IMG/VR virus record: IMGVR_UViG_3300032665_000003
Length of the DNA: 64,000 nt
Source of the DNA: a virus
Lineage: Duplodnaviria; Heunggongvirae; Uroviricota; Caudoviricetes
Strand: one strand, 5' to 3'
The translations under genes were made by a program, and so were the position numbers. Under the pieces are notes generated by a model. The model did not search any database, was not told the DNA's origin, and saw only the letters and a list, made by a program, of their open reading frames with translations. How positions within the stretch are numbered: the first letter of the stretch is position 1; each line of letters opens with the position of its first letter. Positions 1 to 64,000 of this stretch are shown here, piece by piece.

Positions 1-493
1 ACCTAAAAAATCCAAACCTATCCGAAGCACCCGCATAAGATCCAAACTGGTCTGTAAAGAATGTGGCACTATTTTTTCGGTGACGCCATGTGAATCGACT
101 AGGAAATACTGTTCCGTTGCATGTAGCAATAAGAACAAATATCATCCCAATTCTACACGAAAGAAAACATGCATTTACCGCGGGCACAAGATGGATTCTG
201 GAGCAGAGTATCAATTTGCGCTTTTACTCGATAAACACCAAATACAGTGGATCAAAAACACCACTACTTATTTCTCATTCACCGATTCTGCAGGCAAAAC
301 AAGGAAATATTATCCGGATTTCTATCTAAAGGACTACGATCACTGGGTAGAAATTAAAGGAGAGAGATACATTCGAGAAGATGACGACTTACGCTTAGCA
401 GCGGTAGGAAATATTGAACGAATAATGAGCAAAGATATTCGTCTTCCTAGGTGTGTTACTTCGACCACACCTAGCAGACCCATGAGCCATTGA
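1..493 (+). CDS. Zn-ribbon plus PD-(D/E)XK-like nuclease-domain protein; the reading frame is open from the window edge, so the N-terminus lies outside the window
   Basis: Frame 2 is open from nt 2 onward. Contains the Cys pairs CKECG..CSVAC and the motif YYPDFYL..WVEIKG (P-D..E-x-K), which resembles the 55654..56088 protein. Confidence 0.35.
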   Translation, partial: PKKSKPIRSTRIRSKLVCKECGTIFSVTPCESTRKYCSVACSNKNKYHPNSTRKKTCIYRGHKMDSGAEYQFALLLDKHQIQWIKNTTTYFSFTDSAGKTRKYYPDFYLKDYDHWVEIKGERYIREDDDLRLAAVGNIERIMSKDIRLPRCVTSTTPSRPMSH

Positions 494-545
494 ATATTCA
501 ATTTATTCTAATACAATTCAGGTGTCAATTGAATTGGGCAAAAGT

Positions 546-620
546 GGAAGCAGTGATGGGACTCGCACCCACGATAGACAGAATATGAATCTGTTGCATT
601 GGCTACTATGCTACACTGCT
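546..620 (-). tRNA. tRNA with anticodon CAT (Met or lysidine-modified Ile2)
   Basis: Reverse complement folds with acceptor AGCAGTG/CACTGCT, anticodon stem ACAGA/TCTGT, loop TTCATAT, a T-arm with a TGCGAGT loop, and an encoded CCA. Confidence 0.55.
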
Positions 621-629
621 ATAATTTAA

Positions 630-716
630 TGGAGGACGTAGTAGGATTCGAACCTACGATGCGCTAAGCGTCCGGATTAAGAGCCAGGTGTATTCGACCA
701 CTATACTAATACGTCC
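630..716 (-). tRNA. tRNA with a long type-II-like variable arm; best fold gives anticodon loop CTCTTAA (CTT), so its identity is ambiguous
   Basis: Acceptor GGACGTA/TACGTCC, T-arm GTAGG-TTCGAAT-CCTAC, encoded CCA, a variable region of about 14 nt with a CGC-TTA-GCG hairpin, and one mismatch in the anticodon stem. Confidence 0.45.
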
Positions 717-1052
717 AAATTATATTTTTATATTATATCGATAGATGACCAATGTCAACTACCTAACGGTTAATTATCGAATAAGTGTCTTAATAAAAGT
801 AGCAATCAGATACCCGAAGTCAACTAATTAATCGAAAAAATTACCTTCGACCCAATTCCATTGGGAATCCGAAATCTTCTGCCAAACCCCAGAACCAAGC
901 GGAAAATGACGATTAGCCATCAACATCGCTTCGTTGTGCGTATTCGCATTAAAGACCTTAGAGTTACCAAAGGCCCGAAAAACAAAACTATTCATGGTTT
1001 GTTCCGTTTGCTGAATCTCTATGATTCATATTAGCAAATCAGAGACGTGATG

Positions 1053-1370
1053 TCAACCGATATTAGCCATTTTCTTTTGTGTGAGTTTTCGGTGTTCTTC
1101 TTCGGTCATGTTTTGGTCGTTTAGATACCAATACCGAGCTCCGTTCGCATATTCACACGCAGGACCATCTTCTCGATGACGTTGTCCGTTAAGATACCAA
1201 TGCCGATCGCCGTTCGCATATTCAATAGCAGGGCCGTCTTCTCGGTGACGTTGCCCGTTAAGATACCAATGCCGATCGCCGTATGCGCCCAAATCAATAG
1301 TATACCCCTTAAGAATATACCACATCATTTGTTCGTCAGATATAGGCGGTAGCATATGGATCGGTCCCAA
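1053..1370 (-). CDS. MORN-repeat protein (repeats YxNGxxHREDGPAxEY)
   Basis: Three tandem repeats of WYLNGQRHREDGPAIEYANGDRH. The N-terminus MLPPISDEQMMW is shared with the ORFs at 9514..10120. Confidence 0.55.
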   Translation of the reverse strand: MGPIHMLPPISDEQMMWYILKGYTIDLGAYGDRHWYLNGQRHREDGPAIEYANGDRHWYLNGQRHREDGPACEYANGARYWYLNDQNMTEEEHRKLTQKKMANIG

Positions 1371-1412
1371 TTTCTATATCTATAACGTAGAGATATAGGA
1401 ACCATAAGTCAA

Positions 1413-1637
1413 CTAGTTTATCATGCAAGCCTTGAGCATTTCCTCAGAGAAGCCCGTAGCCAGAATCATTTCCTTCAGCATCTTACTCTTACGGGTCGCA
1501 TGCTCTACAATTTCAGGGTCAGACATGGTTCCGCATGAGAGATCGGCAAATCCAAAAAGCTCTATGGCAAGGGCTTCCATAGGGAATTCCATACGGTCGC
1601 GATACTGTTCAGTGTCCTTAGACATCTCTATCTCCAT
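1413..1637 (-). CDS. hypothetical small protein (74 aa) driven by repeated promoter cassette copy 1
   Basis: ORF track, with the canonical promoter and RBS GGAAATGGAG immediately upstream. Confidence 0.4.
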   Translation of the reverse strand: MEIEMSKDTEQYRDRMEFPMEALAIELFGFADLSCGTMSDPEIVEHATRKSKMLKEMILATGFSEEMLKACMIN

Positions 1638-1649
1638 TTCCTATAATTA

Positions 1650-1678
1650 AATATAGTCTTTTGCTGAAAATAAGTCAA
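1650..1678 (-). promoter_or_regulatory. sigma70-like early promoter TTGACT-N17-TATATT (copy 1 of 3)
   Basis: Minus-strand reading GTTGACTTATTTTCAGCAAAAGACTATATTTAATTATAGGAAATGGAG, followed by ATG. Confidence 0.5.
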
Positions 1679-1684
1679 CGGGGT

Positions 1685-1864
1685 TTAGCGTTCTTCAAGC
1701 TTAATGCCATATGTACGACAGTCCTTGATAGCAGCCGTTTTAGTAGGATATCGGCCGAAGGGCGAACAATTTTCCTTCCAAACGACCCAGCGAGGAGTGC
1801 CCCAGTTGTTTTCCTTACTTACAAAATAGGTCTTATAGGTTTTACGCGCCATCTTGATCTCCAT
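1685..1864 (-). CDS. hypothetical 59-aa protein, below the ORF-track length cutoff, behind promoter copy 2
   Basis: Manual translation MEIKMARKTYKTYFVSKENNWGTPRWVVWKENCSPFGRYPTKTAAIKDCRTYGIKLEER. It has the same leader as its neighbours. Confidence 0.35.
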   Translation of the reverse strand: MEIKMARKTYKTYFVSKENNWGTPRWVVWKENCSPFGRYPTKTAAIKDCRTYGIKLEER

Positions 1865-1876
1865 TTCCTATAATTA

Positions 1877-1905
1877 AATATAGTCTTTTACTGAAAAGAA
1901 GTCAA
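1877..1905 (-). promoter_or_regulatory. sigma70-like early promoter TTGACT-N17-TATATT (copy 2 of 3)
   Basis: Near-identical 50-nt cassette: CTCCATTTCCTATAATTAAATATAGTCTTTT[A/G]CTGAAAA[G/T]AAGTCAAC. Confidence 0.5.
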
Positions 1906-1912
1906 CTGGTTT

Positions 1913-2182
1913 TTAAAACCACATAGTACGTTCGATATACTCTGTCTGGCCAGCATCAACCAGCTTGTAGGTTTGAAACGAAGCCTTGGTCAAGTTGCAG
2001 TCTTCGAGACACTTTTCAGCGGACGCCGGCTCATCAAAAGACCAAATCAAAGACCAGTTATTATCAGGGTCGATACCGCGGAGCCGGTACTCCGCCTTAT
2101 GCGCAGCAGGAAGTTCTTCGTGACGGATAATACGGTAACGTCCAACTCGTTCTTGATACGTCTCAGGCATTTCGCTCTCCAT
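1913..2182 (-). CDS. hypothetical protein (89 aa) behind promoter copy 3
   Basis: ORF track plus the same promoter/RBS leader. Confidence 0.4.
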   Translation of the reverse strand: MESEMPETYQERVGRYRIIRHEELPAAHKAEYRLRGIDPDNNWSLIWSFDEPASAEKCLEDCNLTKASFQTYKLVDAGQTEYIERTMWF

Positions 2183-2194
2183 TTCCTATAATTA

Positions 2195-2223
2195 AATATA
2201 AGCTTTTTAGGAAAATAAGTCAA
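2195..2223 (-). promoter_or_regulatory. sigma70-like early promoter TTGACT-N17-TATATT (copy 3 of 3)
   Basis: TTGACTTATTTTCCTAAAAAGCTTATATT on the minus strand, with 17-nt spacing. Confidence 0.5.
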
Positions 2224-2232
2224 CTAAAAATC

Positions 2233-3624
2233 TTAATATTCTTCTTTAGGTACTGGTTTTTTGTAGCTTTGCAGATGCTTGATGATCTTCTTAACATAAG
2301 TTTGCCATACCTTAATAAACCGCTTTTCTTGATTAGTTGGGTTTGGTTTTTGCATAGCTTCTTTGGCGGTTTGTTCTATAGACGCCATCGTATAAAAATT
2401 TTTAGGGAAATACCCATATCGAATATTATCAATCTCATTGTCTACAAACTGATTTATCTCTCGCTGTCGATCAATGTCTGAATAGCTATAGCTTCTCCAT
2501 GTTGATAAATTTGACAACATTTCCATATAAAGTTCACTTGCGGCGTGGGCGGCGTGCGCTTCAATCTCATTAACTGATCCTAAATATGCTGACCATCGAT
2601 TTAGATTGTTTTCAAATCTATCAACATCTTGCACCGGATTACCGCGTTTTCCACCGCGATATTTTCTGTATTTGGCATCTGCGTTCTTAACATCAGATCC
2701 TTTGGTGCTATTCGGATCAAGAATCGTTATCTTAGGGCGAGGCTGGTCTGGGTTAGGCAACATAGTATGATCTGTTCGATTGACACCGTATGGTTCCCCT
2801 CTAAGTTCTGCCTGTTGTTTGTTAATTCTTAAACGTGCATCCTGTTCTAAGTGAACAACTTCATGCACATAAGTATGTAGTATATCCTTTAAAAACTTTG
2901 GGATTGGATTGGAGATACTGCTTTCACCATATCTATCTTCTGTTTCTAGTTGCTGTAGTCTATTGGTCAGCACTTCCCATAATTTCTTTTCGCTAGTGTA
3001 CACATTAACATGCACAGCTAAATCATTCCACCAATCGATGGTTTGCCCATATCTGCTTTGTATTTTGTTTTTTGAAGGATAGGCTTGATAGTAACCTCCG
3101 CCTGTCTTTGGTTCTCCGGTACGAGCGTTGGCCCCTTTAGTATCCAACTGAACAATTATGTGTTCTAACCAATATAGATTTTGTTTGGTTCGGGTATCCC
3201 AATTGATGTCCTTCTGAGAAGGATCTTTAGTCATGATTTTACCAAATTGAGTCTCAATGTAATCACGAGCCACATTCTGTAAATCTAATTCCAAAGTGTG
3301 TTTAAAATCTTCGACAATTTCTTTGTTAGGTTCACTAGTGTAGGAGTCGCGCTCTACGTCGCCCCACAAATCCATAGTCTGATTTTGCAAAGGTTCAACT
3401 AGTTTTTCTTCTTCTTGCCACGGTAGCTGTTGTTCACGAATGTCTGCAATTTTCTTATCATTTGATTCCATTCGAGCAATGATGTTTTCTACACCTATAG
3501 CATGATAGATTCTGTTGCGATTTTCTTTTACGAACTTATCAATCTCTTTACGCAACAAAGTATACGCAGTGTCAGTCAATACACTGGTTTGGTTAATGGC
3601 TTCAACTAATTCTGTAATACGCAT
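2233..3624 (-). CDS. hypothetical 463-aa protein with an HExxH motif (HEVVH); possible zincin-like metallopeptidase
   Basis: ORF track. Motif LHTYVHEVVHLEQ. No family recognised with confidence. Confidence 0.4.
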   Translation of the reverse strand: MRITELVEAINQTSVLTDTAYTLLRKEIDKFVKENRNRIYHAIGVENIIARMESNDKKIADIREQQLPWQEEEKLVEPLQNQTMDLWGDVERDSYTSEPNKEIVEDFKHTLELDLQNVARDYIETQFGKIMTKDPSQKDINWDTRTKQNLYWLEHIIVQLDTKGANARTGEPKTGGGYYQAYPSKNKIQSRYGQTIDWWNDLAVHVNVYTSEKKLWEVLTNRLQQLETEDRYGESSISNPIPKFLKDILHTYVHEVVHLEQDARLRINKQQAELRGEPYGVNRTDHTMLPNPDQPRPKITILDPNSTKGSDVKNADAKYRKYRGGKRGNPVQDVDRFENNLNRWSAYLGSVNEIEAHAAHAASELYMEMLSNLSTWRSYSYSDIDRQREINQFVDNEIDNIRYGYFPKNFYTMASIEQTAKEAMQKPNPTNQEKRFIKVWQTYVKKIIKHLQSYKKPVPKEEY

Positions 3625-3635
3625 GTATGTATTTA

Positions 3636-3643
3636 TATAAATA
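3636..3643 (+). promoter_or_regulatory. T4-type late promoter motif TATAAATA
   Basis: TATAAATA lies about 20 nt upstream of the ATG at 3664. The same 8-mer also precedes the ATGs at 12860 and 21538. Confidence 0.4.
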
Positions 3644-3663
3644 TCAAAGAGTTAGGATACATT

Positions 3664-4524
3664 ATGGATTGGGTAAAATACGGGTTTGGACCAGACTATC
3701 TACCACATGACCCAAAGCTACCGTTTTATATTAACTACAACAATGCTATTCCAACTACTGACAAAACACCATTAGAAATATCTAAAGAGGCCATTGAACG
3801 TATATCTAGTAAGTACCCTGCACCTTATACCTTGATGTGCAGCGGCGGTGTAGATAGTCAAGCGATGATTTTAGCCTGGAAGCACAGCGGTGTACCTTTC
3901 AGAATCGTTTCAGCTAGATACAATGACAATATGAATGATTATGATTTAGTTGAGTTAAATGCATTAGCAGAACGTGAGGGGCTTTCGGTCGACTACCTAG
4001 ACATCGATGTTATTGATTTTCATGAAAATCATTTACAAGAATGGGCTAAGACTTATAACTGCACCACACCACACATTCTCACACACATGTATATTGCAAG
4101 CAAGATTACCGAAGGTACTGTCGTGTCTAGCGGAAATTATGTTTTATCTATCGGAAAATTCGGAGCGATCAATTATGGACAATTTGGGTTGCAGAGATAT
4201 TCTGAGATTTCCAAACAACCGATGGTTCCTTATTTTTGGATGCACGACCAATATCTGATGCCGGTTTTTGAGATTATACGTCGGCAGCAAGGAATTGAAT
4301 ATGAACAATTAGAGAAAGACGGATATCACTATAAATGTCTATTATTTCAATTGGCCGGGTTTGACGTTATACCGCAACCTCGTAAATATAATGGATTCGA
4401 AAAACTAAAAGAACATTACGATTCGGTTACGCTTAAATATACTGATATCCTAAAGGCTGCTAAAAACCGAAAAGACAGCAGAGATGCTCTTGTCTGCTAT
4501 AATATCTTCCTTAACTTCAGTTAA
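3664..4524 (+). CDS. PP-loop (SGGxDS) ATP-pyrophosphatase superfamily protein; function unknown (QueC-, MnmA- or TilS-like fold)
   Basis: Motif LMCSGGVDSQAMI. Divergent paralogue of the 4600..5580 protein. Confidence 0.5.
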   Translation: MDWVKYGFGPDYLPHDPKLPFYINYNNAIPTTDKTPLEISKEAIERISSKYPAPYTLMCSGGVDSQAMILAWKHSGVPFRIVSARYNDNMNDYDLVELNALAEREGLSVDYLDIDVIDFHENHLQEWAKTYNCTTPHILTHMYIASKITEGTVVSSGNYVLSIGKFGAINYGQFGLQRYSEISKQPMVPYFWMHDQYLMPVFEIIRRQQGIEYEQLEKDGYHYKCLLFQLAGFDVIPQPRKYNGFEKLKEHYDSVTLKYTDILKAAKNRKDSRDALVCYNIFLNFS

Positions 4525-4599
4525 TTTTTCACGCAACGCTTGCATAAACGACATATTTCTGACCTTCATTACTATTCTTATTTATCATTACCGGTATGT

Positions 4600-5580
4600 C
4601 TACAAAGTTTTGCGGCGAAGTAACCCGATTAGATTTGTCATACCATAATTATCATTTGAGCCAGGCCCTATCTCTAAAAGGTTTCCTATGGACATATTCC
4701 AGTTAATAATACTTTTTGTGTGTTTGGAGTTAGTCACACGAGAATTTATAACGGGCTGTATAGTATCTAACCATAAATTGGATCTCTTTACGAATTCCCA
4801 GCCGTCGCTTCTATGCCTGGCTTCCAGTTTACCAAAACCTAAATTTTCTAATAACTGTAGCTTGAATTGACCTATGGCCAGGTAATCCCCGTTAATAGAA
4901 TGTTTCTTGCGCAGGCTCAGGTGTTCCTTAATAAAGAACATGTTAGATTCCAAACTGTGACTTATCATGTTGCCTATACCAGGGATGCTTTGTTCTCTCA
5001 TGAACACATCAAACATCGCAAATTCATACCGGTGTGGACTATATACCTTTTCCTGTGGCCAAGTGTAATCTCCGCCTATGATAGGAAATGAATGGCATTG
5101 CTCAACTAACCACATTTGAGTAGGAGTGTTTGGTTCTAACAAATTATATGGTTCCATATACTTTGTATGATCACCATTACCAAAGAAACTGTCAAGGTTT
5201 AAATCAAAATGATATTGCTTGACTCCATGATTTCTGCAAAATTTTTCAGAGTAGTATAGATCATGGACGTTTATAGGGTTTCCCCTAAACAACAAGCGCA
5301 TTGATACTGCAACAACTGGAATATTGTTTTGCAAACATCCTACGATAGCGCTCTCGCTATCTAATCCGCCGCTATACAAAACTTCAACTGGAAGAAGTGC
5401 CGATTTCAAATGCTCAGTGTATGCTTCCTGCACAGTATTGTACGTTACAGTTTCAACGTCACGAAGTTCCATAGTGAATGTGTTGGTAGGGCCTTCGTCT
5501 AATGTTAACTTTCGATAATCATTGTGCCCAGTGTACCAAACCTTAGTCACCGAACTTATAACCCCTCGCGTCAACATCAC
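4600..5580 (-). CDS. PP-loop (SGGxDS) ATP-pyrophosphatase superfamily protein, paralogue of 3664..4524
   Basis: Motif VLYSGGLDSESAIVGC. The two genes are convergent. Confidence 0.5.
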   Translation of the reverse strand: MMLTRGVISSVTKVWYTGHNDYRKLTLDEGPTNTFTMELRDVETVTYNTVQEAYTEHLKSALLPVEVLYSGGLDSESAIVGCLQNNIPVVAVSMRLLFRGNPINVHDLYYSEKFCRNHGVKQYHFDLNLDSFFGNGDHTKYMEPYNLLEPNTPTQMWLVEQCHSFPIIGGDYTWPQEKVYSPHRYEFAMFDVFMREQSIPGIGNMISHSLESNMFFIKEHLSLRKKHSINGDYLAIGQFKLQLLENLGFGKLEARHRSDGWEFVKRSNLWLDTIQPVINSRVTNSKHTKSIINWNMSIGNLLEIGPGSNDNYGMTNLIGLLRRKTL

Positions 5581-5827
5581 AGTGCAAGAACACTTTTTCT
5601 ATTAATTCTTGCAGCACTAATCTATTTTGGTCTGCTGCTATAATATTTAGTGGGTCAGACCGATACCCGGGCCATGAGCCACCAGGCTTTTTTGATTTTA
5701 GGCCCACAGTCGGTGCAAAATCAATGTCTGTGGTTTCATTGCTATGAAACGGAATAGTCTTTGCTAGATTCACCCAATAATACGGATCAGCTAACGCATC
5801 ATCAATAACTACTATATCTTTTAACAT
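5543..5827 (-). CDS. hypothetical protein (94 aa)
   Basis: ORF track only. Overlaps the start of the upstream gene. Confidence 0.3.
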   Translation of the reverse strand: MLKDIVVIDDALADPYYWVNLAKTIPFHSNETTDIDFAPTVGLKSKKPGGSWPGYRSDPLNIIAADQNRLVLQELIEKVFLHCDVDARGYKFGD

Positions 5828-5929
5828 GTAAACCCTTTGATAGTGTCAATTATACAACACTTATATATTCAACACAATCAATTTGGGTGACTTTGGTGAA
5901 CCCTCTGGGACTCGAACTCATCTAGTTTA

Positions 5930-5957
5930 CTAGACAGTCTGCTAGCAGACTGTCTAG
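5930..5957. repeat. 28-nt perfect palindrome CTAGACAGTCTGCTAGCAGACTGTCTAG inside the tRNA cluster
   Basis: Direct reading. It sits next to a T-loop-like sequence (GAGTTCGAGTCC, ...TTCACCA on the minus strand) that does not fold into a canonical tRNA. Confidence 0.6.
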
Positions 5958-5967
5958 TAATAAAATT

Positions 5968-6042
5968 TGGAGGATCCTCTCGGGATCGAACCGAGGACCA
6001 GCGGGTTAAAGGCCCGCTGCTCTACCGCTGAGCTAAGGATCC
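5968..6042 (-). tRNA. tRNA-Lys (TTT)
   Basis: GGATCCT/AGGATCC acceptor, GCTC..GAGC D-stem, anticodon arm GCGGG-CCTTTAA-CCCGC, T-arm CTCGG-TTCGATC-CCGAG, CCA encoded. Confidence 0.8.
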
Positions 6043-6102
6043 GTATCTGTATGATTCATAGTAGCAAACAGTGTGCTGCGTGTCAACCGATTTTATTAAA
6101 AA

Positions 6103-6194
6103 TGGCGGAGAGACAGGGATTCGAACCCTGGGTACCTATTTCTAGGTACGATGGTTTAGCAAACCACTCCCTTCGGCCTCTCGGGCACCTCTCC
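6103..6194 (-). tRNA. tRNA-Ser (GCT), type II
   Basis: Anticodon arm GTGGT-TTGCTAA-ACCAT, long variable hairpin CGTACCTAGAAATAGGTAC, T-arm with GTTCGAATCC, CCA encoded. Confidence 0.75.
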
Positions 6195-6204
6195 GTAATA
6201 GTAT

Positions 6205-6588
6205 TTATATACCTAAATGCTTCTTCGCATTTTCAATGTAACCGATGATTCTGTCTTTACCAGCCGGATTCATAGAATGTACTATGTACTTTGGAAATTT
6301 CTTTCCGTGATCCGTGCAGTAATCGACCAACCATTTGGCACAATCGTATCCGGTCTTTTCATCACCGTAGGCCGCGTCATGACCTTCAGATTCAGCCAAC
6401 ATAGCAGCATAGTGTTCATCTGCAAGGTCGTGATCAAAACAGACAAATTCAGGAACGCCATGCAACGAAATATGCTTAATGAATTGATCATAGTTACGAA
6501 GAATGTAGGTCAATTCATCGCGAGGGAACGATTCCCAGGTAACTTGATCTGGCATTCGAACATCATCTAGAAACAGTAGGTATGACAT
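6205..6588 (-). CDS. hypothetical protein (127 aa)
   Basis: ORF track. Confidence 0.4.
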   Translation of the reverse strand: MSYLLFLDDVRMPDQVTWESFPRDELTYILRNYDQFIKHISLHGVPEFVCFDHDLADEHYAAMLAESEGHDAAYGDEKTGYDCAKWLVDYCTDHGKKFPKYIVHSMNPAGKDRIIGYIENAKKHLGI

Positions 6589-6599
6589 TGGACTTTTCT

Positions 6600-6998
6600 T
6601 TAATCTTTATATTTTGAATTAAACTTCATGTGACCAGCAATAGCGGCTGCGCAAGGAAACTTCTCACCTATTTCAAATTGGTATCCGTTAAGTGAAAACG
6701 GTTTCATTACTCTATCTCCATTCCACCAATGACGCTCTGTTTTTATATAGCCGTTATCTTCCAGATGTTCTCTAAGTTCAGTGAATATAGGATGATCTTT
6801 ATGCGAATAACTTCTAACAGTTATGTGTTCATCTTTAAGAATTTTGATGAGATCCTCAGCCGTAGGCTCGTCTGGATTTTCTAAATTGCTTCTAACGTCT
6901 CGTACCGATACATGAGTTAGATACTGTTCTTCTATAAAGAATTCCACGCTAAACCCGATGCATGATTTGTACGATAAGCAACACAACATCACGGGCAA
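6600..6998 (-). CDS. hypothetical protein (132 aa)
   Basis: ORF track. Confidence 0.4.
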   Translation of the reverse strand: MPVMLCCLSYKSCIGFSVEFFIEEQYLTHVSVRDVRSNLENPDEPTAEDLIKILKDEHITVRSYSHKDHPIFTELREHLEDNGYIKTERHWWNGDRVMKPFSLNGYQFEIGEKFPCAAAIAGHMKFNSKYKD

Positions 6999-7388
6999 AA
7001 ATTCCCGTCCACAGGGCGGCCAGAAGCCAGTGCCAATCCTTCCAATTAGCTAGAAGAACCGGAATTGACAACCAACCAAATAAAATGGTGCCTGGCAGTA
7101 GAATTAGTAGTTCTATGATTTCCCAAAAGGTAATATGCATGTTACATGCATATTACTTATTGAGAACAAAGTCAATATTAATTATGCGTAGGAGCCGATA
7201 ATTTTCGCTACAAGTTCTAAAACAAGTTCATTGAACTCATTATAAATCTTAGCCGAATGACCATATCTGTGATGGCGACCAGATGCAAAATCTACGGCTT
7301 CATTGTATGAATTGAAGAACAATGTTGCTACGACTAGCTCTCCGTTTTCCCAACCACGGATTTTAACTGAATGTTTCTTGTGCATGTG

Positions 7389-8444
7389 CTATCCTTTAAA
7401 TATCTTTGACCAAATCTTAGCAGTCTTGTCTGTGTATTTAGTCAAGCTATGCTGATTACATGCTACATTGAGCCATGGCATTTCGTAAGCAAACTCTAAT
7501 TCAGTTTTAATTAGTCTGCTTTCTGTTGGATCAGTTTTACCGAACACCATCCACGGAATCTCTTTACTACCAATCAAAGGAACACCTTGGCTTATTAAAT
7601 CAGCTCCTACGATATTGAAGGTTTCACTAAAATTGCACTGCATACCAATGTCCATTTTAGAACAAGTCACGAGAAATTCCTCGCGAGGTGCCCATGCATG
7701 ATTAACTAATCTATGTCCACGATCATATAAATGCGCAAAGAAACTTTCTAAATTGTGTGCTACCGGTTGCCCTTGCATTTCAATTCTGCCGGCATTTATG
7801 TGAAACTTGACTCTTTTTCCTATAGATTCAGCAAAATCCACCGCTGCTATTGCCTGAACCATATGATTCTTTAGTGGGCGGACAGCACCGAAACAACCCA
7901 CGTTCACGTAATATTGTTTGCGATCTATTTTCTTTGGTTTGGCGTATGTTTGTGGATAATAGTTAGGAAGATACAAAACCTTTTTATCAGTTTGCTCGTC
8001 TGTCCAATTATTCAGCGTCTTTAGAAAAAATTTAATTTCACGTAACATACGTGGCGCATTTACTGAAACTAACATATTCTTAATTTTAGAATATTCACCA
8101 ATCCAATTCAGCGCCATACCTTCACCGGACATAAAAGGCATTTCACTGTGAAGGCGCAATATCCATGTTACATTAGGATGTAACTTTTGTAGTATTTGAT
8201 ATTTTTCAGGAACTACCCAGAGTGCTTCTATGATCACATGGGTTGGTTTATGCTTTGCTACAAAGTGATCAATGCAGTTGTTATCGACTGCAACTTCCAT
8301 ATTGGATTCTATACCCATATCATTTAGCATCTGATTAACAAATGATGCTGAGTTATATAATCCCGTACTAAGTCCTATATGTCTACTATCTCTGTTTGCA
8401 TTATAGTCATCCTTGCGCTTTAGGATGAACAGTACTTTAGACAT
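7389..8444 (-). CDS. hypothetical protein (351 aa)
   Basis: ORF track; no motif recognised. Confidence 0.45.
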   Translation of the reverse strand: MSKVLFILKRKDDYNANRDSRHIGLSTGLYNSASFVNQMLNDMGIESNMEVAVDNNCIDHFVAKHKPTHVIIEALWVVPEKYQILQKLHPNVTWILRLHSEMPFMSGEGMALNWIGEYSKIKNMLVSVNAPRMLREIKFFLKTLNNWTDEQTDKKVLYLPNYYPQTYAKPKKIDRKQYYVNVGCFGAVRPLKNHMVQAIAAVDFAESIGKRVKFHINAGRIEMQGQPVAHNLESFFAHLYDRGHRLVNHAWAPREEFLVTCSKMDIGMQCNFSETFNIVGADLISQGVPLIGSKEIPWMVFGKTDPTESRLIKTELEFAYEMPWLNVACNQHSLTKYTDKTAKIWSKIFKG

Positions 8445-8459
8445 TGGGGCTCCTTAAAA

Positions 8460-8552
8460 TTGGCGGAAGCGGTGAGATTCGAACTCACGGAACGCTCATC
8501 ACGTTCGTCCGCTTTCAAGGCGGATGCCATAAACCAGACTCGACCACACTTC
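8460..8552 (-). tRNA. tRNA-Ser (TGA), type II
   Basis: Anticodon arm TCCGC-CTTGAAA-GCGGA, long variable arm, T-arm GTGAG-TTCGAAT-CTCAC, CCA encoded. Confidence 0.75.
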
Positions 8553-8559
8553 CGTATAA

Positions 8560-8736
8560 CTATTTATTTCTGTATTTGTTGATCCTAACAATTTCTGCAA
8601 CAGCGCCAATGATTCCAACGAAGCAACCTACTACGATAAACCATTTAGCAGTGTTCGGAGCATGATCCATAAAAATCGGGCCCCATTGAATTGCACACAA
8701 GGCATAGCCATACGCCGCCGCAGTAAAAATATTCAT
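8560..8736 (-). CDS. possible small membrane protein; the ORF-track start at 8796 overlaps tRNA-His, so an internal Met is more likely
   Basis: Hydrophobic 58-aa product MNIFTAAAYGYALCAIQWGP... Confidence 0.25.
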   Translation of the reverse strand: MNIFTAAAYGYALCAIQWGPIFMDHAPNTAKWFIVVGCFVGIIGAVAEIVRINKYRNK

Positions 8737-8752
8737 TTCAGATCCTATATAA

Positions 8753-8826
8753 TGGCACTGCCGGTAAGAATCGAACGTACGTGACTTGATCCACAATCAA
8801 GCGTTCTACCATTGAACTACGTCAGC
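8753..8826 (-). tRNA. tRNA-His (GTG), with acceptor-stem mismatches
   Basis: Anticodon arm CTTGA-TTGTGGA-TCAAG, D-arm GTTC-AATGGTA-GAAC, TTCGATT T-loop, CCA encoded. Confidence 0.6.
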
Positions 8827-8833
8827 ATGAATT

Positions 8834-8917
8834 GGTGCCTCATCTAGGTAACGATCCTAGCCAGTCAAAGACACCGGATTTACAGTCCGGACCCCGTCCT
8901 TAGAGGTATACTGAGGC
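8834..8917 (-). tRNA. tRNA-Tyr (GTA), type II
   Basis: Anticodon arm CCGGA-CTGTAAA-TCCGG, variable arm, T-arm CTAGG-ATCGTTA-CCTAG, CCA encoded. Confidence 0.7.
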
Positions 8918-8925
8918 GTTAAATA

Positions 8926-9159
8926 TTATCCGAACCAGGCTGAGGCCAACACCTGAATGTCTTCATCGGCTTGGTCAAAAGCCACACAATCGTTGATTGC
9001 GTCAACTACATCCATAGCGTCGTCTTCGTCTAATCCTTGCTCTCGTAGTGAGTTTAGATAGTTTTCAAGCGCAGGGTTTACCTTACGGGTGAAGTCAACG
9101 TTAATGATATTGCTCATGTTAGTCTCCGTTATTGTTACTGTTTTACAGTACGACAGCAT
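8926..9159 (-). CDS. small acidic hypothetical protein
   Basis: ORF track. Confidence 0.3.
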   Translation of the reverse strand: MLSYCKTVTITETNMSNIINVDFTRKVNPALENYLNSLREQGLDEDDAMDVVDAINDCVAFDQADEDIQVLASAWFG

Positions 9160-9200
9160 TTGTACACTGTCAACTGTTTCGGGTGTTATTTAGTATATTT

Positions 9201-9285
9201 TGGTAGCCGCGGTCGGAGTCGAACCGACATGCCCAAAGCGAGGGATTTTAAGTCCCTTGTGTCTTACCAGTTTCACCACGCGGCC
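9201..9285 (-). tRNA. tRNA-Leu (TAA), type II
   Basis: Acceptor GGCCGCG/CGCGGCT, anticodon arm AGGGA-CTTAAAA-TCCCT, variable arm, T-arm GTCGG-TTCGACT-CCGAC, CCA encoded. Confidence 0.75.
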
Positions 9286-9513
9286 ATAATTTTAGTCTTC
9301 GACTGCCTTCCATTCGAGGAATCCGGTATGAAAGATTCGAACGATATGTCCGGTAATTTCATTGATCATCGAACGATAATCGTCAGACTCCTTAAGAGTC
9401 ATGTAACCTTGCCTGTAGTAGTGAGCAACAGCTTCGGCACCAGACGCGAAAATCATTGTTCAGCTCCTTTGTTCAATCTCTATGATGCATAGTAGCAAAT
9501 CATTTTCTTACTG

Positions 9514-9855
9514 TCAACCGGCTATTTTAATTTCTTTGTAAACTTCCCTACCGTTAACATACCAATGTTTAGTTCCATCTGCACATTCAATCGCAGGGCC
9601 GTCTTCTCGGTGACGTTGTCCGTTAAAATACCATTCTTTGTCACCGTTAGCACGTTCCAACGCAGGGCCGTCTTCTCGGTGAAGTTCTCCGTAGCGATAC
9701 CAACATACGCTGTTAATACCAATTACTGCAGGGCCGGCTTCTCGGTGTAGGGTTCTATTCAAAAACCACATACGAGTTCCGCTACTATACGTAACGACTC
9801 TATAACCCTTTAGAGTATCCCACATCATTTGTTCATCAGATATCGGCGGTAGCAT
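9514..9855 (-). CDS. MORN-repeat protein
   Basis: HREDGPA repeats; shares the N-terminus MLPPISDEQMMW with 1053..1370. Confidence 0.5.
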   Translation of the reverse strand: MLPPISDEQMMWDTLKGYRVVTYSSGTRMWFLNRTLHREAGPAVIGINSVCWYRYGELHREDGPALERANGDKEWYFNGQRHREDGPAIECADGTKHWYVNGREVYKEIKIAG

Positions 9856-10120
9856 GTTCTCTGTTCTTTTGTGTGAGTTCTCGGTGTTTTTCTTCGGTCA
9901 TGTTTTGGTCGTTTAGATACCAATACCGAGTTCCATCCGCATCTTCAACCGCCGGGCCGTCTTCTCGGTGAAGTTCTCCGTAGCGATACCAAGCCCGAGT
10001 TCCGTTCGCATGTTCAACCGCAGGGCCGTCTTCTCGGTGCCACTGCCCGTTTAGAGACCACCACCGCTCGCCGGGCCTGTCCACATCAATAGTATACCCC
10101 TTAAGGATATACCACATCAT
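9836..10120 (-). CDS. MORN-repeat protein paralogue; the conserved start ATG reads ATT here
   Basis: The upstream in-frame sequence translates as ILPPISDEQMMW (ATT instead of ATG). Overlaps the next MORN ORF by 20 nt. Confidence 0.45.
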   Translation of the reverse strand: MMWYILKGYTIDVDRPGERWWSLNGQWHREDGPAVEHANGTRAWYRYGELHREDGPAVEDADGTRYWYLNDQNMTEEKHRELTQKNREHATADI

Positions 10121-10164
10121 TTGTTCATCAGATATCGGCGGTAGAATAACTAAACCTAAATCAG

Positions 10165-10398
10165 TTAAAGCATGGACTCTTTAAATTCTTCGTAGAGATA
10201 CATGTCTTCCATAGCTACAAGAAGCATGTCACCATTGGCGATGATTCGGTCTCCGGCACAATTGCGCATGATGTATTCAGCGTATTGCCTGATAAATTCC
10301 TCAGTTCCAAATGCAGCTTCAAAGTCTTGTTCAGATTTAAACATCATGCTCATATCCTCTTTATAAGAGAATGTACTGTATGATATGAAACAAGTCAA
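10165..10398 (-). CDS. hypothetical protein (77 aa)
   Basis: ORF track; a GTTGAC -35-like element lies upstream on the minus strand. Confidence 0.35.
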   Translation of the reverse strand: MTCFISYSTFSYKEDMSMMFKSEQDFEAAFGTEEFIRQYAEYIMRNCAGDRIIANGDMLLVAMEDMYLYEEFKESML

Positions 10399-10414
10399 CT
10401 GTTTTTTACGTATT

Positions 10415-10489
10415 TGGCACCAGTGGAGAGAATCGAACTCCCGCTTGGGGTTTTGGAGACCCTCGCACTACCACTATACTACACTGGTA
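10415..10489 (-). tRNA. tRNA-Trp (CCA)
   Basis: Acceptor ACCAGTG/CACTGGT, anticodon loop CTCCAAA, T-arm GGGAG-TTCGATT-CTCTC, CCA encoded. Confidence 0.75.
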
Positions 10490-10492
10490 TAG

Positions 10493-10933
10493 TTACTCGG
10501 ATTCAGGAATAGGAAGATCAACCAGATCATGTTCACGATCCAAATATTTCATGTCGATATGAACTGGATCCATGATCTTAAGCGATTCAACAACGTCATA
10601 TGGATCGAGCGGCCCGCACGTATAAACGTCGAGTTGTACCATTGCCGGGCTCTGTTCATCCCAGATATGCATGACAATATGACTGGTCTCAATAATAGTG
10701 GCAGCGGTCAATCCGCGATTACCTTCCATATCACTATAAACAGCATAGGGTCCCATGAGAATTTTCATACCAATACGGTCAATAAGAGCAGGCATCCACT
10801 CTTTAGATACCTTCTCAGGACAAACCATTGGTTTATTGACTTCTGCACGGACGATCAAATGCTTGTGAAATAGGGCCAACTTCTTATTACCTTTCTTAAT
10901 ATCATATTTATTTAAATGAAAAAGCCGCAGCAT
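10493..10933 (-). CDS. speD: S-adenosylmethionine decarboxylase proenzyme (pyruvoyl-dependent, SpeD/SpeH-like)
   Basis: Motif LTAATIIETSHIVMHIWDE..VDVYTCG, with an E-S self-cleavage site typical of bacterial AdoMetDC. The start is trimmed to the Met downstream of tRNA-Val. Confidence 0.55.
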   Translation of the reverse strand: MLRLFHLNKYDIKKGNKKLALFHKHLIVRAEVNKPMVCPEKVSKEWMPALIDRIGMKILMGPYAVYSDMEGNRGLTAATIIETSHIVMHIWDEQSPAMVQLDVYTCGPLDPYDVVESLKIMDPVHIDMKYLDREHDLVDLPIPESE

Positions 10934-10960
10934 TTTCCTGTATGCGCGGCTTCTTCTAAA

Positions 10961-11036
10961 TGGTAGGCCCTGACAGGATCGAACTGCCGACATTCTGCGT
11001 GTAAAGCAGACGCTCTCCCAGCTGAGCTAAGGGCCC
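10961..11036 (-). tRNA. tRNA-Val (TAC)
   Basis: Canonical cloverleaf GGGCCCT..AGGGCCT; anticodon arm TCTGC-TTTACAC-GCAGA. Confidence 0.8.
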
Positions 11037-11101
11037 GTATTTTTTTGTATTCTTACAAATACTTGTTACGTTTAGTTACCTTTTTGTAACGACTTCTATT
11101 A

Positions 11102-11178
11102 TGGTCGGAGATGCAGGATTCGAACCTGCGACCCTCTGCTCCCAAAGCAGATGCGCTACCAGACTGCGCTAATCTCCG
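11102..11178 (-). tRNA. tRNA-Pro (TGG)
   Basis: Anticodon arm TCTGC-TTTGGGA-GCAGA, T-arm GCAGG-TTCGAAT-CCTGC, CCA encoded. Confidence 0.8.
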
Positions 11179-11260
11179 TTATATAAAACACACGGGCTAA
11201 GAGTGGGTATTTTCCCTCTCAATTGCTCTGCTACATTAATCCCGTAGCAGACCCTAATAT

Positions 11261-11336
11261 TGGTGGAGACAACAGGACTCGAACCCGCCACCTACTGGAT
11301 GCAAACCAGTCGCTCTACCAGATGAGCTATGTCCCC
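11261..11336 (-). tRNA. tRNA-Ala (TGC)
   Basis: Anticodon arm ACTGG-TTTGCAT-CCAGT; GGGGACA acceptor; CCA encoded. Confidence 0.8.
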
Positions 11337-11403
11337 TTGTATTTCGTAAAAGTATTTAGTTTTCTACTATGACACAATTTTTATTCTGTGTCAAGTTATA
11401 TTT

Positions 11404-11478
11404 TGGCGTCCCGAGAGAGAATCGAACTCCCATTCAGAGTTTAGAAGACTCTTGTCTTATCCATTAAACGACCGGGAC
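11404..11478 (-). tRNA. tRNA-Arg (TCT)
   Basis: Anticodon arm AGAGT-CTTCTAA-ACTCT; T-arm GGGAG-TTCGATT-CTCTC; CCA encoded. Confidence 0.8.
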
Positions 11479-11493
11479 ATATATTGTACACAA

Positions 11494-11537
11494 TGGCGCG
11501 AATAGGTTCAGGCTCTAATCCGCTGAGCTATGGAGCC
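11494..11537 (-). pseudogene. tRNA fragment: acceptor and D-arm (GGCTCCATAGCTCAGCGGATTAGAGCC) without an anticodon arm
   Basis: 44-nt tRNA-like 5' half ending ...CGCGCCA. Confidence 0.35.
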
Positions 11538-11641
11538 ATTAACTAATCTCTTATCGTTTTCTTATTCTATACTATCAAAAGAAAAAGTCAAGGGTTCTGA
11601 ACCCTTGACTTGATCATTCTCGATGATATTTTACAGTAGAA

Positions 11642-11986
11642 TTAGGTTGGTTCCGAAGTTTGAATTTGAGCCGTTTGTGCTGCAAGATCAGAAGTATGTG
11701 CAATGATAATTTGCTTAAACTTTGCAATTTCAGCTTCCGCATCTGCAATTGCTCGGGCACCTTGATTAATTGTTTCTTGGTGCGCGTCTCGTGACTTTTT
11801 CAATGCATCTTGTAACTGTGTTTTAAGTAAACTAACTTCTGCATTGGTTTCAATCGCAAGTTTTCGTGACCGTTCAAATAAAATCTTTGCGTCAGTCTCT
11901 ACTTCCTCTACGAACGTATCTACTAGCTGAATTGCCTTTTTTTCTTCTGTTTTAGCTTCTGAAAAAATATTTAAAAAATTAGCCAT
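11642..11986 (-). CDS. hypothetical coiled-coil protein (114 aa)
   Basis: ORF track. Confidence 0.4.
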   Translation of the reverse strand: MANFLNIFSEAKTEEKKAIQLVDTFVEEVETDAKILFERSRKLAIETNAEVSLLKTQLQDALKKSRDAHQETINQGARAIADAEAEIAKFKQIIIAHTSDLAAQTAQIQTSEPT

Positions 11987-12037
11987 AAGAGTCTCCTTAC
12001 GTGACTATTTATCTTTGTTTGGTGCCGGCACCAAGGA

Positions 12038-12550
12038 TTAGTAGCTTTTGCCTTCAGCATAACGTTGTCTTCTAGTGTGTCTACCGTTACCTTTATTTTT
12101 GGCCTTATAAGTAGGTGTTTGGCTATGACAATTGGGACATAGCAAACAAAGATTTTCTAATGCATTGTTATCACTATTACCGTCTTTATGTTCTAGTTCT
12201 AATGTTATAGGTTTAGAATTGTAATCACTGATTCCGCATTCTGTGCATTTATAACCAAATGTTTCTTTTAAGTATCGACGGATAGCACCTAACCCGGGTG
12301 CTTGGTTTTCATCTAACCACTGTTTAATTTTTAAAGAAAAAATGTGATCATTTTGACATTTATTATTACAATATTTGCCCTTACTAGAAATACTATTATT
12401 ACAGTAAACACATATATTTGTATAAATTATTTTTCTTTTAGCATTATTACAGGCAGCAGAACAAGACGAATTGCAAAACAATCTATGACGATGTTCATAT
12501 TTTAAAATCTGACTACAATGTATACACCGTTTAGGATCGATTGTATACAA
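12038..12550 (-). CDS. HNH homing endonuclease
   Basis: Motif ELEHKDGNSDNNALENLCLLCPNCH, with an N-terminal Cys-rich zinc finger. Confidence 0.7.
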   Translation of the reverse strand: MYTIDPKRCIHCSQILKYEHRHRLFCNSSCSAACNNAKRKIIYTNICVYCNNSISSKGKYCNNKCQNDHIFSLKIKQWLDENQAPGLGAIRRYLKETFGYKCTECGISDYNSKPITLELEHKDGNSDNNALENLCLLCPNCHSQTPTYKAKNKGNGRHTRRQRYAEGKSY

Positions 12551-12686
12551 GTTTATCCGATCTTGCTTTTTTGCAGTGTTATTGCAGCGGATTATAATCC
12601 GCCTATTCTGCTTTACTCATACTCATTTTTGAAACTTTCTATTAATTAATAATTATTTATCTTTCAAATATGAAAACGAGCAAAAA

Positions 12687-12761
12687 TGGTGCCCCAAGAG
12701 GGAATTGAACCCCCTGCCTTCGACTTACAAGGTCGCTGCTCTACCGATGAGCTATAAGGGC
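12687..12761 (-). tRNA. tRNA-Thr (TGT)
   Basis: Anticodon loop CTTGTAA; GCCCTTA acceptor; GGGGG-TTCAATT-CCCTC T-arm; CCA encoded. Confidence 0.75.
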
Positions 12762-12835
12762 GTATTTTACGTATTTTTCGAATGAGCTATACCGGCATTA
12801 TCATGTATATATGCATGGTTCCATGCATGAAAATT

Positions 12836-12843
12836 TATAAATA
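12836..12843 (+). promoter_or_regulatory. T4-type late promoter motif TATAAATA
   Basis: TTATAAATAcgtaaaaggaaagctaATG. Confidence 0.4.
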
Positions 12844-12859
12844 CGTAAAAGGAAAGCTA

Positions 12860-13207
12860 ATGAATATAAAACCTATTGTTGACAAAATAAATGATATCAA
12901 CAAGACAATAGCCATACTCATTACAAATTCTGTAGCCACAATGTGGTGTGCTTACCTTTTTGCTATTATAGCGTTTATCAGTTTACCCGAAGCTATTAAG
13001 GGTGGGGTCGCTACTCTGATAAGTTGGATAGCACAGACTTTCTTGCAGTTAGTTTTACTTAGTATAATTATGGTAGGTCAAGCGGTCTTAAATGAAAAAA
13101 CAGAAAAAAGAGCAGACGAAGATCACGAAACTTTATTAAAAGAGTTACAGGAAATCAAAGCTATTCATTCTGATATTCATGAACTACTTAAGAAACACGA
13201 TGAGTAG
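12860..13207 (+). CDS. membrane protein (two or three predicted TM helices); the start is chosen at the Met after the late promoter and RBS
   Basis: MNIKPIVDK...; hydrophobic stretches followed by a charged C-terminus. Confidence 0.4.
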   Translation: MNIKPIVDKINDINKTIAILITNSVATMWCAYLFAIIAFISLPEAIKGGVATLISWIAQTFLQLVLLSIIMVGQAVLNEKTEKRADEDHETLLKELQEIKAIHSDIHELLKKHDE

Positions 13208-13377
13208 TTCGGGCGGGAGTGACGATTCTTCACCCGCTCTTGCCGTCTCTAGAGTACACTAGTCAACGCTGACAGCCTTGCTATTTATTGATCGTTTAAC
13301 TACACTACCGAACTTAAATAATATAGAGTTAACCATGACCCTATGCGGAGTTATTTACGGCTCTCACCCCGTTAGAA

Positions 13378-13454
13378 TGGCTCCCCAGGTTCGGCTCGAA
13401 CGAACGACATTCGGATTAACAGTCCGACGCAACTACCAACTGTGCTACTAGGGA
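13378..13454 (-). tRNA. tRNA-Asn (GTT)
   Basis: Anticodon arm TCGGA-CTGTTAA-TCCGA; T-arm GTTCG-TTCGAGC-CGAAC; CCA encoded. Confidence 0.75.
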
Positions 13455-13506
13455 ATGATATTAAACACCATAAATTAGATTCTCATATTGATTAGATAAA
13501 TAAATC

Positions 13507-14226
13507 ATGTTTCACATTATATACAAAACTACTAACACTGTCAACAACAAAATCTACGTGGGTTATCATTTTCAAGAAAGTGACCCCTTCGCATTTGATG
13601 GATATTTAGGTAGCGGTAAAGGTATCTTAAAGGCTATAAAGAAATACGGGCGATACAAATTTATACGAGAAACGCTACATGTGTTTACTACGGAACATGA
13701 TGCGTTGTCTAAGGAAACTGAAATAGTTAATGAATCATTTATAATGAGGTCCGATGTCTACAATTTAGTACCGGGAGGAGGCAAACCTCCGTCACATAAA
13801 GGAAAGAAAAAAACCGAAAACCACAAAAAGAAAATAGGATGTTCACAAAAAGGGAAAGTTATATCTATAGCGCAACGAGATAAAACTAGCACGACGCTAA
13901 CAGGGAGAAAAGTAGGACCACACTCTGTTGAGCGTAAGAAAAACATTGCTAACGCATTACTTGGTGTAAAACACACCGAAGAACGTAAACAGAAGATGAG
14001 CGATAATCACGCTGACATGTCTGGGGCTAAAAACCCTATGTTCGGTAAAATTGGACCTGCAAATCCAAACTTCGGTAGAAAAGATTCAAGTACAGCAAAA
14101 CTTCGAAAGAAGCAAGCCGCACTTGAATCTCAGGTTATTGTCGAGTGCCCGCATTGCAAAAAGATCGGTAAAAGATCAGGAATGCAAGTTTGGCATTTCG
14201 ACCGCTGTCGCAAATTAAAAATATAG
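13507..14226 (+). CDS. GIY-YIG homing endonuclease with NUMOD-like repeats and a C-terminal CPHC zinc motif
   Basis: N-terminus HIIYKTTNTVNNKIYVGYH (GIY-YIG), repeated xKKxxxHKK units, and a C-terminal CPHCKKIGKRSGMQVWHFDRC. Confidence 0.75.
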   Translation: MFHIIYKTTNTVNNKIYVGYHFQESDPFAFDGYLGSGKGILKAIKKYGRYKFIRETLHVFTTEHDALSKETEIVNESFIMRSDVYNLVPGGGKPPSHKGKKKTENHKKKIGCSQKGKVISIAQRDKTSTTLTGRKVGPHSVERKKNIANALLGVKHTEERKQKMSDNHADMSGAKNPMFGKIGPANPNFGRKDSSTAKLRKKQAALESQVIVECPHCKKIGKRSGMQVWHFDRCRKLKI

Positions 14227-14778
14227 TCTAATTCTACTGTGTTTTGGAATACCGGACATCAAGTAATCCATTTGGTCAGCAAGGATGCTGCGGTTTTGGA
14301 GAACCAAATGTTCATAATGTGACGGTTCGTACGGTACGTACAGCAACTCCATACCAGCCTGCTTCAACGTCTTACAACCCTTCTTTTGGTTACAAGGCTT
14401 ACAAGCAGTTACGACGTTCATCCATTCATCTTCGCCACCAAGAAACCGCGGCTTGATGTGATCACGACTCAAGAATTGATGACTCGTGTGATGATCACCG
14501 CAATAGGCGCAGACGCTACGGTCACGAGCGAACAAAGTCTTGTTCGTCAGAATAACATGCGTGTGCTTCTTGAAGTCGAAACCAGTGCCCTTAATGGCGA
14601 TGATACTCGGAGTTTCAAGATAGCTTTGGGTACCGTCATTTCTCGTGCCACCACGATAACGAGCAACTACCGAACCTAGCGACCAGGCCACAAGACCCTT
14701 CGCGTGATAAGAAATTGCATCGTCGTTAGATACCCAAGTTCGGGGAATACCCGAAACGTCCAAGGCTAGAATCGCCAT
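14215..14778 (-). CDS. HNH endonuclease (McrA-like)
   Basis: Motif CAYCG...LSRDHIKPRFLGGEDEWMNVVTACKPCNQKKG. Confidence 0.65.
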   Translation of the reverse strand: MAILALDVSGIPRTWVSNDDAISYHAKGLVAWSLGSVVARYRGGTRNDGTQSYLETPSIIAIKGTGFDFKKHTHVILTNKTLFARDRSVCAYCGDHHTSHQFLSRDHIKPRFLGGEDEWMNVVTACKPCNQKKGCKTLKQAGMELLYVPYEPSHYEHLVLQNRSILADQMDYLMSGIPKHSRIRLYF

Positions 14779-15157
14779 AACTGCTCCTATTTTTCTGTAT
14801 TTATCCTATATGTTCATTCTCTCTATTGAACCCTATGTTCAATCCTTGAAATTTCTTCAATTCATCTTATGAGTTAATATAACAAAATGGGCGAACGGCG
14901 TCAACCATTTTATAGACTATTCGTTGAGAATACCTGATTCCCAATTTTCGGCGGCGGACTCTGCATAGTAGATTGACTTGTCCTTAAGATCGATTGTACG
15001 CTTAAGAATTTCGTTTTCGTAGCAAAGCACTACATATCCATCTATGTCAGTGATGACCGCTCTGCGATTAGGTTTAGTATTAGTGTTCATGAGTTTCTCC
15101 TATATACTATTTAAGTACCTAATTTAGGTAATTATTTTTCTATAGGTAAATCGTATT

Positions 15158-15232
15158 TGGTGCCTAGAACAGGATTGAACTGCCGGCCTTCGCTTTACGA
15201 AAGCGCTGCTATACCAATTCCGCCACCTAGGC
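15158..15232 (-). tRNA. tRNA with anticodon loop TTCGTAA (CGT, Thr-like); the anticodon stem is atypical
   Basis: Acceptor GCCTAGG, T-arm GGCAG-TTCAATC-CTGTT, CCA encoded. The anticodon arm GCGCT-TTCGTAA-AGCGA has a G.A closing pair. Confidence 0.6.
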
Positions 15233-15241
15233 ATATTTTAT

Positions 15242-15466
15242 TTAGGATTTAGGTCCGTATTTTTCCATAAGGGCCAGATAGTCGTCAAGAATAACTTGTG
15301 CCTTTTGGCAGGCACTAAAACTTTGTTCACATGCCGGAAGCTTTCCGCCAGCAGCAGAAAAACCGGCAAACCAATGCCTCAATCGCTTCATTTCTTCGAC
15401 TGTATGCGACACGTACAGCTTTGTATGCTTGTCCAAATCCTTTTCAAGCGCGGTCTTCTTAGTCAT
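15242..15466 (-). CDS. hypothetical protein (74 aa)
   Basis: ORF track. Confidence 0.3.
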   Translation of the reverse strand: MTKKTALEKDLDKHTKLYVSHTVEEMKRLRHWFAGFSAAGGKLPACEQSFSACQKAQVILDDYLALMEKYGPKS

Positions 15467-15479
15467 TGTATTTTATCTT

Positions 15480-16157
15480 TCAATAGTTGTGAATTAACGC
15501 ATTGAGCATAGATTTCTCTAGATTTCTACGACTCATCAGTTGTGGAATGATTTCATTTCTCAACCAATTTCTTTCATGGTGATTGTCTTGATTAGTGATA
15601 TCATCAATGAAGGGGATACCGCGCCGATTGCACTGTTCTAAAATAACAGACTTCGGAACCGTAAGAAATGGTTTGCATTTAAAAAATTCTAGGCTTTCGT
15701 CAAATCTAAACTTAGCAAGTCCAAGATTCGAATGAGCGGCGCCCCGCATCAGGTCCAAAAACACTTGTTCGATATTGTCATTGAGGTGGTGTGCAGTTAC
15801 CGCTACAACCTCTTTACCAAGAGTTTTTCTGTAGTTACGCACAAACTCCCAACGCTGACTGCGGGCCTCTGCTTCAAGGTTGGAAGAATCTTTGAGATCC
15901 TTTCCGTAACCAACGACAAAGTTACATTGAATCTGTTTATCCTGAATAAACTGCTGAATGAGTTCCTTGTCGAGATAATCGTTGTCTCGAATACCGTGCT
16001 GAAAATGACAGACAGTAAAACCGATGCCTGCATTATTGCAGAAATCTAGCATGAACATACTGTCGGGTCCTCCTGATACCATCAGCAGGATTTCTCTACG
16101 ATCTTGCGAATACAGATTCACTAATTCTTGTTGAATCTTTTTCCATGCAACTGACAT
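15480..16157 (-). CDS. tilS: tRNA(Ile)-lysidine synthetase (TilS) N-terminal PP-loop domain protein
   Basis: Motifs LLMVSGGPDSMFMLDF ... VCHFQHGIRDNDYLDKELIQQF match the TilS signature (SGGxDS ... HxNHxLR). Confidence 0.7.
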   Translation of the reverse strand: MSVAWKKIQQELVNLYSQDRREILLMVSGGPDSMFMLDFCNNAGIGFTVCHFQHGIRDNDYLDKELIQQFIQDKQIQCNFVVGYGKDLKDSSNLEAEARSQRWEFVRNYRKTLGKEVVAVTAHHLNDNIEQVFLDLMRGAAHSNLGLAKFRFDESLEFFKCKPFLTVPKSVILEQCNRRGIPFIDDITNQDNHHERNWLRNEIIPQLMSRRNLEKSMLNALIHNY

Positions 16158-16177
16158 TTGAGTACCTCTTAGATGAT

Positions 16178-16253
16178 GGTGCCCGCACTAGGATTTGAAC
16201 CTAGGACCCCAGGTTTATGAGACCTGCGCTACTGACCACTGAGCTATACGGGC
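16178..16253 (-). tRNA. tRNA with anticodon CAT, probably tRNA-Ile2 (lysidine) given the adjacent tilS; otherwise elongator Met
   Basis: GCCCGTA/TGCGGGC acceptor; anticodon arm CAGGT-CTCATAA-ACCTG; T-arm CTAGG-TTCAAAT-CCTAG; CCA encoded. Lies 21 nt upstream of the tilS start on the same strand. Confidence 0.75.
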
Positions 16254-16493
16254 ATATTTCTTTAATTTTATCATAACAGATATAAAAAAATTGTCAACCG
16301 GGTTTTTTATTTTCTTTATGGTTGCGACGAGTTAGACCTTTTCTATATCCTATAGGAATTTCGTCCAATGGCGAAATTGATTTGTTAATCACTCCGTTAG
16401 TTATTCTGACTTTGTTTTTAGAGGCTAATGATCTTTTTCTGTTGGCTTCTTGGTGTTCAACTGAATCCGTATTTTTTGGTTTACCTTTATTCG

Positions 16494-16931
16494 CTAACCC
16501 GCCTTTTTAGCTCTTTCTCGCATGGCGTTCGTATAGGAACTATATTCTTCCTCCGTCATTCTGCTGACGTACTCTAAATAAGCTTTTTTGGCCAGAAGAC
16601 TGCGTTCTTCTACTGTTGTTTTTTCTATCCTTGCCAGAGCGCCCTTAAGGGCGCTCTCTTTGGTAAACCCTCCCACTCCGCCCAATCTCATATTATAATT
16701 TGAATGTTCGTTAAAGTTTTCGGTTAGCTTTCGTTCTAAATCATATGCTTCCGTTCGGGTTTCGGATATTAAAAGAATTTCCTTTCGAAAATTTTCTTTT
16801 CCATATTTTGAAATTGCGTTTTTTATTGCAGTTCCGCTCCCGTAATACGAATCCATTGGCTTGTTGGTCTTATGAACTCCTATATAGGTTTTGCTGTTAA
16901 CCAAATTAGTAATTCTATAAACAGTATACAT
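16494..16931 (-). CDS. GIY-YIG homing endonuclease
   Basis: MYTVYRITNLVNSKTYIGVH ... YYGSG. Confidence 0.7.
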   Translation of the reverse strand: MYTVYRITNLVNSKTYIGVHKTNKPMDSYYGSGTAIKNAISKYGKENFRKEILLISETRTEAYDLERKLTENFNEHSNYNMRLGGVGGFTKESALKGALARIEKTTVEERSLLAKKAYLEYVSRMTEEEYSSYTNAMRERAKKAG

Positions 16932-16986
16932 GCGAAATTTTCTCCGAATGTATTTAACATGTCGCAACCTAAACACTTAGATTTTT

Positions 16987-17061
16987 TGGTGCCCCATGAC
17001 AGAATCGAACTGCCGACCTTCGCTTTACGAAAGCGCTGCTATACCTCTTAGCTAATAGGGC
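16987..17061 (-). tRNA. tRNA with anticodon loop TTCGTAA (CGT), paralogue of 15158..15232
   Basis: Identical anticodon arm and a different acceptor (GCCCTAT/ATGGGGC); T-arm GGCAG-TTCGATT-CTGTC; CCA encoded. Confidence 0.6.
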
Positions 17062-17062
17062 G

Positions 17063-17446
17063 TTAGTTATTTACTGTGTTGTCGCCGTGAAACTGTCCGT
17101 ATATACAATGGATAAATTCGTGACCAACAAACTCTGGTTGGTAAGTCACGCTAGGATCCATCATGTGAATTGTGCATGTATCATAACTAGGAGGTTGCAG
17201 CAGGCTAAATGCTACTACGTTAGTAGAATTTACTTTATGATCTGATGCCGTAGTACTCTTATTGAGATACCCTGCTACTACTCGGTTTAATTCCGAAGGT
17301 GATTTATATGTAACTATCTTAATCGTAACTTCGTGCTTCTCGTACTGCTTTTGTTTAAAAGTATAACCATCAGCGCCAACTTGTGAACTTGAATTTGGCG
17401 TACATGCTGCTAACGCAAGCACAGCGATGCATAGTAATTTTTTCAT
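17063..17446 (-). CDS. lipoprotein with an HExxH motif (HEFIHCIYGQFHG); possible small zinc metallopeptidase
   Basis: Signal peptide plus lipobox LAACT; HEFIH motif. Confidence 0.45.
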   Translation of the reverse strand: MKKLLCIAVLALAACTPNSSSQVGADGYTFKQKQYEKHEVTIKIVTYKSPSELNRVVAGYLNKSTTASDHKVNSTNVVAFSLLQPPSYDTCTIHMMDPSVTYQPEFVGHEFIHCIYGQFHGDNTVNN

Positions 17447-18071
17447 AAGAGTATCCTCCCATATTATTTATCTAATGATAAATATGAATATAATGATAAA
17501 TATGAATATGGACACTACAGATTTTCGTAAACTACTTAACCTATTTGAAGCACGTAATCCTAATTTGGAGTACGAGGACGAACCTAACGGTAAAAAGGTC
17601 ATTGCTAGACTTAAGAGCTATAATAGCCAAATATATACAAAGCTTGCACAAAAACTTGCAAGAATTGATGAATTGGAATCAGAAGTCAAATATCTTAAAG
17701 CTGCCGTAAAGGATGAAGCTAAAGAAAATGTGAGTGATTTGTTTGACGCAGAAGATGCCGTTCGCACTAGAGTTGTTGAGACTCTTAGCTTTATCTTTAC
17801 GTTGACTAAGGATCCGGAAGAAACTAGAACTCCAAAGTACAAAGATATTTTAACTGAATTAGAGAAGCATCTAACACCTGAATTGATCGTAGTGTTAGAG
17901 GGGCTTAAAAAGCAAATGGTTACAGTGACTCAAAAAAGTCCTGCAATGTCAGTAAAGCCAATCAAAGAAGCTGTAGGAGATGTGTTCTCTCGACTAAAAC
18001 AGACTATTTTGGGTTGGGCTAAAGATTACGATAGACAGCTTGATGCACTTAAAGCAGAAGCCGGTATGTAA
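17427..18071 (+). CDS. hypothetical protein; the true start may be the internal Met near 17508
   Basis: ORF track. Confidence 0.35.
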   Translation: MHSNFFIRVSSHIIYLMINMNIMINMNMDTTDFRKLLNLFEARNPNLEYEDEPNGKKVIARLKSYNSQIYTKLAQKLARIDELESEVKYLKAAVKDEAKENVSDLFDAEDAVRTRVVETLSFIFTLTKDPEETRTPKYKDILTELEKHLTPELIVVLEGLKKQMVTVTQKSPAMSVKPIKEAVGDVFSRLKQTILGWAKDYDRQLDALKAEAGM

Positions 18072-18077
18072 CTAATT

Positions 18078-18161
18078 TGGTAGGGGCGGAGGGAGTCGAA
18101 CCCCCAATCCTTTCGGAAGCTGCTTTTGAGACAGCCGCGTAGACCATTCCGCCACGCCCCC
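18078..18161 (-). tRNA. tRNA-Leu (CAA), type II
   Basis: Anticodon arm GCTGT-CTCAAAA-GCAGC, variable arm TTCCGAAAGGAT, T-arm GGGGG-TTCGACT-CCCTC, CCA encoded. Confidence 0.7.
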
Positions 18162-18207
18162 ACATCATTTATACCCTGGACAATTCCACCATCGGGGCAT
18201 TATATAT

Positions 18208-18292
18208 TGGTGCGAGTAGAGGGAGTCGAACCCCCACGCCTTTCGGCGCTGGTACCTAAAACCAGTGCGTCTACCAATTCCGCCATACTCGC
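18208..18292 (-). tRNA. tRNA-Leu (TAG), type II
   Basis: Anticodon arm CTGGT-TTTAGGT-ACCAG, variable arm CGCCGAAAGGCGT, T-arm GGGGG-TTCGACT-CCCTC, CCA encoded. Confidence 0.75.
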
Positions 18293-18431
18293 ATAAAACT
18301 TACTGGGGTTCCTCATTTTTAGAGACCGTCACCCCCTTAAAAGCTTACTAATAGCAGTATTGTGCTGCCTAGTTTCTCCTCAACCGTATATCTCATTCTG
18401 CAGGGCTTGCAATAATCACCTACAGTAAAAA

Positions 18432-18483
18432 TGGTGTCTCCCGGCGACTTGACGCCTTTAGCACGCTATGAACCTGAGGAGAC
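18432..18483 (-). ncRNA. tRNA-like minihelix: a 7-bp acceptor stem (GTCTCCT/GGGAGAC), a T-arm-like hairpin (GGCG-TCAAGT-CGCC) and 3' ACCA, with no D or anticodon arms
   Basis: Folded by hand. Resembles a tRNA top half or a tmRNA TLD fragment. 52 nt. Confidence 0.25.
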
Positions 18484-18609
18484 ATAAATGGTGTTGCCCT
18501 TCGGTAATGATCCGAAACCTCGAGATTTTCGGTCTCGCGTGCAGACCATCTACACTAGAGCAACATGAATTCTGCGGACTTACGGTGTTCTTCACCCGCC
18601 GAGTTATTT

Positions 18610-18680
18610 TGGTGGAGACGGAGGGAATCGAACCCTCCCTGCTGAACTGCCAGCCCGGCGTTAAGCCCACTTACGTCCCC
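18610..18680 (-). ncRNA. non-canonical short tRNA-like gene (about 68 nt plus CCA); the anticodon region is unclear
   Basis: Acceptor GGGGACG/CGTCTCC, perfect T-arm GGAGGG-TTCGATT-CCCTCC, A discriminator, encoded CCA. The central region does not give a standard D/anticodon fold. Confidence 0.35.
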
Positions 18681-18755
18681 ATAATCTCTCGGGTAGCTGC
18701 ACACTACCCTTCCTCGTCAGAACCATTGTGCAGGGTACCAACGAGAGTATCCTCT

Positions 18756-19139
18756 CTACATGAATAGCTTCAAGGCTTTCAAATCTTCACCGATCAAGTC
18801 TTCTCGAATAGGACCGAGTCCTAAACAAGTAACAGTCGGTTCGTTGAATACCGTGAACCCAGCGTCTTTAACTAACGAGACACCGCATACATTCTTGTAT
18901 GCCTCTTGAATCACTTCTAGTTCGGCTACCGTGTCAACAATAAGAGTGATCTTATACGCATGATCACTGTTCTTGTACTGGATTGCTTGAAGATTGCAGT
19001 CCGAAGAAACCTCAAGACTAACTGCATTCCAATAAGCATGAAGGTATGCGTGACCTGCCATAGAAGCAAGCTTTCCGCGATTACCTTTCATCTTGTCTAC
19101 GCTTTCTTTAGCGAAGATGCAGTACATTTTCAGTTTCAT
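18756..19139 (-). CDS. pth2: peptidyl-tRNA hydrolase, PTH2 family (start trimmed to MKLKM)
   Basis: N-terminal KMYCIFAKESVDKMKGNRGKLASMAGHAYLHAY resembles the PTH2 signature KMvlvvRtDLkMgKGKiAAQ.sHAa. Confidence 0.5.
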   Translation of the reverse strand: MKLKMYCIFAKESVDKMKGNRGKLASMAGHAYLHAYWNAVSLEVSSDCNLQAIQYKNSDHAYKITLIVDTVAELEVIQEAYKNVCGVSLVKDAGFTVFNEPTVTCLGLGPIREDLIGEDLKALKLFM

Positions 19140-19157
19140 ATTTCCTCGCTGGTATGT

Positions 19158-19231
19158 TGGATGAGGGGCCAGGACTCGCACCTGGATCTTCTGATTCAGA
19201 GTCAAATATCCTACTATTAGACGAACCCTCA
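19158..19231 (-). pseudogene. degenerate tRNA: good acceptor and T-arm (CCAGG-TGCGAGT-CCTGG), but the anticodon arm is replaced by an 11-nt palindrome TCTGAATCAGA
   Basis: Folded by hand. Confidence 0.35.
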
Positions 19232-19239
19232 ATTAAATT

Positions 19240-19331
19240 TGGCGGAGAGTGAGGGATTTGAACCCCCGGTACTTATTTCTAAGTACGTCGGTTTTCGAGA
19301 CCGCCACCTTCGGCCGCTCGGTCAACTCTCC
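19240..19331 (-). tRNA. tRNA-Ser (CGA), type II
   Basis: Anticodon loop CTCGAAA; long variable hairpin CGTACTTAGAAATAAGTACC; GGGGG-TTCAAAT-CCCTC T-arm; CCA encoded. Confidence 0.7.
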
Positions 19332-19340
19332 GTAGTTAAA

Positions 19341-19429
19341 TGGTCAGGGTAGCAGGATTCGAACCTGCGTGAACGATTCCGCCTCTCGTTTCCAAAACGA
19401 GCGCTCCGACCTGGCTGAGCTATACCCTG
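19341..19429 (-). tRNA. tRNA with anticodon TGG (Pro-like) but an unusually long variable region of about 16 nt
   Basis: Perfect acceptor CAGGGTA/TACCCTG; anticodon arm CTCGT-TTTGGAA-ACGAG; variable region AGGCGGAATCGTTCAC; T-arm GCAGG-TTCGAAT-CCTGC. Confidence 0.5.
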
Positions 19430-19583
19430 ATAATTTGGCCGTCAGGAAATTTTCTCTCCGGCAGTCACTAGTAAACTGCTACCGCTGCGGGACCTGACGA
19501 TAAACTGTCGCCCCTACTCTATCTTTCTCTCGATTACTTTCGGTGTTGGATACCAAACATACGTGATAGGGGCATAAACTTAT

Positions 19584-19671
19584 GGCGGAGCGTTAGAGAT
19601 TCGAACTCTATACCCGTAAGGTACCTTTCGCTTTCCAAGCGAAGACAGATCCTATCTGCTTACCCACTCCG
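19584..19671 (-). tRNA. tRNA-Ser (GGA), type II
   Basis: Anticodon arm TTCGC-TTGGAAA-GCGAA; long variable arm; T-arm TAGAG-TTCGAAT-CTCTA; CCA encoded. Confidence 0.65.
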
Positions 19672-19756
19672 TATTATGGTGGCCCTCAATCCTAATTATA
19701 TAATCACCTAAGTGAGTTGATAGTCGGGGCATAAACTTTGGTGTGCAATGCGCAAT

Positions 19757-19835
19757 TTGGTGGGTCTAATTGGAATCGAACCCACGTCTGCTGCTTTGGA
19801 GACAGCGGTACTACTATTGTACGAAGTGCGCATGA
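19757..19835 (-). pseudogene. tRNA-like sequence (anticodon arm GCTGT-CTCCAAA-GCAGC would give CCA/Trp); the acceptor stem does not pair
   Basis: Good D-arm (GTAC-AATAGTA-GTAC), anticodon arm and T-loop GGGTTCGATTCC, but 5'/3' acceptor complementarity is absent. Flanked by more tRNA-like debris at 19680-19940. Confidence 0.25.
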
Positions 19836-19953
19836 TAAAGTCGTATTGGCTAGCGGAATCAAACCGCTTTTGGGGCACCCAAGTCCTATAGAGACGATTC
19901 GAACGTCACACCCTTTCCCACCAAGGAAAACCACCTAGGACCAATACTATAAA

Positions 19954-20030
19954 TGGCGCAATCAGAGGGATTCGAACCCCCAACCCTCAGATTCGTAGTC
20001 TGATGCTCTCATCCGTTGAGCTATGACTGC
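19954..20030 (-). tRNA. tRNA-Arg (ACG)
   Basis: Anticodon arm TCAGA-CTACGAA-TCTGA; T-arm GGGGG-TTCGAAT-CCCTC; CCA encoded. Confidence 0.75.
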
Positions 20031-20050
20031 ATACTTTAATATGCTATATT

Positions 20051-20127
20051 TGGCGAATCCTGACAGATTTGAACTGCCGACCCTCGCGTCCGAAGCGCGA
20101 TGCTCTAGTCCGCTGAGCTAAGGATCC
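20051..20127 (-). tRNA. tRNA-Arg (TCG)
   Basis: Anticodon arm TCGCG-CTTCGGA-CGCGA; T-arm GGCAG-TTCAAAT-CTGTC; CCA encoded. Confidence 0.7.
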
Positions 20128-20133
20128 GTAATA

Positions 20134-20207
20134 TGGTGCCGACGAAGGGGATTGAACCCTTGACCTCAGTCTTACCAAGACTGCGCACTACCACTGTGCT
20201 ACGTCGG
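20134..20207 (-). tRNA. tRNA-Thr (GGT); its 5' end overlaps the last codons of the HNH gene
   Basis: Anticodon arm CAGTC-TTGGTAA-GACTG; T-arm AAGGG-TTCAATC-CCCTT; CCA encoded. Confidence 0.75.
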
Positions 20208-20696
20208 CTTATTTTTGTACCGGTGCGTTCGACCATTTCCCCTGTTTTTTCCTTTAAAGGAATCAGTTTGACTATGACAGTTTGGACAAAGCAACCTTAA
20301 ATTATCTATATGATTGTTATTAGGATTACCATCTGAATGATCACATTCTAGTGTGATTGGGAGATCGTTCCATTGCTCTAATTTACACCACTGACATTTG
20401 GCTCCATGCAACGCTATTAAAGTTCGGCGCGCCCATGCCGGAAAACCCATGCTATCAAATGCACCGGTTATCAACCAATTTTTAATTTTTTCAGCAGACT
20501 GGTATTCTGCTTGACATTTATTAGAACAAAACTTTTGCTTGACGCCACATTGTTTCTCGCATTTCAAACACGAAGGTATATTTGTTCGGGCTCTACCTCT
20601 ACTAATAGAGTATCTTCCGCCTTCCCGATGAACACTTTTATGTCCATTCAATTGACGGAACGTTTCAAACTCTTTACCGCAGTGACATACGTGCAT
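20199..20696 (-). CDS. HNH homing endonuclease
   Basis: CDHSDGNPNNNHIDNLRLLCPNCH, plus an N-terminal C2H2-like zinc finger (HVCHCGKEF). Confidence 0.7.
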   Translation of the reverse strand: MHVCHCGKEFETFRQLNGHKSVHREGGRYSISRGRARTNIPSCLKCEKQCGVKQKFCSNKCQAEYQSAEKIKNWLITGAFDSMGFPAWARRTLIALHGAKCQWCKLEQWNDLPITLECDHSDGNPNNNHIDNLRLLCPNCHSQTDSFKGKNRGNGRTHRYKNKPT

Positions 20697-20767
20697 AAGC
20701 TTTGTCCTAGCTCAGTTATTTATGCCTATTAATAGGTATGTTGTATGAGCTAACACGGCATATAATT

Positions 20768-20840
20768 TGGCTGTCCCCCAAGGACTCGAACCTCGATAAT
20801 CCGCACCAAAAACGGATGTCTTACCATTAGACGAAGGGAC
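20768..20840 (-). tRNA. tRNA-Gln (TTG); the anticodon stem/loop boundary is ambiguous (9-nt loop, or a 6-bp stem with a G.T pair)
   Basis: TGTCCCT acceptor; D-arm TCTA-ATGGTA-AGA; anticodon region ATCCGTTTTTGGTGCGGAT; T-loop TTCGAGT; CCA encoded. Confidence 0.6.
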
Positions 20841-20947
20841 AATAATACTTGATATTTATATACGAATACTATGATTATAAGAAAACACATTGACGTGTTG
20901 CTTCAACGAGGTTCGTAGCCCAGTGACTGTGTTTAAGTCCTATGTTT

Positions 20948-21157
20948 TCATATAATAATAGTTAGCTTTTTATTGACAAGCGAGGATATGTTGTCCAGCA
21001 TTTCGGACTGCCCCACTTGCGAAGGGTCACAATGCCCTTCACTGAAAGTTTTTACTTTCTGCGTTACCTCCGCAGATTTCATCCCTAACACCGCCCGTTC
21101 ATTTTTTAAAGTGCTTTGCAGCCTCGTTCCGACTTGCACTTGTGTTAGGTCTTTCAT
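20948..21157 (-). CDS. possible small protein (69 aa) in an otherwise non-coding, relatively GC-rich 680-nt gap
   Basis: ORF track; weak RBS. Confidence 0.25.
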   Translation of the reverse strand: MKDLTQVQVGTRLQSTLKNERAVLGMKSAEVTQKVKTFSEGHCDPSQVGQSEMLDNISSLVNKKLTIII

Positions 21158-21524
21158 CCTAACTGTCAGAGATTCTTGCCTCCAACTAATAAAAAACCCT
21201 GAAAATCTTTCGATTCCCAGGGACCAAATAAACTAGTTTTATATGAACTGTTTATCTAATCCCGGAACCCTTCTCTTAGATTAAAGGTACCGCGAATGCT
21301 TGTAGGGTATACCGCATCCGCAACGACGCACAATGAGGCTAATTGGCCCCAGAGTTGGTTATGCTGCTTCATCGATATGTTACAAGTGTTGTTCATATTA
21401 AACTTATTTAGTCCTGGTTAATAATACGTTAATTTTAACTTCGGTTTTTTCAAACTTTCGTTTCAATCAACTCTACAGTCTTATTTATACATCTTCTAAA
21501 AACAGTTGTCAAGCCTTTTTTGCA

Positions 21525-21532
21525 TATAAATA
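21525..21532 (+). promoter_or_regulatory. T4-type late promoter motif TATAAATA
   Basis: tgcaTATAAATAcgattATG. Confidence 0.4.
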
Positions 21533-21537
21533 CGATT

Positions 21538-22089
21538 ATGAATTTCGATGCATTTTCTCACGGACAGATTCAAAGTAAACTTTGGCTCTGCAATGAACTT
21601 GAACCCTACGTCCCTAAAAGCGCAAAAGTTGCTATCTTAGGTAGTTGGTACAACGTACTATCATTTATGCTTCTTACACGCAATCCTAATTTATATCAAC
21701 ATATTTTGGGCATTGATATAGATGCAAGCACGAAGCCTATTGCAGACAGAATCACCGATGCTTGGTGTATCGACTCGACTGTCACTAACATCATTGCTGA
21801 CGCCAGTACGTATGATTTAGCTTCTTTCGATATTGTTGTCAACTGTTCACCTGAACATATGTCCACAAATGAATGGTTTGAAAATTTGGATTACGGAAAA
21901 CTTGTATGTATTCAATCTAGTGATGTAACCATTGACAATGATGATATTTGGAAGTGCGTCAATCCTAATGAGTCATTAGATGCCTTAACAAAAAAATACC
22001 CTCTATCAAAGTATCTTTTTTCGGGGACGAAAGAAATTAGATACTCCGACGGAGGGTATAATCGTTTTATGCTAATCGGTATTAAGTAA
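21538..22089 (+). CDS. possible class I SAM-dependent methyltransferase-like protein
   Basis: Rossmann-like motif KVAILGSWYN ... GIDID ... FDIVVN. Start set at the Met after the late promoter. Confidence 0.35.
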   Translation: MNFDAFSHGQIQSKLWLCNELEPYVPKSAKVAILGSWYNVLSFMLLTRNPNLYQHILGIDIDASTKPIADRITDAWCIDSTVTNIIADASTYDLASFDIVVNCSPEHMSTNEWFENLDYGKLVCIQSSDVTIDNDDIWKCVNPNESLDALTKKYPLSKYLFSGTKEIRYSDGGYNRFMLIGIK

Positions 22090-22558
22090 TCTTACCAATA
22101 GCGGCTATCGCAGCAGCAATTTTCACAATTGCTGATTTTGCCTTAACATTTATGCCGCCGTTTGTTAGCAGACTCGAATAATAATTGATTAATTTTTCGT
22201 GCTGCATAGCGATGGCTGCTGCAAAAGCATATGCGTTGTGATTTGGTTGATTCCAATCATTGGTCAATCCACCAGTATATTGAGGATATGACATGCATGT
22301 CGCTTCCATAACTAGAAGCACTGCTACTTTCTTTGCTATTTCTCTTTCGTCGGATCCGAAAAGTGGACCATTCATAGAAATTTCAAATGCCAAACCACCA
22401 TTAGCAGTTGCGGTAGCAGCAGCAAGAGCACAACCGTGAACAGTTATTTCATCTAACTGTGCTACCGCATCATCTATGGAGTATTGTAGCGTTTCAGCCA
22501 CAGATTCCGCATATTCCGGAATAGTACCCTTTACGTCATCAATCCAATTTCGAGTCAT
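22082..22558 (-). CDS. hypothetical Ala-rich protein (158 aa), translationally coupled (TAATG) to the upstream MqsA-like gene
   Basis: ORF track; stop/start overlap at 22556-22560. Confidence 0.45.
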   Translation of the reverse strand: MTRNWIDDVKGTIPEYAESVAETLQYSIDDAVAQLDEITVHGCALAAATATANGGLAFEISMNGPLFGSDEREIAKKVAVLLVMEATCMSYPQYTGGLTNDWNQPNHNAYAFAAAIAMQHEKLINYYSSLLTNGGINVKAKSAIVKIAAAIAAIGKIT

Positions 22559-23016
22559 TATTTTCCTAAAGCAGGGCAGTATAGTCGTAGTTGATCTTTT
22601 CCTTCACCCGGGGCATCGGCAGCCAGCAGGGCGCAGGCGTTGTGGCGGACAAGATGATCCGAATAGTCACCCACACCCTTTCCCCCATCCTTCTCCCAAC
22701 GAGAGGCTGTCTCAGCCGTGATACCCATCGTCTCGGCAAATTCCTTTTGCGTCATGTCCAAAGCACGGCGCAGCAGACGCATATCACCCGCGTTCAGTTT
22801 GATCGGCAGCAGGCAACGAGCCACAGCCACCGTCCGCACTAGACCCCGCATGTCCGGGATCATGGTCATCTCGTCCGCACATCCAGCGCAGCGACGCACG
22901 TGGACGGTGTTTTTCAGGCACACCTCAATTCCGCCGACATCCTCCAGGTGCTCCGGGAGGATGTACTCCTCATAGTGGCCATTGCCACATTCCGTGCATG
23001 TCGTCGTAGTGTTCAT
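22558..23016 (-). CDS. MqsA/YgiT-family zinc-finger plus XRE-type HTH protein (antitoxin-like), located in a visibly GC-rich island
   Basis: N-terminal CTECG...CAGC zinc ribbon, then LRRALDMTQKEFAETMGITAETASRWEKG, which closely parallels E. coli MqsA RKKLSLTQKEASEIFGGGVNAFSRYEKG. GC content is clearly above the rest of the window. Confidence 0.65.
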   Translation of the reverse strand: MNTTTTCTECGNGHYEEYILPEHLEDVGGIEVCLKNTVHVRRCAGCADEMTMIPDMRGLVRTVAVARCLLPIKLNAGDMRLLRRALDMTQKEFAETMGITAETASRWEKDGGKGVGDYSDHLVRHNACALLAADAPGEGKDQLRLYCPALGK

Positions 23017-23239
23017 TTTCTTTTACCAGCCCAGCCCGTAATTACCTTGCATGTCCTGACCAACCGTGTAGTTGCCTGCTGGAAGATGCTCATGCAAATC
23101 CATCGCATCCTTAGAAGTAACGCGCCAATTCGTGCCCGATTTTAAATAAAATGAAATAGCTTTTCTCCATCATAAATGTCTGATTGACATATCTATAATA
23201 TAGTAGCATCAAACCATTGTCAATAACAAAGATAAATAA

Positions 23240-23305
23240 AAATGTAGTTCACGGATGTCTCGACAATATCCCAACTACTCTAACGCTATCAAGGAGCAAG
23301 CACCA
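23240..23305 (+). promoter_or_regulatory. conserved roughly 57-nt leader motif (copy B), ATGTAGTTCRCGG...CCCAACTACTCTAA..TCAAGGAG-N9-ATG, followed only by a 13-codon ORF
   Basis: Aligns at about 75 percent identity with 62507..62563, which precedes an HNH gene. Confidence 0.4.
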
Positions 23306-23319
23306 TGCTACAAATTTAT

Positions 23320-23535
23320 TTATCTATTGCGAACAGCAGTATTTAAATTAGATATGTCAGTTTTTTGGCGGCGATAATGCCTCTGCATTAGGCCCAACTC
23401 AGACTGAACATTAGCTACTGTCTCTGCTAGTCTACGAATCTTTGATTCAAGTAGCTCGATTTGTTTTTCAACCGTAATGGGTTGAATGTGATCTACCTTC
23501 GTAGAAGAAGCCTCACTCTTATACATCTTTGACAT
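23320..23535 (-). CDS. hypothetical coiled-coil protein (71 aa)
   Basis: ORF track. Confidence 0.35.
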   Translation of the reverse strand: MSKMYKSEASSTKVDHIQPITVEKQIELLESKIRRLAETVANVQSELGLMQRHYRRQKTDISNLNTAVRNR

Positions 23536-23558
23536 TTTAGTTCCTTATTTTACTTGTG

Positions 23559-24455
23559 TCAATTGCGGGTTAACCCGTTTAACTTGAAGTTAACAAATCC
23601 TACGATGTGGTCTGCTACATTTATATTGCAATATCGTTCGAAGCCCTCAAAGCCTGGAGCTGAGTTTGCTTCACAAACTTTAAATCCGTTTTCATCAAAC
23701 AAGAGGTCTATCCCTGCAATTTGCAATCCGCAAACTCTAGCAGTCTCTCTCGCAATGTATTCAATTTCGTCGGTGACCTCAAATGTTTCACCGTGACCAC
23801 CATTTGAAATATTAGCACGGAAGTCACCGACTGGAGCAATACGTTTCATTGCCCCAATCACCTTGCCGCCCACAACAAACACTCTGAGGTCTTCACCTGG
23901 GCGGTGTCCTACGTATTCTTGTACTATTAAGGTTTTTGCACTTTTTAGACTATCAGTGAAGTCCATAAGCTTTTTGAAATCTTTTTTTCTTTCACATAGA
24001 TATACACCTTCACCATAGCTTCCACTAATCACTTTTACTATGCAAGGCCAACCAATATTTCTATCTACAATATCAACTTCAACTGGAAACCTAACTAGCA
24101 TCGTATTTGGAATTGGAATTCCATTGCTCACTAGTAATTGTGATGTTCTAAGTTTATCTTTAGCAATCTCAATTCCCTCAGAGGAATTTACACAAGGTGT
24201 TCCTTCTTCTTCAAACTGTCTGATCAAAGCCCTTGCAAACTCATTTGTACCTGATCCAGTTCTAGTCAACAAAAGTTTGGGTTTCTCAAGGGTCAATCCA
24301 TTGTAATTTATACCAGTTTCTATACCTTGCCTAACAACTAAATCAAAGTTTTCTGGATTGGCAAACTGTACGTTTATACCTTGGTTGGCAAAACTTTCTA
24401 GGAGACGAGCATTCTCATAATCCTTTTCTCTTTTGGTCAAAATTACTACAGACAT
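23559..24455 (-). CDS. rimK: RimK-like ATP-grasp ligase (alpha-L-glutamate ligase / glutathione-synthetase fold)
   Basis: MSVVILTKREKD ... VVKVISGSYGEGVYL ... LIVQEYV ... GAMKRIA ... CGLQIAGIDLLFDENGFKVCEANSAPGFEG is a typical RimK motif set. Start trimmed to MSVVIL. Confidence 0.6.
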   Translation of the reverse strand: MSVVILTKREKDYENARLLESFANQGINVQFANPENFDLVVRQGIETGINYNGLTLEKPKLLLTRTGSGTNEFARALIRQFEEEGTPCVNSSEGIEIAKDKLRTSQLLVSNGIPIPNTMLVRFPVEVDIVDRNIGWPCIVKVISGSYGEGVYLCERKKDFKKLMDFTDSLKSAKTLIVQEYVGHRPGEDLRVFVVGGKVIGAMKRIAPVGDFRANISNGGHGETFEVTDEIEYIARETARVCGLQIAGIDLLFDENGFKVCEANSAPGFEGFERYCNINVADHIVGFVNFKLNGLTRN

Positions 24456-24672
24456 ACTGAATCTTTCATACTGTGTATATTTATGACATTTCATATTTCA
24501 TATTTCATATTTCACGTCGTATTTAAGAATAAGATAACAAATTAGAGGATGATCATTAGTCATAAATTCAATGTTGTACCCATCAAACTTTTTTTGATAC
24601 GGCAGGTGTTTGATTCCCGATTCTCGTATTGCCTTATTAATTTGATGGAAAACCTAGGTTGGTACGAAAATT

Positions 24673-24825
24673 TTACAGGTCTTCATCTTCATCAATCCAA
24701 TCTGCTTCATCGTAATCTAGTGTTTTGGCTCGTTTATCGTATTCTTTGTAGAGAGGTTCGTTGGGCGTCATGATTCGAAAATCGTATTTCAATAGGGCAA
24801 ATACAACTTCCTGCTTATCGAGCAT
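24673..24825 (-). CDS. small acidic protein (50 aa from the first ATG); the frame stays open upstream to 25011 with no ATG, so it may be a non-ATG start or the decayed 3' part of a longer gene
   Basis: Manual translation ...TTTGGCGNPWVVCDMLDKQEVVFALLKYDFRIMTPNEPLYKEYDKRAKTLDYDEADWIDEDEDL*. Confidence 0.25.
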   Translation of the reverse strand: MLDKQEVVFALLKYDFRIMTPNEPLYKEYDKRAKTLDYDEADWIDEDEDL

Positions 24826-24983
24826 ATCACACACTACCCATGGATTACCGCATCCTCCTGTCGTAGTTTTAAAAGGAGTATGTTGGAATTCATTGCGCTC
24901 TAGTGCCTTATGTATTGCACTACCGTAGAGAAAGATGATGCGGGTTTCCTCTTCTTTTTTTATGCGAAGCTTGTCCGCGGTTG

Positions 24984-25517
24984 TTAGTTTTTCAGATATA
25001 CGAGGATGTTTTCAGGTGAAGATTCACCGTAGGGATCCGTATCGCAATTGTGTTCGATGCCAGGTTCAATAAACCACTTTTCAATGCGTCCATTGTCAAC
25101 GATTACCGCATATCGCCAAGAACGAACACCGAAACCCAAATTATCCTTAGCAACAAGCATGTTCATCTTGCTAGTGAATTCACCAGAACCATCCGGAATA
25201 ACCTTAACGTTCTTTAGATTTTGGTCTTGAGCCCACTTGTTCATGACGAACGAATCGTTCACTGACAAGCAGTAGATTTCGTCAATACCCAAATCCTTAA
25301 ATTGTTGATAGTTATTTTCAAAACCCGGAAGTTGGTAAGTAGAGCAAGTAGGGGTAAATGCTCCAGGCAGCGCAAATAGCACAACTCGCTTTCCTGCGAA
25401 ATAGTCAAATGAAGTTACTTCTTGCCAGCGATATGGATTGGGTCCTTCGATACTATCGTCACGAACCCGAGTCTTAAAGACTACGCTAGGGACTAGCGTA
25501 GGAAGGTCAGCACTCAT
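24984..25517 (-). CDS. peroxiredoxin, Prx5-like atypical 2-Cys (AhpC/TSA family)
   Basis: Motif VVLFALPGAFTPTCS. Start trimmed to MSADLPT. Confidence 0.7.
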   Translation of the reverse strand: MSADLPTLVPSVVFKTRVRDDSIEGPNPYRWQEVTSFDYFAGKRVVLFALPGAFTPTCSTYQLPGFENNYQQFKDLGIDEIYCLSVNDSFVMNKWAQDQNLKNVKVIPDGSGEFTSKMNMLVAKDNLGFGVRSWRYAVIVDNGRIEKWFIEPGIEHNCDTDPYGESSPENILVYLKN

Positions 25518-25567
25518 AATGTCTCCTTTATAATAATGACATATACTACAACTTAATGCAGTATATG

Positions 25568-25873
25568 TCAATTATTATGGGACAGCAGGTCTTCCTTAGT
25601 CATAGTAAAACGAGATTTAACCCAAGCATCACGCATGACTTGCAGCCGTTGACCAACTTCCTTGCCAGGCTTCATACCAGTTTCCAGCAGGTCTTGTCCT
25701 TTAATCGGAAAGATCGGAGGAACATAGCATTCGGCATAGTCGGGACTTTGATCTTGCAGCAGAGCCCAAGAAACTGCCCAATCACGTCGAACACCGTCAA
25801 CCAGACGCAGTTGAAAAACACGGGAAGTGAATTCCTCGTGCAGCGATTTCAGTTCTTGTGTGATCATGTCCAT
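25568..25873 (-). CDS. small protein resembling the C-terminal domain of class II tRNA nucleotidyltransferases (CCA-adding enzyme / poly(A) polymerase)
   Basis: PIKGQDLLETGMKPGKEVGQRLQVMRDAWVKSRF compares with I.G.DL.alG.kPGp..G..L......ql.g. Confidence 0.3.
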   Translation of the reverse strand: MDMITQELKSLHEEFTSRVFQLRLVDGVRRDWAVSWALLQDQSPDYAECYVPPIFPIKGQDLLETGMKPGKEVGQRLQVMRDAWVKSRFTMTKEDLLSHNN

Positions 25874-25921
25874 AAGTCACATTATTATAAGGTGTATACG
25901 GAGTCAAGATATATTTTAAGA

Positions 25922-25975
25922 GTGGCGGGCCCGACAGGATTTGAACCTGCAATCTTGAGCTTTAGAGACTCTTGT
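25922..25975 (-). pseudogene. tRNA 3'-half fragment (T-arm GCAGG-TTCAAAT-CCTGT, acceptor CGGGCCC, discriminator G, CCA) with no matching 5' half
   Basis: The 5' portion has no acceptor complementarity and no anticodon arm. Confidence 0.4.
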
Positions 25976-26049
25976 GAAACCATTCAGCCTCAGGCGCGCA
26001 TAACTCTTATGTAACGAATAATACGATAATATACGCTGAATGTCAAGCC

Positions 26050-27513
26050 TTAAGCAATTATTCCTTGAACTACTTTACCTGCAGTATCAGTTAAACGGAA
26101 ATCTCTACCTTGATAATGGTATGTAAGTTGTTTGTGATCAATTCCTAAAAGATATAACACAGTAGCATTTAAATCGTGAACTTCTACTGGATTTTCCACA
26201 ACATTATAAGAGAAATCATCTGATTTGCCGTATTCGATGCCAGGTTTTGTTCCGCCTCCGGCCATCCACATCGTAAAGTTTCCTCCGTGATGGTCACGCC
26301 CGCAGTTTGGATTTATTCCTCCTTGCGCGTATACAGTTCTACCGAATTCACCCTTCCAAGTTACAAGAGTATCATCTAGAAGTCCTCGCTGCTTTAAATC
26401 CGTCACCAAAGCAGCAGATGGCTGATCTACTGCCCAACAGTCACTAGGATGTCGGCGGGCAATACCATTATGGTGATCCCATCCAACTTGAATTAGGTTG
26501 ACATACTTAACACCGCGTTCAATAAGACGACGTGTTAATAGGCAATTGCGAGCAAAGCTACCTGGTTGATGAACCTGAGGACCATACATATCGAGTATAT
26601 ATTGTGGTTCATCAGATAGATCAGTTACCTCAGGTACAGAATCTTGCATACGATATGCCATTTCATATTGAGCAATTTTGGCTAAGACTTCTGGGTCATC
26701 GGTCGTCTGATACTGATAGCGCGATAATTCACCGATAAGATCAATTTGACTTCTTCGTTCTTCACGACTAATGCCATCTGGATTGCTTACATAAAGAACA
26801 GGAGAATTACCAGAACGAAATTCAACACCTTGGTGATTAGAGGGCAAAAATCCTGCTGACCAAGTAGCCTGAGTAGCGCCAACCCCTGCTGATTGGAACT
26901 GAGATTTCATGACTACATATGAAGGGAGATTAGAGTTATCAGTCCCTAATGCATAATTAACCCATGCTCCAGCGGCAGGGCGGCCCGCTAATTGAAACCC
27001 AGTATGCATGAGAATGTCTGCTGGATCGTGATTAACTTGGGGAGTCCATATAGAATGAATGAAGGTTAGATCATCTGATATAGACCCTATATGTGGCATT
27101 AGGTCTGAAACCCAACGACCACATTGACCATATTGTTTATATGGAGCAATAGGACCCATAAGAGGGAAAGAAGTTTGTCCATTAGACATTGATGATATTT
27201 TGCCATGACCCTTTACAGAAGGTGGAATTTCTTGCCCATGGCGCTTGATAACTTCTGGCTTATAATCAAAAGTATCAATTTGGGATACTGCTCCTTTCAT
27301 GTGAATGTCAATTACACGCTTTGCTCTTGCTGGAAATTGACCTGTAGTTAACTTACCTAAATCTGGGCCAGTCTCGCTGGAAGGTGCAGCACTGGCTGCT
27401 TGTGATTTGGTAGCACCTAATAATTCGGCGCCGGCTATCACACCCAATCCCATACTCGTGCCTAAAAGTGACCGGCGGGCAAAATTTATTAATTCATTTG
27501 GATCATTATTCAT
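26050..27513 (-). CDS. DUF1501 family protein (sulfatase / alkaline-phosphatase-like fold) with a Tat signal peptide
   Basis: Twin-arginine motif FARRSLLGTSMGLGVIAGA. The C-terminus GRDHHGG...GGG...GIEYGKSDD...VHDLNATVLYLLGIDHKQLTY..GRDFRLTD is typical of DUF1501. Confidence 0.8.
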   Translation of the reverse strand: MNNDPNELINFARRSLLGTSMGLGVIAGAELLGATKSQAASAAPSSETGPDLGKLTTGQFPARAKRVIDIHMKGAVSQIDTFDYKPEVIKRHGQEIPPSVKGHGKISSMSNGQTSFPLMGPIAPYKQYGQCGRWVSDLMPHIGSISDDLTFIHSIWTPQVNHDPADILMHTGFQLAGRPAAGAWVNYALGTDNSNLPSYVVMKSQFQSAGVGATQATWSAGFLPSNHQGVEFRSGNSPVLYVSNPDGISREERRSQIDLIGELSRYQYQTTDDPEVLAKIAQYEMAYRMQDSVPEVTDLSDEPQYILDMYGPQVHQPGSFARNCLLTRRLIERGVKYVNLIQVGWDHHNGIARRHPSDCWAVDQPSAALVTDLKQRGLLDDTLVTWKGEFGRTVYAQGGINPNCGRDHHGGNFTMWMAGGGTKPGIEYGKSDDFSYNVVENPVEVHDLNATVLYLLGIDHKQLTYHYQGRDFRLTDTAGKVVQGIIA

Positions 27514-27524
27514 GTTTATTCCTC

Positions 27525-30500
27525 TTAGTGCAAAGTATATGCGTCTGGGGTATTCATGACGCTTGCAGTGACCATAGTCATTGCTGCGAGTTGGGCCGGA
27601 TCAATCGAAGTATCGGTAGGAGAAACCCCCATAGAAAGTATCTTTTTTACTTCATCAGGGGAATTCTGCATTCTGCTAATTTCAGCAACACGATATTTCC
27701 TCAATACTGATAGTTCATTATCATTTGGATGGCGCCGAACAGCCAAACGGAACATCGTTATCAGTTGTTGATCTTGATTTGCAGAAGACTTGATTGCTCT
27801 TTCAGATAGCTTACGATAAGCTTCCATAAATTGAACGTCATTCAACATAACCAATGATTGCAGAGGTGTAGTTGACACTGGACGTAGAACTTGTGCATTG
27901 TAGCGATCTGGCATGTCAAACGGTACTAAGTTGGCTACTGGTGAGTTCCGCTTTATATAGGTATACATAGATCGTCTGTGCATTTGATCATCCGGTTCAT
28001 TTGTAGGATAAATAACCGCACCTTGCGCTACACCATCCCAAATTGCATCTGGAGCATATGGGAATACTGCATCTCCGCCCACTTTCTTAAGTAACAGACC
28101 AGAGGCAGCTAATGCATTATCACGAATAACTTCTGCTGGCATTCTAAAACGTGGTCCTCGTTCTAGAAGAAAATTTCGTGGATCTTTTTCTAATGCGTCA
28201 TGCGTAATATTAGAATTTTGACGATAAGTTGCAGACATAACTATTAGTTTTTGTATGTGCTTTATATCCCAACCAGACCTAATAAACTCTACGGCTAGGT
28301 AATCAAGTAGTTCCGAATGAGTTGGATTAGTTCCTTGTGTACCAAAATCATCTACCGTTTGAACTATACCAGTACCGAAATGATTTTGCCATATGCGGTT
28401 TACATAAACCCTAGCAACGAGCGGATTTTTCGGATCAAACATCCATTCAGTTAGTCCCAAACGGTCTCTAGGTAAAGTTTCGTTCCATGCAAATACTCGG
28501 TTCGGTGCCTGAGGTTTTACTTCTTGTAGATAGCTGTTATAGACCCCACGATCTAACACGAAGTTTTTACGAGGAATAGCCTGATCTCCTGCAACCATGA
28601 CACGATAGATCGGAGTTTCTATGCGTTGTTCAGCAAGTCGTGCATCTGTCATCTCTTGCCAGGCTCGTTGAACCGCAGGATCCAGTTCAGCCATAATTAA
28701 CTTCATATCAGATATTGCTTGCTGTGCCGGAACTTGTTTAAGTAGTGCAGGATCCTGCAGATAAGTAATTTCCGTAGGAGTCAATGCCCGTGTAATCACA
28801 CGTAGCTCATCAATGGCGCCGTCTACTAATTCCGGTCTATTAAAGTTAACTCCAGCAGACAACCCAAAATAACTCACAAACTGACTGTTTCCGCCGCGCG
28901 GAAATGCGCTACGTGTTAAGTGGTCATGATCAATTTGAGCTTTTTGTTCTACACCATCAAAATATAGATGCATACCAGCCGCTTTGGAGTTACCGTCATA
29001 AGTAGAAGTTATATGAACCCAACGACCTGTGGGAACATCTTGAATCGTAGAAATTCTAAGCATGTCGGTTGGAGCTTGGTGAGTAATAGAATATGCCATT
29101 TTATTATTAGACATGGTTAATTCATAACCAAGCCCTTCAATGCCGCCGTTGTTATAAATTATAGATGCAGACGGTCCTAATGGACGAGTATTGTCGTAAT
29201 ATGGTTTCTTTGGAAGCTTCAACCAAAAATCTAATGTGTATGGTTGAGTTCTTTCAAACATACCTACACTTTTGTCCGCAGCAAAAACTGAATCTTTTAG
29301 TTGAATTCCCTGTCCCTTGTGACCGGAAACAAACTTTACATTACTTACAAATCCACGCTTTTCACCCTGAATCCCTGCATCTGTCCACAACAGTGAATCT
29401 TCATGAATCCATTGTGGAAGTTGACGTTTCATGATACGTTGTGGGTCTCCTAAACGATCATCAGTAAATCCGGATGCTACAAGCTGTTCCATAGCCCAAT
29501 CGATTTCATGAGAAGCTATTCTCGGAAGATTAGGGTCCGCCTTCATTGCAGCAATGTCTCCGTCCATACCGCCGAATCGTGAGCGGCGAAGGGGTGCTTT
29601 TTTAGGGTCCTTTATATCTGAAGACTTGATGGTTTTAGGAGACATAGAATCATCTTTAGGTGTCATACTAGGAGTTGGTTTACCGACCTTTACATCTGCA
29701 AGAATTTTATTTTGTAATATGGCAGTAACTTGAGCCGCAGTTAATCCGGGAAAGTTATTTTTTTGATTAGGTAGAGGTTCACCAGGTGCCGTTGGTTGCG
29801 GATCTAGGTACAGTTCATCAAATGAATCTTTGTACCCTGCATCTAATGGATAATAGGCTTGTGTGTCTGCTTGAATAGATGATTGTATAAATGTTGTTCG
29901 GTTTGTGTCTAATGCTATTTTATTGATCTGCGCAGATTGTAAAGCAACTTGATAAGCTTGTTCTTTAGCTACTGTAATTGCATGGGCGGCCTCAAGTCTT
30001 TTTGATTGCAGCGGAGTCGGCCATTCGATTGTGGCGCCGCCGGGTGTACCACGAGAACCGGATCCTTGTCCTCGCTCGTCCATCTGATTAAAGAATCCAG
30101 CTAATGAATAGTAATCTGATTGGGCAATCACATCATATTTGTGATTGTGGCATTTGGCGCACCCAACGGTTAGACCCAAAAAGTCTTTACCTATTAATTC
30201 TGTTCTTTCTTGGACATAATTAGTTCTAAATTCTTCATCAATTGATCCGCCCTCTGAATCTTGACGACCTTCTTTAAGGAAGGCACTTGCAAGTAATTGC
30301 TCACGAGTCGGATGACCATTATTAAGTTTATCGCCGGCAAGCTGCCAGGTCACAAACTCATCATAAGGCATGTTGCGTTTAAACGCATTGATGACCCAAT
30401 CACGATACGGGAAACTGATTCCTCGTTCCCCGTCATTTAGTCCTCCGCGGCTGTCTGCATACCGAGCAACATCCATCCAAATATTTGTTTGGCGTTCTGC

Positions 30501-31196
30501 ATACTCGGTAGATGATAAAAGATGATCTACTATCTTCTCGTAAGCATTAGGAGAGGTGTCATTGATAAATGCATCTACTTCTTGAAGCGAGGGAGGAAGT
30601 CCAGTTAGGTCTAGATAAACACGATTTATAAGCGTTTCTTTGTCCGCTTCCGCAGAAGGAGATAACCCTTCTGTAGCTAATTTGGCATAGATATATCGAT
30701 CAATGGCGTTGACAGCTTGCTTGTCCCATTTAGTTCTTTCTGGCTTTACTACTGTCGGTGTTATGTATGCCCAGTGTTGTTTATAGTGAGCACCTTGTTC
30801 AATCCATCGCTTTATAATTGCGATTTCATGTGCAGACAGGGTTTTATGAGAATCTTTAGGTGGCATTCTGTAGTCTGCATCAGTCGAAGTAATGCGTTTA
30901 AATGCCTCGCTTTTACTAGGATTACCCGGAACAAAAGCGTGTTTGGTTTTGTCTTCTGGTATGGAATCGTAAGCGGCTTTTTGTATGTCTAACCGTAGAC
31001 CAGCCTTCTGTGTTCCTTGCCCGTGACAAGCAAAGCAATTTTGTGACAAAATCGGACGAACGTCCCAATTGTAGTCAGGATTGTTTGGAATATTTTCTGC
31101 GTTTGCAGTTTGTTGTCTAGATGTAAAGCAAGCTGTGAGTGTGAGTGTGGAAACTATAGCGGTAACTGCTAGTAAAATAGCCTTCGCGTGCTTCAT
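27525..31196 (-). CDS. PSCyt1 (cytochrome-c-like CxxCH) / DUF1549 (PSCyt2) / DUF1553 (PSD1) multidomain lipoprotein
   Basis: Lipobox LTLTAC; DVRPILSQNCFACHG..KAGLRLD (PSCyt1); the C-terminus ..DMPDRYNAQVLRPVSTTPLQSLVMLNDVQF is typical of DUF1553. Confidence 0.8.
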   Translation of the reverse strand: MKHAKAILLAVTAIVSTLTLTACFTSRQQTANAENIPNNPDYNWDVRPILSQNCFACHGQGTQKAGLRLDIQKAAYDSIPEDKTKHAFVPGNPSKSEAFKRITSTDADYRMPPKDSHKTLSAHEIAIIKRWIEQGAHYKQHWAYITPTVVKPERTKWDKQAVNAIDRYIYAKLATEGLSPSAEADKETLINRVYLDLTGLPPSLQEVDAFINDTSPNAYEKIVDHLLSSTEYAERQTNIWMDVARYADSRGGLNDGERGISFPYRDWVINAFKRNMPYDEFVTWQLAGDKLNNGHPTREQLLASAFLKEGRQDSEGGSIDEEFRTNYVQERTELIGKDFLGLTVGCAKCHNHKYDVIAQSDYYSLAGFFNQMDERGQGSGSRGTPGGATIEWPTPLQSKRLEAAHAITVAKEQAYQVALQSAQINKIALDTNRTTFIQSSIQADTQAYYPLDAGYKDSFDELYLDPQPTAPGEPLPNQKNNFPGLTAAQVTAILQNKILADVKVGKPTPSMTPKDDSMSPKTIKSSDIKDPKKAPLRRSRFGGMDGDIAAMKADPNLPRIASHEIDWAMEQLVASGFTDDRLGDPQRIMKRQLPQWIHEDSLLWTDAGIQGEKRGFVSNVKFVSGHKGQGIQLKDSVFAADKSVGMFERTQPYTLDFWLKLPKKPYYDNTRPLGPSASIIYNNGGIEGLGYELTMSNNKMAYSITHQAPTDMLRISTIQDVPTGRWVHITSTYDGNSKAAGMHLYFDGVEQKAQIDHDHLTRSAFPRGGNSQFVSYFGLSAGVNFNRPELVDGAIDELRVITRALTPTEITYLQDPALLKQVPAQQAISDMKLIMAELDPAVQRAWQEMTDARLAEQRIETPIYRVMVAGDQAIPRKNFVLDRGVYNSYLQEVKPQAPNRVFAWNETLPRDRLGLTEWMFDPKNPLVARVYVNRIWQNHFGTGIVQTVDDFGTQGTNPTHSELLDYLAVEFIRSGWDIKHIQKLIVMSATYRQNSNITHDALEKDPRNFLLERGPRFRMPAEVIRDNALAASGLLLKKVGGDAVFPYAPDAIWDGVAQGAVIYPTNEPDDQMHRRSMYTYIKRNSPVANLVPFDMPDRYNAQVLRPVSTTPLQSLVMLNDVQFMEAYRKLSERAIKSSANQDQQLITMFRLAVRRHPNDNELSVLRKYRVAEISRMQNSPDEVKKILSMGVSPTDTSIDPAQLAAMTMVTASVMNTPDAYTLH

Positions 31197-31260
31197 TTTT
31201 TTATGTCCTAAATGGCAATAATCCTCTTATTGTCAAGTATTTAGCACATATTATGTATAA

Positions 31261-31545
31261 CTAGTTCTTTTGGAAAGACTTACAGAAATCTTCTGGTGTC
31301 TGAGCGATCACAATAAAGTTATCATGATCTTCTGAGTTCTTGACCACGTAAGACCCGTCCGGGCGCAAGTAAACCGAAGGAACTCCTGGTGGGCATGGAT
31401 TAGCTAGCTTGTAATCAGCAGGGATTGAAGGATCGCTTGATGTATCAGAGCCTTGCTGAACAAACGAACCGCTAGCGGGTTTATTACACCCCGCTAGCGC
31501 CACGATAGAAGCAAGCCCGATAATCATCGATAGCATGCGGGCCAT
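31261..31545 (-). CDS. small lipoprotein
   Basis: Signal peptide plus lipobox LAGC. Confidence 0.5.
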   Translation of the reverse strand: MARMLSMIIGLASIVALAGCNKPASGSFVQQGSDTSSDPSIPADYKLANPCPPGVPSVYLRPDGSYVVKNSEDHDNFIVIAQTPEDFCKSFQKN

Positions 31546-31546
31546 A

Positions 31547-32395
31547 CTAGTTACCCTTCATCAGATTGCCGATGATCGGGATTTCAGCCCCAGCGCCAAC
31601 ATAAGTCGGCATCTTACCACCAGTTTCCTTCCAGGCTTCAATCGCACGAAGCTTGACGAGTTCTGGGCTAGCCTTAATCGATTGAGCAAGCAGTGCGTTA
31701 GCATCAGCTTCACCCTTAGCCTTAGCAACCGCAGAGCGAGCATTGGCTTCAACCGTGATCACGTTAGCCTCAGCAGCCTTAGCTTGCTGTTCGTTAGCGA
31801 TACGTTGGTTGATTTGATCGTGAATCGATTGGGGCATACGAATAGTATTCGCCCAAGTCAGACGCTCGATGTTCAGACCGTAAGGCTTGAAGTGAGCAGC
31901 GACTTCAACCTGCACCTTATCCAACAGTTCCTTCTTCTTAGGACCGAAGATTTCATCGACCGCATAGGCAGAAGCAATGTCGTTCAGATCGTTACGAATT
32001 TCGTTACGAATTTGATTTTCGACAAGACCTTCGGCAGTAGAGCGGAACTTCTGATAAAGAACCGGAGCCTTGCTAGAGTCAACCGAATAGCTTACAGCAA
32101 TGTCGGCACCCATATTCAGACCTTGCTTGTCATTGAACGTAAATTCTTCGTTGACAGCCTTGCCTTCATTCTTAGAAGCGGTGTAGATATATTGCTGAGT
32201 ATAAACCGGAAACTCGATAATTTGAGTTCCCATTGGGGTAAAATACGTACCGACACCTAGAACATTAGGGTCAACACCAGAACCTGAACCATATTGATTA
32301 ACCTTAAGGCCAACATATCCGGGTTGCACTTGACCACATGCAGCAAGAGCCGCAGCGGCAGCACCGACGATAAGAACCGTCTTAATGTTATTCAT
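31547..32395 (-). CDS. SPFH/band-7 (stomatin/prohibitin/HflKC-like) domain lipoprotein
   Basis: Lipobox LAACG; SPFH-like core; a C-terminal Ala/Lys/Glu-rich coiled coil (QQAKAAEANVITVEANARSAVAKAKGEADA). Start trimmed to MNNIKT. Confidence 0.7.
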   Translation of the reverse strand: MNNIKTVLIVGAAAAALAACGQVQPGYVGLKVNQYGSGSGVDPNVLGVGTYFTPMGTQIIEFPVYTQQYIYTASKNEGKAVNEEFTFNDKQGLNMGADIAVSYSVDSSKAPVLYQKFRSTAEGLVENQIRNEIRNDLNDIASAYAVDEIFGPKKKELLDKVQVEVAAHFKPYGLNIERLTWANTIRMPQSIHDQINQRIANEQQAKAAEANVITVEANARSAVAKAKGEADANALLAQSIKASPELVKLRAIEAWKETGGKMPTYVGAGAEIPIIGNLMKGN

Positions 32396-32402
32396 AGTTT
32401 GA

Positions 32403-32543
32403 TTAGTCCTTTGATTGAGGTTGTTTGATAATATTGAACACAAATTCAATGATTAGTGTTGCGGTAAGAATCACAACGAGCATGGTTCCCAGCAGTGCGC
32501 CGAAGATCGCGAAGTCGTTGTGAATGTTAATCATCCAGGGCAT
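32403..32543 (-). CDS. small membrane protein (46 aa) immediately upstream of the SPFH gene; possible NfeD/YqiJ-like partner
   Basis: Manual translation MPWMINIHNDFAIFGALLGTMLVVILTATLIIEFVFNIIKQPQSKD. Confidence 0.35.
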   Translation of the reverse strand: MPWMINIHNDFAIFGALLGTMLVVILTATLIIEFVFNIIKQPQSKD

Positions 32544-32723
32544 GATAGCACGGAACCAAATAAGAGGAACCATAACATAAGAGGAACCATAACTACTGCA
32601 AAACCCTTGATGAACTCGATTAGAAAACCATATACTGATTTCTTATTCACAGGTAGCCTCTTAGTTTCGTACAGAGCCTTCTCTGTATCGATAACTACAA
32701 TTTATCAGCGACTAGACGTAAAG

Positions 32724-33035
32724 TCAATCGTCTTTGTACCCAAAATCGACACCATCAATAAATTTTTTCTCCTGCATAGTTATTTCATTGAAAAACTTAC
32801 GAGGATTTCCACACATCATACAATTTGGATCTCCGCAATTCAAAGAATGCATTTTTGCGTACCGATGCATTTTGTTAGGATCAGGATTCATTCCATGTGA
32901 TTTTGCGATACTGTATTGTTTCTTGGCTGCGGTGTTCGCCGCTGCTCTACGTTTAGATTTCTTAAGTCTGCTTTCGGAATCACTCACGATTGGTTGGCCT
33001 TGATTTAGGGTTATGTGGATTTTTTTGTTTAGCAA
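32724..33035 (-). CDS. small basic protein with a C-terminal zinc-ribbon-like CGDPNCMMCGN
   Basis: ORF track. Confidence 0.35.
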   Translation of the reverse strand: MLNKKIHITLNQGQPIVSDSESRLKKSKRRAAANTAAKKQYSIAKSHGMNPDPNKMHRYAKMHSLNCGDPNCMMCGNPRKFFNEITMQEKKFIDGVDFGYKDD

Positions 33036-33170
33036 GTGTTTCTTGCTGCTGCTGCGGAGACCAACCCATCGTCCGTAACTTACCTTGCATTAATATTTGA
33101 TTTAACAGCTTTCGTCCGGCGCCCATATTGTTTAGATTCATGTCAGCCACCTCTCAAGCTATTTATTGCG

Positions 33171-33211
33171 CAAAATACAGGTGCTATTGAAATAACACCT
33201 GTATTTTTGTT
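33171..33211 (-). terminator. rho-independent terminator-like hairpin (9-bp stem ATACAGGTG/CACCTGTAT, 12-nt loop) with flanking T-runs on both strands
   Basis: Begins immediately after the nuclease-gene stop. Followed by ATTTTG on the minus strand and TTTTTG on the plus strand. Confidence 0.5.
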
Positions 33212-34052
33212 AGTCTACACTCGCACTTGGTCCACATGCTGCCTTCTTAGAAGCAGTCAGTTTACCAAAATCAACCGGCCATTCTTTTCCTACCGGAAGT
33301 TCCTGAGCATTCTTAGGTAATGCTACAATTACACCTGATTCCTTTTCAATAGCGGCAATAGATGTACGATACTTAGTTAGATCGTTTCCTAAATTAGGAT
33401 ACGGAGCCGTATGAGGGAAATACCAACCTGCTACCATTCCAGTTTGATCATCAATGACAATCTTGTAGAACGCATGAGGCACAACGACGCCGGACCCAAT
33501 CTTTTTATCTCCAGCTGCATAGATTGCTCCGGAAATTGCGGTGAATGGACGGTTCTGTTGGAACGCCCAACCACGAAAGGAAGTTTCTAACAATTTCCAA
33601 ATCCCGCGATTGAGAGAAGGAGCCTGAGGTGTCATATTAGTCATTAGAAATGACTCATACTCAACTTGTTGATTCCAACTTTGGTCGCCGTCGGGCGCCA
33701 TGTGGCCCTTATCGTAACCGGAGCCTGCATAGTCGTTAGGCGTTGCTCCGCCTGCTATAGATGGGTCAGCGGTAAATGCATTTGATCGCACAACACAACC
33801 TAACGCAGCTTGCGGAGTAAGTGTCCACTCTACGTATTCTGGTATTTTTGAACTAGCGTCATACCCAACCAGATATGCCTGACGGCATATAGATTGAACT
33901 GGTTTAGTGCTTTGCGGCGGTCCAAAAGGTGCATGTACTGAACAACTCGCAATAGGCAAAGGTGCGCGAGGTGTAAATGCGTAGCTTGTATCATAAAGAC
34001 ATAGAGATATTAGCAGTATTGATACTACTGCAAAAAACTTTTTCATAAACAT
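33210..34052 (-). CDS. secreted DNA/RNA non-specific endonuclease (Serratia NucA / EndoG family)
   Basis: Signal peptide MKKFFAVVSILLISLCL; the active-site-like motif GYDKGHMAPDGD..N resembles the DRGH motif of the family. Confidence 0.6.
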   Translation of the reverse strand: MFMKKFFAVVSILLISLCLYDTSYAFTPRAPLPIASCSVHAPFGPPQSTKPVQSICRQAYLVGYDASSKIPEYVEWTLTPQAALGCVVRSNAFTADPSIAGGATPNDYAGSGYDKGHMAPDGDQSWNQQVEYESFLMTNMTPQAPSLNRGIWKLLETSFRGWAFQQNRPFTAISGAIYAAGDKKIGSGVVVPHAFYKIVIDDQTGMVAGWYFPHTAPYPNLGNDLTKYRTSIAAIEKESGVIVALPKNAQELPVGKEWPVDFGKLTASKKAACGPSASVD

Positions 34053-34097
34053 ACTCCTTATATGTGAGTATATTTATGTTAACTATTTAAATAATAA

Positions 34098-34268
34098 CTA
34101 TTGATGAAGGTTGGCAATTGCTGTGCAGCACCCAATGCCCATACAGAGCGAGAAGATAATAGCAGCCATACCTAGTCTATTCCAAAAAAGAATTGTTGGA
34201 TTCTTACTTTCGGTAGTAGAACCATCAAAATCCATAGTCTTGTGCTCACAGTCACATTCGTCACACAT
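34098..34268 (-). CDS. possible small Cys-rich membrane protein (56 aa)
   Basis: Manual translation MCDECDCEHKTMDFDGSTTESKNPTILFWNRLGMAAIIFSLCMGIGCCTAIANLHQ. Confidence 0.25.
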   Translation of the reverse strand: MCDECDCEHKTMDFDGSTTESKNPTILFWNRLGMAAIIFSLCMGIGCCTAIANLHQ

Positions 34269-34371
34269 GTTAAATCTCCGTTACATTAGTGTGCGGTGAA
34301 ATACTAAGGATACCATCAGATGGAGTCCAAAATAAATTATACCAAGGATTCCGACTCCAAATGCAAATCGA

Positions 34372-34785
34372 TCAACGTTCAGCATTAGCCAATTCCTCAC
34401 ACGTACCATACTTAACGCCCATTTTGTAGTCCAAAAATTCCCAATCATAGTAACTGAAACCCTGGTTGTCACTGTAGCAACCGTTGGCGTCAGCGAGGTA
34501 ACGCATCATATCCAACTGAGTAGCATGAGGGAAATAGGTACGAAGAAGTTCGATATCCTTGTTGAGTCGGGCTACCGCTGCTAGCTTAGCCTTGCGATCC
34601 TGCTCCATTTGGTTTTCCAAATCAATTACTAGAGCGTCCCAGCTGTTTCGGAAATCATTGAGATTTGCAAATTGAGCAAGTTCGGCGCGCGGGCGGAATC
34701 CGTTAACGTCCTTAAACAGATCCGAATACACGGAACCTTCCCGAGTTTCAGGAAACATGTTGTCGATGTCAGATAGAGTAAGCAC
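34372..34785 (-). CDS. hypothetical protein (137 aa)
   Basis: ORF track. Confidence 0.4.
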   Translation of the reverse strand: MLTLSDIDNMFPETREGSVYSDLFKDVNGFRPRAELAQFANLNDFRNSWDALVIDLENQMEQDRKAKLAAVARLNKDIELLRTYFPHATQLDMMRYLADANGCYSDNQGFSYYDWEFLDYKMGVKYGTCEELANAER

Positions 34786-34866
34786 GTCGATATCTCCTCA
34801 ATTGATTATTTCTTACAATAAACTCACGAAAAGATTATGTCAACCGTAAAATTACCAAACGATATT

Positions 34867-35073
34867 TTAGTTGGAAATTTCCTTGTGGGATTTTATAGCT
34901 GACATAGCATGATCCAATCCGGAAAGTATATCAAGCAGCACCATTTTTTCAGCTTGGTTAGGTGCATTGCGCCAAATAACAGTTACCTCTTCGTGTATCT
35001 TTTTAAGTTTCTTTTCAGAATCTTTAATTCGAGCAGATCGAGATTTAGTACGTGATCGAGGTTTAACAACCAT
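34867..35073 (-). CDS. small basic hypothetical protein
   Basis: ORF track. Confidence 0.35.
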   Translation of the reverse strand: MVVKPRSRTKSRSARIKDSEKKLKKIHEEVTVIWRNAPNQAEKMVLLDILSGLDHAMSAIKSHKEISN

Positions 35074-35345
35074 TATCGAACCTCACCGGTCTTAAACCAG
35101 GTAAGCACGTCTTCCTTCTTCTTGCTGTAATACGTGACACCGGTGCATCCAGAAGACATAGTTCTGTTGTGCAGAGAAGTCTTGAACAGAGTACCCTTCC
35201 ATGCGGGACCGCCGGCAGACTTCCATCGGGCACGGTCGAACTTAAGTTCGCCTACGATTTCTCCGTCATTTTTAATGACGAACGTATGAAAGCGTTCGTT
35301 GGGGAGGTCATGAAACCCGTTCTTGACCTTAGCGAGTGTCCACAT
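35073..35345 (-). CDS. hypothetical protein (90 aa)
   Basis: ORF track. Confidence 0.35.
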   Translation of the reverse strand: MWTLAKVKNGFHDLPNERFHTFVIKNDGEIVGELKFDRARWKSAGGPAWKGTLFKTSLHNRTMSSGCTGVTYYSKKKEDVLTWFKTGEVR

Positions 35346-35402
35346 GATTGTACTCCGTTGTTATACGTAAATAACAAACATGAACTATGATGTCAAACTA
35401 TT

Positions 35403-38330
35403 TTATTTGACCCAACAATCACAGTTACAAGCAGTAACCTGCGCAATTGCATCGGGTATAGAAGGAGTGGCCGGAAGCAACGTAGTACTAGTGTAATTTG
35501 GATCTAAATTCGGTGGCAAATTATTAGGGTCATATGCGGGCGCCGGAGCGATGATGACTATTTCGCTGCTCGGCGGAGTAACGACTGGGCCAGCAGGAAC
35601 GACAGTGCCGGCAACCGGATTTGGATTACAATTTAGAATCTGAGTAATATCGCCGGGTGCTGATCCTGAAATCTGTTGAAACCCTTCTGAAGACGTATAA
35701 ATCCCTGCAGGTTTAGGCGTTATGGTATTACCAGTGTCGTCTATATTAGAAGGCCATGCAGGGAACGTATATTCAGTACCGCAACTTGGAATACCATTAA
35801 CTGCATTCGATGTTGTTCCGTTTGTAGTGAGCGCAATTTGATTTGGAAGAACATCTGCAATACTATTATCCAAATCAATACCAACTTGCTGCAAGCGGGC
35901 TTGATTTCTTTCTTGGCGCAGTAGCGCTACTAGGCTTTGACCACCGACCGTAGACAAGTCCGAAATTGCTTCTAATGTCTGTGCTGCCATATGAGGGCGA
36001 GTGTCTAGTGCCATCTGAGGTAGCGAATCTACAAAGGACGATTGTGTGCTAGGATATGCGTTTAAGAAAAAGTCTTTAGGGACCGATACAGGAGGTGCAT
36101 AAGTGTATCGAGTTCGCTGTTCTCTTGCTAGTTGGGTTCCTAAAATGTTCCAGTACGCATTCAGGTGTTGTGCAGCATCTGGTTTGTTTACTAAGATAGA
36201 AGCTATTTCCGCATTAGCCTGATCGATATATCCCTGAACTACCGCATTCATTGGATTCGGCCAACCAGTTGTTCCGGCTGGTGTATTAGTTCCACCCGAT
36301 GTACTAGTAGGTGGGCATTCGATTGTTACGGTAGGAATAGACGTGGAGTCCGGACCGGATGATGTTAGTGTTACTGATGTTACTCTCCCGTACCCTGTAT
36401 TAACGTGATCTACTGACTGTGCAAACTCACCGGTTTCGACAGTGGCTACTGCGGTTCCGCCGTTAGACAGTGTTATTGTAGGCACAGGTGCATCACCGCG
36501 AATATATCCACCACCTGGATGAGTGAGCGTTACTCCGGTAACATGATAGTATGTAGTGAGTGGGCCCGGAGGACCAACAGTATATGTAGTATATTGAACT
36601 GTTACTATAGCCGGATCCCATGTAACAGCTAAAAATAATCCGCGATATATTGCAGCCAAGTTATCAGTTTGTGCTTCTTGAATTCGCTGTTCTATGAGTT
36701 GCCATGGGTAAGGGAGGCCCGACATGCATCCAAAAAAGTCTGAAAGCGTGAGCGATCCACTAGGGCCGCTGCCTAGCGCCTGAACACTAGTCGCAAAATC
36801 TATCTGCGTCTGATCCGTAGGTTTACTGGTGCCATTGACTAAATTTAGATTAGATGTATTTTCAATACCCTTAACTACTTTAGCGAATTTTTGTATGTCA
36901 ACATTTTGAATGTTTCTAATTTGTCTCATCGTATATGAGAATGCGCCTGCGGCTAATGCCTGATCGTATGGAATAATGTCCTGCAGGTATGAGGCGAATC
37001 CTTTAGGAAGCTCCGTATAATTTTCAGGATTAGATGCTTTATCAAAAATAGGAGGCTTACCACTAGGAATGATTGTTCCTACATATTCTTGTAGAGCAGG
37101 AGTGTCTAGTGCATCATTGACGCCGCCATTTTGATAAATGAGGTAGTAAGTTTTGCTGTTGGTTGTTCCTGCGATAGCATTATAGATTGGAACAGTTAAT
37201 GCTGAATAGCTGATAGGGAACAACATCTTTAGATTTAGTAGATCCGCTAAGGAGTTTAGTCCTTGTGTCACGCATTGTAGAGGTGCCAAAACATGGGCTA
37301 AATTTTCACCTGTTATGATTAAAAATGCACCATAGATTTTCTGTTCTAGTGCCTTAGATACATTTGGTGTTACTCCACCCGTAATGTCAGATATTTCCTT
37401 AGTGGTTAATCCTGCAGCCAAAAGAGCCAAAGACAAATCTTGCGTGACTGCTGAATTTTTACCTATTGTTCTGAGTAGGTTGGATGGTAAACCAAACGTC
37501 TCGATCTGTTTTAGGTCTATAGCCTTTCCTAAATTTTCTAGATCAGTACCAAAATCCTTAGTGGAAAGATTTACACCAGATATATCAGCACTCATGAGGT
37601 CATCCATGTTGCTGTATGTTCCGTCTAAGAAGGTATTTGAGTTTACAACCGTACTGATCGTTTGATTTGAAGTACCGGCTGCTGAAACTGCACTAGAAAA
37701 TGATGCACAAAATTCTTTATATTCCGGAGTAGTTGTGTTTACAGTAGTACCATTACAGTTAAATTCATTCCATGCCTGCAATGCATGAAGTCTAATATAT
37801 CCCCATTGCGTGATCGAATTGTTAGGATTAGTTGTATTATAAGGGTACCATGTTGCATTTTGTTGTTGATCTACAACACCATACCCCTCAAGCGGATCTC
37901 CTATTGAATTACTATAGTTACCATAACCAGATGTAGCAGGGCCAGGAAGAACTGCACTTCCTGTGGTCTGTAAACCGTATGCTTGTGCAGCATTAGTCCA
38001 CACACCAGCAGGATCCGTTACAGTATATGTAGGTGGCATCGAGTTGCCTAGAGCAGGAATAGTGTCAGCACCAATAGATATAAGATTGTTATATGTTGTC
38101 GTAGTTAACGTTGTTCCCGGAAACCAACCGCGAACATATCCGTCATTTATTGCCCACGTGAGTAGATGCAGTACTGTATTATTCAGTATACTACCAAATG
38201 CGTATCCGGCATTAGTCCTACTGATTCCCATATAAGATTGTGCTACTGGATTGATGACGAAGCCGGCGTTAGCTAGCAGCGATCCCAGTACATTAACACC
38301 TAAGGGACTTTGTTTTCCTGAATCAGCCAT
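35403..38330 (-). CDS. large N/T/S-rich virion structural protein (baseplate- or fibre-associated), directly downstream of the PAAR gene
   Basis: 975 aa, low complexity rich in T/N/S/G/Y, in the same operon as PAAR. Confidence 0.5.
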   Translation of the reverse strand: MADSGKQSPLGVNVLGSLLANAGFVINPVAQSYMGISRTNAGYAFGSILNNTVLHLLTWAINDGYVRGWFPGTTLTTTTYNNLISIGADTIPALGNSMPPTYTVTDPAGVWTNAAQAYGLQTTGSAVLPGPATSGYGNYSNSIGDPLEGYGVVDQQQNATWYPYNTTNPNNSITQWGYIRLHALQAWNEFNCNGTTVNTTTPEYKEFCASFSSAVSAAGTSNQTISTVVNSNTFLDGTYSNMDDLMSADISGVNLSTKDFGTDLENLGKAIDLKQIETFGLPSNLLRTIGKNSAVTQDLSLALLAAGLTTKEISDITGGVTPNVSKALEQKIYGAFLIITGENLAHVLAPLQCVTQGLNSLADLLNLKMLFPISYSALTVPIYNAIAGTTNSKTYYLIYQNGGVNDALDTPALQEYVGTIIPSGKPPIFDKASNPENYTELPKGFASYLQDIIPYDQALAAGAFSYTMRQIRNIQNVDIQKFAKVVKGIENTSNLNLVNGTSKPTDQTQIDFATSVQALGSGPSGSLTLSDFFGCMSGLPYPWQLIEQRIQEAQTDNLAAIYRGLFLAVTWDPAIVTVQYTTYTVGPPGPLTTYYHVTGVTLTHPGGGYIRGDAPVPTITLSNGGTAVATVETGEFAQSVDHVNTGYGRVTSVTLTSSGPDSTSIPTVTIECPPTSTSGGTNTPAGTTGWPNPMNAVVQGYIDQANAEIASILVNKPDAAQHLNAYWNILGTQLAREQRTRYTYAPPVSVPKDFFLNAYPSTQSSFVDSLPQMALDTRPHMAAQTLEAISDLSTVGGQSLVALLRQERNQARLQQVGIDLDNSIADVLPNQIALTTNGTTSNAVNGIPSCGTEYTFPAWPSNIDDTGNTITPKPAGIYTSSEGFQQISGSAPGDITQILNCNPNPVAGTVVPAGPVVTPPSSEIVIIAPAPAYDPNNLPPNLDPNYTSTTLLPATPSIPDAIAQVTACNCDCWVK

Positions 38331-38338
38331 TTTTTATC

Positions 38339-38608
38339 CTAAGGCACAAACACGTCAGGACTACCCTGATTGACTTTGTGACCACATGTAGTCCCAGAAC
38401 CTACACGAAGGACCGCGACACCATCAGCAAATACGCTAGGACTACCTTCAGTAGTCTTAGAGGCATTATGCTTACCTCCGCCAGGGTGAGGAGTGATGTC
38501 GCTGACATGCAAACCAACAGCAATTCCGTTCGCAAACACGGTACTGGCCCCGCGAACTATCTTACCATTAGCTTCCGTCGTATCGTTTTTTCTGGATAGC
38601 TTTGCCAT
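38339..38608 (-). CDS. PAAR-repeat spike-tip protein (T4 gp5.4-like)
   Basis: Two PAAR-like repeats, STVFANGIAVGLHVSDI and SPSVFADGVAVLRVGSGTTCGH. Confidence 0.65.
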   Translation of the reverse strand: MAKLSRKNDTTEANGKIVRGASTVFANGIAVGLHVSDITPHPGGGKHNASKTTEGSPSVFADGVAVLRVGSGTTCGHKVNQGSPDVFVP

Positions 38609-38907
38609 TAGCCCGTGATAAACTTCTTTTTAGGTACTACTAGACCAGTCGTTGCTTCCACATACTTTTCAGTAATAGTGGCATCAGTCTTGCATACTAG
38701 TGAGTAGCTGCTATTATTTAGTCTAGGATCAGACTTCGTATCTGAAGTAAACATGGATTGAATGAGTCCCATACCTTGCGGACCAGGTGCGACTGATACC
38801 GGATTGTGAATGATCAATTCATCACCGTCCATACCCAAATACGTTGCGATCATTTCTTCGCCGCTGTGCATCTTGAACGAGTACACTTCGTTTTCTTCAA
38901 ACTTCAT
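38608..38907 (-). CDS. hypothetical protein (99 aa)
   Basis: ORF track. Confidence 0.4.
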   Translation of the reverse strand: MKFEENEVYSFKMHSGEEMIATYLGMDGDELIIHNPVSVAPGPQGMGLIQSMFTSDTKSDPRLNNSSYSLVCKTDATITEKYVEATTGLVVPKKKFITG

Positions 38908-38908
38908 A

Positions 38909-39142
38909 TTACACTGACTCCGCTAAAAACTTAGCTTGTAGCTCGCGGAAGCCGCCGACATACGCTCCGTCTAAAAAGATTTGCGGAACAGTGCGAGCGT
39001 TTGGAATTGCCTCAAGCAAATCTTCTATTGCGTATCCTGACCCGATCTTACGTTCTTCATATTCGATTCCCTTAGAATCCAATAGAGCCTTTGCTTGCAC
39101 ACAGTAGGTGCAATTTTCCTTTGACCAAATTAATGCCTTCAT
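38909..39142 (-). CDS. glutaredoxin / NrdH-like redoxin
   Basis: CTYC active site in a thioredoxin-fold-length protein (77 aa), adjacent to nrdB. Confidence 0.7.
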   Translation of the reverse strand: MKALIWSKENCTYCVQAKALLDSKGIEYEERKIGSGYAIEDLLEAIPNARTVPQIFLDGAYVGGFRELQAKFLAESV

Positions 39143-39151
39143 TTCTTCTCC

Positions 39152-40252
39152 TTAAATATTGGGTAGTTCATCGTAATTTAGGTCATGTGACATGATTCCG
39201 ACTACGTAATTAGTACTTTCTGACTCTTGCAGCGCCGTTTGTTTCTTACTAGTATCCATGTGTTTGTTGAACCATGGAATAGGAGTGGACTTTGGAGCCG
39301 GATTCCAATACTTAATACCAATCTGCTTCAATGCATCTACAGCATTGTAATCCACAAAATCTATCATGATTCGTTCGTTAAGACCTATAACCGGGCCCTT
39401 CTTGAACAGATATCCGGCCCATTCCTTTTCTTCACGTATAACATCTTCATAAATCTTACGGACTTCTGCTTCGCATTCATTTTTTGCTCGCAAAAATCGA
39501 GGATCTTCTTTGATCACTTGGTTAATCATCCAGGCAGTCCACTCTTTGTGCAGTAACTCATCTTGTAAAATAAGACTGATGATGTTGCCATTACCCATAA
39601 AGATTTTGTTTTCTACCATCGCAAGTGACGTAGCAAATGAAACCATAAATCGAAAAGCCTCAAGTGCATAAGATGCATGTAGCGCTAGCCAAATAGCATT
39701 AATGTGTTCTTCCTCAGAAACATCAATACCGCATTCTTTCTTACAATTTAATAGATGTAAACGATCATAGTATTCACCTACACTTGCAGCCATATCGATG
39801 ATTTCTCTAGTATCGTGAACGGTGTTGAAAACTTCCTTAGGGACGTTATAGATGTTACGAATAATGTGTGAATACGCCCGAGAATGAATATTTGTTTCAA
39901 AAAAGGACCAATTGGACATGATTGCTTCTAGTTCCGGAATAGAACATGCTGGCGTAAACACCTGCGCAGGTGCTCGGCCTTGTATACTATCTAAGGCTGT
40001 CTGTCTCAATAGGTTACTAGTAAACATATGTGCTACTGTCTCGCTAGCATCTTTCATGTCATTGGCATCTTTAGTCAAACTGATTTCTTCTGAAATCCAA
40101 AAGAAGCCGCGGGCAGTTTGCTCTATTTTTGCTAGCTTATTATATTTTACTTCCTCAAATCGTTGGATGGTTACGGGACCTGCTGGATCCAGGAACATCT
40201 TGCGATGCAGGTAGTCTGTCTTGGTATTGAGATTGTATTGCGCTTTACTCAT
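39152..40252 (-). CDS. nrdB: ribonucleotide reductase small subunit (class I NrdB)
   Basis: Length and context; conserved iron-ligand-like E..H and ferritin-like helices (EEEHINAIWLALHASYALEAFRF). Start trimmed to MSKAQYN. Confidence 0.7.
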   Translation of the reverse strand: MSKAQYNLNTKTDYLHRKMFLDPAGPVTIQRFEEVKYNKLAKIEQTARGFFWISEEISLTKDANDMKDASETVAHMFTSNLLRQTALDSIQGRAPAQVFTPACSIPELEAIMSNWSFFETNIHSRAYSHIIRNIYNVPKEVFNTVHDTREIIDMAASVGEYYDRLHLLNCKKECGIDVSEEEHINAIWLALHASYALEAFRFMVSFATSLAMVENKIFMGNGNIISLILQDELLHKEWTAWMINQVIKEDPRFLRAKNECEAEVRKIYEDVIREEKEWAGYLFKKGPVIGLNERIMIDFVDYNAVDALKQIGIKYWNPAPKSTPIPWFNKHMDTSKKQTALQESESTNYVVGIMSHDLNYDELPNI

Positions 40253-40253
40253 A

Positions 40254-40838
40254 TTATTTTTTAGATCCAATGTTAGCCGGAGCATTACCACCAACCGGAT
40301 ATGTCACACCTTCTGCGGCCTGGGTAAATCCAATCTGGCCAGGTTTAACATGATCGTTAGTCCAAGGACTTTCCATGATAGGTCCATAACACGAAGCCAA
40401 CTTTACTCCATTGACTTTTTGTGCTTGGATCTCGCATGGAAAACTCCACATATTGCTCATACCGGTTGTAGGCGTTGTGCCAATAATGAAGCTTCTAAAT
40501 TGTGCAGGTGCCACCGCCCAAGTGGGTTGTTGTGGATAACTGGTCTGGGCTGGAATGCCAAACAAACTCCAAATTTTACCTGGACCAGGAGCATCACATG
40601 ACCCATTCATCAGGTTTAGGTTGGCCGCAGCATCACCGTGAAGTATTGGACATGCTGCCATGCCTTCTTTGAATGTTTTGCCATTGACCTTCATGGTTTT
40701 ACCTGTTGGCGTAGTTGGACTTGCGGCACATAGAGCATAGTCAATATTTTTACAGACATGCAGTGGCTCAGCTAAAACTGCGCCGGCGCCGACGGCGAAT
40801 AATACTAATGCTGTTGCTACGATATTTTTAAATTTCAT
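40254..40838 (-). CDS. secreted hypothetical protein (signal peptide MKFKNIVATALVLFAVGAGAVLA)
   Basis: ORF track; start trimmed. Confidence 0.45.
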   Translation of the reverse strand: MKFKNIVATALVLFAVGAGAVLAEPLHVCKNIDYALCAASPTTPTGKTMKVNGKTFKEGMAACPILHGDAAANLNLMNGSCDAPGPGKIWSLFGIPAQTSYPQQPTWAVAPAQFRSFIIGTTPTTGMSNMWSFPCEIQAQKVNGVKLASCYGPIMESPWTNDHVKPGQIGFTQAAEGVTYPVGGNAPANIGSKK

Positions 40839-40892
40839 TTTTTTTCCTTTAGTTCTTTCCATTCTAAATCTTCTATAGGAACCCAACCGTTC

Positions 40893-41126
40893 CTAAAGTT
40901 TGTCTTTCATCTTTGCGTGATACTTCTTCATTGCTTCGCTATGTTGTTCGCACCACTCTTTTGTCCCACTACGGCCGCTCATTGCTTTGCTTTGATTCTT
41001 TTTATGCTCTTCTGTTTTATTAATACCTTTAGTAGTCTTCTTTACGTACGGAGCAATGCTTTCGCTGTAGGTGTATTTAATCTGCTTTCCTTTACAACTC
41101 GGTATCTTGTGTTGGAATCCAACCAC
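40893..41126 (-). CDS. small basic hypothetical protein
   Basis: ORF track. Confidence 0.25.
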   Translation of the reverse strand: MVGFQHKIPSCKGKQIKYTYSESIAPYVKKTTKGINKTEEHKKNQSKAMSGRSGTKEWCEQHSEAMKKYHAKMKDKL

Positions 41127-41760
41127 TTCTAAAATATTTTACCATATTCATATACGGTCCTATAACTTTGCTTTCATTAATATAACTCTTATCGTTCACT
41201 AATGTATATAACTTACAGTACGAGGGTTTATTGTTTTCTACCCAAACATTGTAAATCGTTTCTGCTTGTTTCCAAACAGATTTAGAATAATCTGTTGCTC
41301 TTGGATGATTCCAGGGCTTAACACCAGAACATGGATTTTTTTCACCCGTCATTCGGGTAGACATTGATTTTAATGTGTCGTCCGAAAAGTTGACTTTATT
41401 TTTATAGCCTGTCATACCCTTGTTCCATGGTCCGTTTAGTTTTGCCGGGTTATTAGGACCGCGCATATATTCGGAATATTGTCTCTTTAACCAGCCATAT
41501 GACTTGTTGTTTCTCTGTTGTTCACTATTTGATGATAGCATAAACATAGCGGCCTTTACCAGTCGTATATTGTTAGGATACAGTTTAACTAATAACAGAT
41601 GACACAAATAATGTTCTTCAGGAGTCAATGATACTAAGTTAGATGCGTCATCGGTTCCACCAAGACATTTAGGAACAATATGATGCTTCTCGCTATATCC
41701 TTCTAGTATTCTACTCTGTCCTCTACTTACTAATGTATTGTATATTTTTTCATAGTTCAT
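41092..41760 (-). CDS. HNH homing endonuclease with a NUMOD-like C-terminus
   Basis: EKHHIVPKCLGGTDDASNLVSLTPEEHYLCH. Confidence 0.65.
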   Translation of the reverse strand: MNYEKIYNTLVSRGQSRILEGYSEKHHIVPKCLGGTDDASNLVSLTPEEHYLCHLLLVKLYPNNIRLVKAAMFMLSSNSEQQRNNKSYGWLKRQYSEYMRGPNNPAKLNGPWNKGMTGYKNKVNFSDDTLKSMSTRMTGEKNPCSGVKPWNHPRATDYSKSVWKQAETIYNVWVENNKPSYCKLYTLVNDKSYINESKVIGPYMNMVKYFRSGWIPTQDTEL

Positions 41761-41816
41761 GTAAATCTCCTGTAAACTTATTTATCATAGTTTACAGAAA
41801 ACTTATAGTTTACATG

Positions 41817-42905
41817 CTATAACTTACAACTCTCGCAGGAATCTTCATCTTCAAAAAAGTCTATAGGCATAAGAGGTGCATCGTCGGCTTCTTCTTTAGA
41901 ACCTTGTTTACACACGAGGCTATAATAAAGCGTCTTGAGACCGAACTTATGTGCTAGCATCAAATTTTTAGCAATTAGCGTAGTTGGTATCTTGCGATCA
42001 GGGAAATGTGCTGGATTATAGAACGTATCAGTTGAAATTGATTGATCCATGTATGCAGCAAGAACAGCAGAGGTCTTAAGATACTCGACGCAATCAACCT
42101 GATCCCACATCAACTGATAATTCTTTCTGACCTTAATATTATGATATTCTGGGACAACTTGCACGAAGGATCCCGCTTTTGATTCCTTAACAGAAATCAA
42201 ACTCATTGGTAGTGCAATACCATTAGTTGAATTAATGGCAACAGATGAAGATTCAACCGGAGCAATGGCACCAACTGTGCTGTTTCGCACACCATACTCT
42301 TTCATTTCAAATCGTAGTGATTCCCAATCAAGCTCAGGATTAAAGTCTGCTAGCTCGTTTACACCATTGGCTCTAAGTTCCCAGGGAAAGATTCCTTGAC
42401 CATAGCGGGTCTTGTCAGAGTCAATGCACTTTCCACGCTCTTTTGCCAATTCTACATTTGCTTCCATGAGGTAGTAAGTCTGGTGTTCTGCCCAACTCTT
42501 TACGTCCTGTAGTGCATCTGAGTCTCCGTACTTATATCCGCGCTTAGCGTGCCAGTATGCGAGATTAGTTACACCGATACCGATTGGACGAATCTCGTCA
42601 TTCGATAACTTAGACTGAATAGAAAGGAAGTCTTGATAATCCAAAATGTTATTCAGACTTCTTAGTAGAATACGACATGCTCGGCGCATATCTTCTGGGT
42701 TACGGAACGCACCCCAATTAATACTCCCTAAGGTACACAGCGCAATTCGGCCGGCCTCATCATCTAGTCTCTTGAATGACTTTGTAGGTAGTAGGATCTC
42801 GCAGTTATGAACTAATATGTTATTAGCAAAGAAACATTCTGTTTCAGGCACAGATAAGTCATATACATCGGTTGGTTCTACTTTAATTTTTTTAATTTTA
42901 ATCAT
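41817..42905 (-). CDS. nrdA: ribonucleotide reductase large subunit NrdA, C-terminal piece: C-intein (34 aa, ends ...ILVHN) followed by the C-extein starting CEILLPT
   Basis: MIKIKKIKVEPTDVYDLSVPETECFFANNILVHN | CEILLPTKSF. Joining the halves gives SNLC|CEILLPT, which matches the class I catalytic motif SNLCxEIxLPT. Confidence 0.8.
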   Translation of the reverse strand: MIKIKKIKVEPTDVYDLSVPETECFFANNILVHNCEILLPTKSFKRLDDEAGRIALCTLGSINWGAFRNPEDMRRACRILLRSLNNILDYQDFLSIQSKLSNDEIRPIGIGVTNLAYWHAKRGYKYGDSDALQDVKSWAEHQTYYLMEANVELAKERGKCIDSDKTRYGQGIFPWELRANGVNELADFNPELDWESLRFEMKEYGVRNSTVGAIAPVESSSVAINSTNGIALPMSLISVKESKAGSFVQVVPEYHNIKVRKNYQLMWDQVDCVEYLKTSAVLAAYMDQSISTDTFYNPAHFPDRKIPTTLIAKNLMLAHKFGLKTLYYSLVCKQGSKEEADDAPLMPIDFFEDEDSCESCKL

Positions 42906-43837
42906 ATTTTTATTCTTCCTAATACATAATTTGGATTATGTTTACAAAATTCTTCTTCGTCTGTGACTCTTACATTTTGTACGCCGTTGTTGTACCATCG
43001 ATGTTTTTTTGAGTGTTCTGCTGCAACCCGTCGTTGCTCTGCGCTTCTATGATATGGATTATATTTGATGTTTAGATTCAAGTTCTTATTCGTTTCGTTT
43101 ATTAGATTTTCTAAAGATCCAAACTTTTTGCCTATCCACGCCAATGAAATTTTCTTAAACTCTACAAATTCTTTTTTCATATTATCCTGCAATAAGTGTA
43201 ACTTCAAGTAACCCTCTTGACAAGATTCAGACACACATTTCCACATTCTTTCTCTTCGATCCTGAGTTAATTCCTTAAAGTTAGTATTTTTAGAACCAGA
43301 CATATCTCTTGCAGACTTTCCAGGAACGCCTTTACTATGATGAACCCATTCCCCTGATAAAACTTTAGGGTGATCTACGGAGACTGATCCTATTTTTTCT
43401 CTAGTCACAGCATCGACAACAGGCATCTTTCCTTTTCTTGCCTTACTAATACATTCATTGCCTAGTAGTCTTAAGTGTTCCATTTCTTTAAGAAACTTTT
43501 CATCAACATCTGACAAATTAATTTGTCGTTTGTGGTTGCCTGTCGCTTTTACAAAAAAGAATTGCAGGGCAGAACCAGCAGAGTATTCATAACGAGTTCC
43601 TTTATAAATCTCATACAAGTAGTAATGAGCCATTAAGTGTTCGGAAAAAGTCAATAGAATTAAATTCTCCGCGCTATCTGGATTACCGTCTAGATGCCCG
43701 TTTGGTCCTGTTCTCTTTCTGTTCTTGTACAAGAAATCAGGAACGATATGGTGTCGTTCATAATATGTTCCTTGATTTCTCATTCTGTTTTCTTTTCTTG
43801 CGTTGTCAATTATAGTCTTATAAAGTTCTTTATACAT
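42902..43837 (-). CDS. free-standing HNH homing endonuclease sitting between the N- and C-intein halves of nrdA
   Basis: YYERHHIVPDFLY...NLILLTFSEHLMAH; overlaps the downstream ORF by ATGA. Confidence 0.7.
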   Translation of the reverse strand: MYKELYKTIIDNARKENRMRNQGTYYERHHIVPDFLYKNRKRTGPNGHLDGNPDSAENLILLTFSEHLMAHYYLYEIYKGTRYEYSAGSALQFFFVKATGNHKRQINLSDVDEKFLKEMEHLRLLGNECISKARKGKMPVVDAVTREKIGSVSVDHPKVLSGEWVHHSKGVPGKSARDMSGSKNTNFKELTQDRRERMWKCVSESCQEGYLKLHLLQDNMKKEFVEFKKISLAWIGKKFGSLENLINETNKNLNLNIKYNPYHRSAEQRRVAAEHSKKHRWYNNGVQNVRVTDEEEFCKHNPNYVLGRIKI

Positions 43838-43870
43838 ATGAATTTCTCCATATGTATTTATGTTCGGGAA

Positions 43871-55155: not shown

Positions 55156-55641
55156 TTACTCATTTTTTTTCGGATTAAGCATCTTAAGCAACTCGTTGCG
55201 GTCGAGTGATTTCCCTTCTCCTAACGGAGTACTTTCTATTTCTTCATTTTTGGATTGAACCTTTTGATCCAGTTGCGCTTTCTTAAGCTGAATGTCCAGC
55301 ATCTTTAGTTTTTTATTTATTTTGGCTGTCTTAGCAGTAATTGCATGTCCAAGAAAACTGCTAGCTGCGTTGAATATTTCCGAACTGAATCTGGATTCAA
55401 CTTGCATACCTAAATCGACAAGATCCTTATAGCTAGATTTTGCCATATCAGCAAGTTCATCCATCTCCTCATCAGCGGCCTCTAAACCTTTAACCAGCGG
55501 TAAGGCTGCTTCAATTTTATCTAAATTTGTAAGTGCAGATTCGGTTACTTCTTGTGTATTTTCTGGTAAGGAGGCGTCATCATACGAGTCTGGCTCGTTG
55601 GATTTGGATGATAACTCAAATAGTTCTTCAAGTTTTTTCAT
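55156..55641 (-). CDS. acidic coiled-coil protein (161 aa); scaffold-like composition
   Basis: ORF track. Confidence 0.4.
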   Translation of the reverse strand: MKKLEELFELSSKSNEPDSYDDASLPENTQEVTESALTNLDKIEAALPLVKGLEAADEEMDELADMAKSSYKDLVDLGMQVESRFSSEIFNAASSFLGHAITAKTAKINKKLKMLDIQLKKAQLDQKVQSKNEEIESTPLGEGKSLDRNELLKMLNPKKNE

Positions 55642-55653
55642 GCAAGTATTTAT

Positions 55654-56088
55654 TTACTTGCGCCCATTATAGAACAAATCCTCTTCCGTAATTACGCGAA
55701 AGGCAAACCCTTGCGACTGGCAGTAGGCCTTGGCCGCGGCCCACTTAGCATGATTCACTGCAACTGCGGCTCTATCTCTAGCACTTGCTGTCCTGCTTTC
55801 AATCAGACTTTGCTTCTTTGGTTTGATTTCTACTACTTCAGCAATCTTTTTACCAAATTTGTTTTCATACACTACGAAAAAATCAGGAATATAGTTGGAT
55901 GGTTTTCCTGTTAATGGATTACGATATGGAATCGACATTGATTCACTTGCCCAAGCAAGCACATTTTTGTTACTGTCGCAAAAGGTCATGAACGTCATTT
56001 CCCAGCCTGATCTATATCTAGGTGCGTGTTTACCTATATATTTCTCAGGGTTTTTGGGAGTGTATATGCCGTTTGCCCATTTACCCAT
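55654..56088 (-). CDS. PD-(D/E)XK nuclease-fold protein
   Basis: Motif W.SESM..Y......YIPDFFVVY.......EVVEIKP. Confidence 0.45.
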   Translation of the reverse strand: MGKWANGIYTPKNPEKYIGKHAPRYRSGWEMTFMTFCDSNKNVLAWASESMSIPYRNPLTGKPSNYIPDFFVVYENKFGKKIAEVVEIKPKKQSLIESRTASARDRAAVAVNHAKWAAAKAYCQSQGFAFRVITEEDLFYNGRK

Positions 56089-56089
56089 A

Positions 56090-56449
56090 TCATTGCACTA
56101 CATTGCGCTGTACTGCTTCGTTTGGTTTTGGAATATTTCCGACGCCATACAAAGAATTATTTGACTTAAATGTATTCAAATAATAACAAAGAATAGTGTT
56201 CATCTGTAGATTATTAGGGGCGCCCTGAACAATCTCTAACAAGTCCATAACGTTATAATTTCCAGTTTGCGCGATTCTAAACAGAATAGTTGTCATGTTA
56301 GATGCAATGTCTGCGTTGTTTGACTTGCCCTTAAAATATGAATACACTATATCGTAGTCAGCCGCATTTATAGTCAACTGCTTATTATAGAAGTTGTCAT
56401 AAATGCGAATAGTTTGATCTACTTGATCTATCGATGAAATGCTTGCCAT
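56090..56449 (-). CDS. hypothetical protein (119 aa)
   Basis: ORF track. Confidence 0.4.
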   Translation of the reverse strand: MASISSIDQVDQTIRIYDNFYNKQLTINAADYDIVYSYFKGKSNNADIASNMTTILFRIAQTGNYNVMDLLEIVQGAPNNLQMNTILCYYLNTFKSNNSLYGVGNIPKPNEAVQRNVVQ

Positions 56450-56469
56450 ATTAGTATTTATGCTGTAAA

Positions 56470-57648
56470 TTAACTATTGTTTTGAGTTCCGGCTGTTCTG
56501 CTTCCTGTTATAGCAGAGGTCACTGCACCAATGACAGGTGATGCTGCTAATCCGGCAGGACCTGGAGTTGATCTTGCAGTTGGGAAGTTGAATAATGTGT
56601 TTCTAGTATTTGGTGTGTTTTGTACTGAGTTCACTAACATAGTGTTCAATTCAGTTTTAGCAGTGAGCGCAAGGTTGGTATTTTTAAACGTGTTGTACGC
56701 TGTTCCAGCAGCCATAATAGCACCAATTGGGTTACCCTCGTTTAGTGAATTTACAAACCCTCCTGCTGCATCCACTAATACGCCTTGTCCGAAAATAGTG
56801 CCCTGAGAACCTGGCTTAGCAATAGGACTCAGAGTAGTATCATAGTTTGCGGGATCACCGAAGGAAGTTACAATGTTACCTGGAGTTCTGCCATCCATTC
56901 CACCGTTATTATACAACACCGTCTCATAATCGACTGTCATTCTGTTAGCCATTGTGCCGGCACCCTCGGCGTAATTGTACGAGTCGTGTGAGAAATTCGT
57001 GATTATAGGATTAATTAGGGTATATGCAGTATACTTGTGTTGATCAAACCCGAACACGGTTATGCGCTTGAAGAAGGGAACCTTTTTGTTTGCTTGCACG
57101 TCCGTAGGGGTTCCGCCAGTGCCGCCCACAAGACCCCAATCATATGTTGCAGCGGGGCTATTTTGATAGATATTTCTGTCATTATATGCTGCATCACGCG
57201 GGCCATTTGCTCCGGGCGGACTACCCGGGTCGCCAGCTAATACCGATCCGGATCTAGCACCGTCGTTGTAATAATAAACGTAATATGCTTCCCACATTTT
57301 GTTAACTTGATTTGCAGTATCATCGTGGAAAGTAATTTCTATAGGTTCGTACTTGATTTTAGTTTGAATTATTCTCTTTCTGTTGTATTGATTCATCTGA
57401 TAAGTACTGAAAGAGAATGATGGTAATTTAACCTCTTTTACTAATAGACCATAATTGGTCTGAGATCCAGGAAAGTACACCGCCGGATTAATTTCAAAAT
57501 ATGTATGAAAAAGGAACTTTAGTTTAGGAGCATTTTGATATGCATTTGTCCTAAACGTTTTTGATGCGTGTGTATAGTCTCTAAGGTAGTCGCTGCCGAA
57601 GAAGGCTCCGGCAGCGTCCTGTAGTAAATCTTGAATAAATCCAGTCAT
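56470..57648 (-). CDS. virion structural protein (392 aa) immediately downstream of the tail tube; possible second tube/tail protein
   Basis: Synteny, and G/N/T-rich composition. Confidence 0.4.
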   Translation of the reverse strand: MTGFIQDLLQDAAGAFFGSDYLRDYTHASKTFRTNAYQNAPKLKFLFHTYFEINPAVYFPGSQTNYGLLVKEVKLPSFSFSTYQMNQYNRKRIIQTKIKYEPIEITFHDDTANQVNKMWEAYYVYYYNDGARSGSVLAGDPGSPPGANGPRDAAYNDRNIYQNSPAATYDWGLVGGTGGTPTDVQANKKVPFFKRITVFGFDQHKYTAYTLINPIITNFSHDSYNYAEGAGTMANRMTVDYETVLYNNGGMDGRTPGNIVTSFGDPANYDTTLSPIAKPGSQGTIFGQGVLVDAAGGFVNSLNEGNPIGAIMAAGTAYNTFKNTNLALTAKTELNTMLVNSVQNTPNTRNTLFNFPTARSTPGPAGLAASPVIGAVTSAITGSRTAGTQNNS

Positions 57649-57663
57649 ACTGTATGACCTTTA

Positions 57664-58308
57664 TTAAGTAGTTCCACCGATACCTGTTACAGAACCAGTT
57701 GTACCTGATAGTGGGCGGACTACAGGTGTTCCAACACCAGAACCAAGCGGAGACTGAATTGCGTTGTCGAAACGAATAGTAAGTGCGATAGTTACCGGTT
57801 CATTTGTTCCGTAGTTCAATGTGTTGTAGTTTACAGTTTGAACGAAGCAACCATAAAGCTCCCAGGTCTCAAGAACTTGCGGAGTAGCAGTACCGTTACC
57901 ACCATCGAGAATTTCGATGTTAGTTTGGAACTTGTAGTCTTGACCGGTAGCCGCAGATGCTTGTTCAACAAAGTCCATTTGCTTTTGCACTTGTTGACCT
58001 ACTGCCTTAGAAACACTGCCTGAAGCGTCATCACGAATGTTGATCGAGATTGTTTGCCACTGATGCTTGCCAGCTAGATATAGGGTTGAGTTATATACTG
58101 GAAGAGTGATTTCTTGAAACGTAACGTTTGGACGAGAGCAATCTACTACTTGCTTAGTCAAACTCAGTCCTGCTGTTGACCCAACCCCGAAGTTCAAGAA
58201 ATTGACACGAAATCTGAACTGTAGTTTAGGCATCAACAGGCCTTGATTGCCACCAGCATTATCAGACGCTACGGTCATATTGAACAATGATTGTGAGGCT
58301 GTTGCCAT
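57664..58308 (-). CDS. tail tube protein (T4 gp19-like)
   Basis: Length and position after the sheath; a spaced conservation pattern like gp19 (..KLQFRFRVNF.., ..WELYGCFVQTVNYNTLNYG..EPVTIALTIRFDNA). Confidence 0.55.
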   Translation of the reverse strand: MATASQSLFNMTVASDNAGGNQGLLMPKLQFRFRVNFLNFGVGSTAGLSLTKQVVDCSRPNVTFQEITLPVYNSTLYLAGKHQWQTISINIRDDASGSVSKAVGQQVQKQMDFVEQASAATGQDYKFQTNIEILDGGNGTATPQVLETWELYGCFVQTVNYNTLNYGTNEPVTIALTIRFDNAIQSPLGSGVGTPVVRPLSGTTGSVTGIGGTT

Positions 58309-58344
58309 TTTTGTATTCTCCTGTTATAAGTATTTATCTTTTTA

Positions 58345-58370
58345 AAGTGGGTGCCCTAAAGCACCCACTT
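58345..58370 (-). terminator. hairpin AAGTGGGTGC-CCTAAA-GCACCCACTT between the sheath and tube genes, followed on the minus strand by a late-promoter-like GATAAATA and the RBS AGGAG
   Basis: Direct reading; 10-bp perfect stem. Confidence 0.35.
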
Positions 58371-58378
58371 TAACTATA

Positions 58379-61300
58379 TTATGAGCTAGCATTGTTACCC
58401 AATGCACCAGTATTAAGAACGCGAACTGGGATATAAATGAATTCTGCTGCTTTCACCGGCTCAATCGCACAGTCTACCCAAAGTTCATTTCTGTCGATTC
58501 TTGCTGGTGTGTTGTTTGACAAATCACATACAACCAAATAATCGTATACACCGCGCTTTGCTACTAGGTCTACAAACAGGGTTTGAATGACACCAGAGAT
58601 TTGCTGTCTAGTGATACTATCGTTTGGTTCGAATACGAATGGTCTTGCTGCCACTGTCAATTGACGACGAATGTATCCAATAAGTCTTGCTACGTTAACT
58701 CTATCAAGTGCAGAATTTGATGCATAGCTAGTTTTATTACCGTAGTTTAGCAATCCATTTCCAGTGAAGAATACCAGTGGGTTGATTTGATTAGAATATA
58801 GAACGTCACGAATTCCGACTCTAGAATTCTTAACTACTACAAATTCACCCGTCATTGCACTAACGTATCCGATGTTGGTAGCGTTGTCTATGATACCACG
58901 ACGCGTACCTGCTGGAGCAAACCATGGATAAGAAACACTATCACTACGTAAGAATGTTCTGATCATCATGTGCGATGCAGGAACTGCAACAAGATTGCCG
59001 CTCAAGTCAGAAGTGATACCTGATGGATAGAACAGACCCAAATAAGTATCACGAGTTACAAGACCGTCTTCACCAGTTGACGTTGCGTTGGCAGCATTAG
59101 TTGCCCATGCTTGAATTAAGGTAGCATCATCTGCTAGTCTCATCGGCGTATCACCGATGATGAATCCAGTGTCTCCTCTATCGTTATTGAGAACAACCAT
59201 GTTAGGTTGTAGTTCAGGATAGTTCGGAGTTGCAATCAAGGTGAATGCGTTATCTTCGTCACGAATTGCAGTATTTGTGTCGATTGCCTCACGCATTGCC
59301 TTAACAACCATTGCTCTTTGTGCCTTGCGGCCCATATACGGAGCACCGTTTGTTTGCAACCCGGATTCTGTTACCCAGGCATCAGTTTGATTGGGAATAT
59401 TTGCTCCTGGGAATCTGTTATTGTTAAAGTAGTTAGAACGGAATTGCTTTACATTATATCCCGAACGACGAGTATTGAACAATAACATACCTACTGGATA
59501 TAAAGTAGGATCTGGTGCATCCAAATCAAGATAGTTGCTAGTCAACAATGACTTGATCGTTGGAATAGGATCATTAACCGGGCTAACGTATTGTGTAGTG
59601 GCCCAACGTGCATCTGCAAACAGAACACCAGTTGAACTGGTCTGATCAGTATTATCTAATCTTACCCATTGATCTACGCCATTTACGCTTTCCCAACGAT
59701 TTATAAGAGGATAATTCTCTAGATCACTAGTGTCGATCCAAATATCACCATATGCAAGGGCCTGACCGCTTGATTGCAGCATTGGTTCTGAAGCACTTAT
59801 AAGTGGTCCGTTAGGGTCGGTCATGTTTGATCCTGATGGAAGAGGAAGACCTGAACTGCTGTATGATGCATTTCTATAGCCCTTCCATCCAGTAGTAGTA
59901 TTTACCATAATATCTACTTGATCTACTACACTATAAAACCAATTTGTTAGATCAGCAGGAGCCGCAGTTGGTGCGCCTTCGTTTGCAGTCATGTAAAATT
60001 GTATCCAATTTGACAATTCAACCATGTAGTTTGCGGCGCCGGAGCCTGCATAGTAAGAAACTTTAGTGACTGCTCCTGTTGAAGTTTCTTCAACTCTTAC
60101 AGTCAAGTCATTTCCTGATGGAGTAATTCCACCAGTACCAGTACCACCTAATTGGCTACCTGGGAATGTTACTAAGTCTCCTACAGTATAACCAGTTCCT
60201 GGATTTGCAAAAGAAATAGGATTTACTTGATAATTTTGGAAGTTATTAGTAACGCTAATTGACAAATCGGTTCCTACGCCAGTAGTATATGTTGGTGTAG
60301 GTGTCATCAATGGTGATACAAACGGACCAACTTTGACTCCTTCAGTATAACTTACAACAAATCCAGCGTCACTCATTAAACCGTTTGGTTGGAATGTACT
60401 AGTGTCAAAGTCATTTACTACGATCACGCCACCCTCAGTGTGAGTCAATTGAATTTCTCCAGTATCCAATAACATAGCTGTTGTATATGGAATAGCAGCA
60501 GTCGTCCAAGCAGTTACAAAGTCAAGCGCTGTAGCGTTATCTGCGACACTAAGCGTATAAGGTGCTGACAATCCGTTTGATCCTGGAATTGAAACATACA
60601 CATGACTAGTATATGGGCCATTAGTAAATGTAGGATCTTGCATAGAACCAGTAATTACAGTTGGACCAGATGTAAGTCTTTCCCAATAATAAATTGGACC
60701 TGCTTGATAACCAGGAACGCCTGAAGTATTGATGATATCAGCATCATAGTTGTATTGCGCATAGACCGTTCCAGCTGGAATGTTTTTTCCACCAGTTGAA
60801 TCTAATGAATTGATCGCAGCAACGTCGCTAGTAGCGAATGATACAGTTTTAGAAGACCAAACTGCCTGTGTGCTGTCCCATTGTGATATTACTGGATTGA
60901 ATCCAGTGCCAGCAGATCCAATCTTGATCCAAACTGATCCAGTTGGGCTCGGGAAAAGTTGACCTTGTTGCCATAATGGCTGCTGTGCAGATGTACCATA
61001 GGCAACATTCGGTTGGAAATAATTACCTGCGGTAATGCCCAAGGAGGTAAGCATTGTGCCGGTACCTGAAATATTAATGTAAAACGGAACGCTGTTATTA
61101 GGAGCCTGTCCAGTTTGTGTAGAGAAAAGTTGAAGATTTCCGCCTACAACACTTGCTGACAAATACGGACGCTGTAAAGCATTAATAGCTGATGCTAGAC
61201 CAAAAACAGTAGTCTGTCCAGTAATAGTATAAACGGGACCATTCGCTCCGTTTGCAGGGCCACCCATCGCAATGCTGATAGAATCACCTGAATTCAACGT

Positions 61301-62005
61301 TGGTAGTGAATTGCTACCTTGAACCGTAGGAACCGAAGCGAACCAAGCAGACGTTCCGATTGCCACCCATTGATTAAATGAGTTCTTATAGAAGAATTGT
61401 TTAGCATTGTTTGCAGAAGGATATGTGTAATTAGGAATTGCGATCACCGCGTAATCACCCACTGAACCCAAGCTTTGAATTGGATATCCAGCAGATACTA
61501 GCGTAATATCGCTAATTTCAATCGGAGATTGAATTTCAAATTGCCCAGTAGTAGAATTAAATTCGTAAATGCCCCAAGTGGTGTTAGTAGTATCTAACCA
61601 ATAAGTTCCGTCAGCTGGATTTCCAGTAGGACGACCAGTCTGTCCTACTAGACTTGCGAGGTCGATATCTGCTCTTAGGCAGTAAATTAAGTTAGATACA
61701 CCTAGTGCAGAATATGCAGCTAGCAAACCATATTCATTGAGTTCGTATCCTTGAATAGGAGTACCATTCGAAGTCGTATAGAAGAATGGATTACCATATA
61801 GAGTTACAAGATCACGTTGACTAGTGATTTGAAATAGCGTGTTTGCGTTTGCTGCTGTGGTTCCGACTGCTACAGAAGTAGAAGTAGGATCAGCTTTGTT
61901 TGCTGCGGTCGCGAGCAAAACAAAAGGAATTGTACCGAGCGGGGCCGGAAGATATTGAGATTGATCAATGATCGTTACTTCTACACCTGGAGAAACTAGT
62001 GTCAT
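58379..62005 (-). CDS. contractile tail sheath protein (T4 gp18-like)
   Basis: N-terminus MTLVSPGVEVTIIDQSQY compares with gp18 MTLLSPGIELKETTVQ. The C-terminus RVNVARLIGYIRRQL..YDYLVVCDLSNNTPARIDRNELWVDCAIEP compares with gp18 RINVRRLFNMLK..YEYRVVCDTTNNTPSVIDRNEFVATFYIQP. Start trimmed to MTLVSPG. Confidence 0.75.
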   Translation of the reverse strand: MTLVSPGVEVTIIDQSQYLPAPLGTIPFVLLATAANKADPTSTSVAVGTTAANANTLFQITSQRDLVTLYGNPFFYTTSNGTPIQGYELNEYGLLAAYSALGVSNLIYCLRADIDLASLVGQTGRPTGNPADGTYWLDTTNTTWGIYEFNSTTGQFEIQSPIEISDITLVSAGYPIQSLGSVGDYAVIAIPNYTYPSANNAKQFFYKNSFNQWVAIGTSAWFASVPTVQGSNSLPTLNSGDSISIAMGGPANGANGPVYTITGQTTVFGLASAINALQRPYLSASVVGGNLQLFSTQTGQAPNNSVPFYINISGTGTMLTSLGITAGNYFQPNVAYGTSAQQPLWQQGQLFPSPTGSVWIKIGSAGTGFNPVISQWDSTQAVWSSKTVSFATSDVAAINSLDSTGGKNIPAGTVYAQYNYDADIINTSGVPGYQAGPIYYWERLTSGPTVITGSMQDPTFTNGPYTSHVYVSIPGSNGLSAPYTLSVADNATALDFVTAWTTAAIPYTTAMLLDTGEIQLTHTEGGVIVVNDFDTSTFQPNGLMSDAGFVVSYTEGVKVGPFVSPLMTPTPTYTTGVGTDLSISVTNNFQNYQVNPISFANPGTGYTVGDLVTFPGSQLGGTGTGGITPSGNDLTVRVEETSTGAVTKVSYYAGSGAANYMVELSNWIQFYMTANEGAPTAAPADLTNWFYSVVDQVDIMVNTTTGWKGYRNASYSSSGLPLPSGSNMTDPNGPLISASEPMLQSSGQALAYGDIWIDTSDLENYPLINRWESVNGVDQWVRLDNTDQTSSTGVLFADARWATTQYVSPVNDPIPTIKSLLTSNYLDLDAPDPTLYPVGMLLFNTRRSGYNVKQFRSNYFNNNRFPGANIPNQTDAWVTESGLQTNGAPYMGRKAQRAMVVKAMREAIDTNTAIRDEDNAFTLIATPNYPELQPNMVVLNNDRGDTGFIIGDTPMRLADDATLIQAWATNAANATSTGEDGLVTRDTYLGLFYPSGITSDLSGNLVAVPASHMMIRTFLRSDSVSYPWFAPAGTRRGIIDNATNIGYVSAMTGEFVVVKNSRVGIRDVLYSNQINPLVFFTGNGLLNYGNKTSYASNSALDRVNVARLIGYIRRQLTVAARPFVFEPNDSITRQQISGVIQTLFVDLVAKRGVYDYLVVCDLSNNTPARIDRNELWVDCAIEPVKAAEFIYIPVRVLNTGALGNNASS

Positions 62006-62146
62006 ATTATTTTTCCTTTGTATAATTATGAGGTTTACCACCTGTCCCCTAATGCTAGTAACACTAGGTTTCTAACACTTATTTAGCGTAGGATTAAAAA
62101 ATCCTTGGTTAGACGCACCTTCGAAGGTTTTTTGATAAGTATTAGT

Positions 62147-62503
62147 ATGCTGAAAAGACCCATCTGTAAGACCTGTAATAAGAACTACTGTGCCGTCAAC
62201 TACAAGAAGAACGGAGTGACGCATTACCGTAGTATTTGTGATGGGTGTGGAAAGAACAAGCCTAAAAAGAAGGCACAGGTTCATACTTGGGAGAAGGCTG
62301 GATACAAGAAAAAATCCACTTGCGACCTATGCGGATTTAAAGTAGTTTATCCCAGCCAAACAACGGTGTTCCACATTGACGGGGACTTAACTAATGTATC
62401 GTTCAATAATTTAAGGACGATATGTTTGAATTGCGTTGAAGTAGTGAAGCGCAAAGAAGTCACTTGGAAACGCGGAGATTTGACAGTAGATTGGTATAAA
62501 TAA
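62147..62503 (+). CDS. HNH-like zinc-finger protein
   Basis: CKTCNKNYC...CDGCG; HIDGDLTNVSFNNLRTICLNC. Confidence 0.35.
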   Translation: MLKRPICKTCNKNYCAVNYKKNGVTHYRSICDGCGKNKPKKKAQVHTWEKAGYKKKSTCDLCGFKVVYPSQTTVFHIDGDLTNVSFNNLRTICLNCVEVVKRKEVTWKRGDLTVDWYK

Positions 62504-62506
62504 AGA

Positions 62507-62563
62507 TGTAGTTCGCGGGACGGCAATCCCCAACTACTCTAATACTGTCAAGGAGTATCAGCA
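62507..62563 (+). promoter_or_regulatory. conserved leader motif (copy A) with strong RBS AAGGAG, upstream of the HNH gene
   Basis: gatgtagttcgcgggacggcaatccccaactactctaatactgtcaaggagtatcagcaATG. Confidence 0.4.
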
Positions 62564-63140
62564 ATGTCTATTTATAGAAAAACCAACTACCGCAAAATAT
62601 ACGAAGACCACAATGGTCCCATCCCCGTAGATGAGGATGGGAGAACCTATGAAATACACCATCTTAGATGGGAATAGAAAAAACAACGATCCTAACAATC
62701 TGATTGCCGTCTCTATACAAGATCACTACGACATACATTATTCCCAAGGAGACTGGGGTGCGTGTATTAGAATAGCCCAAAGAATGAGTGTGTCCCCTAG
62801 CAAAATATCCGAATTGTCAAGCCTTCACAATAAGAAAAGACTAGAGAACGGAACACACCTCTTTTTAGATAGTGAGTTTCAACGAAGCATGGTGAGAAGA
62901 CAAATAGCAGACGGAAAAAGTGCCCTAGTCGGAGGAAAGCTACAAAGGGAATTAGTAGCTAGTGGAAAACACCATCTATTATCCGGAGACATACAACGAA
63001 GATCAGCAAAACAACGCACGGACGAAGGTACTCATCAATGCGTTGTAAAGACAACCTGTCCGCACTGCGGTAAAGAAGGAACAAAGTTAATATTAGCTAG
63101 ATGGCATTTTGATAACTGTAAGTCTAACCCTAACCGTTGA
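62564..63140 (+). pseudogene. HNH homing endonuclease gene interrupted by a +1 frameshift near 62655-62670 (EIHHL then the frame jumps to DGNRKNNDPNNL); a pseudogene, a sequencing error or programmed frameshifting
   Basis: Frame A reads MSIYRKTNYRKIYEDHNGPIPVDEDGRTYEIHHLRWE*. Frame B reads MKYTILDGNRKNNDPNNLIAVSIQDHYDIHY..., and the HNH motif spans the junction. NUMOD-like repeats and a CPHC zinc motif lie downstream. Confidence 0.55.
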
Positions 63141-63765
63141 TTATTGATTCAATCTGCTGATGCAGACTGTCAATCGTGCCATTATTATCTATCTGGCAAT
63201 CATATTCTAGACCAACGCTACTGTATTCGCTAGCATGAACTTCATATTCCTTCTCTAGGATGAGCTTAAGATGATTGCGTTCTTCTTCATCCGTCGAGTT
63301 GTTGAACTTAGCAGCGAACTGTTCCCATATGTAGGTGCCGCCGCGATTAGTTCTCATAGTGATTCCGCCTGCTGACTGGATAGCATTAATCTCATTTGGG
63401 AACCTGCAGTCAGTGATGACGATATCATCCTTTGTAACTAGGAGCCGATTCTCGACTGAAGCTACCCAGATGTCATTGTGAAAGCTTTTCCTACAAACAT
63501 CTGTCCCCCATTGCTGAAGAATCCAACGAGGAGTTAGATTTGGAATACCTAGTCTGTCAGCCCACCATTGGTCAACAGTCTCTCTCCATTCTCTGCTTGT
63601 TTTGGTAGAGCCTTCAAGGAGTTCTCTATCCCAGTTGAAGACTGCTGATACAGCATCTTTAAGAGTTCCAGCAAAGCTCATGCGTTTGAATCCATGAACG
63701 GTGCACAGATAGTCTGCTGCGGTATCCTTGCCGGATCCGATCTTGCCTGTAATTCCTATGATCAT
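63130..63765 (-). CDS. deoxynucleoside monophosphate kinase (T4 gp1-like)
   Basis: P-loop GITGKIGSGKDT; RWILQQWGTD compares with T4 RRLMQALGTD; ITDCRFPNE compares with T4 VPDTRQDHE. Confidence 0.6.
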   Translation of the reverse strand: MIIGITGKIGSGKDTAADYLCTVHGFKRMSFAGTLKDAVSAVFNWDRELLEGSTKTSREWRETVDQWWADRLGIPNLTPRWILQQWGTDVCRKSFHNDIWVASVENRLLVTKDDIVITDCRFPNEINAIQSAGGITMRTNRGGTYIWEQFAAKFNNSTDEEERNHLKLILEKEYEVHASEYSSVGLEYDCQIDNNGTIDSLHQQIESIING

Positions 63766-63796
63766 TTAATTATAATAGCACAGTAGCTATAGAATG

Positions 63797-64000
63797 TCAA
63801 TCGGTTTGATCTATCCACCACTGAATAGCTTCGTCGGAGTATCCCAATAATTTACCCAATTTGATGTCATACTCCCTGCCTCTATCTGAAGAAGATATAA
63901 GTTTTAATATCTCTTCCCCTCGCCATTCTTCACCGGGCAAAGTGATAACATAATCTCCGTTTTGGTCTTTTGCAATAAGTTTGATACGACCTTGCTGTAT
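63797..64000 (-). CDS. C-terminal part of a hypothetical protein whose start lies beyond the window
   Basis: Manual translation ...IQQGRIKLIAKDQNGDYVITLPGEEWRGEEILKLISSSDRGREYDIKLGKLLGYSDEAIQWWIDQTD*. Confidence 0.3.
   Translation of the reverse strand: MQQGRIKLIAKDQNGDYVITLPGEEWRGEEILKLISSSDRGREYDIKLGKLLGYSDEAIQWWIDQTD

Follow-up and report, generated by a model that had tools for sequence, protein, structure and literature searches.

A one-strand tRNA island with interleaved homing endonucleases and a tRNA(CAT)-tilS pair in an uncultured freshwater jumbo phage

The genome of an uncultured freshwater jumbo myovirus (contigs of 273 and 305 kb) contains a real tRNA island of about 23 kb, with more than 30 tRNA genes on one strand, interleaved homing endonuclease genes and a few tRNA-related enzymes (Table 1). 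We put a probability of about 0.82 on the overall explanation of this region as a jumbo-phage island combining tRNA supply, a tilS cassette and selfish homing endonucleases. The window (the whole 64,000-nucleotide stretch analysed) also encodes a tail sheath, a tail tube and RNR. This phage is distantly related to PA5oct, Phosso and Atu_ph07, with which its tail sheath shares 46% identity. All available copies of the phage are at least 99% identical to one another.

A dense array of tRNA genes

tRNA genes were detected with ARAGORN at default settings and with the Rfam tRNA covariance model RF00005, using the gathering score as the cutoff. The 30 genes returned by ARAGORN span 545-20841 and all lie on the minus strand; 29 of them encode CCA at the 3' end, in agreement with an original prediction of about 28 minus-strand genes at 546-20840 with near-universal CCA. 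Rather than rejecting most of the tRNAs previously folded by hand, the covariance model accepted 26 in this range when the whole window was scanned (E-values down to 1e-13), and a local scan added one more, tRNA-Phe(GAA). An array of about 1.5 tRNAs per kb in which all 30 genes share a strand cannot be a product of chance.

The anticodon classes listed earlier were recovered: Lys, four Ser, His, three Leu, Trp, Val, Pro, Ala, three Arg, four Thr, Asn, two Gln and two CAT. The predicted gaps held in part, in that Glu, Asp, Cys and Ile(GAU) tRNAs are absent from the island, whereas Phe is present; the suggestion that missing tRNAs might lie elsewhere in the genome proved right for Gly(UCC) and Gly(GCC), found past the window edge. 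Overall, at least 27 of the island's tRNA genes are credible; about six more have atypical structures, and four are decayed, as remnants or pseudogenes. Three of the credible genes sit just outside the left window edge, and one outlying tRNA-like gene is at 25.9 kb. Among the ordinary genes, the canonical tRNA-Pro(UGG) shares 89-94% identity with its counterparts in Rhizobium and Achromobacter phages.

Table 1. Coordinates and supporting evidence for features of the tRNA island and its surroundings.
Feature	Position	Strand	Evidence
tRNA-Gly(UCC), tRNA-Gly(GCC), third tRNA(CAT) (initiator-like)	2.1-2.4 kb beyond window position 1	same as array	
tRNA(CAT), elongator type, probably Met	545..620	-	ARAGORN; Rfam 59.3 bits; sequence; comparison with other CAT tRNAs
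Atypical tRNA-Lys(CUU)	630..716	-	ARAGORN; Rfam 42.4 bits
Orphan PP-loop ATPase, SGGVDS	3664..4524	+	Motif; family alignment with invariant SGGxDSQ
Second orphan PP-loop ATPase, SGGLDS	4600..5580	-	Motif; distant paralog of 3664-4524 (E 4e-06)
tRNA-Lys(UUU)	5968..6042	-	ARAGORN; Rfam 65.5 bits
tRNA-Ser(GCU)	6103..6194	-	ARAGORN; Rfam 48.1 bits; 79% identical to Ser(CGA)
cREC_REC (cyclic-phosphate-processing receiver) domain protein	6205..6588	-	Pfam PF20274 6.9e-20; phrog_1479
tRNA-Ser(UGA)	8461..8553	-	ARAGORN; Rfam 49.5 bits
tRNA-His(GUG)	8753..8826	-	ARAGORN; Rfam 57.7 bits
Atypical tRNA-Tyr(GUA)	8833..8917	-	ARAGORN at relaxed threshold only; no Rfam match
tRNA-Leu(UAA)	9201..9285	-	ARAGORN; Rfam 53.3 bits
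tRNA-Trp(CCA)	10415..10488	-	ARAGORN; Rfam 58.6 bits
tRNA-Val(UAC)	10961..11036	-	ARAGORN; Rfam 62.2 bits
tRNA-Pro(UGG), canonical, G37	11102..11178	-	ARAGORN; Rfam 70.1 bits
tRNA-Ala(UGC), G3-U70	11261..11336	-	ARAGORN; Rfam 62.5 bits; sequence
tRNA-Arg(UCU)	11404..11478	-	ARAGORN; Rfam 54.6 bits
tRNA remnant	11493..11537	-	Repeat family D5; sequence reading
HNH homing endonuclease	12038..12550	-	HNH motif; Pfam HNH below cutoff; paralog of 20199-20696, E 1.5e-31
tRNA-Thr(UGU)	12687..12761	-	ARAGORN; Rfam 61.5 bits
tRNA-Asn(GUU)	13378..13454	-	ARAGORN; Rfam 54.9 bits
GIY-YIG-type homing endonuclease with NUMOD3 DNA-binding motif	13507..14226	+	Pfam NUMOD3 5e-07; SegE_GIY-YIG weak
HNH_5 homing endonuclease	14215..14778	-	Pfam HNH_5 4.7e-15
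Chimeric second tRNA-Thr(CGU) copy	15158..15232	-	Rfam 38.4 bits
Minimal TilS (tRNA(Ile)-lysidine synthetase), 225 aa, SGGPDS	15480..16157	-	Pfam ATP_bind_3 3.6e-34
tRNA(CAT), candidate tRNA-Ile2	16177..16253	-	ARAGORN; Rfam 63.2 bits; 20 nt upstream of tilS
GIY-YIG (Seg-like) homing endonuclease	16494..16976	-	Pfam SegE_GIY-YIG 1.2e-07, GIY-YIG 1.2e-05
tRNA-Thr(CGU)	16987..17061	-	ARAGORN; Rfam 60.5 bits
tRNA-Leu(CAA)	18078..18161	-	ARAGORN; Rfam 54.4 bits
tRNA-Leu(UAG)	18208..18292	-	ARAGORN; Rfam 55.5 bits
Atypical tRNA-Phe(GAA)	18489..18564	-	ARAGORN; Rfam 46.3 bits, local scans
Reduced tRNA-Ala-like gene, 71 nt	18610..18680	-	ARAGORN
PTH2-type peptidyl-tRNA hydrolase, 127 aa, ATG 19139	18756..19139	-	Pfam PTH2 2.8e-14, above cutoff
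tRNA-Gln(CUG)	19158..19231	-	ARAGORN; Rfam 47.8 bits
tRNA-Ser(CGA)	19240..19331	-	ARAGORN; Rfam 47.3 bits
Variant tRNA-Pro(UGG)	19341..19429	-	Rfam 60.5 bits
Atypical tRNA-Ser(GGA)	19583..19670	-	ARAGORN; no Rfam report
tRNA-Trp-like pseudogene	19760..19835	-	Partial Rfam match 19769-19822, 30 bits
tRNA-Ser-like pseudogene	19843..19935	-	ARAGORN; no Rfam match
tRNA-Arg(ACG)	19954..20030	-	ARAGORN; Rfam 66.7 bits
tRNA-Arg(UCG)	20051..20127	-	ARAGORN; Rfam 59.6 bits
tRNA-Thr(GGU)	20134..20208	-	ARAGORN; Rfam 71.8 bits; first 10 nt shared with HNH ORF end
HNH homing endonuclease	20199..20696	-	HNH motif; Pfam HNH_3 weak
tRNA-Gln(UUG)	20768..20841	-	ARAGORN; Rfam 50.7 bits
Outlying CUA-anticodon tRNA-like gene (amber-suppressor-like)	25923..25997	-	Rfam 34.6 bits with alignment
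Further endonuclease candidates outside array (n = 4)	41092-41760, 42902-43837, 50820-51404 (weak), 62631-63140		

Atypical and decayed tRNA genes

Several genes depart from the usual tRNA architecture. tRNA-Lys(CUU) has a long, class-II-like variable arm, an encoded CCA and a U73 shared with tRNA-Lys(UUU); it adopts a five-arm cloverleaf in an unconstrained fold, and an IMG/VR search for it gave no relatives. The variant tRNA-Pro(UGG) (C1-G72, A73, A37) carries a 10-nt hairpin insertion in its variable region, and alignment with canonical class-I homologs on two IMG/VR contigs shows this insertion together with a compensatory stem swap. The previously listed tRNA-Tyr was only partly upheld, being detected by relaxed ARAGORN search and not by Rfam; this class II gene (A73-CCA, T-loop AUCGUUA, weak D stem) is intergenic, with tRNA-His 6 nt away. 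tRNA-Phe(GAA) has C33 and the T-loop AUCAUUA, and tRNA-Ser(GGA) has one acceptor mismatch, an odd D arm and G73-CCA. The tRNA-Ala-like gene is without a proper D arm, and has G3-U70, ACCA, a possible GGC anticodon and an acceptor that almost matches that of tRNA-Ala(UGC). It resembles the tRNA-like domain of tmRNA (local Rfam tmRNA match of 36.7 bits, below the cutoff of 47).

Other copies are chimeric or degenerate. The second tRNA-Thr(CGU) shares a 47-nt core (94% identity) with 16999-17045 and is 83% identical overall, with a D arm resembling that of tRNA-Leu(UAG); the ARAGORN call of Phe(AAA) at this position is a register artefact. In the remnant, a 5' acceptor strand and D arm are fused to a 3' end terminating in CGCGCCA, the anticodon and T arms having been deleted. 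The tRNA-Trp-like pseudogene retains good D, anticodon (CCA) and T arms with an unpaired acceptor, and its tRNA-Ser-like neighbour has no CCA and a poor acceptor stem. The outlying CUA-anticodon gene has G73, an encoded CCA and several stem mismatches, and is intergenic according to JGI gene calls; the phage uses the standard code, with TAG an ordinary stop.

The tRNA(CAT)-tilS pair and neighbouring enzymes

The TilS predicted in this neighbourhood is well supported, scoring 127.7 bits against NCBIfam lysidine_TilS_N (TIGR02432; curated cutoff of 93.6). It consists of the catalytic N-domain only, over which the PDB TilS structures 1wy5, 1ni5 and 3a2k align, and short phage-type homologs exist. 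Because the C-terminal domains, which hold the acceptor stem in solved enzymes, are absent, the choice of substrate is uncertain. We consider the adjacent tRNA(CAT) a candidate tRNA-Ile2, in which CAU would be converted to lysidine-AU for reading AUA. ATA makes up 24% of Ile codons in the phage and no other Ile tRNA was found; sequence similarity among the CAT tRNAs did not single out Ile2. The CAT tRNA at the left edge has A1-U72, U73 and an encoded CCA. The same tRNA(CAT)-tilS adjacency occurs in two related loci (L010 and L011), with 58% identity for TilS but just 53% for the tRNA; a CAT tRNA lies within 2-6 kb of tilS in three others (L008, L009 and L020), and PA5oct, L006/L007 and L012 have tilS without an adjoining CAT tRNA. 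tilS has been reported in PA5oct and MIJ3 (PMC6892783). The tRNA(CAU) and the minimal TilS 20 nt later may form a self-contained cassette making the phage's own lysidine-modified tRNA-Ile2 for AUA.

The PTH2 peptidyl-tRNA hydrolase was likewise recovered. Peptidyl-tRNA hydrolases annotated in Brevundimonas and Caulobacter phages match it at 40-54% identity, and it scores under the NCBIfam equivalog cutoffs; its start codon and ribosome-binding site were read from the sequence. This enzyme would recycle dropped-off peptidyl-tRNA. A gene previously described as resembling the C-terminal domain of CCA enzymes does exist, but its product is a cREC_REC domain protein, which may process 2',3'-cyclic phosphate RNA ends; a role for the cRec domain has been predicted (PMC7824862).

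The two further PP-loop ATPases assigned to this neighbourhood are genuine PP-loop folds, but no link to tRNA emerged. Their folds are closest to asparagine synthetase and beta-lactam synthetase, and the AF2 model of the plus-strand protein (pLDDT 93.5) predicts a generic PP-loop fold. Relatives pair with proteases: S8 peptidases adjoin those of the plus-strand gene, and those of the minus-strand gene are fused to Peptidase_S8. It is doubtful that the two proteins belong to the tRNA module. The proposed translation module is supported as a phage tRNA island that also encodes translation-related proteins, namely TilS, PTH2 and the cREC protein.

Homing endonucleases and predicted role of the island

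Within the array there are five homing endonuclease genes, three of the HNH and two of the GIY-YIG type, all free-standing and all at the positions originally predicted; the larger figure of at least seven is reached only across the whole window, with the four additional candidates, and not within 546-20840. Each of the five has a tRNA gene no more than 380 nt away, and four neighbour a tRNA-Thr. The leftmost HNH gene is 136 nt downstream of tRNA-Thr(UGU), and the Seg-like GIY-YIG gene (about 39% identical to annotated Seg-like homing endonucleases) is 10 nt downstream of tRNA-Thr(CGU). The other GIY-YIG gene, related to it (E 6e-12), runs on the strand opposite to the array, 52 nt from tRNA-Asn, and the HNH_5 gene has a homolog in L010 too. 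As had been noted, the rightmost HNH gene overlaps a tRNA, its final three codons lying in the 5' end of tRNA-Thr(GGU); its product shares 44-49% identity with annotated HNH endonucleases, and Streptomyces phage homologs likewise abut a tRNA gene.

The signature of homing is presence/absence polymorphism of the endonuclease, and none was seen among the available copies of this phage, all at least 99% identical. In mixed infections these selfish elements most likely cut tRNA genes of relatives that lack the endonuclease, whereupon repair would copy the elements across. Gene conversion, duplication and decay in the array could be side effects, and the array bears a chimeric Thr(CGU) duplicate, fused remnants and pseudogenes. 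Homing by SegB inside the tRNA cluster has been described in T4 (PMC2330249), and co-localisation of segB and tRNAs across 296 phage genomes (PMC13096335).

Of the 19 best promoter-like sites, 16 fall on the tRNA strand, several directly upstream of tRNA clusters, including sigma-70-like sites at 13544-13516 (12/12) upstream of tRNA-Asn(GUU) and at 16297-16270 upstream of the candidate tRNA-Ile2; the total number of sites is no higher than in shuffled controls (50 vs 52.9). Host polymerase probably transcribes the tRNA genes from several such promoters, and transcripts would need end-trimming only, since CCA is encoded. Third codon positions of the phage are 67% A or T. Under strict wobble rules, the confident tRNAs alone can read about 55% of phage codons; adding the atypical tRNAs and the two Gly tRNAs raises this to about 77%. 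If expressed and charged during infection, the phage tRNAs would supplement or replace those of the host, with a bias to phage-preferred A/U-ending codons; the suggested takeover of translation is a possible role. tRNA islands are already known from large phages, with clusters of 15-37 genes (PMC6409571) and 56 tRNAs in XacN1 (PMC5852040); the present one is distinguished by its oddly built tRNAs and by the pairing of a tRNA with a modifying enzyme.

Content and layout of the tRNA array

ARAGORN at default settings detected 30 tRNA genes between positions 545 and 20841, all on the minus strand, and 29 of these calls end in an encoded CCA, as had been anticipated from cloverleaves folded by hand. 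The original prediction named rejection by covariance models as the outcome that would speak against it. The Rfam tRNA model RF00005 (gathering score 29 bits) accepted 26 genes in a scan of the whole window (38–72 bits); since most calls were accepted, mass rejection was not seen. Phe(GAA) scored 46.3 bits in a local Rfam scan and was absent from the whole-window list of 26, and Tyr(GTA), Ser(GGA), an Ala-like element and a Ser-like pseudogene fell below the gathering score or were unreported. The structures drawn by ARAGORN are cloverleaves whose anticodon loop has 7 nt and which have a 3' acceptor end. With 30–33 genes in 20.3 kb of the window and three more outside, the array is a phage tRNA cluster in the sense of an earlier survey (at least 15 genes, densely placed; PMC6409571). 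Canonical members comprise Lys(UUU), Ser(GCU, UGA, CGA), His, Leu(UAA, CAA, UAG), Trp, Val(UAC), Pro(UGG), Ala(UGC), Arg(UCU, ACG, UCG), Thr(UGU, CGU, GGU), Asn, Gln(CUG, UUG) and two tRNAs with a CAU anticodon (CAT tRNAs).

Among the isotypes originally listed as missing, Glu, Asp, Cys and Ile(GAU) were indeed absent from the island, Phe(GAA) was present in it, and Gly(UCC) and Gly(GCC) were found just past the window edge, 2.1–2.4 kb beyond position 1, on the same strand and together with a third CAT tRNA. The next 5 kb past this group held no further tRNAs. The island tRNAs can read 55% of the phage's codons when confident tRNAs are counted and 77% when all are, and 67% of codon third positions are A or T. 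ATA makes up 24% of Ile codons, and, CAT tRNAs aside, the island has no Ile tRNA. Stop codons in 43 window genes were TAA (26), TAG (10) and TGA (7), and the genetic code of the window is the standard one.

Elsewhere in the window are genes for large virion proteins, ribonucleotide reductase, a tail tube and a tail sheath of 1220 aa; the sheath is 39–47% identical to those of the jumbo myoviruses PA5oct, Phosso and Atu_ph07 and of Vibrio phage 2.275.O. Exact-protein look-ups traced the window to JGI metagenome contigs of 273 kb and 305 kb, which we take to come from freshwater lake samples, and returned only copies of the same phage (at least 99% identity) from many samples. At the nucleotide level, 50,697 phage records searched by megablast with the island yielded single-tRNA matches only and no relative. 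Three paralogous small proteins with MORN-like 'W(Y/F)xNGxxHREDGPA' repeats are scattered in the island. Coordinates of these and other features are collected in the table.

Like the clusters of T5, T4, phiCbK-like Caulobacter phages, XacN1, Atu_ph07 and PA5oct/MIJ3, the island gathers dozens of co-oriented tRNAs in one region, with small ORFs interspersed, most amino acids covered and a bias towards phage codons (PMC6409571, PMC5852040). Phage tRNA clusters hold 15–37 genes (PMC6409571), and XacN1 has 56 tRNAs (PMC5852040). The tail sheath ties the phage to the PA5oct, Atu_ph07 and Phosso group at no more than 46% identity. Unlike in these systems, an unusually high share of the island's members, about 10 of 37, are decayed or built atypically.

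Features of the tRNA island and of other genes in the window (window coordinates)
Feature	Position	Strand	Evidence or remark
Lys(CUU), extra arm	630-716
MORN-like repeat protein	1053-1370	-
ORF with HExxH motif	2233-3624		463 aa; neighbours the PP-loop pair
PP-loop protein	3664-4524	+	SGGxDS motif
PP-loop protein	4600-5580	-	SGGxDS motif
Paired hairpins	5828-5967	-	z = -6.5 against shuffles
T-arm-like remnant	5898-5967	-	behind 15-bp hairpin
cREC_REC domain protein	6205-6588	-	PF20274, 72 bits (cutoff 27)
Tyr(GUA)	8833-8917		ARAGORN relaxed threshold only
MORN-like repeat protein	9514-9855	-	no JGI gene call
MORN-like repeat protein	9836-10120	-
AdoMet-decarboxylase-like protein	10493-10933	-	auxiliary metabolic gene beside island
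Pro(UGG), canonical	11102-11178
tRNA remnant	11493-11537	-	5'-half joined to CCA end; repeat family and sequence read
HNH endonuclease	12038-12550	-	motif read directly; paralog of 20199-20696 (E 1e-31); below Pfam cutoffs
GIY-YIG relative with NUMOD3	13507-14226	+	NUMOD3 above cutoff, GIY-YIG below; related to 16494-16976
HNH_5 endonuclease	14215-14778	-	Pfam E 4.7e-15
Chimeric Thr(CGU)	15158-15232		ARAGORN 'Phe(AAA)'
TilS	15480-16157		SGGPDS motif
CAT tRNA	16177-16253		20 nt upstream of tilS
GIY-YIG endonuclease, SegE-like	16494-16976	-	GIY-YIG and SegE_GIY-YIG above cutoffs; ~39% identical to annotated Seg-like enzymes
Thr(CGU)	16987-17061
Phe(GAA)	18489-18564		C33; T-loop AUCAUUA
Ala-like element	18610-18680		putative anticodon GGC
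PTH2	18756-19139	-	start ATG 19139
Pro(UGG), long-arm variant	19341-19429		60.5 bits (Rfam)
Long hairpins	19432-19581	-	z = -2.2 against shuffles; no family match
Trp-like pseudogene	19760-19835	-	without acceptor pairing
Ser-like pseudogene	19843-19935	-	without CCA
Thr(GGU)	20134-20208
HNH endonuclease	20199-20696	-	motif read directly; below Pfam cutoffs
RimK-family alpha-L-glutamate ligase	23559-24494	-	auxiliary metabolic gene; family includes ribosomal protein S6 modifier
Redoxin	24984-25571	-	auxiliary metabolic gene beside island
CUA tRNA-like gene	25923-25997	-	34.6 bits (Rfam); intergenic; 5 kb outside the range first described (546-20840)
Weak-HNH ORF	41092-41760		between nrd genes
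Ribonucleotide reductase large subunit, split	41817-45526	-	C-part 41817-42905; N-part 43871-45526
Homing endonuclease, phrog_655	42902-43837		between N- and C-parts
Large gene, 837 aa	51492-54005	-
ORF ending in TAG	54009-54632		TAG one codon ahead of ATG of 837-aa gene

The tRNA(CAT)-TilS cassette and other enzymes of the island

The assignment of a TilS to the island held up: its N-terminal catalytic domain clears the NCBIfam curated cutoff (TIGR02432, lysidine_TilS_N, 127.7 bits against 93.6), and its best PDB matches are TilS structures. The protein has 225 aa, the PDB matches end at residue ~225 of structures of 317–464 aa, the C-terminal tRNA-binding domains are absent, and with the full-length equivalog NF007942 it reaches 65 bits where 606 are required. 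By its sequence it is a minimal phage-type TilS, like the short phage-type homologs P0001–P0013. The nearest relatives are equally short metagenomic proteins, several from phage-like contigs; a back-translated TilS search of IMG/VR returned no match.

A CAT tRNA adjoins tilS on its upstream side and is itself preceded by a near-consensus promoter-like site (TTGACA-16-TATGAT). At two other loci (L010 and L011), where TilS is 58% identical to that of the window, a CAT tRNA (53% identical) likewise lies ~25 nt upstream of tilS, and the flanking gene order differs. Loci L008, L009 and L020 (TilS 41–44% identical) have a CAT tRNA within 2–6 kb of tilS. None was found in the DNA surrounding tilS at L006 and L007 (TilS 40%; 10 kb each side at L006) or on the 9.5-kb contig of L012 (TilS 43%). 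Given that tilS stands directly downstream of tRNA(CAT) here and at L010 and L011, the CAT tRNA is suggested to be the TilS substrate. The most economical reading is that tRNA(CAU) and TilS form a self-contained AUA-decoding cassette, with a predicted C34-to-lysidine activity on tRNA-Ile2. The jumbo myoviruses PA5oct and MIJ3 also encode a short PP-loop homolog of the TilS catalytic domain, for which the published function is 'unknown' (PMC6892783); unlike the island, where the CAT tRNA adjoins tilS as it does at L010 and L011, PA5oct has no CAT tRNA within 6 kb of its tilS, and the two proteins are 27% identical. The cassette points to a plausible substrate for phage TilS.

The three CAT tRNAs would then be an initiator-like tRNA, an elongator Met tRNA and Ile2. 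The third, outside the window, resembles bacterial initiator tRNA in its 5' acceptor strand CGCGGGG with a C1xA72 mismatch. Alignment of the CAT tRNAs to Escherichia coli Ile2, Met and fMet reference sequences did not tell which is which, nor did similarity searches settle which is Ile2: in blastn against phages, one matched tRNA-Lys genes at 77% and the other matched nothing.

The island also encodes a predicted PTH2 peptidyl-tRNA hydrolase, which clears Pfam PF01981 (53.7 bits, cutoff 23) and remains below two NCBIfam equivalogs (45.9 against 126 and 42.1 against 82 bits); homologs annotated as peptidyl-tRNA hydrolase occur in Brevundimonas and Caulobacter phages (40–54% identity). Its true start is the ATG at 19139, so it does not overlap tRNA-Gln. 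For the cREC domain found in a further island protein, processing of 2',3'-cyclic phosphates in RNA repair has been predicted (PMC7824862).

Two more PP-loop ATPases had been counted as part of the tRNA module. The PP-loop fold was supported and the place in the module was not: their relatives occur in an S8-peptidase context, and no specific similarity to a tRNA modifier was seen. They are distant paralogs, divergently transcribed, and both belong to families of ~300-aa metagenomic proteins. Neither had a Pfam or NCBIfam family above cutoff or a PDB match by profile. An AF2 model of 3664-4524 (pLDDT 93.5) had a generic PP-loop fold, with Foldseek matches to LarE, NAD/NMN synthetase, AsnB, beta-lactam synthetase, TtuA and TilS, of which beta-lactam synthetase and asparagine synthetase B (AsnB) had the top TM-scores. 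Among two loci of distant homologs, one was near tRNAs, and in homologs an S8 peptidase (Peptidase_S8) comes next or is fused. A tRNA role was rejected for both proteins, as profile-versus-PDB, Pfam, NCBIfam, fold and context searches lent it no support. In the window the pair lies next to the HExxH ORF (stretch 2233-5580), and the S8 peptidases beside or fused to their relatives suggest a partnership of PP-loop protein and protease.

Atypical tRNAs, chimeras and remnants

The long-arm Pro(UGG) is redundant in the array, which also has a canonical Pro(UGG), and it is accepted by Rfam despite its long variable arm. A tRNA-Pro(UGG) whose acceptor and T arms are identical to those of the variant, with a normal 5-nt variable loop, occurs on two IMG/VR contigs of 360 kb and 43 kb. 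Aligned with these, the variant differs at three points: an insertion of 10 nt folds into a small hairpin, a compensatory change has turned a G-C pair of the anticodon stem into C-G, and A37 stands where the IMG/VR copies have G37. It retains C1-G72 and A73, the Pro determinants under E. coli identity rules. Its perfect stems, the compensatory change and the retained determinants therefore mark it as a derivative of class-I tRNA-Pro that is still under structural selection, rather than as a Ser or Leu tRNA whose anticodon has changed. Lys(CUU) likewise has an extra arm, together with an unusual U73 that it shares with Lys(UUU); pattern searches of IMG/VR found no long-arm relatives of it. These two genes are not class II tRNAs, having the extra arm but Lys and Pro anticodons and U73 or A73, and as neither has the G73 used by SerRS, there is no support for a changed amino-acid identity. 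Nematode nev-tRNAs similarly combine a long variable arm with anticodons other than Leu, Ser or Tyr (PMC3333845); the phage Pro variant differs in deriving from a class-I tRNA-Pro with C1-G72 and A73 kept.

The Tyr(GUA) of the original prediction has perfect anticodon and T stems, A73-CCA and an odd T-loop (AUCGUUA). The T-loops of Phe(GAA) and Tyr(GUA) both start with A and have U at position 58, so that the usual U54-A58 pair is apparently swapped. ARAGORN's 'Phe(AAA)' is a register artefact, as its anticodon and T arms match Thr(CGU) (94% identity over 47 nt); its D arm is Leu(UAG)-like, and we read it as a chimeric second Thr(CGU). The Ala-like element has an acceptor nearly that of Ala(UGC), with G3-U70, and its putative anticodon is also Ala. 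As a tmRNA it was rejected: there is no tag reading frame, and the tmRNA model RF00023 matches the acceptor and T-arm ends only (36.7 bits, cutoff 47, 328 model positions deleted). ARAGORN at default settings likewise found no tmRNA, and the element reads better as a reduced tRNA-Ala.

The CUA tRNA-like gene has the anticodon loop CUCUAAA (Rfam alignment 25926-25997), G73, an encoded CCA and several stem mismatches, and its anticodon arm resembles that of Arg(UCU). It shares the CUA anticodon and encoded CCA with suppressor tRNAs of recoded phages, from which it differs in its low score and stem mismatches and in belonging to a genome that treats TAG as an ordinary stop codon. Recoding of TAG was rejected, since TAG closes 10 of 43 genes and read-through gave no TAG-specific ORF extension. 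One in-frame TAG stands a codon ahead of the 837-aa gene, and the two ORFs would fuse if a CUA tRNA read through it. Among in-frame neighbouring gene pairs in the window, TAG cases were no commoner than expected by chance. ARAGORN's relaxed 'Pyl(CTA)' call was also rejected, being a 15-bp hairpin plus the T-arm-like remnant.

Most non-coding gaps of the array fold no better than shuffles. Directly after tRNA-Lys(UUU), a perfect 15-bp hairpin is followed by a long imperfect one, and the pair could be a terminator or processing signal. Two long hairpins also form in the 150 nt that separate Ser(GGA) from the variant Pro(UGG), with folding somewhat better than that of shuffles. On the tRNA strand ~1.5–2 kb past window position 1, a ~450-nt non-coding stretch with GNRA-type hairpins (15130-15580, plus strand, of L013, the DNA reaching beyond the window) lies just upstream of the initiator-like tRNA, preceded by three near-consensus sigma-70-like promoters. 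Its folding beats 100 of 100 shuffles (z = -2.8). Rfam gave no family match, only a sub-cutoff GOLLD hit (16 bits, cutoff 150) by which GOLLD membership was rejected, and the stretch is a candidate new structured RNA.

Homing endonucleases and possible roles of the island

The count of 'at least seven' endonuclease genes did not hold within 546-20840, where only the five named ORFs were confirmed; four further candidates lie elsewhere in the window. The two HNH genes identified by motif are 31–49% identical to annotated phage HNH endonucleases. All five lie within 380 nt of a tRNA; the nearest is a tRNA-Thr for four, none of the four Thr genes lacks an adjacent endonuclease gene, and the fifth endonuclease gene abuts tRNA-Asn(GUU). 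Shuffling of isotype labels gave P = 1.6e-4 for Thr and 9e-4 for any isotype. Because the Thr pairing was seen post hoc, it is a lead and not a result, and we know of no earlier description of such an association. In line with the overlap first described, the last three codons (CCG ACG TAG) of the HNH gene 20199-20696 lie inside the 5' acceptor strand of tRNA-Thr(GGU). The same set of endonuclease genes is present in all recovered copies of the phage, which are at least 99% identical; L010, with a gene order unlike that of the window, also has an HNH_5 gene. The chimeric Thr(CGU) duplicate and the fused remnants are compatible with break-induced gene conversion. T4/T6 SegB and its kin also place GIY-YIG (Seg-like) and HNH genes between tRNA genes, where their published role is to favour inheritance of the tRNA region and to amplify segments of it (PMC2330249, PMC13096335); the island differs in having five endonuclease genes of three families, with ~39% identity to annotated Seg-like proteins. 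Beside the island's set, the split ribonucleotide reductase large subunit has its N-part in frame with the endonuclease ORF, a single TGA between them.

In the mechanism that we propose, the tRNAs would be transcribed from multiple sigma-70-like promoters and would supplement A/U-ending codons, AUA would be decoded autonomously through the tRNA(CAU)-TilS cassette, PTH2 would recycle peptidyl-tRNA, and selfish endonucleases would home on tRNA DNA. Of the 19 best promoter-like sites, 16 are on the tRNA strand; the total number of such sites is no higher than in shuffled controls.

An alternative that can coexist with codon supplementation, possible if doubtful, is that the island serves chiefly in counter-defence, its tRNAs being nuclease-insensitive stand-ins for host tRNAs cleaved or depleted by immunity (PrrC, PARIS, retron PtuAB, Septu, Schlafen-like nucleases). 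The odd copies (the Pro and Lys that carry an inserted variable arm, the Tyr and Phe whose T-loops are altered, the reduced Ala) would then be escape variants, the cREC protein would serve RNA repair, and the neighbouring endonucleases would allow rapid amplification and exchange of tRNAs. Phage tRNAs have been proposed to evade anticodon nucleases (PMC10264068). T5 tRNA variants defeat PARIS, which cuts tRNA-Lys(UUU), Thr(UGU) and Asn(GUU) (PMC11464382, PMC12409363), retron-Eco7 and PrrC are defeated by phage tRNA-Tyr and tRNA-Lys (PMC11555353), and SegB amplifies tRNA-Tyr against Septu, with segB enriched near tRNAs in 296 phage genomes (PMC13096335). In favour, the targets of PARIS, PrrC, retron-Eco7 and Septu (Lys, Thr(UGU), Asn(GUU) and Tyr) are all in the array, Thr(UGU) and Asn(GUU) are each adjoined by an endonuclease gene, a cREC domain protein is present, and the array pairs a canonical with a remodelled Pro(UGG) whose perfect, compensated stems argue for structural selection. 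However, decaying duplicates could account equally well for the odd tRNAs, the window yielded neither an RNA ligase nor a polynucleotide kinase/phosphatase, and the endonuclease-Thr association is post hoc. The redundant Pro pair and the atypical Lys, Tyr and Phe fit counter-defence and do not prove it.

It is rather unlikely that the endonuclease genes are parasites with no functional tie to the tRNAs, settled in a gene-poor, non-essential region that tolerates insertions. Outside the island, too, endonuclease-like ORFs are found, close to structural genes and within or next to the genes for ribonucleotide reductase, and their density in the island (0.25 per kb) is only ~2.7 times that of the rest of the window (0.09 per kb). 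Against this stand the nearness of four of the five to tRNA-Thr (label permutation P ~2e-4), the gene that overlaps its tRNA, the Streptomyces phage homologs of that gene, which likewise abut or overlap a tRNA gene, and the published linkage of SegB to tRNAs with cleavage in tRNA regions (PMC2330249, PMC13096335). That many calls are relics of a captured bacterial tRNA array that do not serve the phage is very improbable: four clear remnants or pseudogenes and several atypical members missed by ARAGORN or Rfam would fit it, but 24 genes score 46–72 bits with intact stems, all are co-oriented and nearly all keep an encoded CCA, the sequence is at least 99% conserved over many samples, and accessory enzymes matched to the tRNAs are kept, as with tilS beside the CAT tRNA.

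A further, speculative and on balance unlikely extension of the counter-defence reading is an evolving anti-immunity armoury, in which the remodelled tRNAs would be expressed, chargeable variants that escape host tRNA-cleaving defences. Counted as such variants are Lys(CUU) with its long arm, the Pro(UGG) that has A37 and an insertion of 10 nt in its variable arm, the minimal Ala, and the Tyr and Phe in which T-loop positions 54 and 58 are swapped. Their amplification, shuffling and spread would be driven by the endonucleases beside four tRNA-Thr and one tRNA-Asn, and the tRNA(CAU)-minimal TilS cassette would free AUA decoding from the host. In a bolder variant, long-arm or CUA tRNAs would alter decoding (misincorporation, frameshifting or stop read-through).

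Large clusters, endonucleases in tRNA regions (PMC2330249), phage tilS (PMC6892783) and phage PTH2 all have precedents. Four elements are modestly new: a conserved cassette of tRNA(CAU) and minimal TilS, a documented conversion of a class-I tRNA-Pro to a long-arm form, the pairing of endonuclease genes with tRNA-Thr genes, and the presence of a CUA tRNA-like gene where the standard code is used. The view of large phage tRNA islands is now shifting towards weapons against tRNA-cutting immunity, with homing endonucleases as amplifiers; this island is a well-resolved example, in which none of the features overturns current ideas and a tRNA-Pro is caught gaining an extra arm.

Follow-up and report, generated by a model that had tools for sequence, protein, structure and literature searches.

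What use would a tailed phage have for a lysidine synthetase gene placed directly behind a tRNA with a CAU anticodon? The locus that raises this question lies in a stretch of 64,000 nucleotides (referred to here as the window) from the Caudoviricetes record IMGVR_UViG_3300032665_000003. Most bacteria cannot do without the lysidine synthetase TilS, which has been put forward as a target for antibiotics. The reading favored here, to which a probability of roughly 0.7 is assigned, is that a jumbo myovirus carries a self-contained AUA-decoding cassette composed of a promoter, a tRNA(CAU), and a TilS reduced to its catalytic domain (Table 1). With such a cassette, the phage is most likely able to read AUA, an isoleucine codon, by itself.

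Table 1. Position, strand, and supporting evidence of the features discussed.
Feature	Position in window	Strand	Evidence or details
Second tRNA(CAU), probable elongator-Met type, non-canonical	545..620	minus	ARAGORN; Rfam 59.3 bits
tilS-like gene, catalytic domain only	15480..16157	minus	225 aa from ATG; TIGR02432, PF01171, fold
tRNA-tilS spacer	16158..16176	minus	19 nt, Shine-Dalgarno AAGAGG
tRNA(CAU) with encoded CCA, proposed tRNA-Ile2	16177..16253	minus	ARAGORN; Rfam RF00005 63.2 bits
Sigma-70-type promoter-like site	16270..16297	minus	TTGACA, 16-nt spacer, TATGAT; consensus match

An earlier note on this DNA had recognized a PP-loop protein with TilS signatures, and this assignment is borne out. 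The 225-aa product, which contains MVSGGPDSMFML and TVCHFQHGIRDND, belongs to the TilS N-terminal-domain family, scoring 127.7 bits against the NCBIfam model TIGR02432 (lysidine_TilS_N; curated cut-off 93.6) and matching the Pfam profile PF01171, which the note had named as a check, with an E value of 3.6e-34 over profile positions 2-182 of 182. Its best PDB matches are the TilS structures 1wy5, 1ni5, and 3a2k (E 8e-16 to 4e-10), and in residue alignments with these three the motifs HxxHxxR, RxxR[YW], HHxxDxxE, Dx[ST]N, and RNxxR..P are all present, the sequence retaining SGGPDS, HFQHGIR, RxQRW, TAHHLNDNIE, DDITN, and ERNWLRNEIIP. The AlphaFold model is confident (pLDDT 89.4), and its top Foldseek matches are again TilS structures, with TM-scores of 0.77-0.80 on the query and 0.40-0.58 on the target. 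Another PP-loop enzyme such as QueC, MnmA, or TtcA, which the note had considered as an alternative identity, does not account for the protein: TtuA reaches E 1.5e-4 against 8e-16 for TilS in the PDB sequence search, and among 13 members of the clade of short relatives described below TIGR02432 matches all, whereas the QueC, TtcA, and LarE models give weak matches to some members only (the TtcA/TtuA NCBIfam models weakly in 4-5 of the 13). An Fe-S thiolase of the TtcA/TtuA/NcsA type was rejected as unlikely, since the clade has no invariant or near-invariant cysteine, and the scores are much weaker. Positions of the TilS motifs coincide with invariant columns of the clade (H51, H54, R102, H123, H124, D127, E130, D186, T188, N189, R196, N197, R200, and P205).

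What sets the protein apart is where it stops. Residues 15-219 align to residues 20-225 of the 317-aa Aquifex aeolicus TilS and residues 19-210 to residues 12-202 of the 433-aa E. coli enzyme, the protein breaking off at the positions that correspond to residue ~225 of the former, where the Aquifex N-terminal domain ends, and to residue ~210 of the latter. Structure alignments, Foldseek, and Pfam detect neither CTD1 nor CTD2 in it. All 13 clade members terminate at the same point, and none carries a TilS C-terminal Pfam domain, the only hit besides PF01171 being a weak QueC match in two. The clade consists of diverse proteins of 190-270 aa on phage contigs, which fall into ~50 clusters at 50% identity. 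Nearly all of the ~50 best-scoring cluster representatives (E 1e-97 to about 1e-42) have this length and match end to end, and cellular proteins of 290-520 aa appear in the same search only below about 164 bits. Two motifs are peculiar to the clade, an N-terminal W-R-K-I-R helix and a C-terminal RRNLEKS. Species-representative genomes hold no relative above 36% identity, and an IMG/VR scan gave no match with the single window protein and eight loci with the clade alignment.

Given a length about half that of a typical bacterial TilS and the lack of any PHROGs family at E <= 0.01, the ORF could be taken for a decaying, functionless fragment of a captured bacterial tilS. This is very improbable: the clade as a whole keeps its length, its catalytic motifs, and 25 invariant residues across those ~50 clusters, the predicted fold is compact and confident, and a Shine-Dalgarno sequence, an operon context, and an AUA-avoiding codon choice are conserved as well. 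Truncation or pseudogene formation was rejected on this clade-wide conservation. A split gene in which the downstream 74-aa ORF supplies the C-terminal domain was likewise rejected, that ORF having no Pfam match and the downstream genes differing in every relative.

TilS enzymes are described in the literature as being of types I and II only and as always bearing at least one appended domain, CTD1 occurring in both types and CTD2 additionally in type I (PMC11947777, PMC12514573). CTD1 lies near the anticodon stem and elbow (PMC11947777, PMC12514573) and has a part in catalysis (PMC11947777), and removal of CTD2 from the Burkholderia cenocepacia enzyme lowers activity dramatically, some being left at elevated enzyme concentration (PMC11947777). 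The phage TilS, which has no C-terminal domains, is predicted to be catalytically active. No description of an NTD-only or "type III" TilS was found in the limited literature searches, and the minimal form and its tRNA link therefore appear to be undescribed within the accessible literature. At slightly under even odds, and thus tentatively, the 190-270 aa phage-contig proteins can be proposed as a third class of TilS architecture, which would comprise the catalytic domain alone, be fully active with no appended domain, and serve as a portable AUA cassette together with its own tRNA-Ile2. The anticodon arm, the W-R-K-I-R and RRNLEKS helices, or dimerization would then have to account for specificity and for the rejection of Met/fMet tRNAs. 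If this proposal is true, the clade would provide a minimal natural system for the discrimination of tRNA-Ile2 from the near-identical tRNA-Met by lysidine synthetases, a mechanism that is unknown even for type II TilS lacking CTD2 (PMC11947777). Catalytic-domain-only enzymes with adjoining presumptive substrates are natural minimal enzyme-tRNA pairs for recognition tests.

The layout of the locus ties this enzyme to the neighboring tRNA. The earlier note had placed a tRNA(CAT) upstream of tilS on the same strand, which ARAGORN and Rfam confirm; the gap it gave as 21 nt is actually 19 nt. The promoter-like site agrees with the consensus at 11 of 12 positions and has a TG before the -10 element (a match to the consensus only); 17 nt separate it from the tRNA 5′ end. 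On the minus strand, a scan for terminators gives nothing between the tRNA and the tilS start, and tRNA and tilS are predicted to be co-transcribed. The order promoter-tRNA(CAU)-tilS recurs in two related loci, L020 (TilS 63% identical, 22-nt gap, TTGACA-17-TATTAT in the equivalent position) and L007 (58%, 24-nt gap, TTGAAG...TATAAT), so that in three lineages the tRNA is preceded by a promoter-like site and followed by tilS after 19, 22, and 24 nt. More broadly, a same-strand tRNA(CAT) lies in the flanks of 14 out of 22 independent short-TilS loci, and in 12 of these no other tRNA is closer to tilS; the remaining 8 loci have no tRNA(CAT) within the available flanks. The corresponding figures are 0/69 for metagenomic loci with long TilS (Fisher p = 3e-11), 2/80 for tilS loci of genomes, and 2/149 for all cellular controls (p = 3e-13), and the two control tRNAs near cellular tilS appear to be of Met or fMet type. 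The adjacency of tRNA(CAU) and tilS is not due to chance, because the order recurs in L020 and L007 and because of these contrasting frequencies. All 14 linked tRNAs have A73, the anticodon loop CUCAUAA, and an encoded CCA, and 13 of them have an Ile2-type stem, with G3-C70 or U3-A70, or with C4-G69 plus C5-G68; this acceptor-stem pattern is also seen in E. coli ileX and T4 tRNA-Ile.

The window tRNA itself is a less clear case. Its acceptor stem reads G1-C72, C2-G71, C3-G70, C4-G69, G5-C68, U6.G67, and A7-U66 with discriminator A73, and its anticodon arm is CAGGU CUCAUAA ACCUG (U33, A37, A38). The clear initiator or elongator Met elements that the earlier note had considered for this tRNA are absent: positions 1 and 72 are paired, the anticodon stem lacks three consecutive G-C pairs, C and not A stands at position 11, and the acceptor stem is unlike those of elongator-Met references (GGCUACG, GGCGGCG). 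As to the Ile2 elements proposed at the same time, the A37 loop and C4-G69 are present, and C5-G68 is replaced by G5-C68. The discriminators applied were those in the text of Silva et al. 2006 (PMC1635315), who distinguish Ile from Met by G3/A3 with C70/U70, or by C4-G69 plus C5-G68, the latter two pairs being also determinants of E. coli TilS (Ikeuchi 2005 as cited in PMC12069591; PMC12514573). Only C4-G69 of this set occurs in the window tRNA, where pair 3-70 is C-G and pair 5-68 is G-C. Outside the anticodon, the identity elements of E. coli IleRS were reportedly located by Nureki in 1994 at A73, C4-G69, U12-A23, and C29-G41. Judged by these E. coli rules, the window tRNA has a partial Ile2 signature, limited to A73, C4-G69, and U12-A23; pair 29-41 is G-C in place of C29-G41, and G27.U43 is missing as well.

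Comparison with whole tRNAs leads to the same picture. Against a small reference set (ileX, metT, T4 Ile, and three cellular tRNAs), the window tRNA is 61-62% identical to the Met and 58% to the Ile2 references (ileX, T4), and it is closest to other TilS-linked phage tRNAs, namely those of L073 (68%) and L020 (65%). BLAST of this tRNA against collections of phage and E. coli sequences returns tRNA-Lys, tRNA-Met, or tRNA-Ile at 74-85%, which is not diagnostic. Because of G5-C68, C3-G70, and the equal closeness to Met and Ile2 references, the sequence of this tRNA by itself is ambiguous between Ile2 and Met identity. It might accordingly be an ordinary elongator tRNA-Met whose position is meaningless, with TilS acting on host tRNA-Ile2 or on a phage tRNA elsewhere, given that phage tRNA islands often contain tRNA(CAU) genes and that the window covers only part of the phage genome. 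The recurrence of the operon order at 58-63% TilS identity makes this unlikely, the more so as the positional counterparts in L020 (G3-C70, C4-G69, C5-G68) and L007 (G3-C70, C4-G69, G27.U43) carry a G3-C70 pair that is excluded from Met and fMet (Silva et al., PMC1635315). The 14/22 linkage, set against 2/149 at cellular loci, speaks in the same direction, as does the fact that the other CAT tRNA of the window resembles tRNA-Met more closely. The preferred interpretation is that the adjacent tRNA would be the TilS substrate and would afterwards be charged by IleRS. Tools that rely on the anticodon, such as ARAGORN here, label this tRNA and its counterparts in relatives as tRNA-Met, which is probably wrong.

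That other tRNA had been suggested as the true Met tRNA of the phage, and the suggestion holds in part, with its lower coordinate now placed at 545. It is closest to cellular elongator Met references (64-65%, against 36-52% for Ile2 references, in a small reference set) and has none of the IleRS elements checked (A73, C4-G69, U12-A23, C29-G41, A38), its acceptor stem starting A1-U72, G2-C71, C3-G70, A4-U69. At the same time it is aberrant in its discriminator U73 and in G55, with an anticodon loop UUCAUAU and a T-loop UGCGAGU, and BLAST against the phage and E. coli collections gives no match. Judged by these features, it is probably a phage tRNA of the elongator-Met type.

A third line of evidence comes from codon usage. 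AUA had been expected to be frequent in the phage, and it accounts for a fair share of the codons in the window, 14.6 per 1000 or 24% of Ile codons; no tRNA-Ile(GAU) is found in the window's tRNA island. The tilS gene of the window, by comparison, has no AUA among its 15 Ile codons, and phage tilS genes together have 7 among 354 where 62.8 would be expected from their neighbors. AUA is absent from 14 of 20 tilS genes versus 18 of 96 neighboring ORFs of comparable Ile content (p = 1.5e-5). Avoidance of AUA in tilS fits an enzyme that is needed before AUA decoding improves, and it is a simple signature that could help to find other self-dependent decoding genes. Taken together, conserved synteny, Ile2 signatures in 13 of 14 linked tRNAs, and AUA avoidance support a tie between the enzyme, the tRNA, and AUA decoding, and with it the proposal of the earlier note that the phage supplies both the tRNA and its modification enzyme.

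On this basis, the cassette can be envisaged to work as follows. Transcription from the sigma-70-type promoter would yield one transcript carrying the CCA-encoding tRNA(CAU) and then the mRNA for the 225-aa TilS, from which host RNases would release the tRNA. The phage TilS would convert C34 to lysidine with ATP and lysine, a putative activity suggested by the linkage to an Ile2-type tRNA(CAU) and by AUA avoidance. Lysidine would switch the tRNA from an AUG-reading Met-type acceptor to an AUA-reading Ile acceptor and, since roughly one in four of the phage's Ile codons is AUA, decoding capacity for phage genes would rise. This suggests that some jumbo phages bring along a rare-codon tRNA plus the enzyme that gives it its identity, which would free AUA decoding from the host. 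Counting against this reading are the ambiguous sequence of the window tRNA, the drop in activity on removal of CTD2 from the B. cenocepacia enzyme, the 8 short-TilS loci with no tRNA(CAT) in their available flanks, and the need for the enzyme to spare Met tRNAs.

It is on this last point that a different role for the enzyme has to be weighed, namely that a minimal TilS is not limited to one cognate tRNA and may modify host Met/fMet tRNAs in takeover or shut-off, attach some nucleophile in place of lysine, or modify a position away from C34. The domains implicated in substrate discrimination, CTD1 and CTD2 (PMC11947777), are absent, and the clade has the W-R-K-I-R and RRNLEKS motifs of its own. 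Moreover, the Pseudomonas jumbo phage MIJ3, which also encodes a short TilS, has two tRNA(CAU) genes with identical bodies, including the anticodon arm, and different acceptor stems; an enzyme reading the anticodon arm only could therefore not separate them. Such a role is nonetheless quite improbable, for all motifs common to the solved TilS enzymes are kept, the tight linkage to one Ile2-type tRNA(CAU) and the avoidance of AUA by tilS are signs of AUA decoding and not of sabotage, and lysidine on Met tRNAs would hurt translation of the phage genes too. A bolder extension of the third-class proposal, in which the enzyme is deliberately promiscuous and host CAU tRNAs are also reprogrammed, is the less likely form of it.

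How far the proposed AUA cassette departs from known systems can be judged from its relatives. To call a phage with both components unusual, as the earlier note did, was an overstatement, considering the putative TilS genes in MIJ3/PA5oct (PMC6892783), in phage RsoM2USA (PMC8504454), and in 39 of 41 chloroviruses (bioRxiv 10.1101/2020.07.06.190819), and the tRNA-Ile(CAU) that T4-like phages carry as a standard component (PMC1524935). TilS from phages and chloroviruses and tRNA-Ile2 from phages had thus been reported before, and what appears to be new, within the accessible literature, is the catalytic-domain-only form and its tRNA linkage. The best match of the window protein is the type II TilS of A. 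aeolicus (NTD plus CTD1; 1wy5, 2e21, 2e89; E 8e-16, Foldseek E 1e-13, TM-score 0.78 on the query), with which it shares the PP-loop, all NTD motifs, and the lack of the acceptor-stem-reading CTD2, but unlike which it has no CTD1 either.

Among viral enzymes, the putative TilS of the Arenbergviridae MIJ3 and PA5oct was presented in 2019 as the first from a phage (PMC6892783). MIJ3 and the window phage are distantly related (tail sheaths 46% identical); MIJ3 has several tRNA(CAU) genes, and its TilS is likewise NTD only (203 aa). However, that protein is only 27% identical to the window protein, and its gene lies ~5.6 kb from the nearest tRNA gene and forms no operon with a tRNA(CAU). The putative TilS of the jumbo phage RsoM2USA, at 349 aa, has room for a C-terminal domain. 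Its presence and that of the putative chlorovirus enzymes have been explained by AU-rich codon usage, with AUA far commoner in virus than in host (bioRxiv 10.1101/2020.07.06.190819; PMC8504454); for neither has an operon with the substrate tRNA been described, in contrast to the window.

The tRNA half of the cassette has its own precedents. A vibriophage tRNA carries k2C34 (PMC13191261), and the tRNA-Ile(CAU) of T4, T4-like phages, and this vibriophage resembles what is proposed for the window in being a CAU tRNA turned into an AUA reader by lysidine. The sources searched describe no phage TilS for the T4-like and vibriophage tRNAs, for which the host enzyme is presumably responsible, whereas the window phage supplies its enzyme in cis. 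T4 tRNA-Ile has C3-G70, C4-G69, and C5-G68, as do several of the TilS-linked tRNAs.

Pfam PF01171 matches the protein encoded beside the tRNA(CAT) gene across the whole profile (E 3.6e-34), and NCBIfam TIGR02432, the TilS N-terminal equivalog domain, is matched with 127.7 bits against a curated cut-off of 93.6. Among all PDB sequences, the solved TilS enzymes of A. aeolicus (1wy5, E 8e-16), E. coli (1ni5, E 1.5e-13), and G. kaustophilus (3a2k, E 4e-10) were the top three matches, with TtuA far weaker (E 1.5e-4). These results bear out the TilS identity proposed in the earlier note. The AlphaFold model, for which the clade alignment was the input, is confident (pLDDT 89.4, pTM 0.88) and has TilS structures as its best Foldseek matches, and all shared TilS motifs are kept (SGGPDS, HFQHGIR, RxQRW, TAHHLNDNIE, RG, KPFL, DDITN, and ERNWLRNEIIP). 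Since no cysteine is conserved across the 13 aligned clade members, a TtcA/TtuA-type thiolase is disfavoured. Only residues 20–225 of the 317-aa Aquifex enzyme and 12–202 of the 433-aa E. coli enzyme are spanned, and the protein therefore comprises the catalytic N-terminal domain and nothing else. Having this domain but the architecture of neither type I (both C-terminal tRNA-binding domains, CTD1 and CTD2) nor type II (CTD1 only), it is described as a minimal TilS, which, judged from sequence, most likely works like TilS without being a canonical member.

The short TilS form recurs as a clade and is no one-off. Relatives of 190–270 aa with 36–65% identity came out of a word-indexed search. 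In a profile search of 1.84 billion cluster representatives, about 50 clusters headed the ranking (E 1e-97 to about 1e-42), almost all of 190–270 aa and aligned end to end, and canonical 290–520 aa proteins first appeared below about 164 bits. Every sequence in the 13-member alignment stops at the same column, the extra length of the 259–270 aa members being an internal insertion and not a C-terminal domain; all 13 match TIGR02432 and none carries a TilS C-terminal Pfam domain. The source contigs are phage-like (rIIB, T4-type small ORFs, DNA ligase, RNase H, homing endonucleases, Thg1), some of them viral contigs from IMG/VR that reach 455 kb, and the nearest relative among 185,579 species-representative genomes is only 36% identical. 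Two clade-specific motifs lie outside the catalytic core in this alignment, an N-terminal W-R-K-I-R helix (window residues 5–11) and a C-terminal RRNLEKS (residues 210–216, with R211 and N212 invariant); speculatively, they could be RNA contacts standing in for the missing C-terminal domains.

The proposed arrangement of a PP-loop ORF with both signature motifs and a same-strand CAT tRNA upstream was confirmed, with a gap to the ATG of 19 nt in place of the 21 nt first estimated. The start codon is preceded by AAGAGG, a terminator scan saw no terminator-like site between tRNA and ORF, and a candidate sigma-70-type promoter (TTGACA, 16 nt, TG-n-TATGAT; 11 of 12 consensus matches) ends 17 nt 5′ of the tRNA. 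The tilS ORF length was determined at each fetched locus and the flanks were scanned with ARAGORN. A tRNA(CAT) was found at 14 of 22 independent short-TilS loci, compared with 0 of 69 metagenomic loci with long TilS (Fisher p = 3e-11) and 2 of 80 species-representative genome loci (p = 3e-13 for the two sets combined, 149 cellular loci). The linked tRNA(CAT) is always on the strand of the short tilS, and in 12 loci no other tRNA lies closer. Two relatives reproduce the tight spacing (22 nt in L020, TilS identity 63%; 24 nt in L007, 58%) together with a promoter-like site just 5′ of the tRNA and a spacer that contains a Shine-Dalgarno sequence, as in the window; the gap is 0.5–2.4 kb in ten of the remaining linked loci and 6 kb in one. 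The tRNAs at the two cellular exceptions, L118 and L164, belong to the elongator-Met (GGCGGCG..., loop AUCAUAA) or the initiator (CGCGGGG, C1xA72) type. L164, a Calditrichaceae MAG (CAYWBI010000069.1, 4706–4887), carries one initiator tRNA-fMet and one elongator tRNA-Met, neither of Ile2 type, immediately 5′ of a canonical tilS of 483 aa.

The linked tRNAs were typed with discriminators from the literature: Met and fMet are ruled out by G3 or A3 with C70 or U70, C4-G69 and C5-G68 occur often in Ile tRNAs (Silva 2006, PMC1635315), and E. coli TilS reads U33, C34, A37, G27.U43, C4-G69, and C5-G68 (Ikeuchi 2005, cited by PMC12069591 and PMC12514573). All 14 encode CCA and have A73 and the loop CUCAUAA, none shows initiator features, 13 have G3-C70 or U3-A70, or C4-G69 plus C5-G68, and several have G27.U43. 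This pattern also holds for E. coli ileX (GGCCCCU, G27.U43) and T4 tRNA-Ile (GGCCCUG) but not for E. coli metT (GGCUACG). Only the window tRNA is a weak case. Of the Ile2 determinants named earlier it has C4-G69, besides A73 and U12-A23, but C3-G70 and G5-C68 in place of C5-G68; pairs 3-70 and 5-68 are flipped relative to its L020 counterpart, with pairing kept. Within a small reference set it is closest to the linked tRNAs of L073 (68%) and L020 (65%), followed by Met (61–62%) and Ile2 (58%) references. With this partial signature, the assignment as Ile2, although most likely, rests mainly on position and context. The second CAT tRNA, suggested to be the true Met tRNA, is indeed closest to cellular elongator Met tRNAs (64–65%) and lacks any IleRS-type element checked, but it is non-canonical (U73, G55, loop UUCAUAU, T-loop UGCGAGU).

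AUA was expected to be frequent, and it makes up 24% of Ile codons in the window (14.6 per 1000 codons; G+C 41.3%). If good reading of AUA depends on the tilS product being present, tilS itself would be expected to avoid this codon. The window tilS has no AUA among 15 Ile codons, the 22 phage tilS genes use it for 7 of 354 compared with 62.8 predicted from their neighbours, and 14 of 20 tilS genes are AUA-free against 18 of 96 neighbouring ORFs of similar Ile-codon number (p = 1.5e-5), which supports the assigned function independently, though indirectly. The best reading, to which we give a probability of about 0.7, is a promoter-tRNA-tilS cassette serving AUA decoding. One transcript would carry tRNA and then tilS, the tRNA would be excised, and TilS would use ATP to attach lysine to C34, switching a Met acceptor reading AUG into an Ile acceptor reading AUA. 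The linkage, the Ile2-type linked tRNAs, and the AUA avoidance all support the suggestion that the phage supplies both the tRNA and its modification enzyme.

How a minimal enzyme would select its substrate deserves attention. Published accounts describe TilS as always carrying at least one appended domain and leave the rejection of tRNA-Met by type II enzymes unexplained (PMC11947777, PMC12514573); CTD2 reads the acceptor stem, and its deletion cuts activity dramatically but not completely (PMC11947777). The anticodon arms of the two window CAT tRNAs are very different, so arm reading alone could suffice. In Pseudomonas phage MIJ3 (LR588166.1), two tRNAs(CAU) (8831–8907 and 9312–9388) are identical in D arm, anticodon arm, variable loop, and T arm and entirely different in acceptor stem (CCCUCGG and GGGACUU), which looks like a body-preserving identity swap between Met and Ile2; a third (11442–11518) is initiator-like (C1xA72). 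An enzyme reading only the anticodon arm could not tell this pair apart, and the pair is hard to reconcile with a TilS devoid of acceptor-stem-reading domains.

The pairing had been called unusual, yet viral TilS and phage tRNA-Ile2 are not a new idea. T4 and all tRNA-bearing T4-like phages examined encode tRNA-Ile(CAU) (PMC1524935), a vibriophage tRNA(CAU) carries k2C34 (PMC13191261), and putative TilS proteins have been reported in MIJ3/PA5oct (2019; PMC6892783), RsoM2USA (349 aa; PMC8504454), and 39 of 41 chloroviruses, with an AU-rich-codon rationale (bioRxiv 10.1101/2020.07.06.190819). The annotated MIJ3/PA5oct protein (203 aa) is N-terminal-only like that of the window. The literature searched contained no description of a catalytic-domain-only phage TilS clade, of its systematic, sometimes tight-operon, linkage to Ile2-type tRNA(CAU), or of AUA avoidance in phage tilS genes.

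Both tilS and the adjacent tRNA lie in a minus-strand island (545–20841) of 30 ARAGORN tRNA genes, 27 of them confirmed by Rfam, with none for Ile(GAU), Gly, Asp, Glu, Cys, or Tyr. The interspersed homing endonucleases recall segB, which sits inside the T4 tRNA cluster. The tRNA-like "tRNA-Phe(AAA)" has the loop GUAAAGC, a 4-bp T stem, an imperfect D stem, and only 38 Rfam bits, and is kept in the near-identical relatives L005 (7886–7960) and L006 (2049–2123); to our knowledge, a Phe anticodon with A34 is not a normal bacterial decoder. Adjoining the island, the RimK-like enzyme and the peroxiredoxin also occur in L005. The tail sheath is 44–47% identical to those of PA5oct, Atu_ph07, and Phosso, making the window phage a distant relative of the MIJ3/PA5oct group and these phages; only about 57% of it aligns to them, and the match to PHROG tail-sheath profiles begins only at about residue 650.

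Features of the tilS locus, the tRNA island, and other parts of the window
Feature	Coordinates	Strand	Remarks
tilS-like ORF	15480-16157	minus	225 aa, ATG start; SGGPDS and CHFQHGIRDN
tRNA(CAT)	16177-16253	minus	77 nt, CCA encoded; Rfam 63.2 bits
Second tRNA(CAT)	545-620	minus	
tRNA-Lys(CUU)	630-716	minus	87 nt, long variable arm, non-canonical
AdoMet-decarboxylase-like gene	10493-10993	minus	island
HNH homing endonuclease	14215-14778	minus	island
"tRNA-Phe(AAA)", tRNA-like	15158-15232	minus	just downstream of tilS and a 74-aa ORF
SegE-like GIY-YIG homing endonuclease	16494-16976	minus	island
PTH2 peptidyl-tRNA hydrolase	18756-19139	minus	island
tRNA-Pro(UGG)	19341-19429	minus	89 nt, non-canonical
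Partial tRNA-like Rfam match	19769-19822	minus	30 bits
RimK-like ATP-grasp enzyme	23559-24494	minus	PF08443, E 1.7e-46
Peroxiredoxin (Redoxin/AhpC-TSA)	24984-25517	minus	
Tail sheath protein	58379-62005	minus	1208 aa, unusually long

Follow-up and report, generated by a model that had tools for sequence, protein, structure and literature searches.

The question posed by this locus is what two tRNA-like elements downstream of a PTH2 peptidyl-tRNA hydrolase gene represent: decoding tRNAs, tRNA genes in decay, or small RNAs serving some other purpose. The window, by which we mean the whole stretch of 64,000 nt that was analysed, derives from an uncultivated giant phage with a long tRNA array, and the interval under consideration comprises three co-oriented RNA genes of this array, namely a 71-nt mimic, a tRNA-Phe(GAA) and a 52-nt minihelix. 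We give an even chance to the overall reading that the interval combines a functional, non-decoding derivative of tRNA-Ala, with a putative role as a mimic, and a lineage-specific minihelix. The features are as follows.

18756..19139, minus strand: PTH2 peptidyl-tRNA hydrolase gene, 127 aa (Pfam PF01981, E = 1.4e-14)
18681..18755, minus strand: structured leader, running from the PTH2 stop codon to the 71-nt element
18610..18680, minus strand: 71-nt putative tRNA mimic of alanine identity, without anticodon
18565..18609, minus strand: spacer with the conserved motif CUCGGCGGGUG...CACCGUAAGUCCGCAGAAUU
18489..18564, minus strand: tRNA-Phe(GAA) (ARAGORN; Rfam tRNA, 46.3 bits)
18432..18483, minus strand: 52-nt minihelix (7-bp stem, 20-nt linker, 4-bp hairpin, ACCA)

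The acceptor stem of the 71-nt element (GGGGACG/CGUCUCC, 18674-18680 pairing with 18614-18620) is followed by a single-stranded D-loop analogue, UAAGUGG (18667-18673), and, in the place where the D and anticodon arms would be, by a single bulged hairpin at RNA positions 15-40 (18641-18666) and a linker AGG. The T arm GAGGG-UUCGAUU-CCCUC (18621-18637) is canonical, and the 3' end carries the discriminator A73 and an encoded CCA (ACCA at 18610-18613). The first-pass annotation of this DNA had the size, the T arm, the A discriminator and the CCA right; the acceptor stem that it called perfect contains the wobble pair G3·U70. An Rfam scan of the whole window did not list the element among the tRNAs that reach the gathering score (29 bits), and both it and the minihelix lack the RF00005 cloverleaf and stay below that score. 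Generic T-loop matches apart, neither is similar to any of the 30 tRNAs of the window.

Whether the 71-nt element could nonetheless decode depends on its central region. ARAGORN annotates it as tRNA-Ala(ggc) both in the window, where the anticodon is placed at position 30, and in the contig L040. On that view it would be a tRNA-Ala(GGC) that decodes although it is non-canonical and its D arm is reduced; the predicted anticodon agrees with the alanine identity of G3:U70, and the loop CUGGCAG includes U33 and A37. However, the anticodon stem then contains one mismatch and two G·U pairs, and this fold, at -14.4 kcal/mol, is some 12 kcal/mol worse than the hairpin fold at -26.9 kcal/mol. RNAalifold independently gives the acceptor stem, the hairpin 15-40 and the T arm, with neither an anticodon arm nor a D stem, and the absence from the Rfam tRNA matches likewise argues against decoding. 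The minimum-free-energy fold of the window copy taken singly (-29.8 kcal/mol) differs from the consensus fold (-26.9 kcal/mol). In the strain variants L038 and L039, G26U, U29C and a deleted A33 abolish the CUGGCAG loop and with it the ARAGORN call, so that U33 and one further loop base are gone and all else is kept; the same changes take out the bulge, such that the hairpin becomes the minimum-free-energy fold. The anticodon region described earlier as undecipherable is thus, by consensus fold and fold energies, a bulged hairpin with no anticodon arm. We consider a decoding function highly improbable, and since the look-alike has no anticodon it would read no codon. Counting it as a decoding tRNA under the ARAGORN label would distort any argument on the codon usage and tRNA complement of this phage.

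A non-decoding tRNA gene might simply be decaying, as had also been suggested. The copies available for comparison are those of the window, L038 (with L039 alike; 99% PTH2 identity) and L040 (75% PTH2 identity). Between the window and L040 there are ten differences in 71 nt, eight of which make up four pairs of the acceptor and T stems, all fully compensatory, and A19G turns its pair into G·U. In each of the three sequences every one of the 21 proposed pairs is standard (slid controls are 39-57% paired), G3·U70, A73 and CCA are invariant, and the 36-nt interior shows two changes against ~6 expected at the local divergence of 17.5% (P ~0.05). Seven of 500 covariation shuffles reach the observed values, statistics that are thin because just three distinct sequences from two lineages contribute to them. 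Since most of the substitutions (8/10) are compensatory and no pair is broken, we conclude that the element is not a pseudogene. The picture of decay does not survive the comparison with L040, in which 21 of 21 pairs are kept through four double compensatory changes with the interior nearly invariant, while that of a tRNA-derived small RNA, in a non-decoding form, is supported by the structure.

Its distribution is narrow. Among the PTH2-homologue neighbourhoods fetched (IMG/VR plus ten contig look-ups) the mimic occurs only in L038/L039 and L040; other PTH2 relatives, at or below 73% identity, have different genes downstream of PTH2. No further members were detected by models R1 and R3, and the region with 10 kb around it had no relatives among GenBank phages by blastn or megablast. 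Exact-pattern scans with the mimic interior returned only chance matches in coding DNA from IMG/VR, none from GTDB genomes, and from a single JGI metagenome scan only an identical contig.

The ancestry of the 71-nt element can be approached from its ends. Over the first 11 nt (GGGGACGUAAG) and the last 28 nt it does not differ from the 74-nt tRNA-Ala(UGC) of related jumbo phages, and by sequence it has the G3:U70 in a 7-bp acceptor helix and the A73 of an alanine acceptor. Its best Rfam match is to the tRNA-like ends of tmRNA. This raises the alternative that it is a true tmRNA descendant, a TLD-only mini-tmRNA, which would bind SmpB and act by titration or by entry into stalled ribosomes. In phages only the mini-tmRNA of DS6A is documented in the literature searched. 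We found at least 68 distinct sequences of this kind, with strong covariation, in IMG/VR; the class would thus seem to be common in uncultivated phages, and widespread but unannotated in viral contigs.

The 71-nt element shares with the TLD of tmRNA the G3:U70 acceptor, the discriminator A, the CCA and the canonical T arm, as well as the lack of an anticodon arm and the single helix (helix 2) that comes after an unpaired D-loop analogue. The tmRNA match covers both ends (36.7 bits), the layout is that of DS6A, L003 (Rfam tmRNA, 65.4 bits) and the IMG/VR class, and the D loop UGGGCUUAAC agrees with the tmRNA consensus uGGaUUCGAC at 7/10 positions. However, the score lies below the gathering score of 47, as does that of the DS6A TLD-only gene (43.2 bits). 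On the class model R2, built for the TLD-only class, the element reaches 37.5-42.4 bits, the level of ordinary tRNA-Ala controls with the same stems (38.5-45.7 bits), in contrast to the held-out TLD-only RNAs L003 (69.7), DS6A (54.1) and L140 (48.3 bits). The helix base GAC/GGA of the class (tandem G·A and A·G, then C-G) and its GGAC linker are invariant in 24/24 members; in their place the element has AAC/GUU (GAC/GUU in L040), hence A-U/A-U pairs (G·U in L040), and the 7-nt linker CAGCAGG. In favour of membership, the TLD-only variant L140 has GUUAAC instead of the G·A pairs. Because the R2 score is at the tRNA-Ala level and below that of the TLD-only RNAs, SmpB binding is doubtful; no SmpB homologue was found in the 64-kb window, itself part of the genome (tblastn with E. 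coli SmpB as query, best E = 5.3).

We regard descent from tmRNA as distinctly improbable. Because both ends are identical to the clade's own tRNA-Ala, we favour convergence over class membership, and read the element as a probable derivative of tRNA-Ala whose architecture came to resemble the TLD-only form. A permuted, two-piece tmRNA was rejected as well, the Rfam tmRNA_permuted score being only 22.7 bits and resting solely on the T arm and CCA, and a proper 5' acceptor strand lying upstream in the standard order.

What, then, could a tRNA-Ala derivative without anticodon do? AlaRS recognition requires only the G3:U70/A73 acceptor helix, and for this reason host AlaRS would presumably charge the 71-nt RNA with alanine, codon selection being impossible. 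Like its neighbours the RNA would be released from a poly-tRNA precursor by RNase P and 3' trimming, as expected from tRNA biology. The gene would then have retained the 'top half' of a tRNA (acceptor with G3:U70, A73, CCA and T arm) and have the long bulged hairpin as the rest. The role that we favour, although we rate it as somewhat unlikely, is that of a mimic acting on machinery for which the acceptor/T-arm half of tRNA-Ala or tmRNA is enough. Passages of PMC4131195 and PMC11915505 that cite Mao et al. 2009 state that a TLD-only RNA inhibits tmRNA in E. coli. The mimic would then have converged in function with the TLD-only mini-tmRNAs of many phages, and might interfere with host ribosome rescue or supply a tag-less version of it, with the upstream PTH2 hydrolase as a plausible partner clearing peptidyl or N-blocked products. 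The earlier suggestion that such an RNA is a substrate for enzymes encoded next to it may also hold for the 71-nt element.

The PTH2 protein is found in identical form on 24 metagenome contigs. Its gene lies upstream of the mimic on the same strand both in the window (immediately) and in L040 (with a further RNA in between); being limited to two lineages, this adjacency may be incidental in so dense an array. The leader between the two genes is kept together with the 71-nt element in L040. It can form two hairpins, the first from 18740-18745 with 18713-18718 and the second from 18704-18709 with 18691-18696, and the 7-nt loop of the second (UGUGCAG, 18697-18703) could base-pair with CUGCACA (18727-18733), which lies within the first loop. 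This two-hairpin model with loop-loop pairing is 100% paired, with three double compensatory changes, and is preferred to a long single hairpin, which has two broken pairs and zero compensation. The spacer on the other side of the mimic matches L040:1264-1309 at 89% (blastn), and a motif search found its CUCGGCGGGUG...CACCGUAAGUCCGCAGAAUU again upstream of other tRNA or tRNA-like genes in L040. On the minus strand no terminator-like or promoter-like sites were found at the minihelix or the 71-nt element, and we accordingly rejected the minihelix and the spacers as an intrinsic terminator or promoter.

The 52-nt minihelix (GUCUCCU-CAGGUUCAUAGCGUGCUAAA-GGCG-UCAAGU-CGCC-GGGAGAC-ACCA) conforms to its first description as a minus-strand element with a 7-bp stem, a hairpin and ACCA, devoid of D and anticodon arms. 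The acceptor-like stem consists of six Watson-Crick pairs and U7·G, and the 'T arm', which directly abuts the 3' acceptor strand, has 4 bp and a 6-nt loop, UCAAGU, where 5 bp and 7 nt are canonical. Because of its C3-G70 pair the minihelix is not of the alanine type. Its folding z-score is -2.18, with 9/200 shuffles folding equally well. A structural scan of the window for a 7-bp stem, an adjacent 4-5-bp hairpin and NCCA within 40-66 nt gave two instances against 0.28 expected in shuffles, the other being on the plus strand inside coding DNA (57680-57733). The minihelix begins 5 nt after the tRNA-Phe, on the same strand, a placement that makes a chance origin unlikely (~1e-3 to 1e-2 by our own estimate). 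It has no ARAGORN call and no Rfam match even in a sensitive search, and a tag-like frame in its linker (GCG UGC UAA) was dismissed as too short to mean anything.

As regards conservation, copies exist in near-identical strains, every one of them identical, whereas related tRNA regions covering ~380 kb yielded no homologue, nor did IMG/VR, a pattern scan included. In relatives (L056/L057, L040 and L015) longer tRNA-like RNAs lie directly 3' of tRNA-Phe(GAA). With these the minihelix shares G1-C72, U2-A71 and the NCCA end, and with those of L056/L057 also C3-G70; the alignment is otherwise poor, and the minihelix model matches nothing in those loci. Most likely, to judge from these sequences, the minihelix is a shortened, lineage-specific counterpart of the non-canonical tRNA-like gene found behind tRNA-Phe in related phages.

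Such a shortened gene could simply have no function and be what was left of a tRNA or tRNA-like gene once its central part had been deleted, and the chances of this we put only slightly short of even. Its confinement to one tight strain cluster is consistent with a remnant, as are the full-length tRNA-like genes at the same position in relatives, the degenerate 4-bp T-like arm with a loop one base short of UUCAAGU, and the flux of the array, in which several tRNAs and homing endonucleases are inserted or deleted between strains. Yet nothing is missing from the acceptor stem, the stacked hairpin or the ACCA end, and the spacing behind tRNA-Phe is that of a normal array member; the zero differences over 52 nt between strains carry little weight at 99.4% identity. 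As a shortened tRNA-like gene, the minihelix could still undergo processing and have a putative function.

The two look-alikes together might instead be decoys. Immune effectors or toxins of the host recognising the acceptor stem, the T arm and the CCA tail, such as tail-cleaving nucleases, would then be soaked up while the real tRNAs stay in work. Acceptor stem, T-type hairpin and ACCA are indeed what both RNAs keep, and little else, and phage tRNAs evolve against tRNA-targeting defences (PMC10264068). Moreover, seven of the 11 differences between 99.4%-identical strains fall inside the 147 nt of mimic and tRNA-Phe (binomial P ~3e-6), a clustering that looks like a hot spot but could reflect a single recombination patch. 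A generic tail decoy would not require a conserved G3:U70 or interior, and the effector is a putative one; we take the decoy explanation to be improbable. A broader proposal, which we find doubtful as a whole, is that giant phages possess a whole set of 'top-half' tRNA mimics that can be aminoacylated but do not decode: the 71-nt RNA would have evolved from a phage tRNA-Ala toward the tmRNA-TLD architecture independently of the true TLD-only mini-tmRNAs, would hijack or block ribosome rescue, possibly with PTH2, or absorb effectors attacking tRNA acceptor ends, and the hot-spot variation in near-identical strains would be the trace of an arms race. In more general terms, such look-alikes would probably serve to interfere with the translation or the defence of the host, and selection on a non-decoding mimic of alanine identity is one more indication that the products of phage 'tRNA' clusters include RNAs by which translation or defence is manipulated.

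Comparison with known systems places the two elements more precisely. The species 1 and 2 stable RNAs of phage T4 (rnaC and rnaD) are non-tRNA RNAs of a tRNA cluster, matured with the tRNAs and with no known function; they resemble both elements as small RNAs in a phage tRNA array, the T4 RNAs being longer. The alanine-accepting minihelices of Hou and Schimmel and of Francklyn and Schimmel are reportedly charged by AlaRS through G3:U70. With these and with tRNA-Ala the 71-nt element has in common G3:U70, A73 and CCA, and its acceptor/T-arm stack does not differ from the one in the tRNA-Ala(UGC) of the clade; unlike the minihelices, which are engineered substrates, it is a natural gene, and unlike tRNA-Ala it lacks a D stem, a 5-bp/7-nt anticodon arm and a usable anticodon. 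The DS6A mini-tmRNA (JN698994: 28478-28560) and its IMG/VR counterparts (class size 66-89 nt) are phage-encoded, as is the 71-nt RNA, and share with it the G3:U70 acceptor, A73, the canonical T arm, the unpaired D-loop analogue, one capped helix, the absence of a tag frame and invisibility to ARAGORN as tmRNA. The 71-nt RNA differs from them in lacking the G·A/A·G and C-G helix base and the GGAC linker, in its extra 7-nt 3' linker, in its tRNA-Ala-like R2 score and in its ends, identical to those of a phage tRNA-Ala.

Among organelles, CDS-less tmRNAs are known from jakobid mitochondria and, as ~65-bp forms, from Mallomonadaceae plastids (PMC11915505). Like these, the 71-nt element has lost all but a tRNA-like domain, has no tag frame and is presumed to be charged with alanine; for the organellar RNAs, however, homology points back to tmRNA and SmpB is present alongside (PMC11915505), whereas for the element neither a traceable tmRNA origin nor a SmpB gene in the window emerged. 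A tRNA pseudogene has been reported in XacN1 and likewise lies in a jumbo-phage tRNA array and is not recognised as a standard tRNA (PMC5852040). In contrast to tRNA pseudogenes the 71-nt element evolves in a compensatory manner, while the minihelix may be one.

Two smaller points concern the tRNA-Phe(GAA) gene (18489..18564), which lies between the minihelix and the 71-nt element and had no place in the first-pass annotation. The motif ACACCATTT, said there to recur after both elements, in fact has one copy at the 3' end of the minihelix (18429-18437) and the other at that of tRNA-Phe(GAA) (18486-18494), the 71-nt element ending in CUCCACCAAAAU; as a shared signal it was rejected, since two copies of a 9-mer are not significant (two or more occur in 16/100 shuffles). 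The tRNA-Phe(GAA) is a genuine tRNA gene but itself deviant, with C33 replacing U33 in the anticodon loop and a T loop AUCAUUA, and in the strain variant L038 it differs at four sites, among them position 33 and two T-stem pairs.

The window, from an uncultivated phage, holds 30 tRNA genes (ARAGORN), every one on the minus strand and almost all with an encoded CCA, intermixed with homing-endonuclease genes (HNH, GIY-YIG, NUMOD3), a PP-loop (TilS-like) gene and a PTH2 peptidyl-tRNA hydrolase gene. No similar sequence was found in GenBank phages. An identical PTH2 protein is encoded on 24 contigs from lake metagenomes, up to 0.2-1 Mb long, and since more remote PTH2 relatives (at most 75% identity) lie on contigs of 300-580 kb, the virus belongs to a jumbo-phage lineage. 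Read 5' to 3' on the minus strand, the region comprises PTH2, a 75-nt leader, a 71-nt element, a 45-nt spacer, tRNA-Phe(GAA), 5 nt, a minihelix, a 139-nt spacer and tRNA-Leu(UAG):

18756-19139, minus strand: PTH2 peptidyl-tRNA hydrolase gene
18680-18610, minus strand: 71-nt element
18564-18489, minus strand: tRNA-Phe(GAA)
18483-18432, minus strand: 52-nt minihelix

Both tRNA-like elements reported in the first-pass annotation are present, but some of its details need correction: the tRNA-Phe(GAA) between them, recognised by ARAGORN and Rfam, had been overlooked, and the motif ACACCATTT, said to recur after both elements, lies at the ends of the minihelix and tRNA-Phe rather than of the 71-nt element, a recurrence that at two copies is not significant. 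The interpretation offered there, of tRNA-derived small RNAs, decoys, substrates of neighbouring proteins or decaying tRNA genes, is partly supported.

On comparative sequence evidence, we take the 71-nt element to be real and under constraint, a mimic of alanine-type tRNA that does not decode. Its acceptor stem of 7 bp includes G3·U70, its T arm is canonical (GAGGG-UUCGAUU-CCCUC), and it has A73 and CCA; closely related contigs carry it with 100% identity. A strain variant (L038/L039), assembled independently from two samples, is 98.8% identical over the 581-nt region of the finding and 99.4% over a 1,990-nt aligned block. The nearest distinct lineage, the contig L040, whose PTH2 is 75% identical, carries a homologous block of leader and element. 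Substitutions there affect 10 of the element's 71 positions, and eight of these make up four double compensatory changes (C6-G62 to U-A, G7-C61 to A-U, G44-C60 to A-U and A45-U59 to G-C), the other two being A19G, with the pair retained as G·U, and the unpaired U8C; G3·U70 is retained. At the 17.5% divergence of the aligned block, about 6 changes would be expected in the interior (positions 8-43), where only 2 are seen (P ~0.05). RNAalifold yields an acceptor stem, one long hairpin (G15-C40, C16-G39, U17-A38, A19-U36, A20-U35, C21-G34, G22-C32, C23-G31 and C24-G30, with A33 bulged) and the T arm; all 21 proposed pairs are standard in the three sequences, from two lineages, that provide the structural evidence, as against 39-57% in controls slid by 1-3 columns.

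This hairpin is favoured by 12 kcal/mol over the anticodon arm drawn by ARAGORN (stem 23-27/35-39, loop CUGGCAG). In L038/L039 the mimic carries G26U, U29C and a deletion of A33, changes which take away U33 and one loop base of the putative anticodon loop, so that the ARAGORN tRNA call is lost, and which also drop the bulge and close the hairpin with an extra G-C pair, such that the hairpin becomes the minimum-free-energy fold. Fold energies and variant together identify the 'GGC anticodon' as an artefact of cloverleaf forcing; an element folded as modelled would be unable to decode, and it is open to mis-annotation as tRNA-Ala(GGC). Seven of the 11 strain differences in the 1,990-nt block fall within 147 nt of mimic and tRNA-Phe (binomial P ~3e-6), three in the mimic hairpin loop and four in tRNA-Phe, a clustering which may reflect either a selection hot spot or a single small recombination patch.

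Over its first 11 and last 28 nt the element is identical to the 74-nt tRNA-Ala(UGC) of related jumbo phages, GGGGACGUAAGCUAACGGGAAACUGGCGCCUUUGCAAGGCGCACUUGAGGGUUCGAUUCCCUCCGUCUCCACCA, which stands within a conserved run Asn-Thr-Arg-Ala-Pro-Val-Trp-Leu. In the window, the corresponding slot (11261-11336) is occupied by another tRNA-Ala(UGC), a canonical one. Taken with the matching ends, this makes a copy of the clade's tRNA-Ala that was moved and remodelled the best reading of the element.

The best Rfam match of the element is tmRNA, with both ends aligned and the entire interior deleted (36.7 bits, where the gathering score is 47). Mycobacteriophage DS6A is the only phage for which the searchable literature names a mini-tmRNA reduced to the tRNA-like domain (TLD-only), and TLD-only RNA reportedly acts as an inhibitor of tmRNA in E. 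coli, perhaps through titration of SmpB (PMC4131195 and PMC11915505). We place the DS6A gene at JN698994: 28478-28560, likewise a sub-threshold Rfam match (43.2 bits); a 73-nt RNA on a 185-kb IMG/VR contig (L003:1418-1490) reaches 65.4 bits. A pattern scan of IMG/VR recovered matches on at least 119 contigs, yielding at least 68 distinct sequences of 66-89 nt (loci L063-L180 and L003:1418-1490) that have the full TLD anatomy (G3:U70, a tmRNA-type D loop, one capped helix, GGAC, T arm, ACCA) and lack a tag frame; ARAGORN calls none of these distinct sequences as tmRNA. Examples on viral contigs are:

L134:3830-3895: TLD-only RNA
L088:298-363: TLD-only RNA
L112:5131-5214: TLD-only RNA

An alignment of 24 of the distinct TLD-only sequences shows strong covariation, with 117 double-sided changes, a count as high in 0 of 500 shuffles, and has an invariant helix base (G·A, A·G, C-G), GGAC preceding the T arm. 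A model of the class, R2, gives held-out TLD-only RNAs 69.7 (L003), 54.1 (DS6A) and 48.3 bits (L140), and the 71-nt element 41.2 (window), 42.4 (L038) and 37.5 bits (L040); ordinary phage tRNA-Ala genes sharing the element's stems score 38.5-45.7 bits. The element thus shares the class architecture but lacks the class-defining core, since its helix base is AAC/GUU rather than GAC/GGA and its linker 7 nt rather than one base. With the core missing and the window's R2 score within the tRNA-Ala range, we do not accept it as a tmRNA relative; it resembles a TLD-only RNA in outline, an outline most likely reached from tRNA-Ala. Separately, the small IMG/VR contig L084 encodes at 359-814 a SmpB homologue (42% identity to E. 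coli SmpB) about 300 nt from a TLD-type pattern match (1111-1197), which could be a phage smpB and mini-tmRNA pair or a bacterial fragment.

As to how the mimic might work, no internal promoter or terminator signal was found in the co-oriented array around it, and from established knowledge it would be freed like a tRNA by RNase P and 3' trimming. It would then be charged by AlaRS, because AlaRS needs only the G3:U70/A73 acceptor helix, and its acceptor/T-arm stack could be bound by EF-Tu, while codon selection would be impossible. Three roles can be ranked. The preferred one, in which the mimic competes in ribosome rescue as a TLD would or takes part in it without a tag, is a tentative and in itself rather unlikely proposal; it agrees with how widespread TLD-only RNAs are in phages and with the PTH2 gene directly upstream, but is weakened by the absent SmpB-type core. 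Improbable to a greater degree is the second, a decoy for effectors reading acceptor stem, T arm and CCA tail, the features read by Cas12a3, which cleaves truncated tRNAs (PMC12851939). The third, an alanine donor for non-ribosomal transfer, is unsupported.

The leader (18681-18755, minus strand) is kept alongside the element in L040 (914-982). It forms two hairpins, each with compensatory support (three double changes in total), and all 7 nt of the hairpin 2 loop (UGUGCAG) are complementary to CUGCACA within the hairpin 1 loop; 19 of 19 pairs are standard in both lineages. A single long hairpin was rejected, with two broken pairs and zero compensation. As a comparison of two lineages only, this two-hairpin, loop-loop structure is suggestive, and the leader, so modelled, may be a pseudoknot or kissing-loop element; it could act as a processing guide, form the 3' end of the PTH2 mRNA or be a small RNA in its own right. 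A conserved spacer motif, CUCGGCGGGUG-loop-CACCGUAAGUCCGCAGAAUU, stands ahead of tRNA-Phe in its single window copy (18565-18609, minus strand) and ahead of other tRNA or tRNA-like genes in its two L040 copies (1264-1309 and 4230-4275), and is a candidate processing or promoter signal. The tRNA-Phe(GAA) itself departs from the near-universal U33, having C33, and its T loop, AUCAUUA, is unusual; its L038 counterpart carries U33 but, in the T stem, two A·C mismatches.

In the minihelix a 7-bp stem (six Watson-Crick pairs and U·G) is followed by a 20-nt linker, then by a hairpin (4 bp, 6-nt loop) that stacks on the 3' strand of the acceptor, and by ACCA. Motifs of this design number 2 in the real window against 0.28 per shuffled window, the second lying in coding DNA on the opposite strand. 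Since the motif is rare in shuffles and starts 5 nt past a tRNA on the tRNA strand, a chance origin is unlikely, and the minihelix is real as a motif. All copies found are identical, including that of the 99% variant strain. Conservation in relatives, by which the first-pass annotation proposed to judge both elements, holds for the 71-nt element with its compensatory changes in L040, whereas the minihelix is missing from L040 and other relatives; its model had no match in about 380 kb of related tRNA regions, nor its pattern in IMG/VR. Relatives carry longer non-canonical tRNA-like RNAs with no ARAGORN call:

L056:4829-4909 and L057:699-779: directly after tRNA-Phe(GAA); 82 nt, 8-bp stem, 11-nt loop, compensatory changes between the two
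L040:4472-4574: directly after tRNA-Phe(GAA)
L015:946-1065: directly after tRNA-Phe(GAA)
L015:243-341: a further such RNA

The post-tRNA-Phe RNAs have G1-C72, U2-A71 and an NCCA end in common with the minihelix and show compensatory changes of their own, and the minihelix may be a shortened form of a gene of this kind. That it is a recent deletion remnant is plausible without quite being probable; otherwise it may serve RNase P, CCA enzyme or EF-Tu as a functional minimal substrate, or act as a decoy target.

Further odd RNAs surround the mimic in L040 (700-907, 1058-1138 and 1401-1473): one of about 205 nt has tRNA-like ends (T arm CCGGG-UUCAACU-CCCGG, ...AGAGGGA-A-CCA), and the two others have G3:U70 and no ARAGORN call, one with a UGC anticodon loop. 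L038 is without the window segments 19366-19967, 20282-20917 and 16384-17375, which hold Ser(gga), Gln(ttg), Thr(cgt), HNH and GIY-YIG homing-endonuclease genes, a 54-nt partial tRNA (19769-19822) and a CCA-less 'Ser(cga)' (19843-19935); array cassettes are, to judge from these sequences, gained and lost from strain to strain. ARAGORN's 'tRNA-Phe(aaa)' (15158-15232, minus strand) shares its anticodon arm (loop UUCGUAA) with tRNA-Thr(cgt) (16987-17061) and is probably a mis-assigned tRNA-Thr(CGU) paralogue. At 25926-25997 (minus strand) Rfam alone, not ARAGORN, calls a tRNA (34.6 bits), without encoded CCA, outside the main array and overlapping ORFs. Two more genes on the minus strand (23559-24494 and 10493-10993), one for a RimK-like ATP-grasp ligase and the other S-adenosylmethionine decarboxylase-like, lie inside or beside the array.

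What the first reader, a model, noticed from the sequence alone, without database searches (positions are those of the whole stretch)
22082..23160. GC-rich foreign island encoding an MqsA-like antitoxin homologue without an intact toxin
**Seen in sequence.**
- The 152-aa ORF has an N-terminal CxxC...CxxC zinc ribbon and an HTH (TQKEFAETMGITAETASRWEKG) that closely parallels E. coli MqsA.
- Its DNA is visibly far more GC-rich than anything else in the window, which points to recent horizontal acquisition.
- Upstream, where mqsR would sit, only about 30-codon ORF stubs remain in similarly GC-rich DNA.
- Downstream, a 158-aa phage-composition ORF is translationally coupled by a TAATG overlap.

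**Inference.** An orphan antitoxin retained by a phage is a plausible anti-defence device that neutralises a host MqsR-like toxin. Alternatively the 158-aa partner could be a novel toxin or effector.
Basis: partly seen in the sequence, partly recalled or inferred. Interest (0 to 1): 0.75.

Follow-up and report, generated by a model that had tools for sequence, protein, structure and literature searches.

The report
Captured bacterial antitoxin fragment in phage
A very large phage carries about 440 bases of unmistakably bacterial DNA: the tail end of a toxin gene plus three quarters of its antidote (antitoxin) gene. This fragment overwrote the middle of one of the phage's own genes, so the phage may have stolen an antidote to a bacterial suicide-defence toxin, but that function is untested.

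Summary
The 152-aa ORF (22558..23016, minus strand) has CxxC...CxxC plus an HTH. It lies in the most GC-rich stretch of the window (57% against 41.3 +/- 3.5%; GC3 68% against 27-38% in phage genes).

It belongs to an alphaproteobacterial MqsA-type antitoxin subfamily (61-68% identity to Phenylobacterium-like proteins; best fold match E. coli MqsA). In bacteria this gene always follows, with an ATGA overlap, a DUF4258 (RelE/ParE-superfamily) toxin gene.

Both junctions are mapped. Bacterial DNA spans about 22608..23048: the last 11 toxin codons (KVITGWAGKRK*) plus antitoxin codons 1-136. It replaced the interior of a conserved jumbo-phage AAA ATPase gene, whose 5' (23157..23032) and 3' (22610..22566) remnants flank it. 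Most of the "upstream stub" is therefore phage DNA, not toxin.

The copy lacks the family's C-terminal helix and beta-hairpin. Its last 16 residues are an out-of-frame read of the ATPase remnant and are polymorphic (143 or 152 aa).

Related phages lack the island; one shows the empty site. The 158-aa downstream gene is a conserved phage AhpD-like gene, not a toxin partner.

Most likely function, inferred only: a toxin-less decoy antitoxin. A neutral recombination scar is nearly as likely.

The parts
23195..23223 (-). Sigma-70-like promoter (TTGACA-17-TATTAT, 11 of 12 matches) in the AT-rich spacer upstream of the ATPase remnant. It is the likely driver of transcription through the island into the AhpD-like gene.
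   Evidence: No minus-strand terminator-like site lies between it and 22082. Function is inferred.
23032..23157 (-). 5' remnant (42 codons) of a conserved jumbo-phage AAA ATPase gene. The start codon is ATT where relatives have ATG, and TGA lies immediately upstream in frame.
   Evidence: tblastn of the L026 ATPase against the whole window: 67% identity, E = 1.9e-14. DNA is 75% identical. Alignment with six relatives.
23013..23048 (-). 3' remnant of the bacterial DUF4258-type toxin gene. It comprises the last 11 codons, KVITGWAGKRK, plus a TGA that overlaps the antitoxin ATG as ATGA, exactly as in the bacterial operons.
   Evidence: 10-11 residues, 91-100% identical to toxin C-termini of L001, L009, L013, L014. 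Partner toxins hit PF14076.
22608..23048 (-). The foreign (alphaproteobacterial) DNA fragment, about 440 bp. The left junction lies within CAAGGTAA (23049..23042) and the right junction within CCGGGTG (22611..22605). Each junction carries a few bases of microhomology.
   Evidence: blastn gives 71% identity to Phenylobacterium locus L001 over 23049..22622. GC 58%, GC3 68%. Flanking phage homologies.
22558..23016 (-). 152-aa chimeric ORF. Residues 1-136 are the MqsA-type antitoxin core. Residues 137-152 are an out-of-frame read of the ATPase 3' remnant.
22879..22998 (-). Zinc-ribbon domain (C7xxC10 ... C43xxC46), predicted as five beta-strands.
   Evidence: The four cysteines are invariant in the family alignment. 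Strands 14-52 of the AlphaFold model have pLDDT 85-88.
22618..22791 (-). XRE-type helix-turn-helix domain (helices 76-86, 90-97, 101-110, 117-133).
   Evidence: PF01381 scores 28.6 bits against a cut-off of 23. Model.
22566..22610 (-). 3' remnant of the phage AAA ATPase gene (RVKEKINYDYTALL*), in a different frame from the 152-aa ORF.
   Evidence: Best hit in the whole window for ATPase C-termini, E = 9e-7 to 5e-4. C-termini of 80 relatives.
22587..22587 (-). Polymorphic site: CGA (this window, 152 aa) or TGA (143-aa allele) at codon 144, inside the phage-derived tail.
22082..22558 (-). Neighbouring conserved phage gene: an AhpD/CMD-like protein lacking the catalytic CxxC. It is not part of the island and is probably co-transcribed with it.

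Best explanation
**What it is (shown).** About 440 bp of an alphaproteobacterial type II toxin-antitoxin operon (DUF4258 toxin followed by an MqsA-type antitoxin) recombined illegitimately into a virulent-looking jumbo phage.
- The bacterial fragment replaced roughly codons 43-338 of a conserved phage AAA ATPase gene.
- It brought in only the last 11 toxin codons and antitoxin codons 1-136, in the sense orientation.
- It lies downstream of the ATPase gene's sigma-70-like promoter and upstream of the co-directional AhpD-like gene.
- The resulting ORF encodes the complete zinc ribbon and HTH. That is everything equivalent to E. coli MqsA.
- It lacks the subfamily's C-terminal helix and beta-hairpin and ends in a meaningless, polymorphic tail.

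**How it most likely works (inferred).** The region is transcribed early with the operon. The toxin-less antitoxin core binds, through its zinc-ribbon domain, the DUF4258 RelE/ParE-fold toxin of the cognate host module. This would keep the toxin neutralised when infection depletes the host's labile antitoxin. It would be a hijacked antidote against toxin-antitoxin-mediated abortive infection.
For: **Origin**
- Composition.
- Nearest homologues are all bacterial and alphaproteobacterial at 45-68% identity; none occur in 50,697 phage records.
- The bacterial homologues are always preceded by an overlapping 87-106-aa DUF4258-like gene.
- The toxin C-terminus and ATGA overlap are preserved in the window.
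- ATPase remnants lie on both sides.
- Related phage L016 shows the empty site, and the island is absent from 13 related viral contigs.
- The island was present in every one of at least 24 independent contigs from at least 9 samples, so it is not an assembly artefact.

**Family**
- TIGR03830 E = 3.7e-12.
- Homologue P0008 passes that model's cut-off.
- The top Foldseek PDB hit is MqsA 3gn5, E = 1.8e-4.

**Function**
- The start codon, the four zinc cysteines and 36 of 37 family-invariant positions within residues 1-136 are retained.
- The fragment is in sense orientation behind a promoter-like site with no intervening terminator-like site.
- Capturing almost exactly the antitoxin core without the toxin is improbable for a random fragment (inference).
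- In E. coli the MqsA zinc domain alone neutralises MqsR (PMC2791442).
- DUF4258 is a RelE/ParE-superfamily toxin family known to be fused with MqsA (PMC11980606).
- Phages are known to hijack or carry orphan antitoxins (PMC3475682, PMC11825919).
Against: - No functional test has been done, and the host and its toxin-antitoxin content are unknown.
- The copy lacks about 49 C-terminal residues. In the full-length bacterial model these form a confidently predicted helix and beta-hairpin with invariant W176, A184 and A185. pTM is 0.84 for the full-length model against 0.70 for the phage copy. If that element binds the toxin or stabilises the protein, the phage copy is dead.
- Both ends cut through genes, as expected of an accident.
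- There is no recognisable Shine-Dalgarno sequence before the ATG. The original translational coupling partner is reduced to short stub ORFs.
- The acquisition is so recent (unameliorated GC3; all carriers at least 99.5% identical; only 2 SNPs in the ORF) that an intact reading frame carries no information about selection.
- The island is found in one phage lineage only.
Confidence: 0.45

Rival explanations
1. Neutral or hitch-hiking recombination scar. The bacterial fragment is filler left by an illegitimate recombination or repair event that destroyed the ATPase gene. The ATPase loss itself may be what was tolerated or selected. The MqsA-like ORF is open only because the event is recent, and its product, if made, does nothing useful.
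For: - Both junctions cut through genes and show only a few bases of microhomology.
- The antitoxin lacks a conserved, confidently folded C-terminal element.
- The tail is polymorphic.
- There is no amelioration, and the island occurs in a single population of at least 99.5% identity.
- No homologue exists in other phages.
- Relative L016 has also lost the ATPase gene at this locus, so loss is tolerated.
- The ATPase remnant's start codon has decayed to ATT.
Against: - A random 440-bp bacterial fragment would rarely contain, in sense orientation behind a promoter, the start codon and both complete domains of an antitoxin while excluding the toxin (inference; roughly 1e-3 or less per fragment).
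- The island was present in all of at least 24 contigs read, from at least 9 samples.
Confidence: 0.35
2. Co-opted DNA-binding regulator. The phage uses the HTH domain, not toxin binding, to repress host or phage promoters, for example the host toxin-antitoxin operon or other genes carrying the cognate operator.
For: - The HTH_3 domain is intact and modelled with high confidence.
- MqsA is a DNA-binding repressor through this domain (PMC2791442).
- The bacterial operons share a palindrome, CTTGAT-N5-ATCAAG, upstream of the toxin gene; this is a presumptive operator.
Against: - The operator region was not co-transferred; only 33 nt lie upstream of the antitoxin start.
- The only match to the palindrome in 64 kb is the anticodon arm of tRNA-His, which is a coincidence.
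- Repressing the host operon would lower antitoxin supply and favour toxin release, which would hurt the phage (inference).
- How the loss of the C-terminal element affects dimerisation is unknown.
Confidence: 0.1
3. The MqsA-like gene and the downstream 158-aa gene form a new toxin-antitoxin or effector pair.
For: A TAATG overlap in this window.
Against: - The 158-aa protein is an AhpD/CMD-family protein with more than 200 homologues on jumbo-phage contigs.
- It occurs with the convergent 189-aa gene in relatives that lack the island.
- The overlap is absent in the 143-aa allele.
- It has phage composition, with GC3 of 0.29.
Confidence: 0.02
4. Assembly chimera or contamination: bacterial reads mis-joined into a phage contig.
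For: An abrupt change in composition.
Against: - The same junctions occur in at least 24 independently assembled contigs from JGI and Logan assemblies of different samples.
- The junctions fall inside recognisable remnants of one phage gene on both sides.
Confidence: 0.01

Closest known systems
E. coli MqsA (YgiT), antitoxin of MqsR/MqsA (PDB 3GN5, 3O9X; TIGR03830, PF15731)
   Same: [quoted passage not shown]
- It is the top structural match and the best NCBIfam match.
- In the bacterial relatives the toxin gene precedes and overlaps the antitoxin gene, as in mqsRA.
   Different: - Only about 20% identity, and the scores fall below the curated cut-offs.
- The partner toxin is DUF4258-type, not MqsR.
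- The bacterial subfamily has an extra C-terminal helix and beta-hairpin that MqsA lacks and that the phage copy has lost.
- The window has no toxin gene and no operator.
DUF4258 (PF14076) / MqsA-type modules of the RelE/ParE superfamily (PMC11980606)
   Same: - The bacterial homologues of the island are exactly such pairs.
- DUF4258-MqsA fusions are catalogued in that paper.
   Different: - The window keeps only 11 toxin codons and 136 of about 183 antitoxin codons.
- Activity of DUF4258 toxins is listed as unknown in that paper.
Phage PhiTE-F, which hijacked the ToxI antitoxin from the host's toxIN plasmid by recombination (PMC3475682)
   Same: A virulent myovirus acquires the antitoxin half of a host abortive-infection toxin-antitoxin system by recombination, partly overwriting its own sequence.
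   Different: - ToxI is an RNA antitoxin (type III), the event was selected in the laboratory, and function was shown.
- Here the antitoxin is a protein (type II), the event is natural, and function is untested.
Orphan antitoxin-like counter-defence proteins of phages: AdfN (DarG1-like NADAR) of T4-like phages (PMC11825919), the DarTG antitoxin mimic of vibriophages (PMC11481870), and T4 Dmd (own knowledge)
   Same: A phage-encoded, toxin-less homologue or mimic of an antitoxin.
   Different: - Those are full-length, conserved across phage clades and experimentally validated.
- This one is a truncated, very recent, single-lineage capture.

Membership tests
MqsA/YgiT antitoxin family (TIGR03830, PF15731) | N-terminal zinc ribbon with two CxxC pairs | tested here: met
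   C7xxC10 and C43xxC46 are invariant in the family alignment. A five-strand domain is modelled with pLDDT 85-88.
MqsA/YgiT antitoxin family (TIGR03830, PF15731) | C-terminal XRE-type HTH domain | tested here: met
   PF01381 scores 28.6 bits against a cut-off of 23. Four helices, residues 76-133.
MqsA/YgiT antitoxin family (TIGR03830, PF15731) | Score above the curated family cut-off | tested here: not met
   TIGR03830 scores 46.1 bits against a cut-off of 61.8 (E = 3.7e-12, model positions 1-101 of 127). PF15731 scores 16.4 against 30. Homologue P0008 (57% identical) does pass, at 67.2 bits. The subfamily therefore sits at the edge of the family.
MqsA/YgiT antitoxin family (TIGR03830, PF15731) | Fold matches solved MqsA | tested here: met
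   The top Foldseek PDB hit is 3gn5_A, E = 1.8e-4, probability 1.0, 144 aligned columns. It is one of only two hits at E <= 0.001. Global TM is only 0.29-0.33, probably because the two domains are oriented differently (inferred). The full-length bacterial homologue gives the same top hit.
MqsA/YgiT antitoxin family (TIGR03830, PF15731) | Encoded next to a RelE-superfamily toxin gene in one operon | tested here: not met
   Met in all bacterial homologues examined. In the window only 11 toxin codons remain.
MqsA/YgiT antitoxin family (TIGR03830, PF15731) | Neutralises its toxin and binds a palindromic operator | not testable with these tools
   A presumptive operator, CTTGAT-N5-ATCAAG, was found in the bacterial loci. 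It is absent from the window except within a tRNA-His stem.
DUF4258 toxin (PF14076, RelE/ParE superfamily) | Complete roughly 70-residue domain | tested here: not met
   Only KVITGWAGKRK* is left. The bacterial partners match PF14076 over positions 1-68/70 of 71. L011 passes the cut-off at 33.4 bits; the others score 18-21 bits against a cut-off of 25.
Phage orphan-antitoxin counter-defence (pseudo-ToxI/ToxI hijack, AdfN, Dmd) | Phage-encoded homologue or mimic of an antitoxin without its toxin | tested here: met
Phage orphan-antitoxin counter-defence (pseudo-ToxI/ToxI hijack, AdfN, Dmd) | The host carries the cognate toxin-antitoxin system, it restricts the phage, and the phage protein relieves the restriction | not testable with these tools
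AhpD/CMD family (PF02627, TIGR00777), for the 158-aa neighbour | Family-level sequence similarity | tested here: inconclusive
   There is no Pfam hit for the window protein itself, and TIGR00777 gives E = 4.9e-5, far below its cut-off. It is nevertheless homologous (35-55% identity) to 171-aa phage proteins that carry PF02627.
AhpD/CMD family (PF02627, TIGR00777), for the 158-aa neighbour | Catalytic CxxC motif | tested here: not met
   The window protein has AMQHEKLINYY where the 171-aa homologues have GKCxFCVKSH.
AAA ATPase (PF00004), for the disrupted phage gene | P-loop ATPase core present | tested here: not met
   Intact relatives hit PF00004 at 39.1 bits. The window keeps only 42 N-terminal and 14 C-terminal codons.

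The most novel reading that the evidence does not exclude
A virulent jumbo phage has, in nature and very recently, hijacked the antidote half of a host type II (DUF4258/MqsA-type) toxin-antitoxin defence module in a single illegitimate recombination event. The truncated zinc-ribbon-plus-HTH core is sufficient to neutralise the host toxin. It would be a protein-antitoxin counterpart of the laboratory PhiTE-F ToxI hijack, with both recombination junctions still legible. In the boldest version, the same event also removed a conserved phage ATPase that triggers the defence.
Probability: 0.35. Interest if true: 0.65.

Novelty: new member of a known kind. Interest (0 to 1): 0.45.

Why it matters
If the captured core is active, this is a natural, datable example of how phage counter-defence genes are born. 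A raw piece of a host defence operon would have been pasted into a phage gene, before any amelioration or tidying of gene boundaries.

It also offers a cheap experimental route into the uncharacterised DUF4258 toxins. It shows which part of their MqsA-type antitoxin may suffice for neutralisation.

If the fragment is inert, it is still a clean record of illegitimate host-to-phage DNA transfer. It also shows that a gene conserved in more than 200 jumbo-phage contigs is dispensable in this lineage. In that case it is of modest interest.

Tried and rejected
1. **Upstream stub as a decayed toxin gene.** I first read the whole upstream stub (23017..23135) this way. A weak collinear match (WRVTSKD against WRAQGPD) looked suggestive. 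The reading was rejected once the stretch proved to be the 5' end of a phage AAA ATPase gene.\n\n2. **Bacterial homology reaching D141.** The protein alignment suggested bacterial homology up to an 'invariant' D141. An 11-of-12 DNA match (ATCAACTACGAC) to the Phenylobacterium locus hinted at a frameshifted continuation. This was rejected: that stretch is the ATPase 3' end, RVKEKINYDYTALL*.\n\n3. **Phage databases.** INPHARED gave no match by DNA or protein. This phage is also absent from IMG/VR: an exact 30-mer was not found.\n\n4. **Island-free sibling.** A degenerate-codon pattern searched against JGI metagenomes found only one more island-bearing contig. All contexts of the exact AhpD-like protein carry the island.\n\n5. 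**Test of selection.** A dN/dS or SNP-based test is uninformative, with only 2 variable sites in the ORF.\n\n6. **Operator search.** The one hit in the window is the tRNA-His anticodon arm.\n\n7. **Defence-system models.** PADLOC gave nothing specific for the toxin or the antitoxin.\n\n8. **Profile against PDB sequences.** The family profile reached MqsA only at E = 0.3. The fold comparison was needed.
Full report
**1. Setting**

The window is part of a large tailed phage.
- It holds 30 tRNA genes (545..20841, all on the minus strand), ribonucleotide reductase, tail tube and tail sheath genes.
- Mean GC is about 41%.
- It has no near relative in INPHARED.
- The exact 158-aa neighbour protein occurs on contigs of up to 314 kb, so this is a jumbo phage.

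**2.

- ORF 22558..23016(-) encodes 152 aa with C7xxC10, C43xxC46 and the stretch TQKEFAETMGITAETASRWEKD.
- The 540-nt window 22601-23140 is 57.2% GC. The window-wide mean is 41.3% (sd 3.5), and the runner-up is 51.5%.
- GC3 of codons 1-136 is 0.68. Eight phage genes give 0.27-0.38, and the bacterial homologues give 0.63-0.81.
- The DNA is therefore foreign and not ameliorated.
- The TAATG overlap with the next ORF and the two roughly 30-codon upstream ORFs are present.

**3. What the protein is**

- Pfam gives HTH_3 above threshold and MqsA_antitoxin only weakly (E = 0.01).
- NCBIfam TIGR03830 (MqsA family, CxxCG_CxxCG_HTH) gives E = 3.7e-12 over model positions 1-101 of 127. The score is 46.1 bits, below the 61.8-bit cut-off.
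- A search of 5.8 billion proteins found only the phage's own alleles and nine other proteins of 177-185 aa at 53-68% identity; those with a source name or recovered context are bacterial. The named ones are Phenylobacterium, and JGI calls one of them a YgiT-family protein.
- In GTDB genomes every relative is from Alphaproteobacteria or unclassified Proteobacteria; named ones include Methylorubrum, Bradyrhizobium, Rhodoplanes and Sphingomonas.
- One homologue, P0008, passes the TIGR03830 cut-off.
- The AlphaFold model (pLDDT 81.6) shows a five-strand zinc ribbon, a linker helix and a four-helix HTH domain. Residues 138-152 have pLDDT below 50.
- The best Foldseek match in the PDB is E. coli MqsA (3gn5, E = 1.8e-4, probability 1.0). 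It is one of only two hits at E <= 0.001.
- The protein therefore works like an MqsA-type antitoxin in architecture. It belongs to a divergent alphaproteobacterial subfamily at the edge of the curated family.

**4. The bacterial context**

- In all five bacterial or metagenomic loci examined, the homologue is preceded by an 87-106-aa gene. That gene overlaps it by ATGA, or in one locus ends 10 nt upstream.
- These partners match Pfam DUF4258. L011 scores 33.4 bits, above the cut-off. The others score 18-21 bits but cover the full domain.
- DUF4258 is catalogued as a RelE/ParE-superfamily toxin family of unknown activity, and DUF4258-MqsA fusions are known (PMC11980606).
- The loci lie beside IS1595 transposases, a resolvase with an OLD nuclease, or a P22-type portal gene. 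They are therefore on mobile DNA.
- All five share the palindrome CTTGAT-N5-ATCAAG about 50 nt upstream of the toxin start. This is a presumptive operator.

**5. The junctions**

*Left side.*
- The 31-aa ORF ends ...KVITGWAGKRK* with its TGA overlapping the antitoxin ATG. This is identical to the C-terminus of the Phenylobacterium toxin (...KVITGWAGKRT*).
- DNA identity to that locus is 71% and runs from 23049 to 22622.
- Further upstream the homology switches to a phage gene. In related viral contig L026, a 353-aa AAA ATPase (PF00004) lies between the homologues of the 71-aa and 158-aa genes.
- Its first 42 residues match window 23157..23032 at 67% identity (E = 1.9e-14 against the whole window).
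- The homologous start codon is ATT in the window.

*Right side.*
- A different frame reads RVKEKINYDYTALL* (22610..22566). This matches the ATPase C-termini (TRVKEKALYDYSALAF*) and is the best hit in the window, at E = 9e-7.

*Conclusion.*
- About 440 bp of bacterial DNA (about 22608..23048) replaced roughly 890 bp of the ATPase gene's interior.
- Each junction has a few bases of microhomology (CAAGGTAA and CCGGGTG).
- Residues 137-152 of the ORF are an out-of-frame read of phage DNA. This explains their low model confidence.
- It also explains the CGA/TGA polymorphism at 22587, which gives the 152- and 143-aa alleles.

**6. Comparative evidence**

- Related phage contig L016 has the same gene order: peroxiredoxin, RimK-like ATP-grasp, small coiled-coil gene, AhpD-like gene, convergent 189-aa gene. 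Its coiled-coil gene overlaps the AhpD-like gene directly, with no island and no ATPase gene.
- None of the 13 related viral contigs has the MqsA-like gene.
- The ATPase has more than 200 relatives in IMG/VR. In seven of the contigs recovered here it lies within a few kb of the AhpD-like gene, and in L026 it lies immediately upstream of it.
- The island-bearing population was seen on at least 24 contigs from at least 9 samples, all at least 99.5% identical. The ORF has only two variable sites.
- This rules out an assembly artefact. It also means that the intact reading frame says nothing about selection.

**7. What is missing**

- The bacterial proteins continue for about 49 residues beyond the junction.
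- In the model of the Phenylobacterium protein (pLDDT 87.7, pTM 0.84) these residues form a helix and a beta-hairpin, with invariant W176, A184 and A185.
- The phage copy has none of this.
- Everything equivalent to the 131-aa E. coli MqsA is retained.
- In E. coli the zinc domain alone neutralises MqsR, and the HTH domain alone binds DNA (PMC2791442).

**8. The neighbours**

- The 158-aa ORF has more than 200 homologues. Most are 171-aa proteins on jumbo-phage contigs that carry PF02627 and are annotated as AhpD.
- Its own subclade has lost the catalytic CxxC.
- It has phage composition and is conserved without the island. It is therefore not a partner of the MqsA-like gene.
- A promoter-like site (11 of 12 matches) at 23223..23195(-) lies upstream of the ATPase remnant. 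No minus-strand terminator-like site follows it before 22082.
- Transcription of the AhpD-like gene therefore probably passes through the island (inference).

**9. Mechanism and rivals**

*Shown:* origin, donor class, junctions, and the loss of the toxin, of the operator and of the C-terminal element.

*Inferred:* function. I favour, at 0.45, a hijacked toxin-less antitoxin core that binds a host DUF4258 toxin during infection.
- The fragment contains almost exactly the start codon and both domains of the antidote.
- It lies in sense orientation behind a promoter and excludes the poison. That combination is unlikely for a random fragment.
- Phages are known to acquire or carry antitoxins. PhiTE-F hijacked ToxI by recombination (PMC3475682), and T4-like phages carry the orphan DarG-like AdfN (PMC11825919).

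*Scar rival, 0.35:* nearly as likely.
- The event looks accidental.
- The product is truncated.
- The acquisition is too recent for conservation to count as evidence.
- L016 shows that losing the ATPase gene is tolerated.

*Regulator rival, 0.1:*
- The operator was not co-transferred.
- The only palindrome match in the window is the tRNA-His anticodon arm.

*Other rivals:* the toxin-partner idea for the 158-aa gene and an assembly artefact are effectively excluded.

**10. Verdict**

The upstream stub and the downstream partner were misread. The anti-defence role remains a reasonable but untested hypothesis.

The kind of system is known: MqsA-type antitoxins, and orphan antitoxins in phages. 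What is new is a natural, fresh capture of a type II antitoxin fragment by a jumbo phage, with both junctions legible. Interest is moderate.

Noticed in passing
window 545..20841: A cluster of 30 tRNA genes, all on the minus strand, interspersed with HNH, GIY-YIG and NUMOD-type endonuclease-like ORFs. Several tRNAs are unusually long or have odd anticodons, for example tRNA-Phe(aaa), an 87-nt tRNA-Lys(ctt) and an 89-nt tRNA-Pro(tgg).
   Followed up: no
window 26050..31196 (-): A 1223-aa protein (PSCyt1, PSCyt2, Laminin_G_3, PSD1) followed by a 487-aa DUF1501 protein. From my own knowledge (not tested here), this gene pair is typical of Planctomycetes and Verrucomicrobia. Here it is in a jumbo phage with phage-like codon composition (GC3 0.27-0.30), which may hint at the host.
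   Followed up: partly
window 22082..22558 (-), 23559..24494 (-), 24984..25571 (-): A redox-looking module: peroxiredoxin, a RimK-like ATP-grasp ligase and an AhpD-like protein. The subclade containing this AhpD-like protein has lost the catalytic CxxC that the 171-aa phage AhpD homologues keep.
   Followed up: partly
L028-L107 (IMG/VR), e.g. L026:2879-3940: The AAA ATPase disrupted in this window is conserved in more than 200 jumbo-phage contigs, in seven of those recovered here within a few kb of the AhpD-like gene. It has been lost at this locus twice, by replacement here and by clean absence in L016. Its function is unknown.
   Followed up: partly
L001:5630-5650, L009, L011, L013, L014 (upstream of the toxin genes): A conserved palindrome, CTTGAT-N5-ATCAAG, lies about 43-59 nt upstream of the DUF4258 toxin start, often with a second copy about 90 nt further upstream. 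It is a presumptive operator of this MqsA-type subfamily.
   Followed up: partly
window 8785..8801: The only window match to that palindrome is the anticodon stem-loop of tRNA-His(gtg), which is a coincidence of tRNA structure.
   Followed up: yes
L001, L009, L011, L012/L013: The bacterial DUF4258/MqsA-type operons sit beside IS1595-family transposases (three loci), a resolvase with an OLD-family nuclease, a DNA methylase, or a P22-type portal gene. They therefore travel on mobile elements or prophages.
   Followed up: no
window 58379..62041 (-): A 1220-aa ORF whose only Pfam match is a C-terminal tail-sheath domain, which would make it an unusually long sheath-like protein. The ORFs of 1520 aa (46288..50850) and 837 aa (51492..54005) have no Pfam match.
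   Followed up: no
window 23534..23562 and 23195..23223 (-): Two near-consensus sigma-70-like promoter sites (11 of 12 matches each) lie ahead of the 71-aa gene and of the ATPase remnant. They suggest transcription of this block by host RNA polymerase.
   Followed up: no
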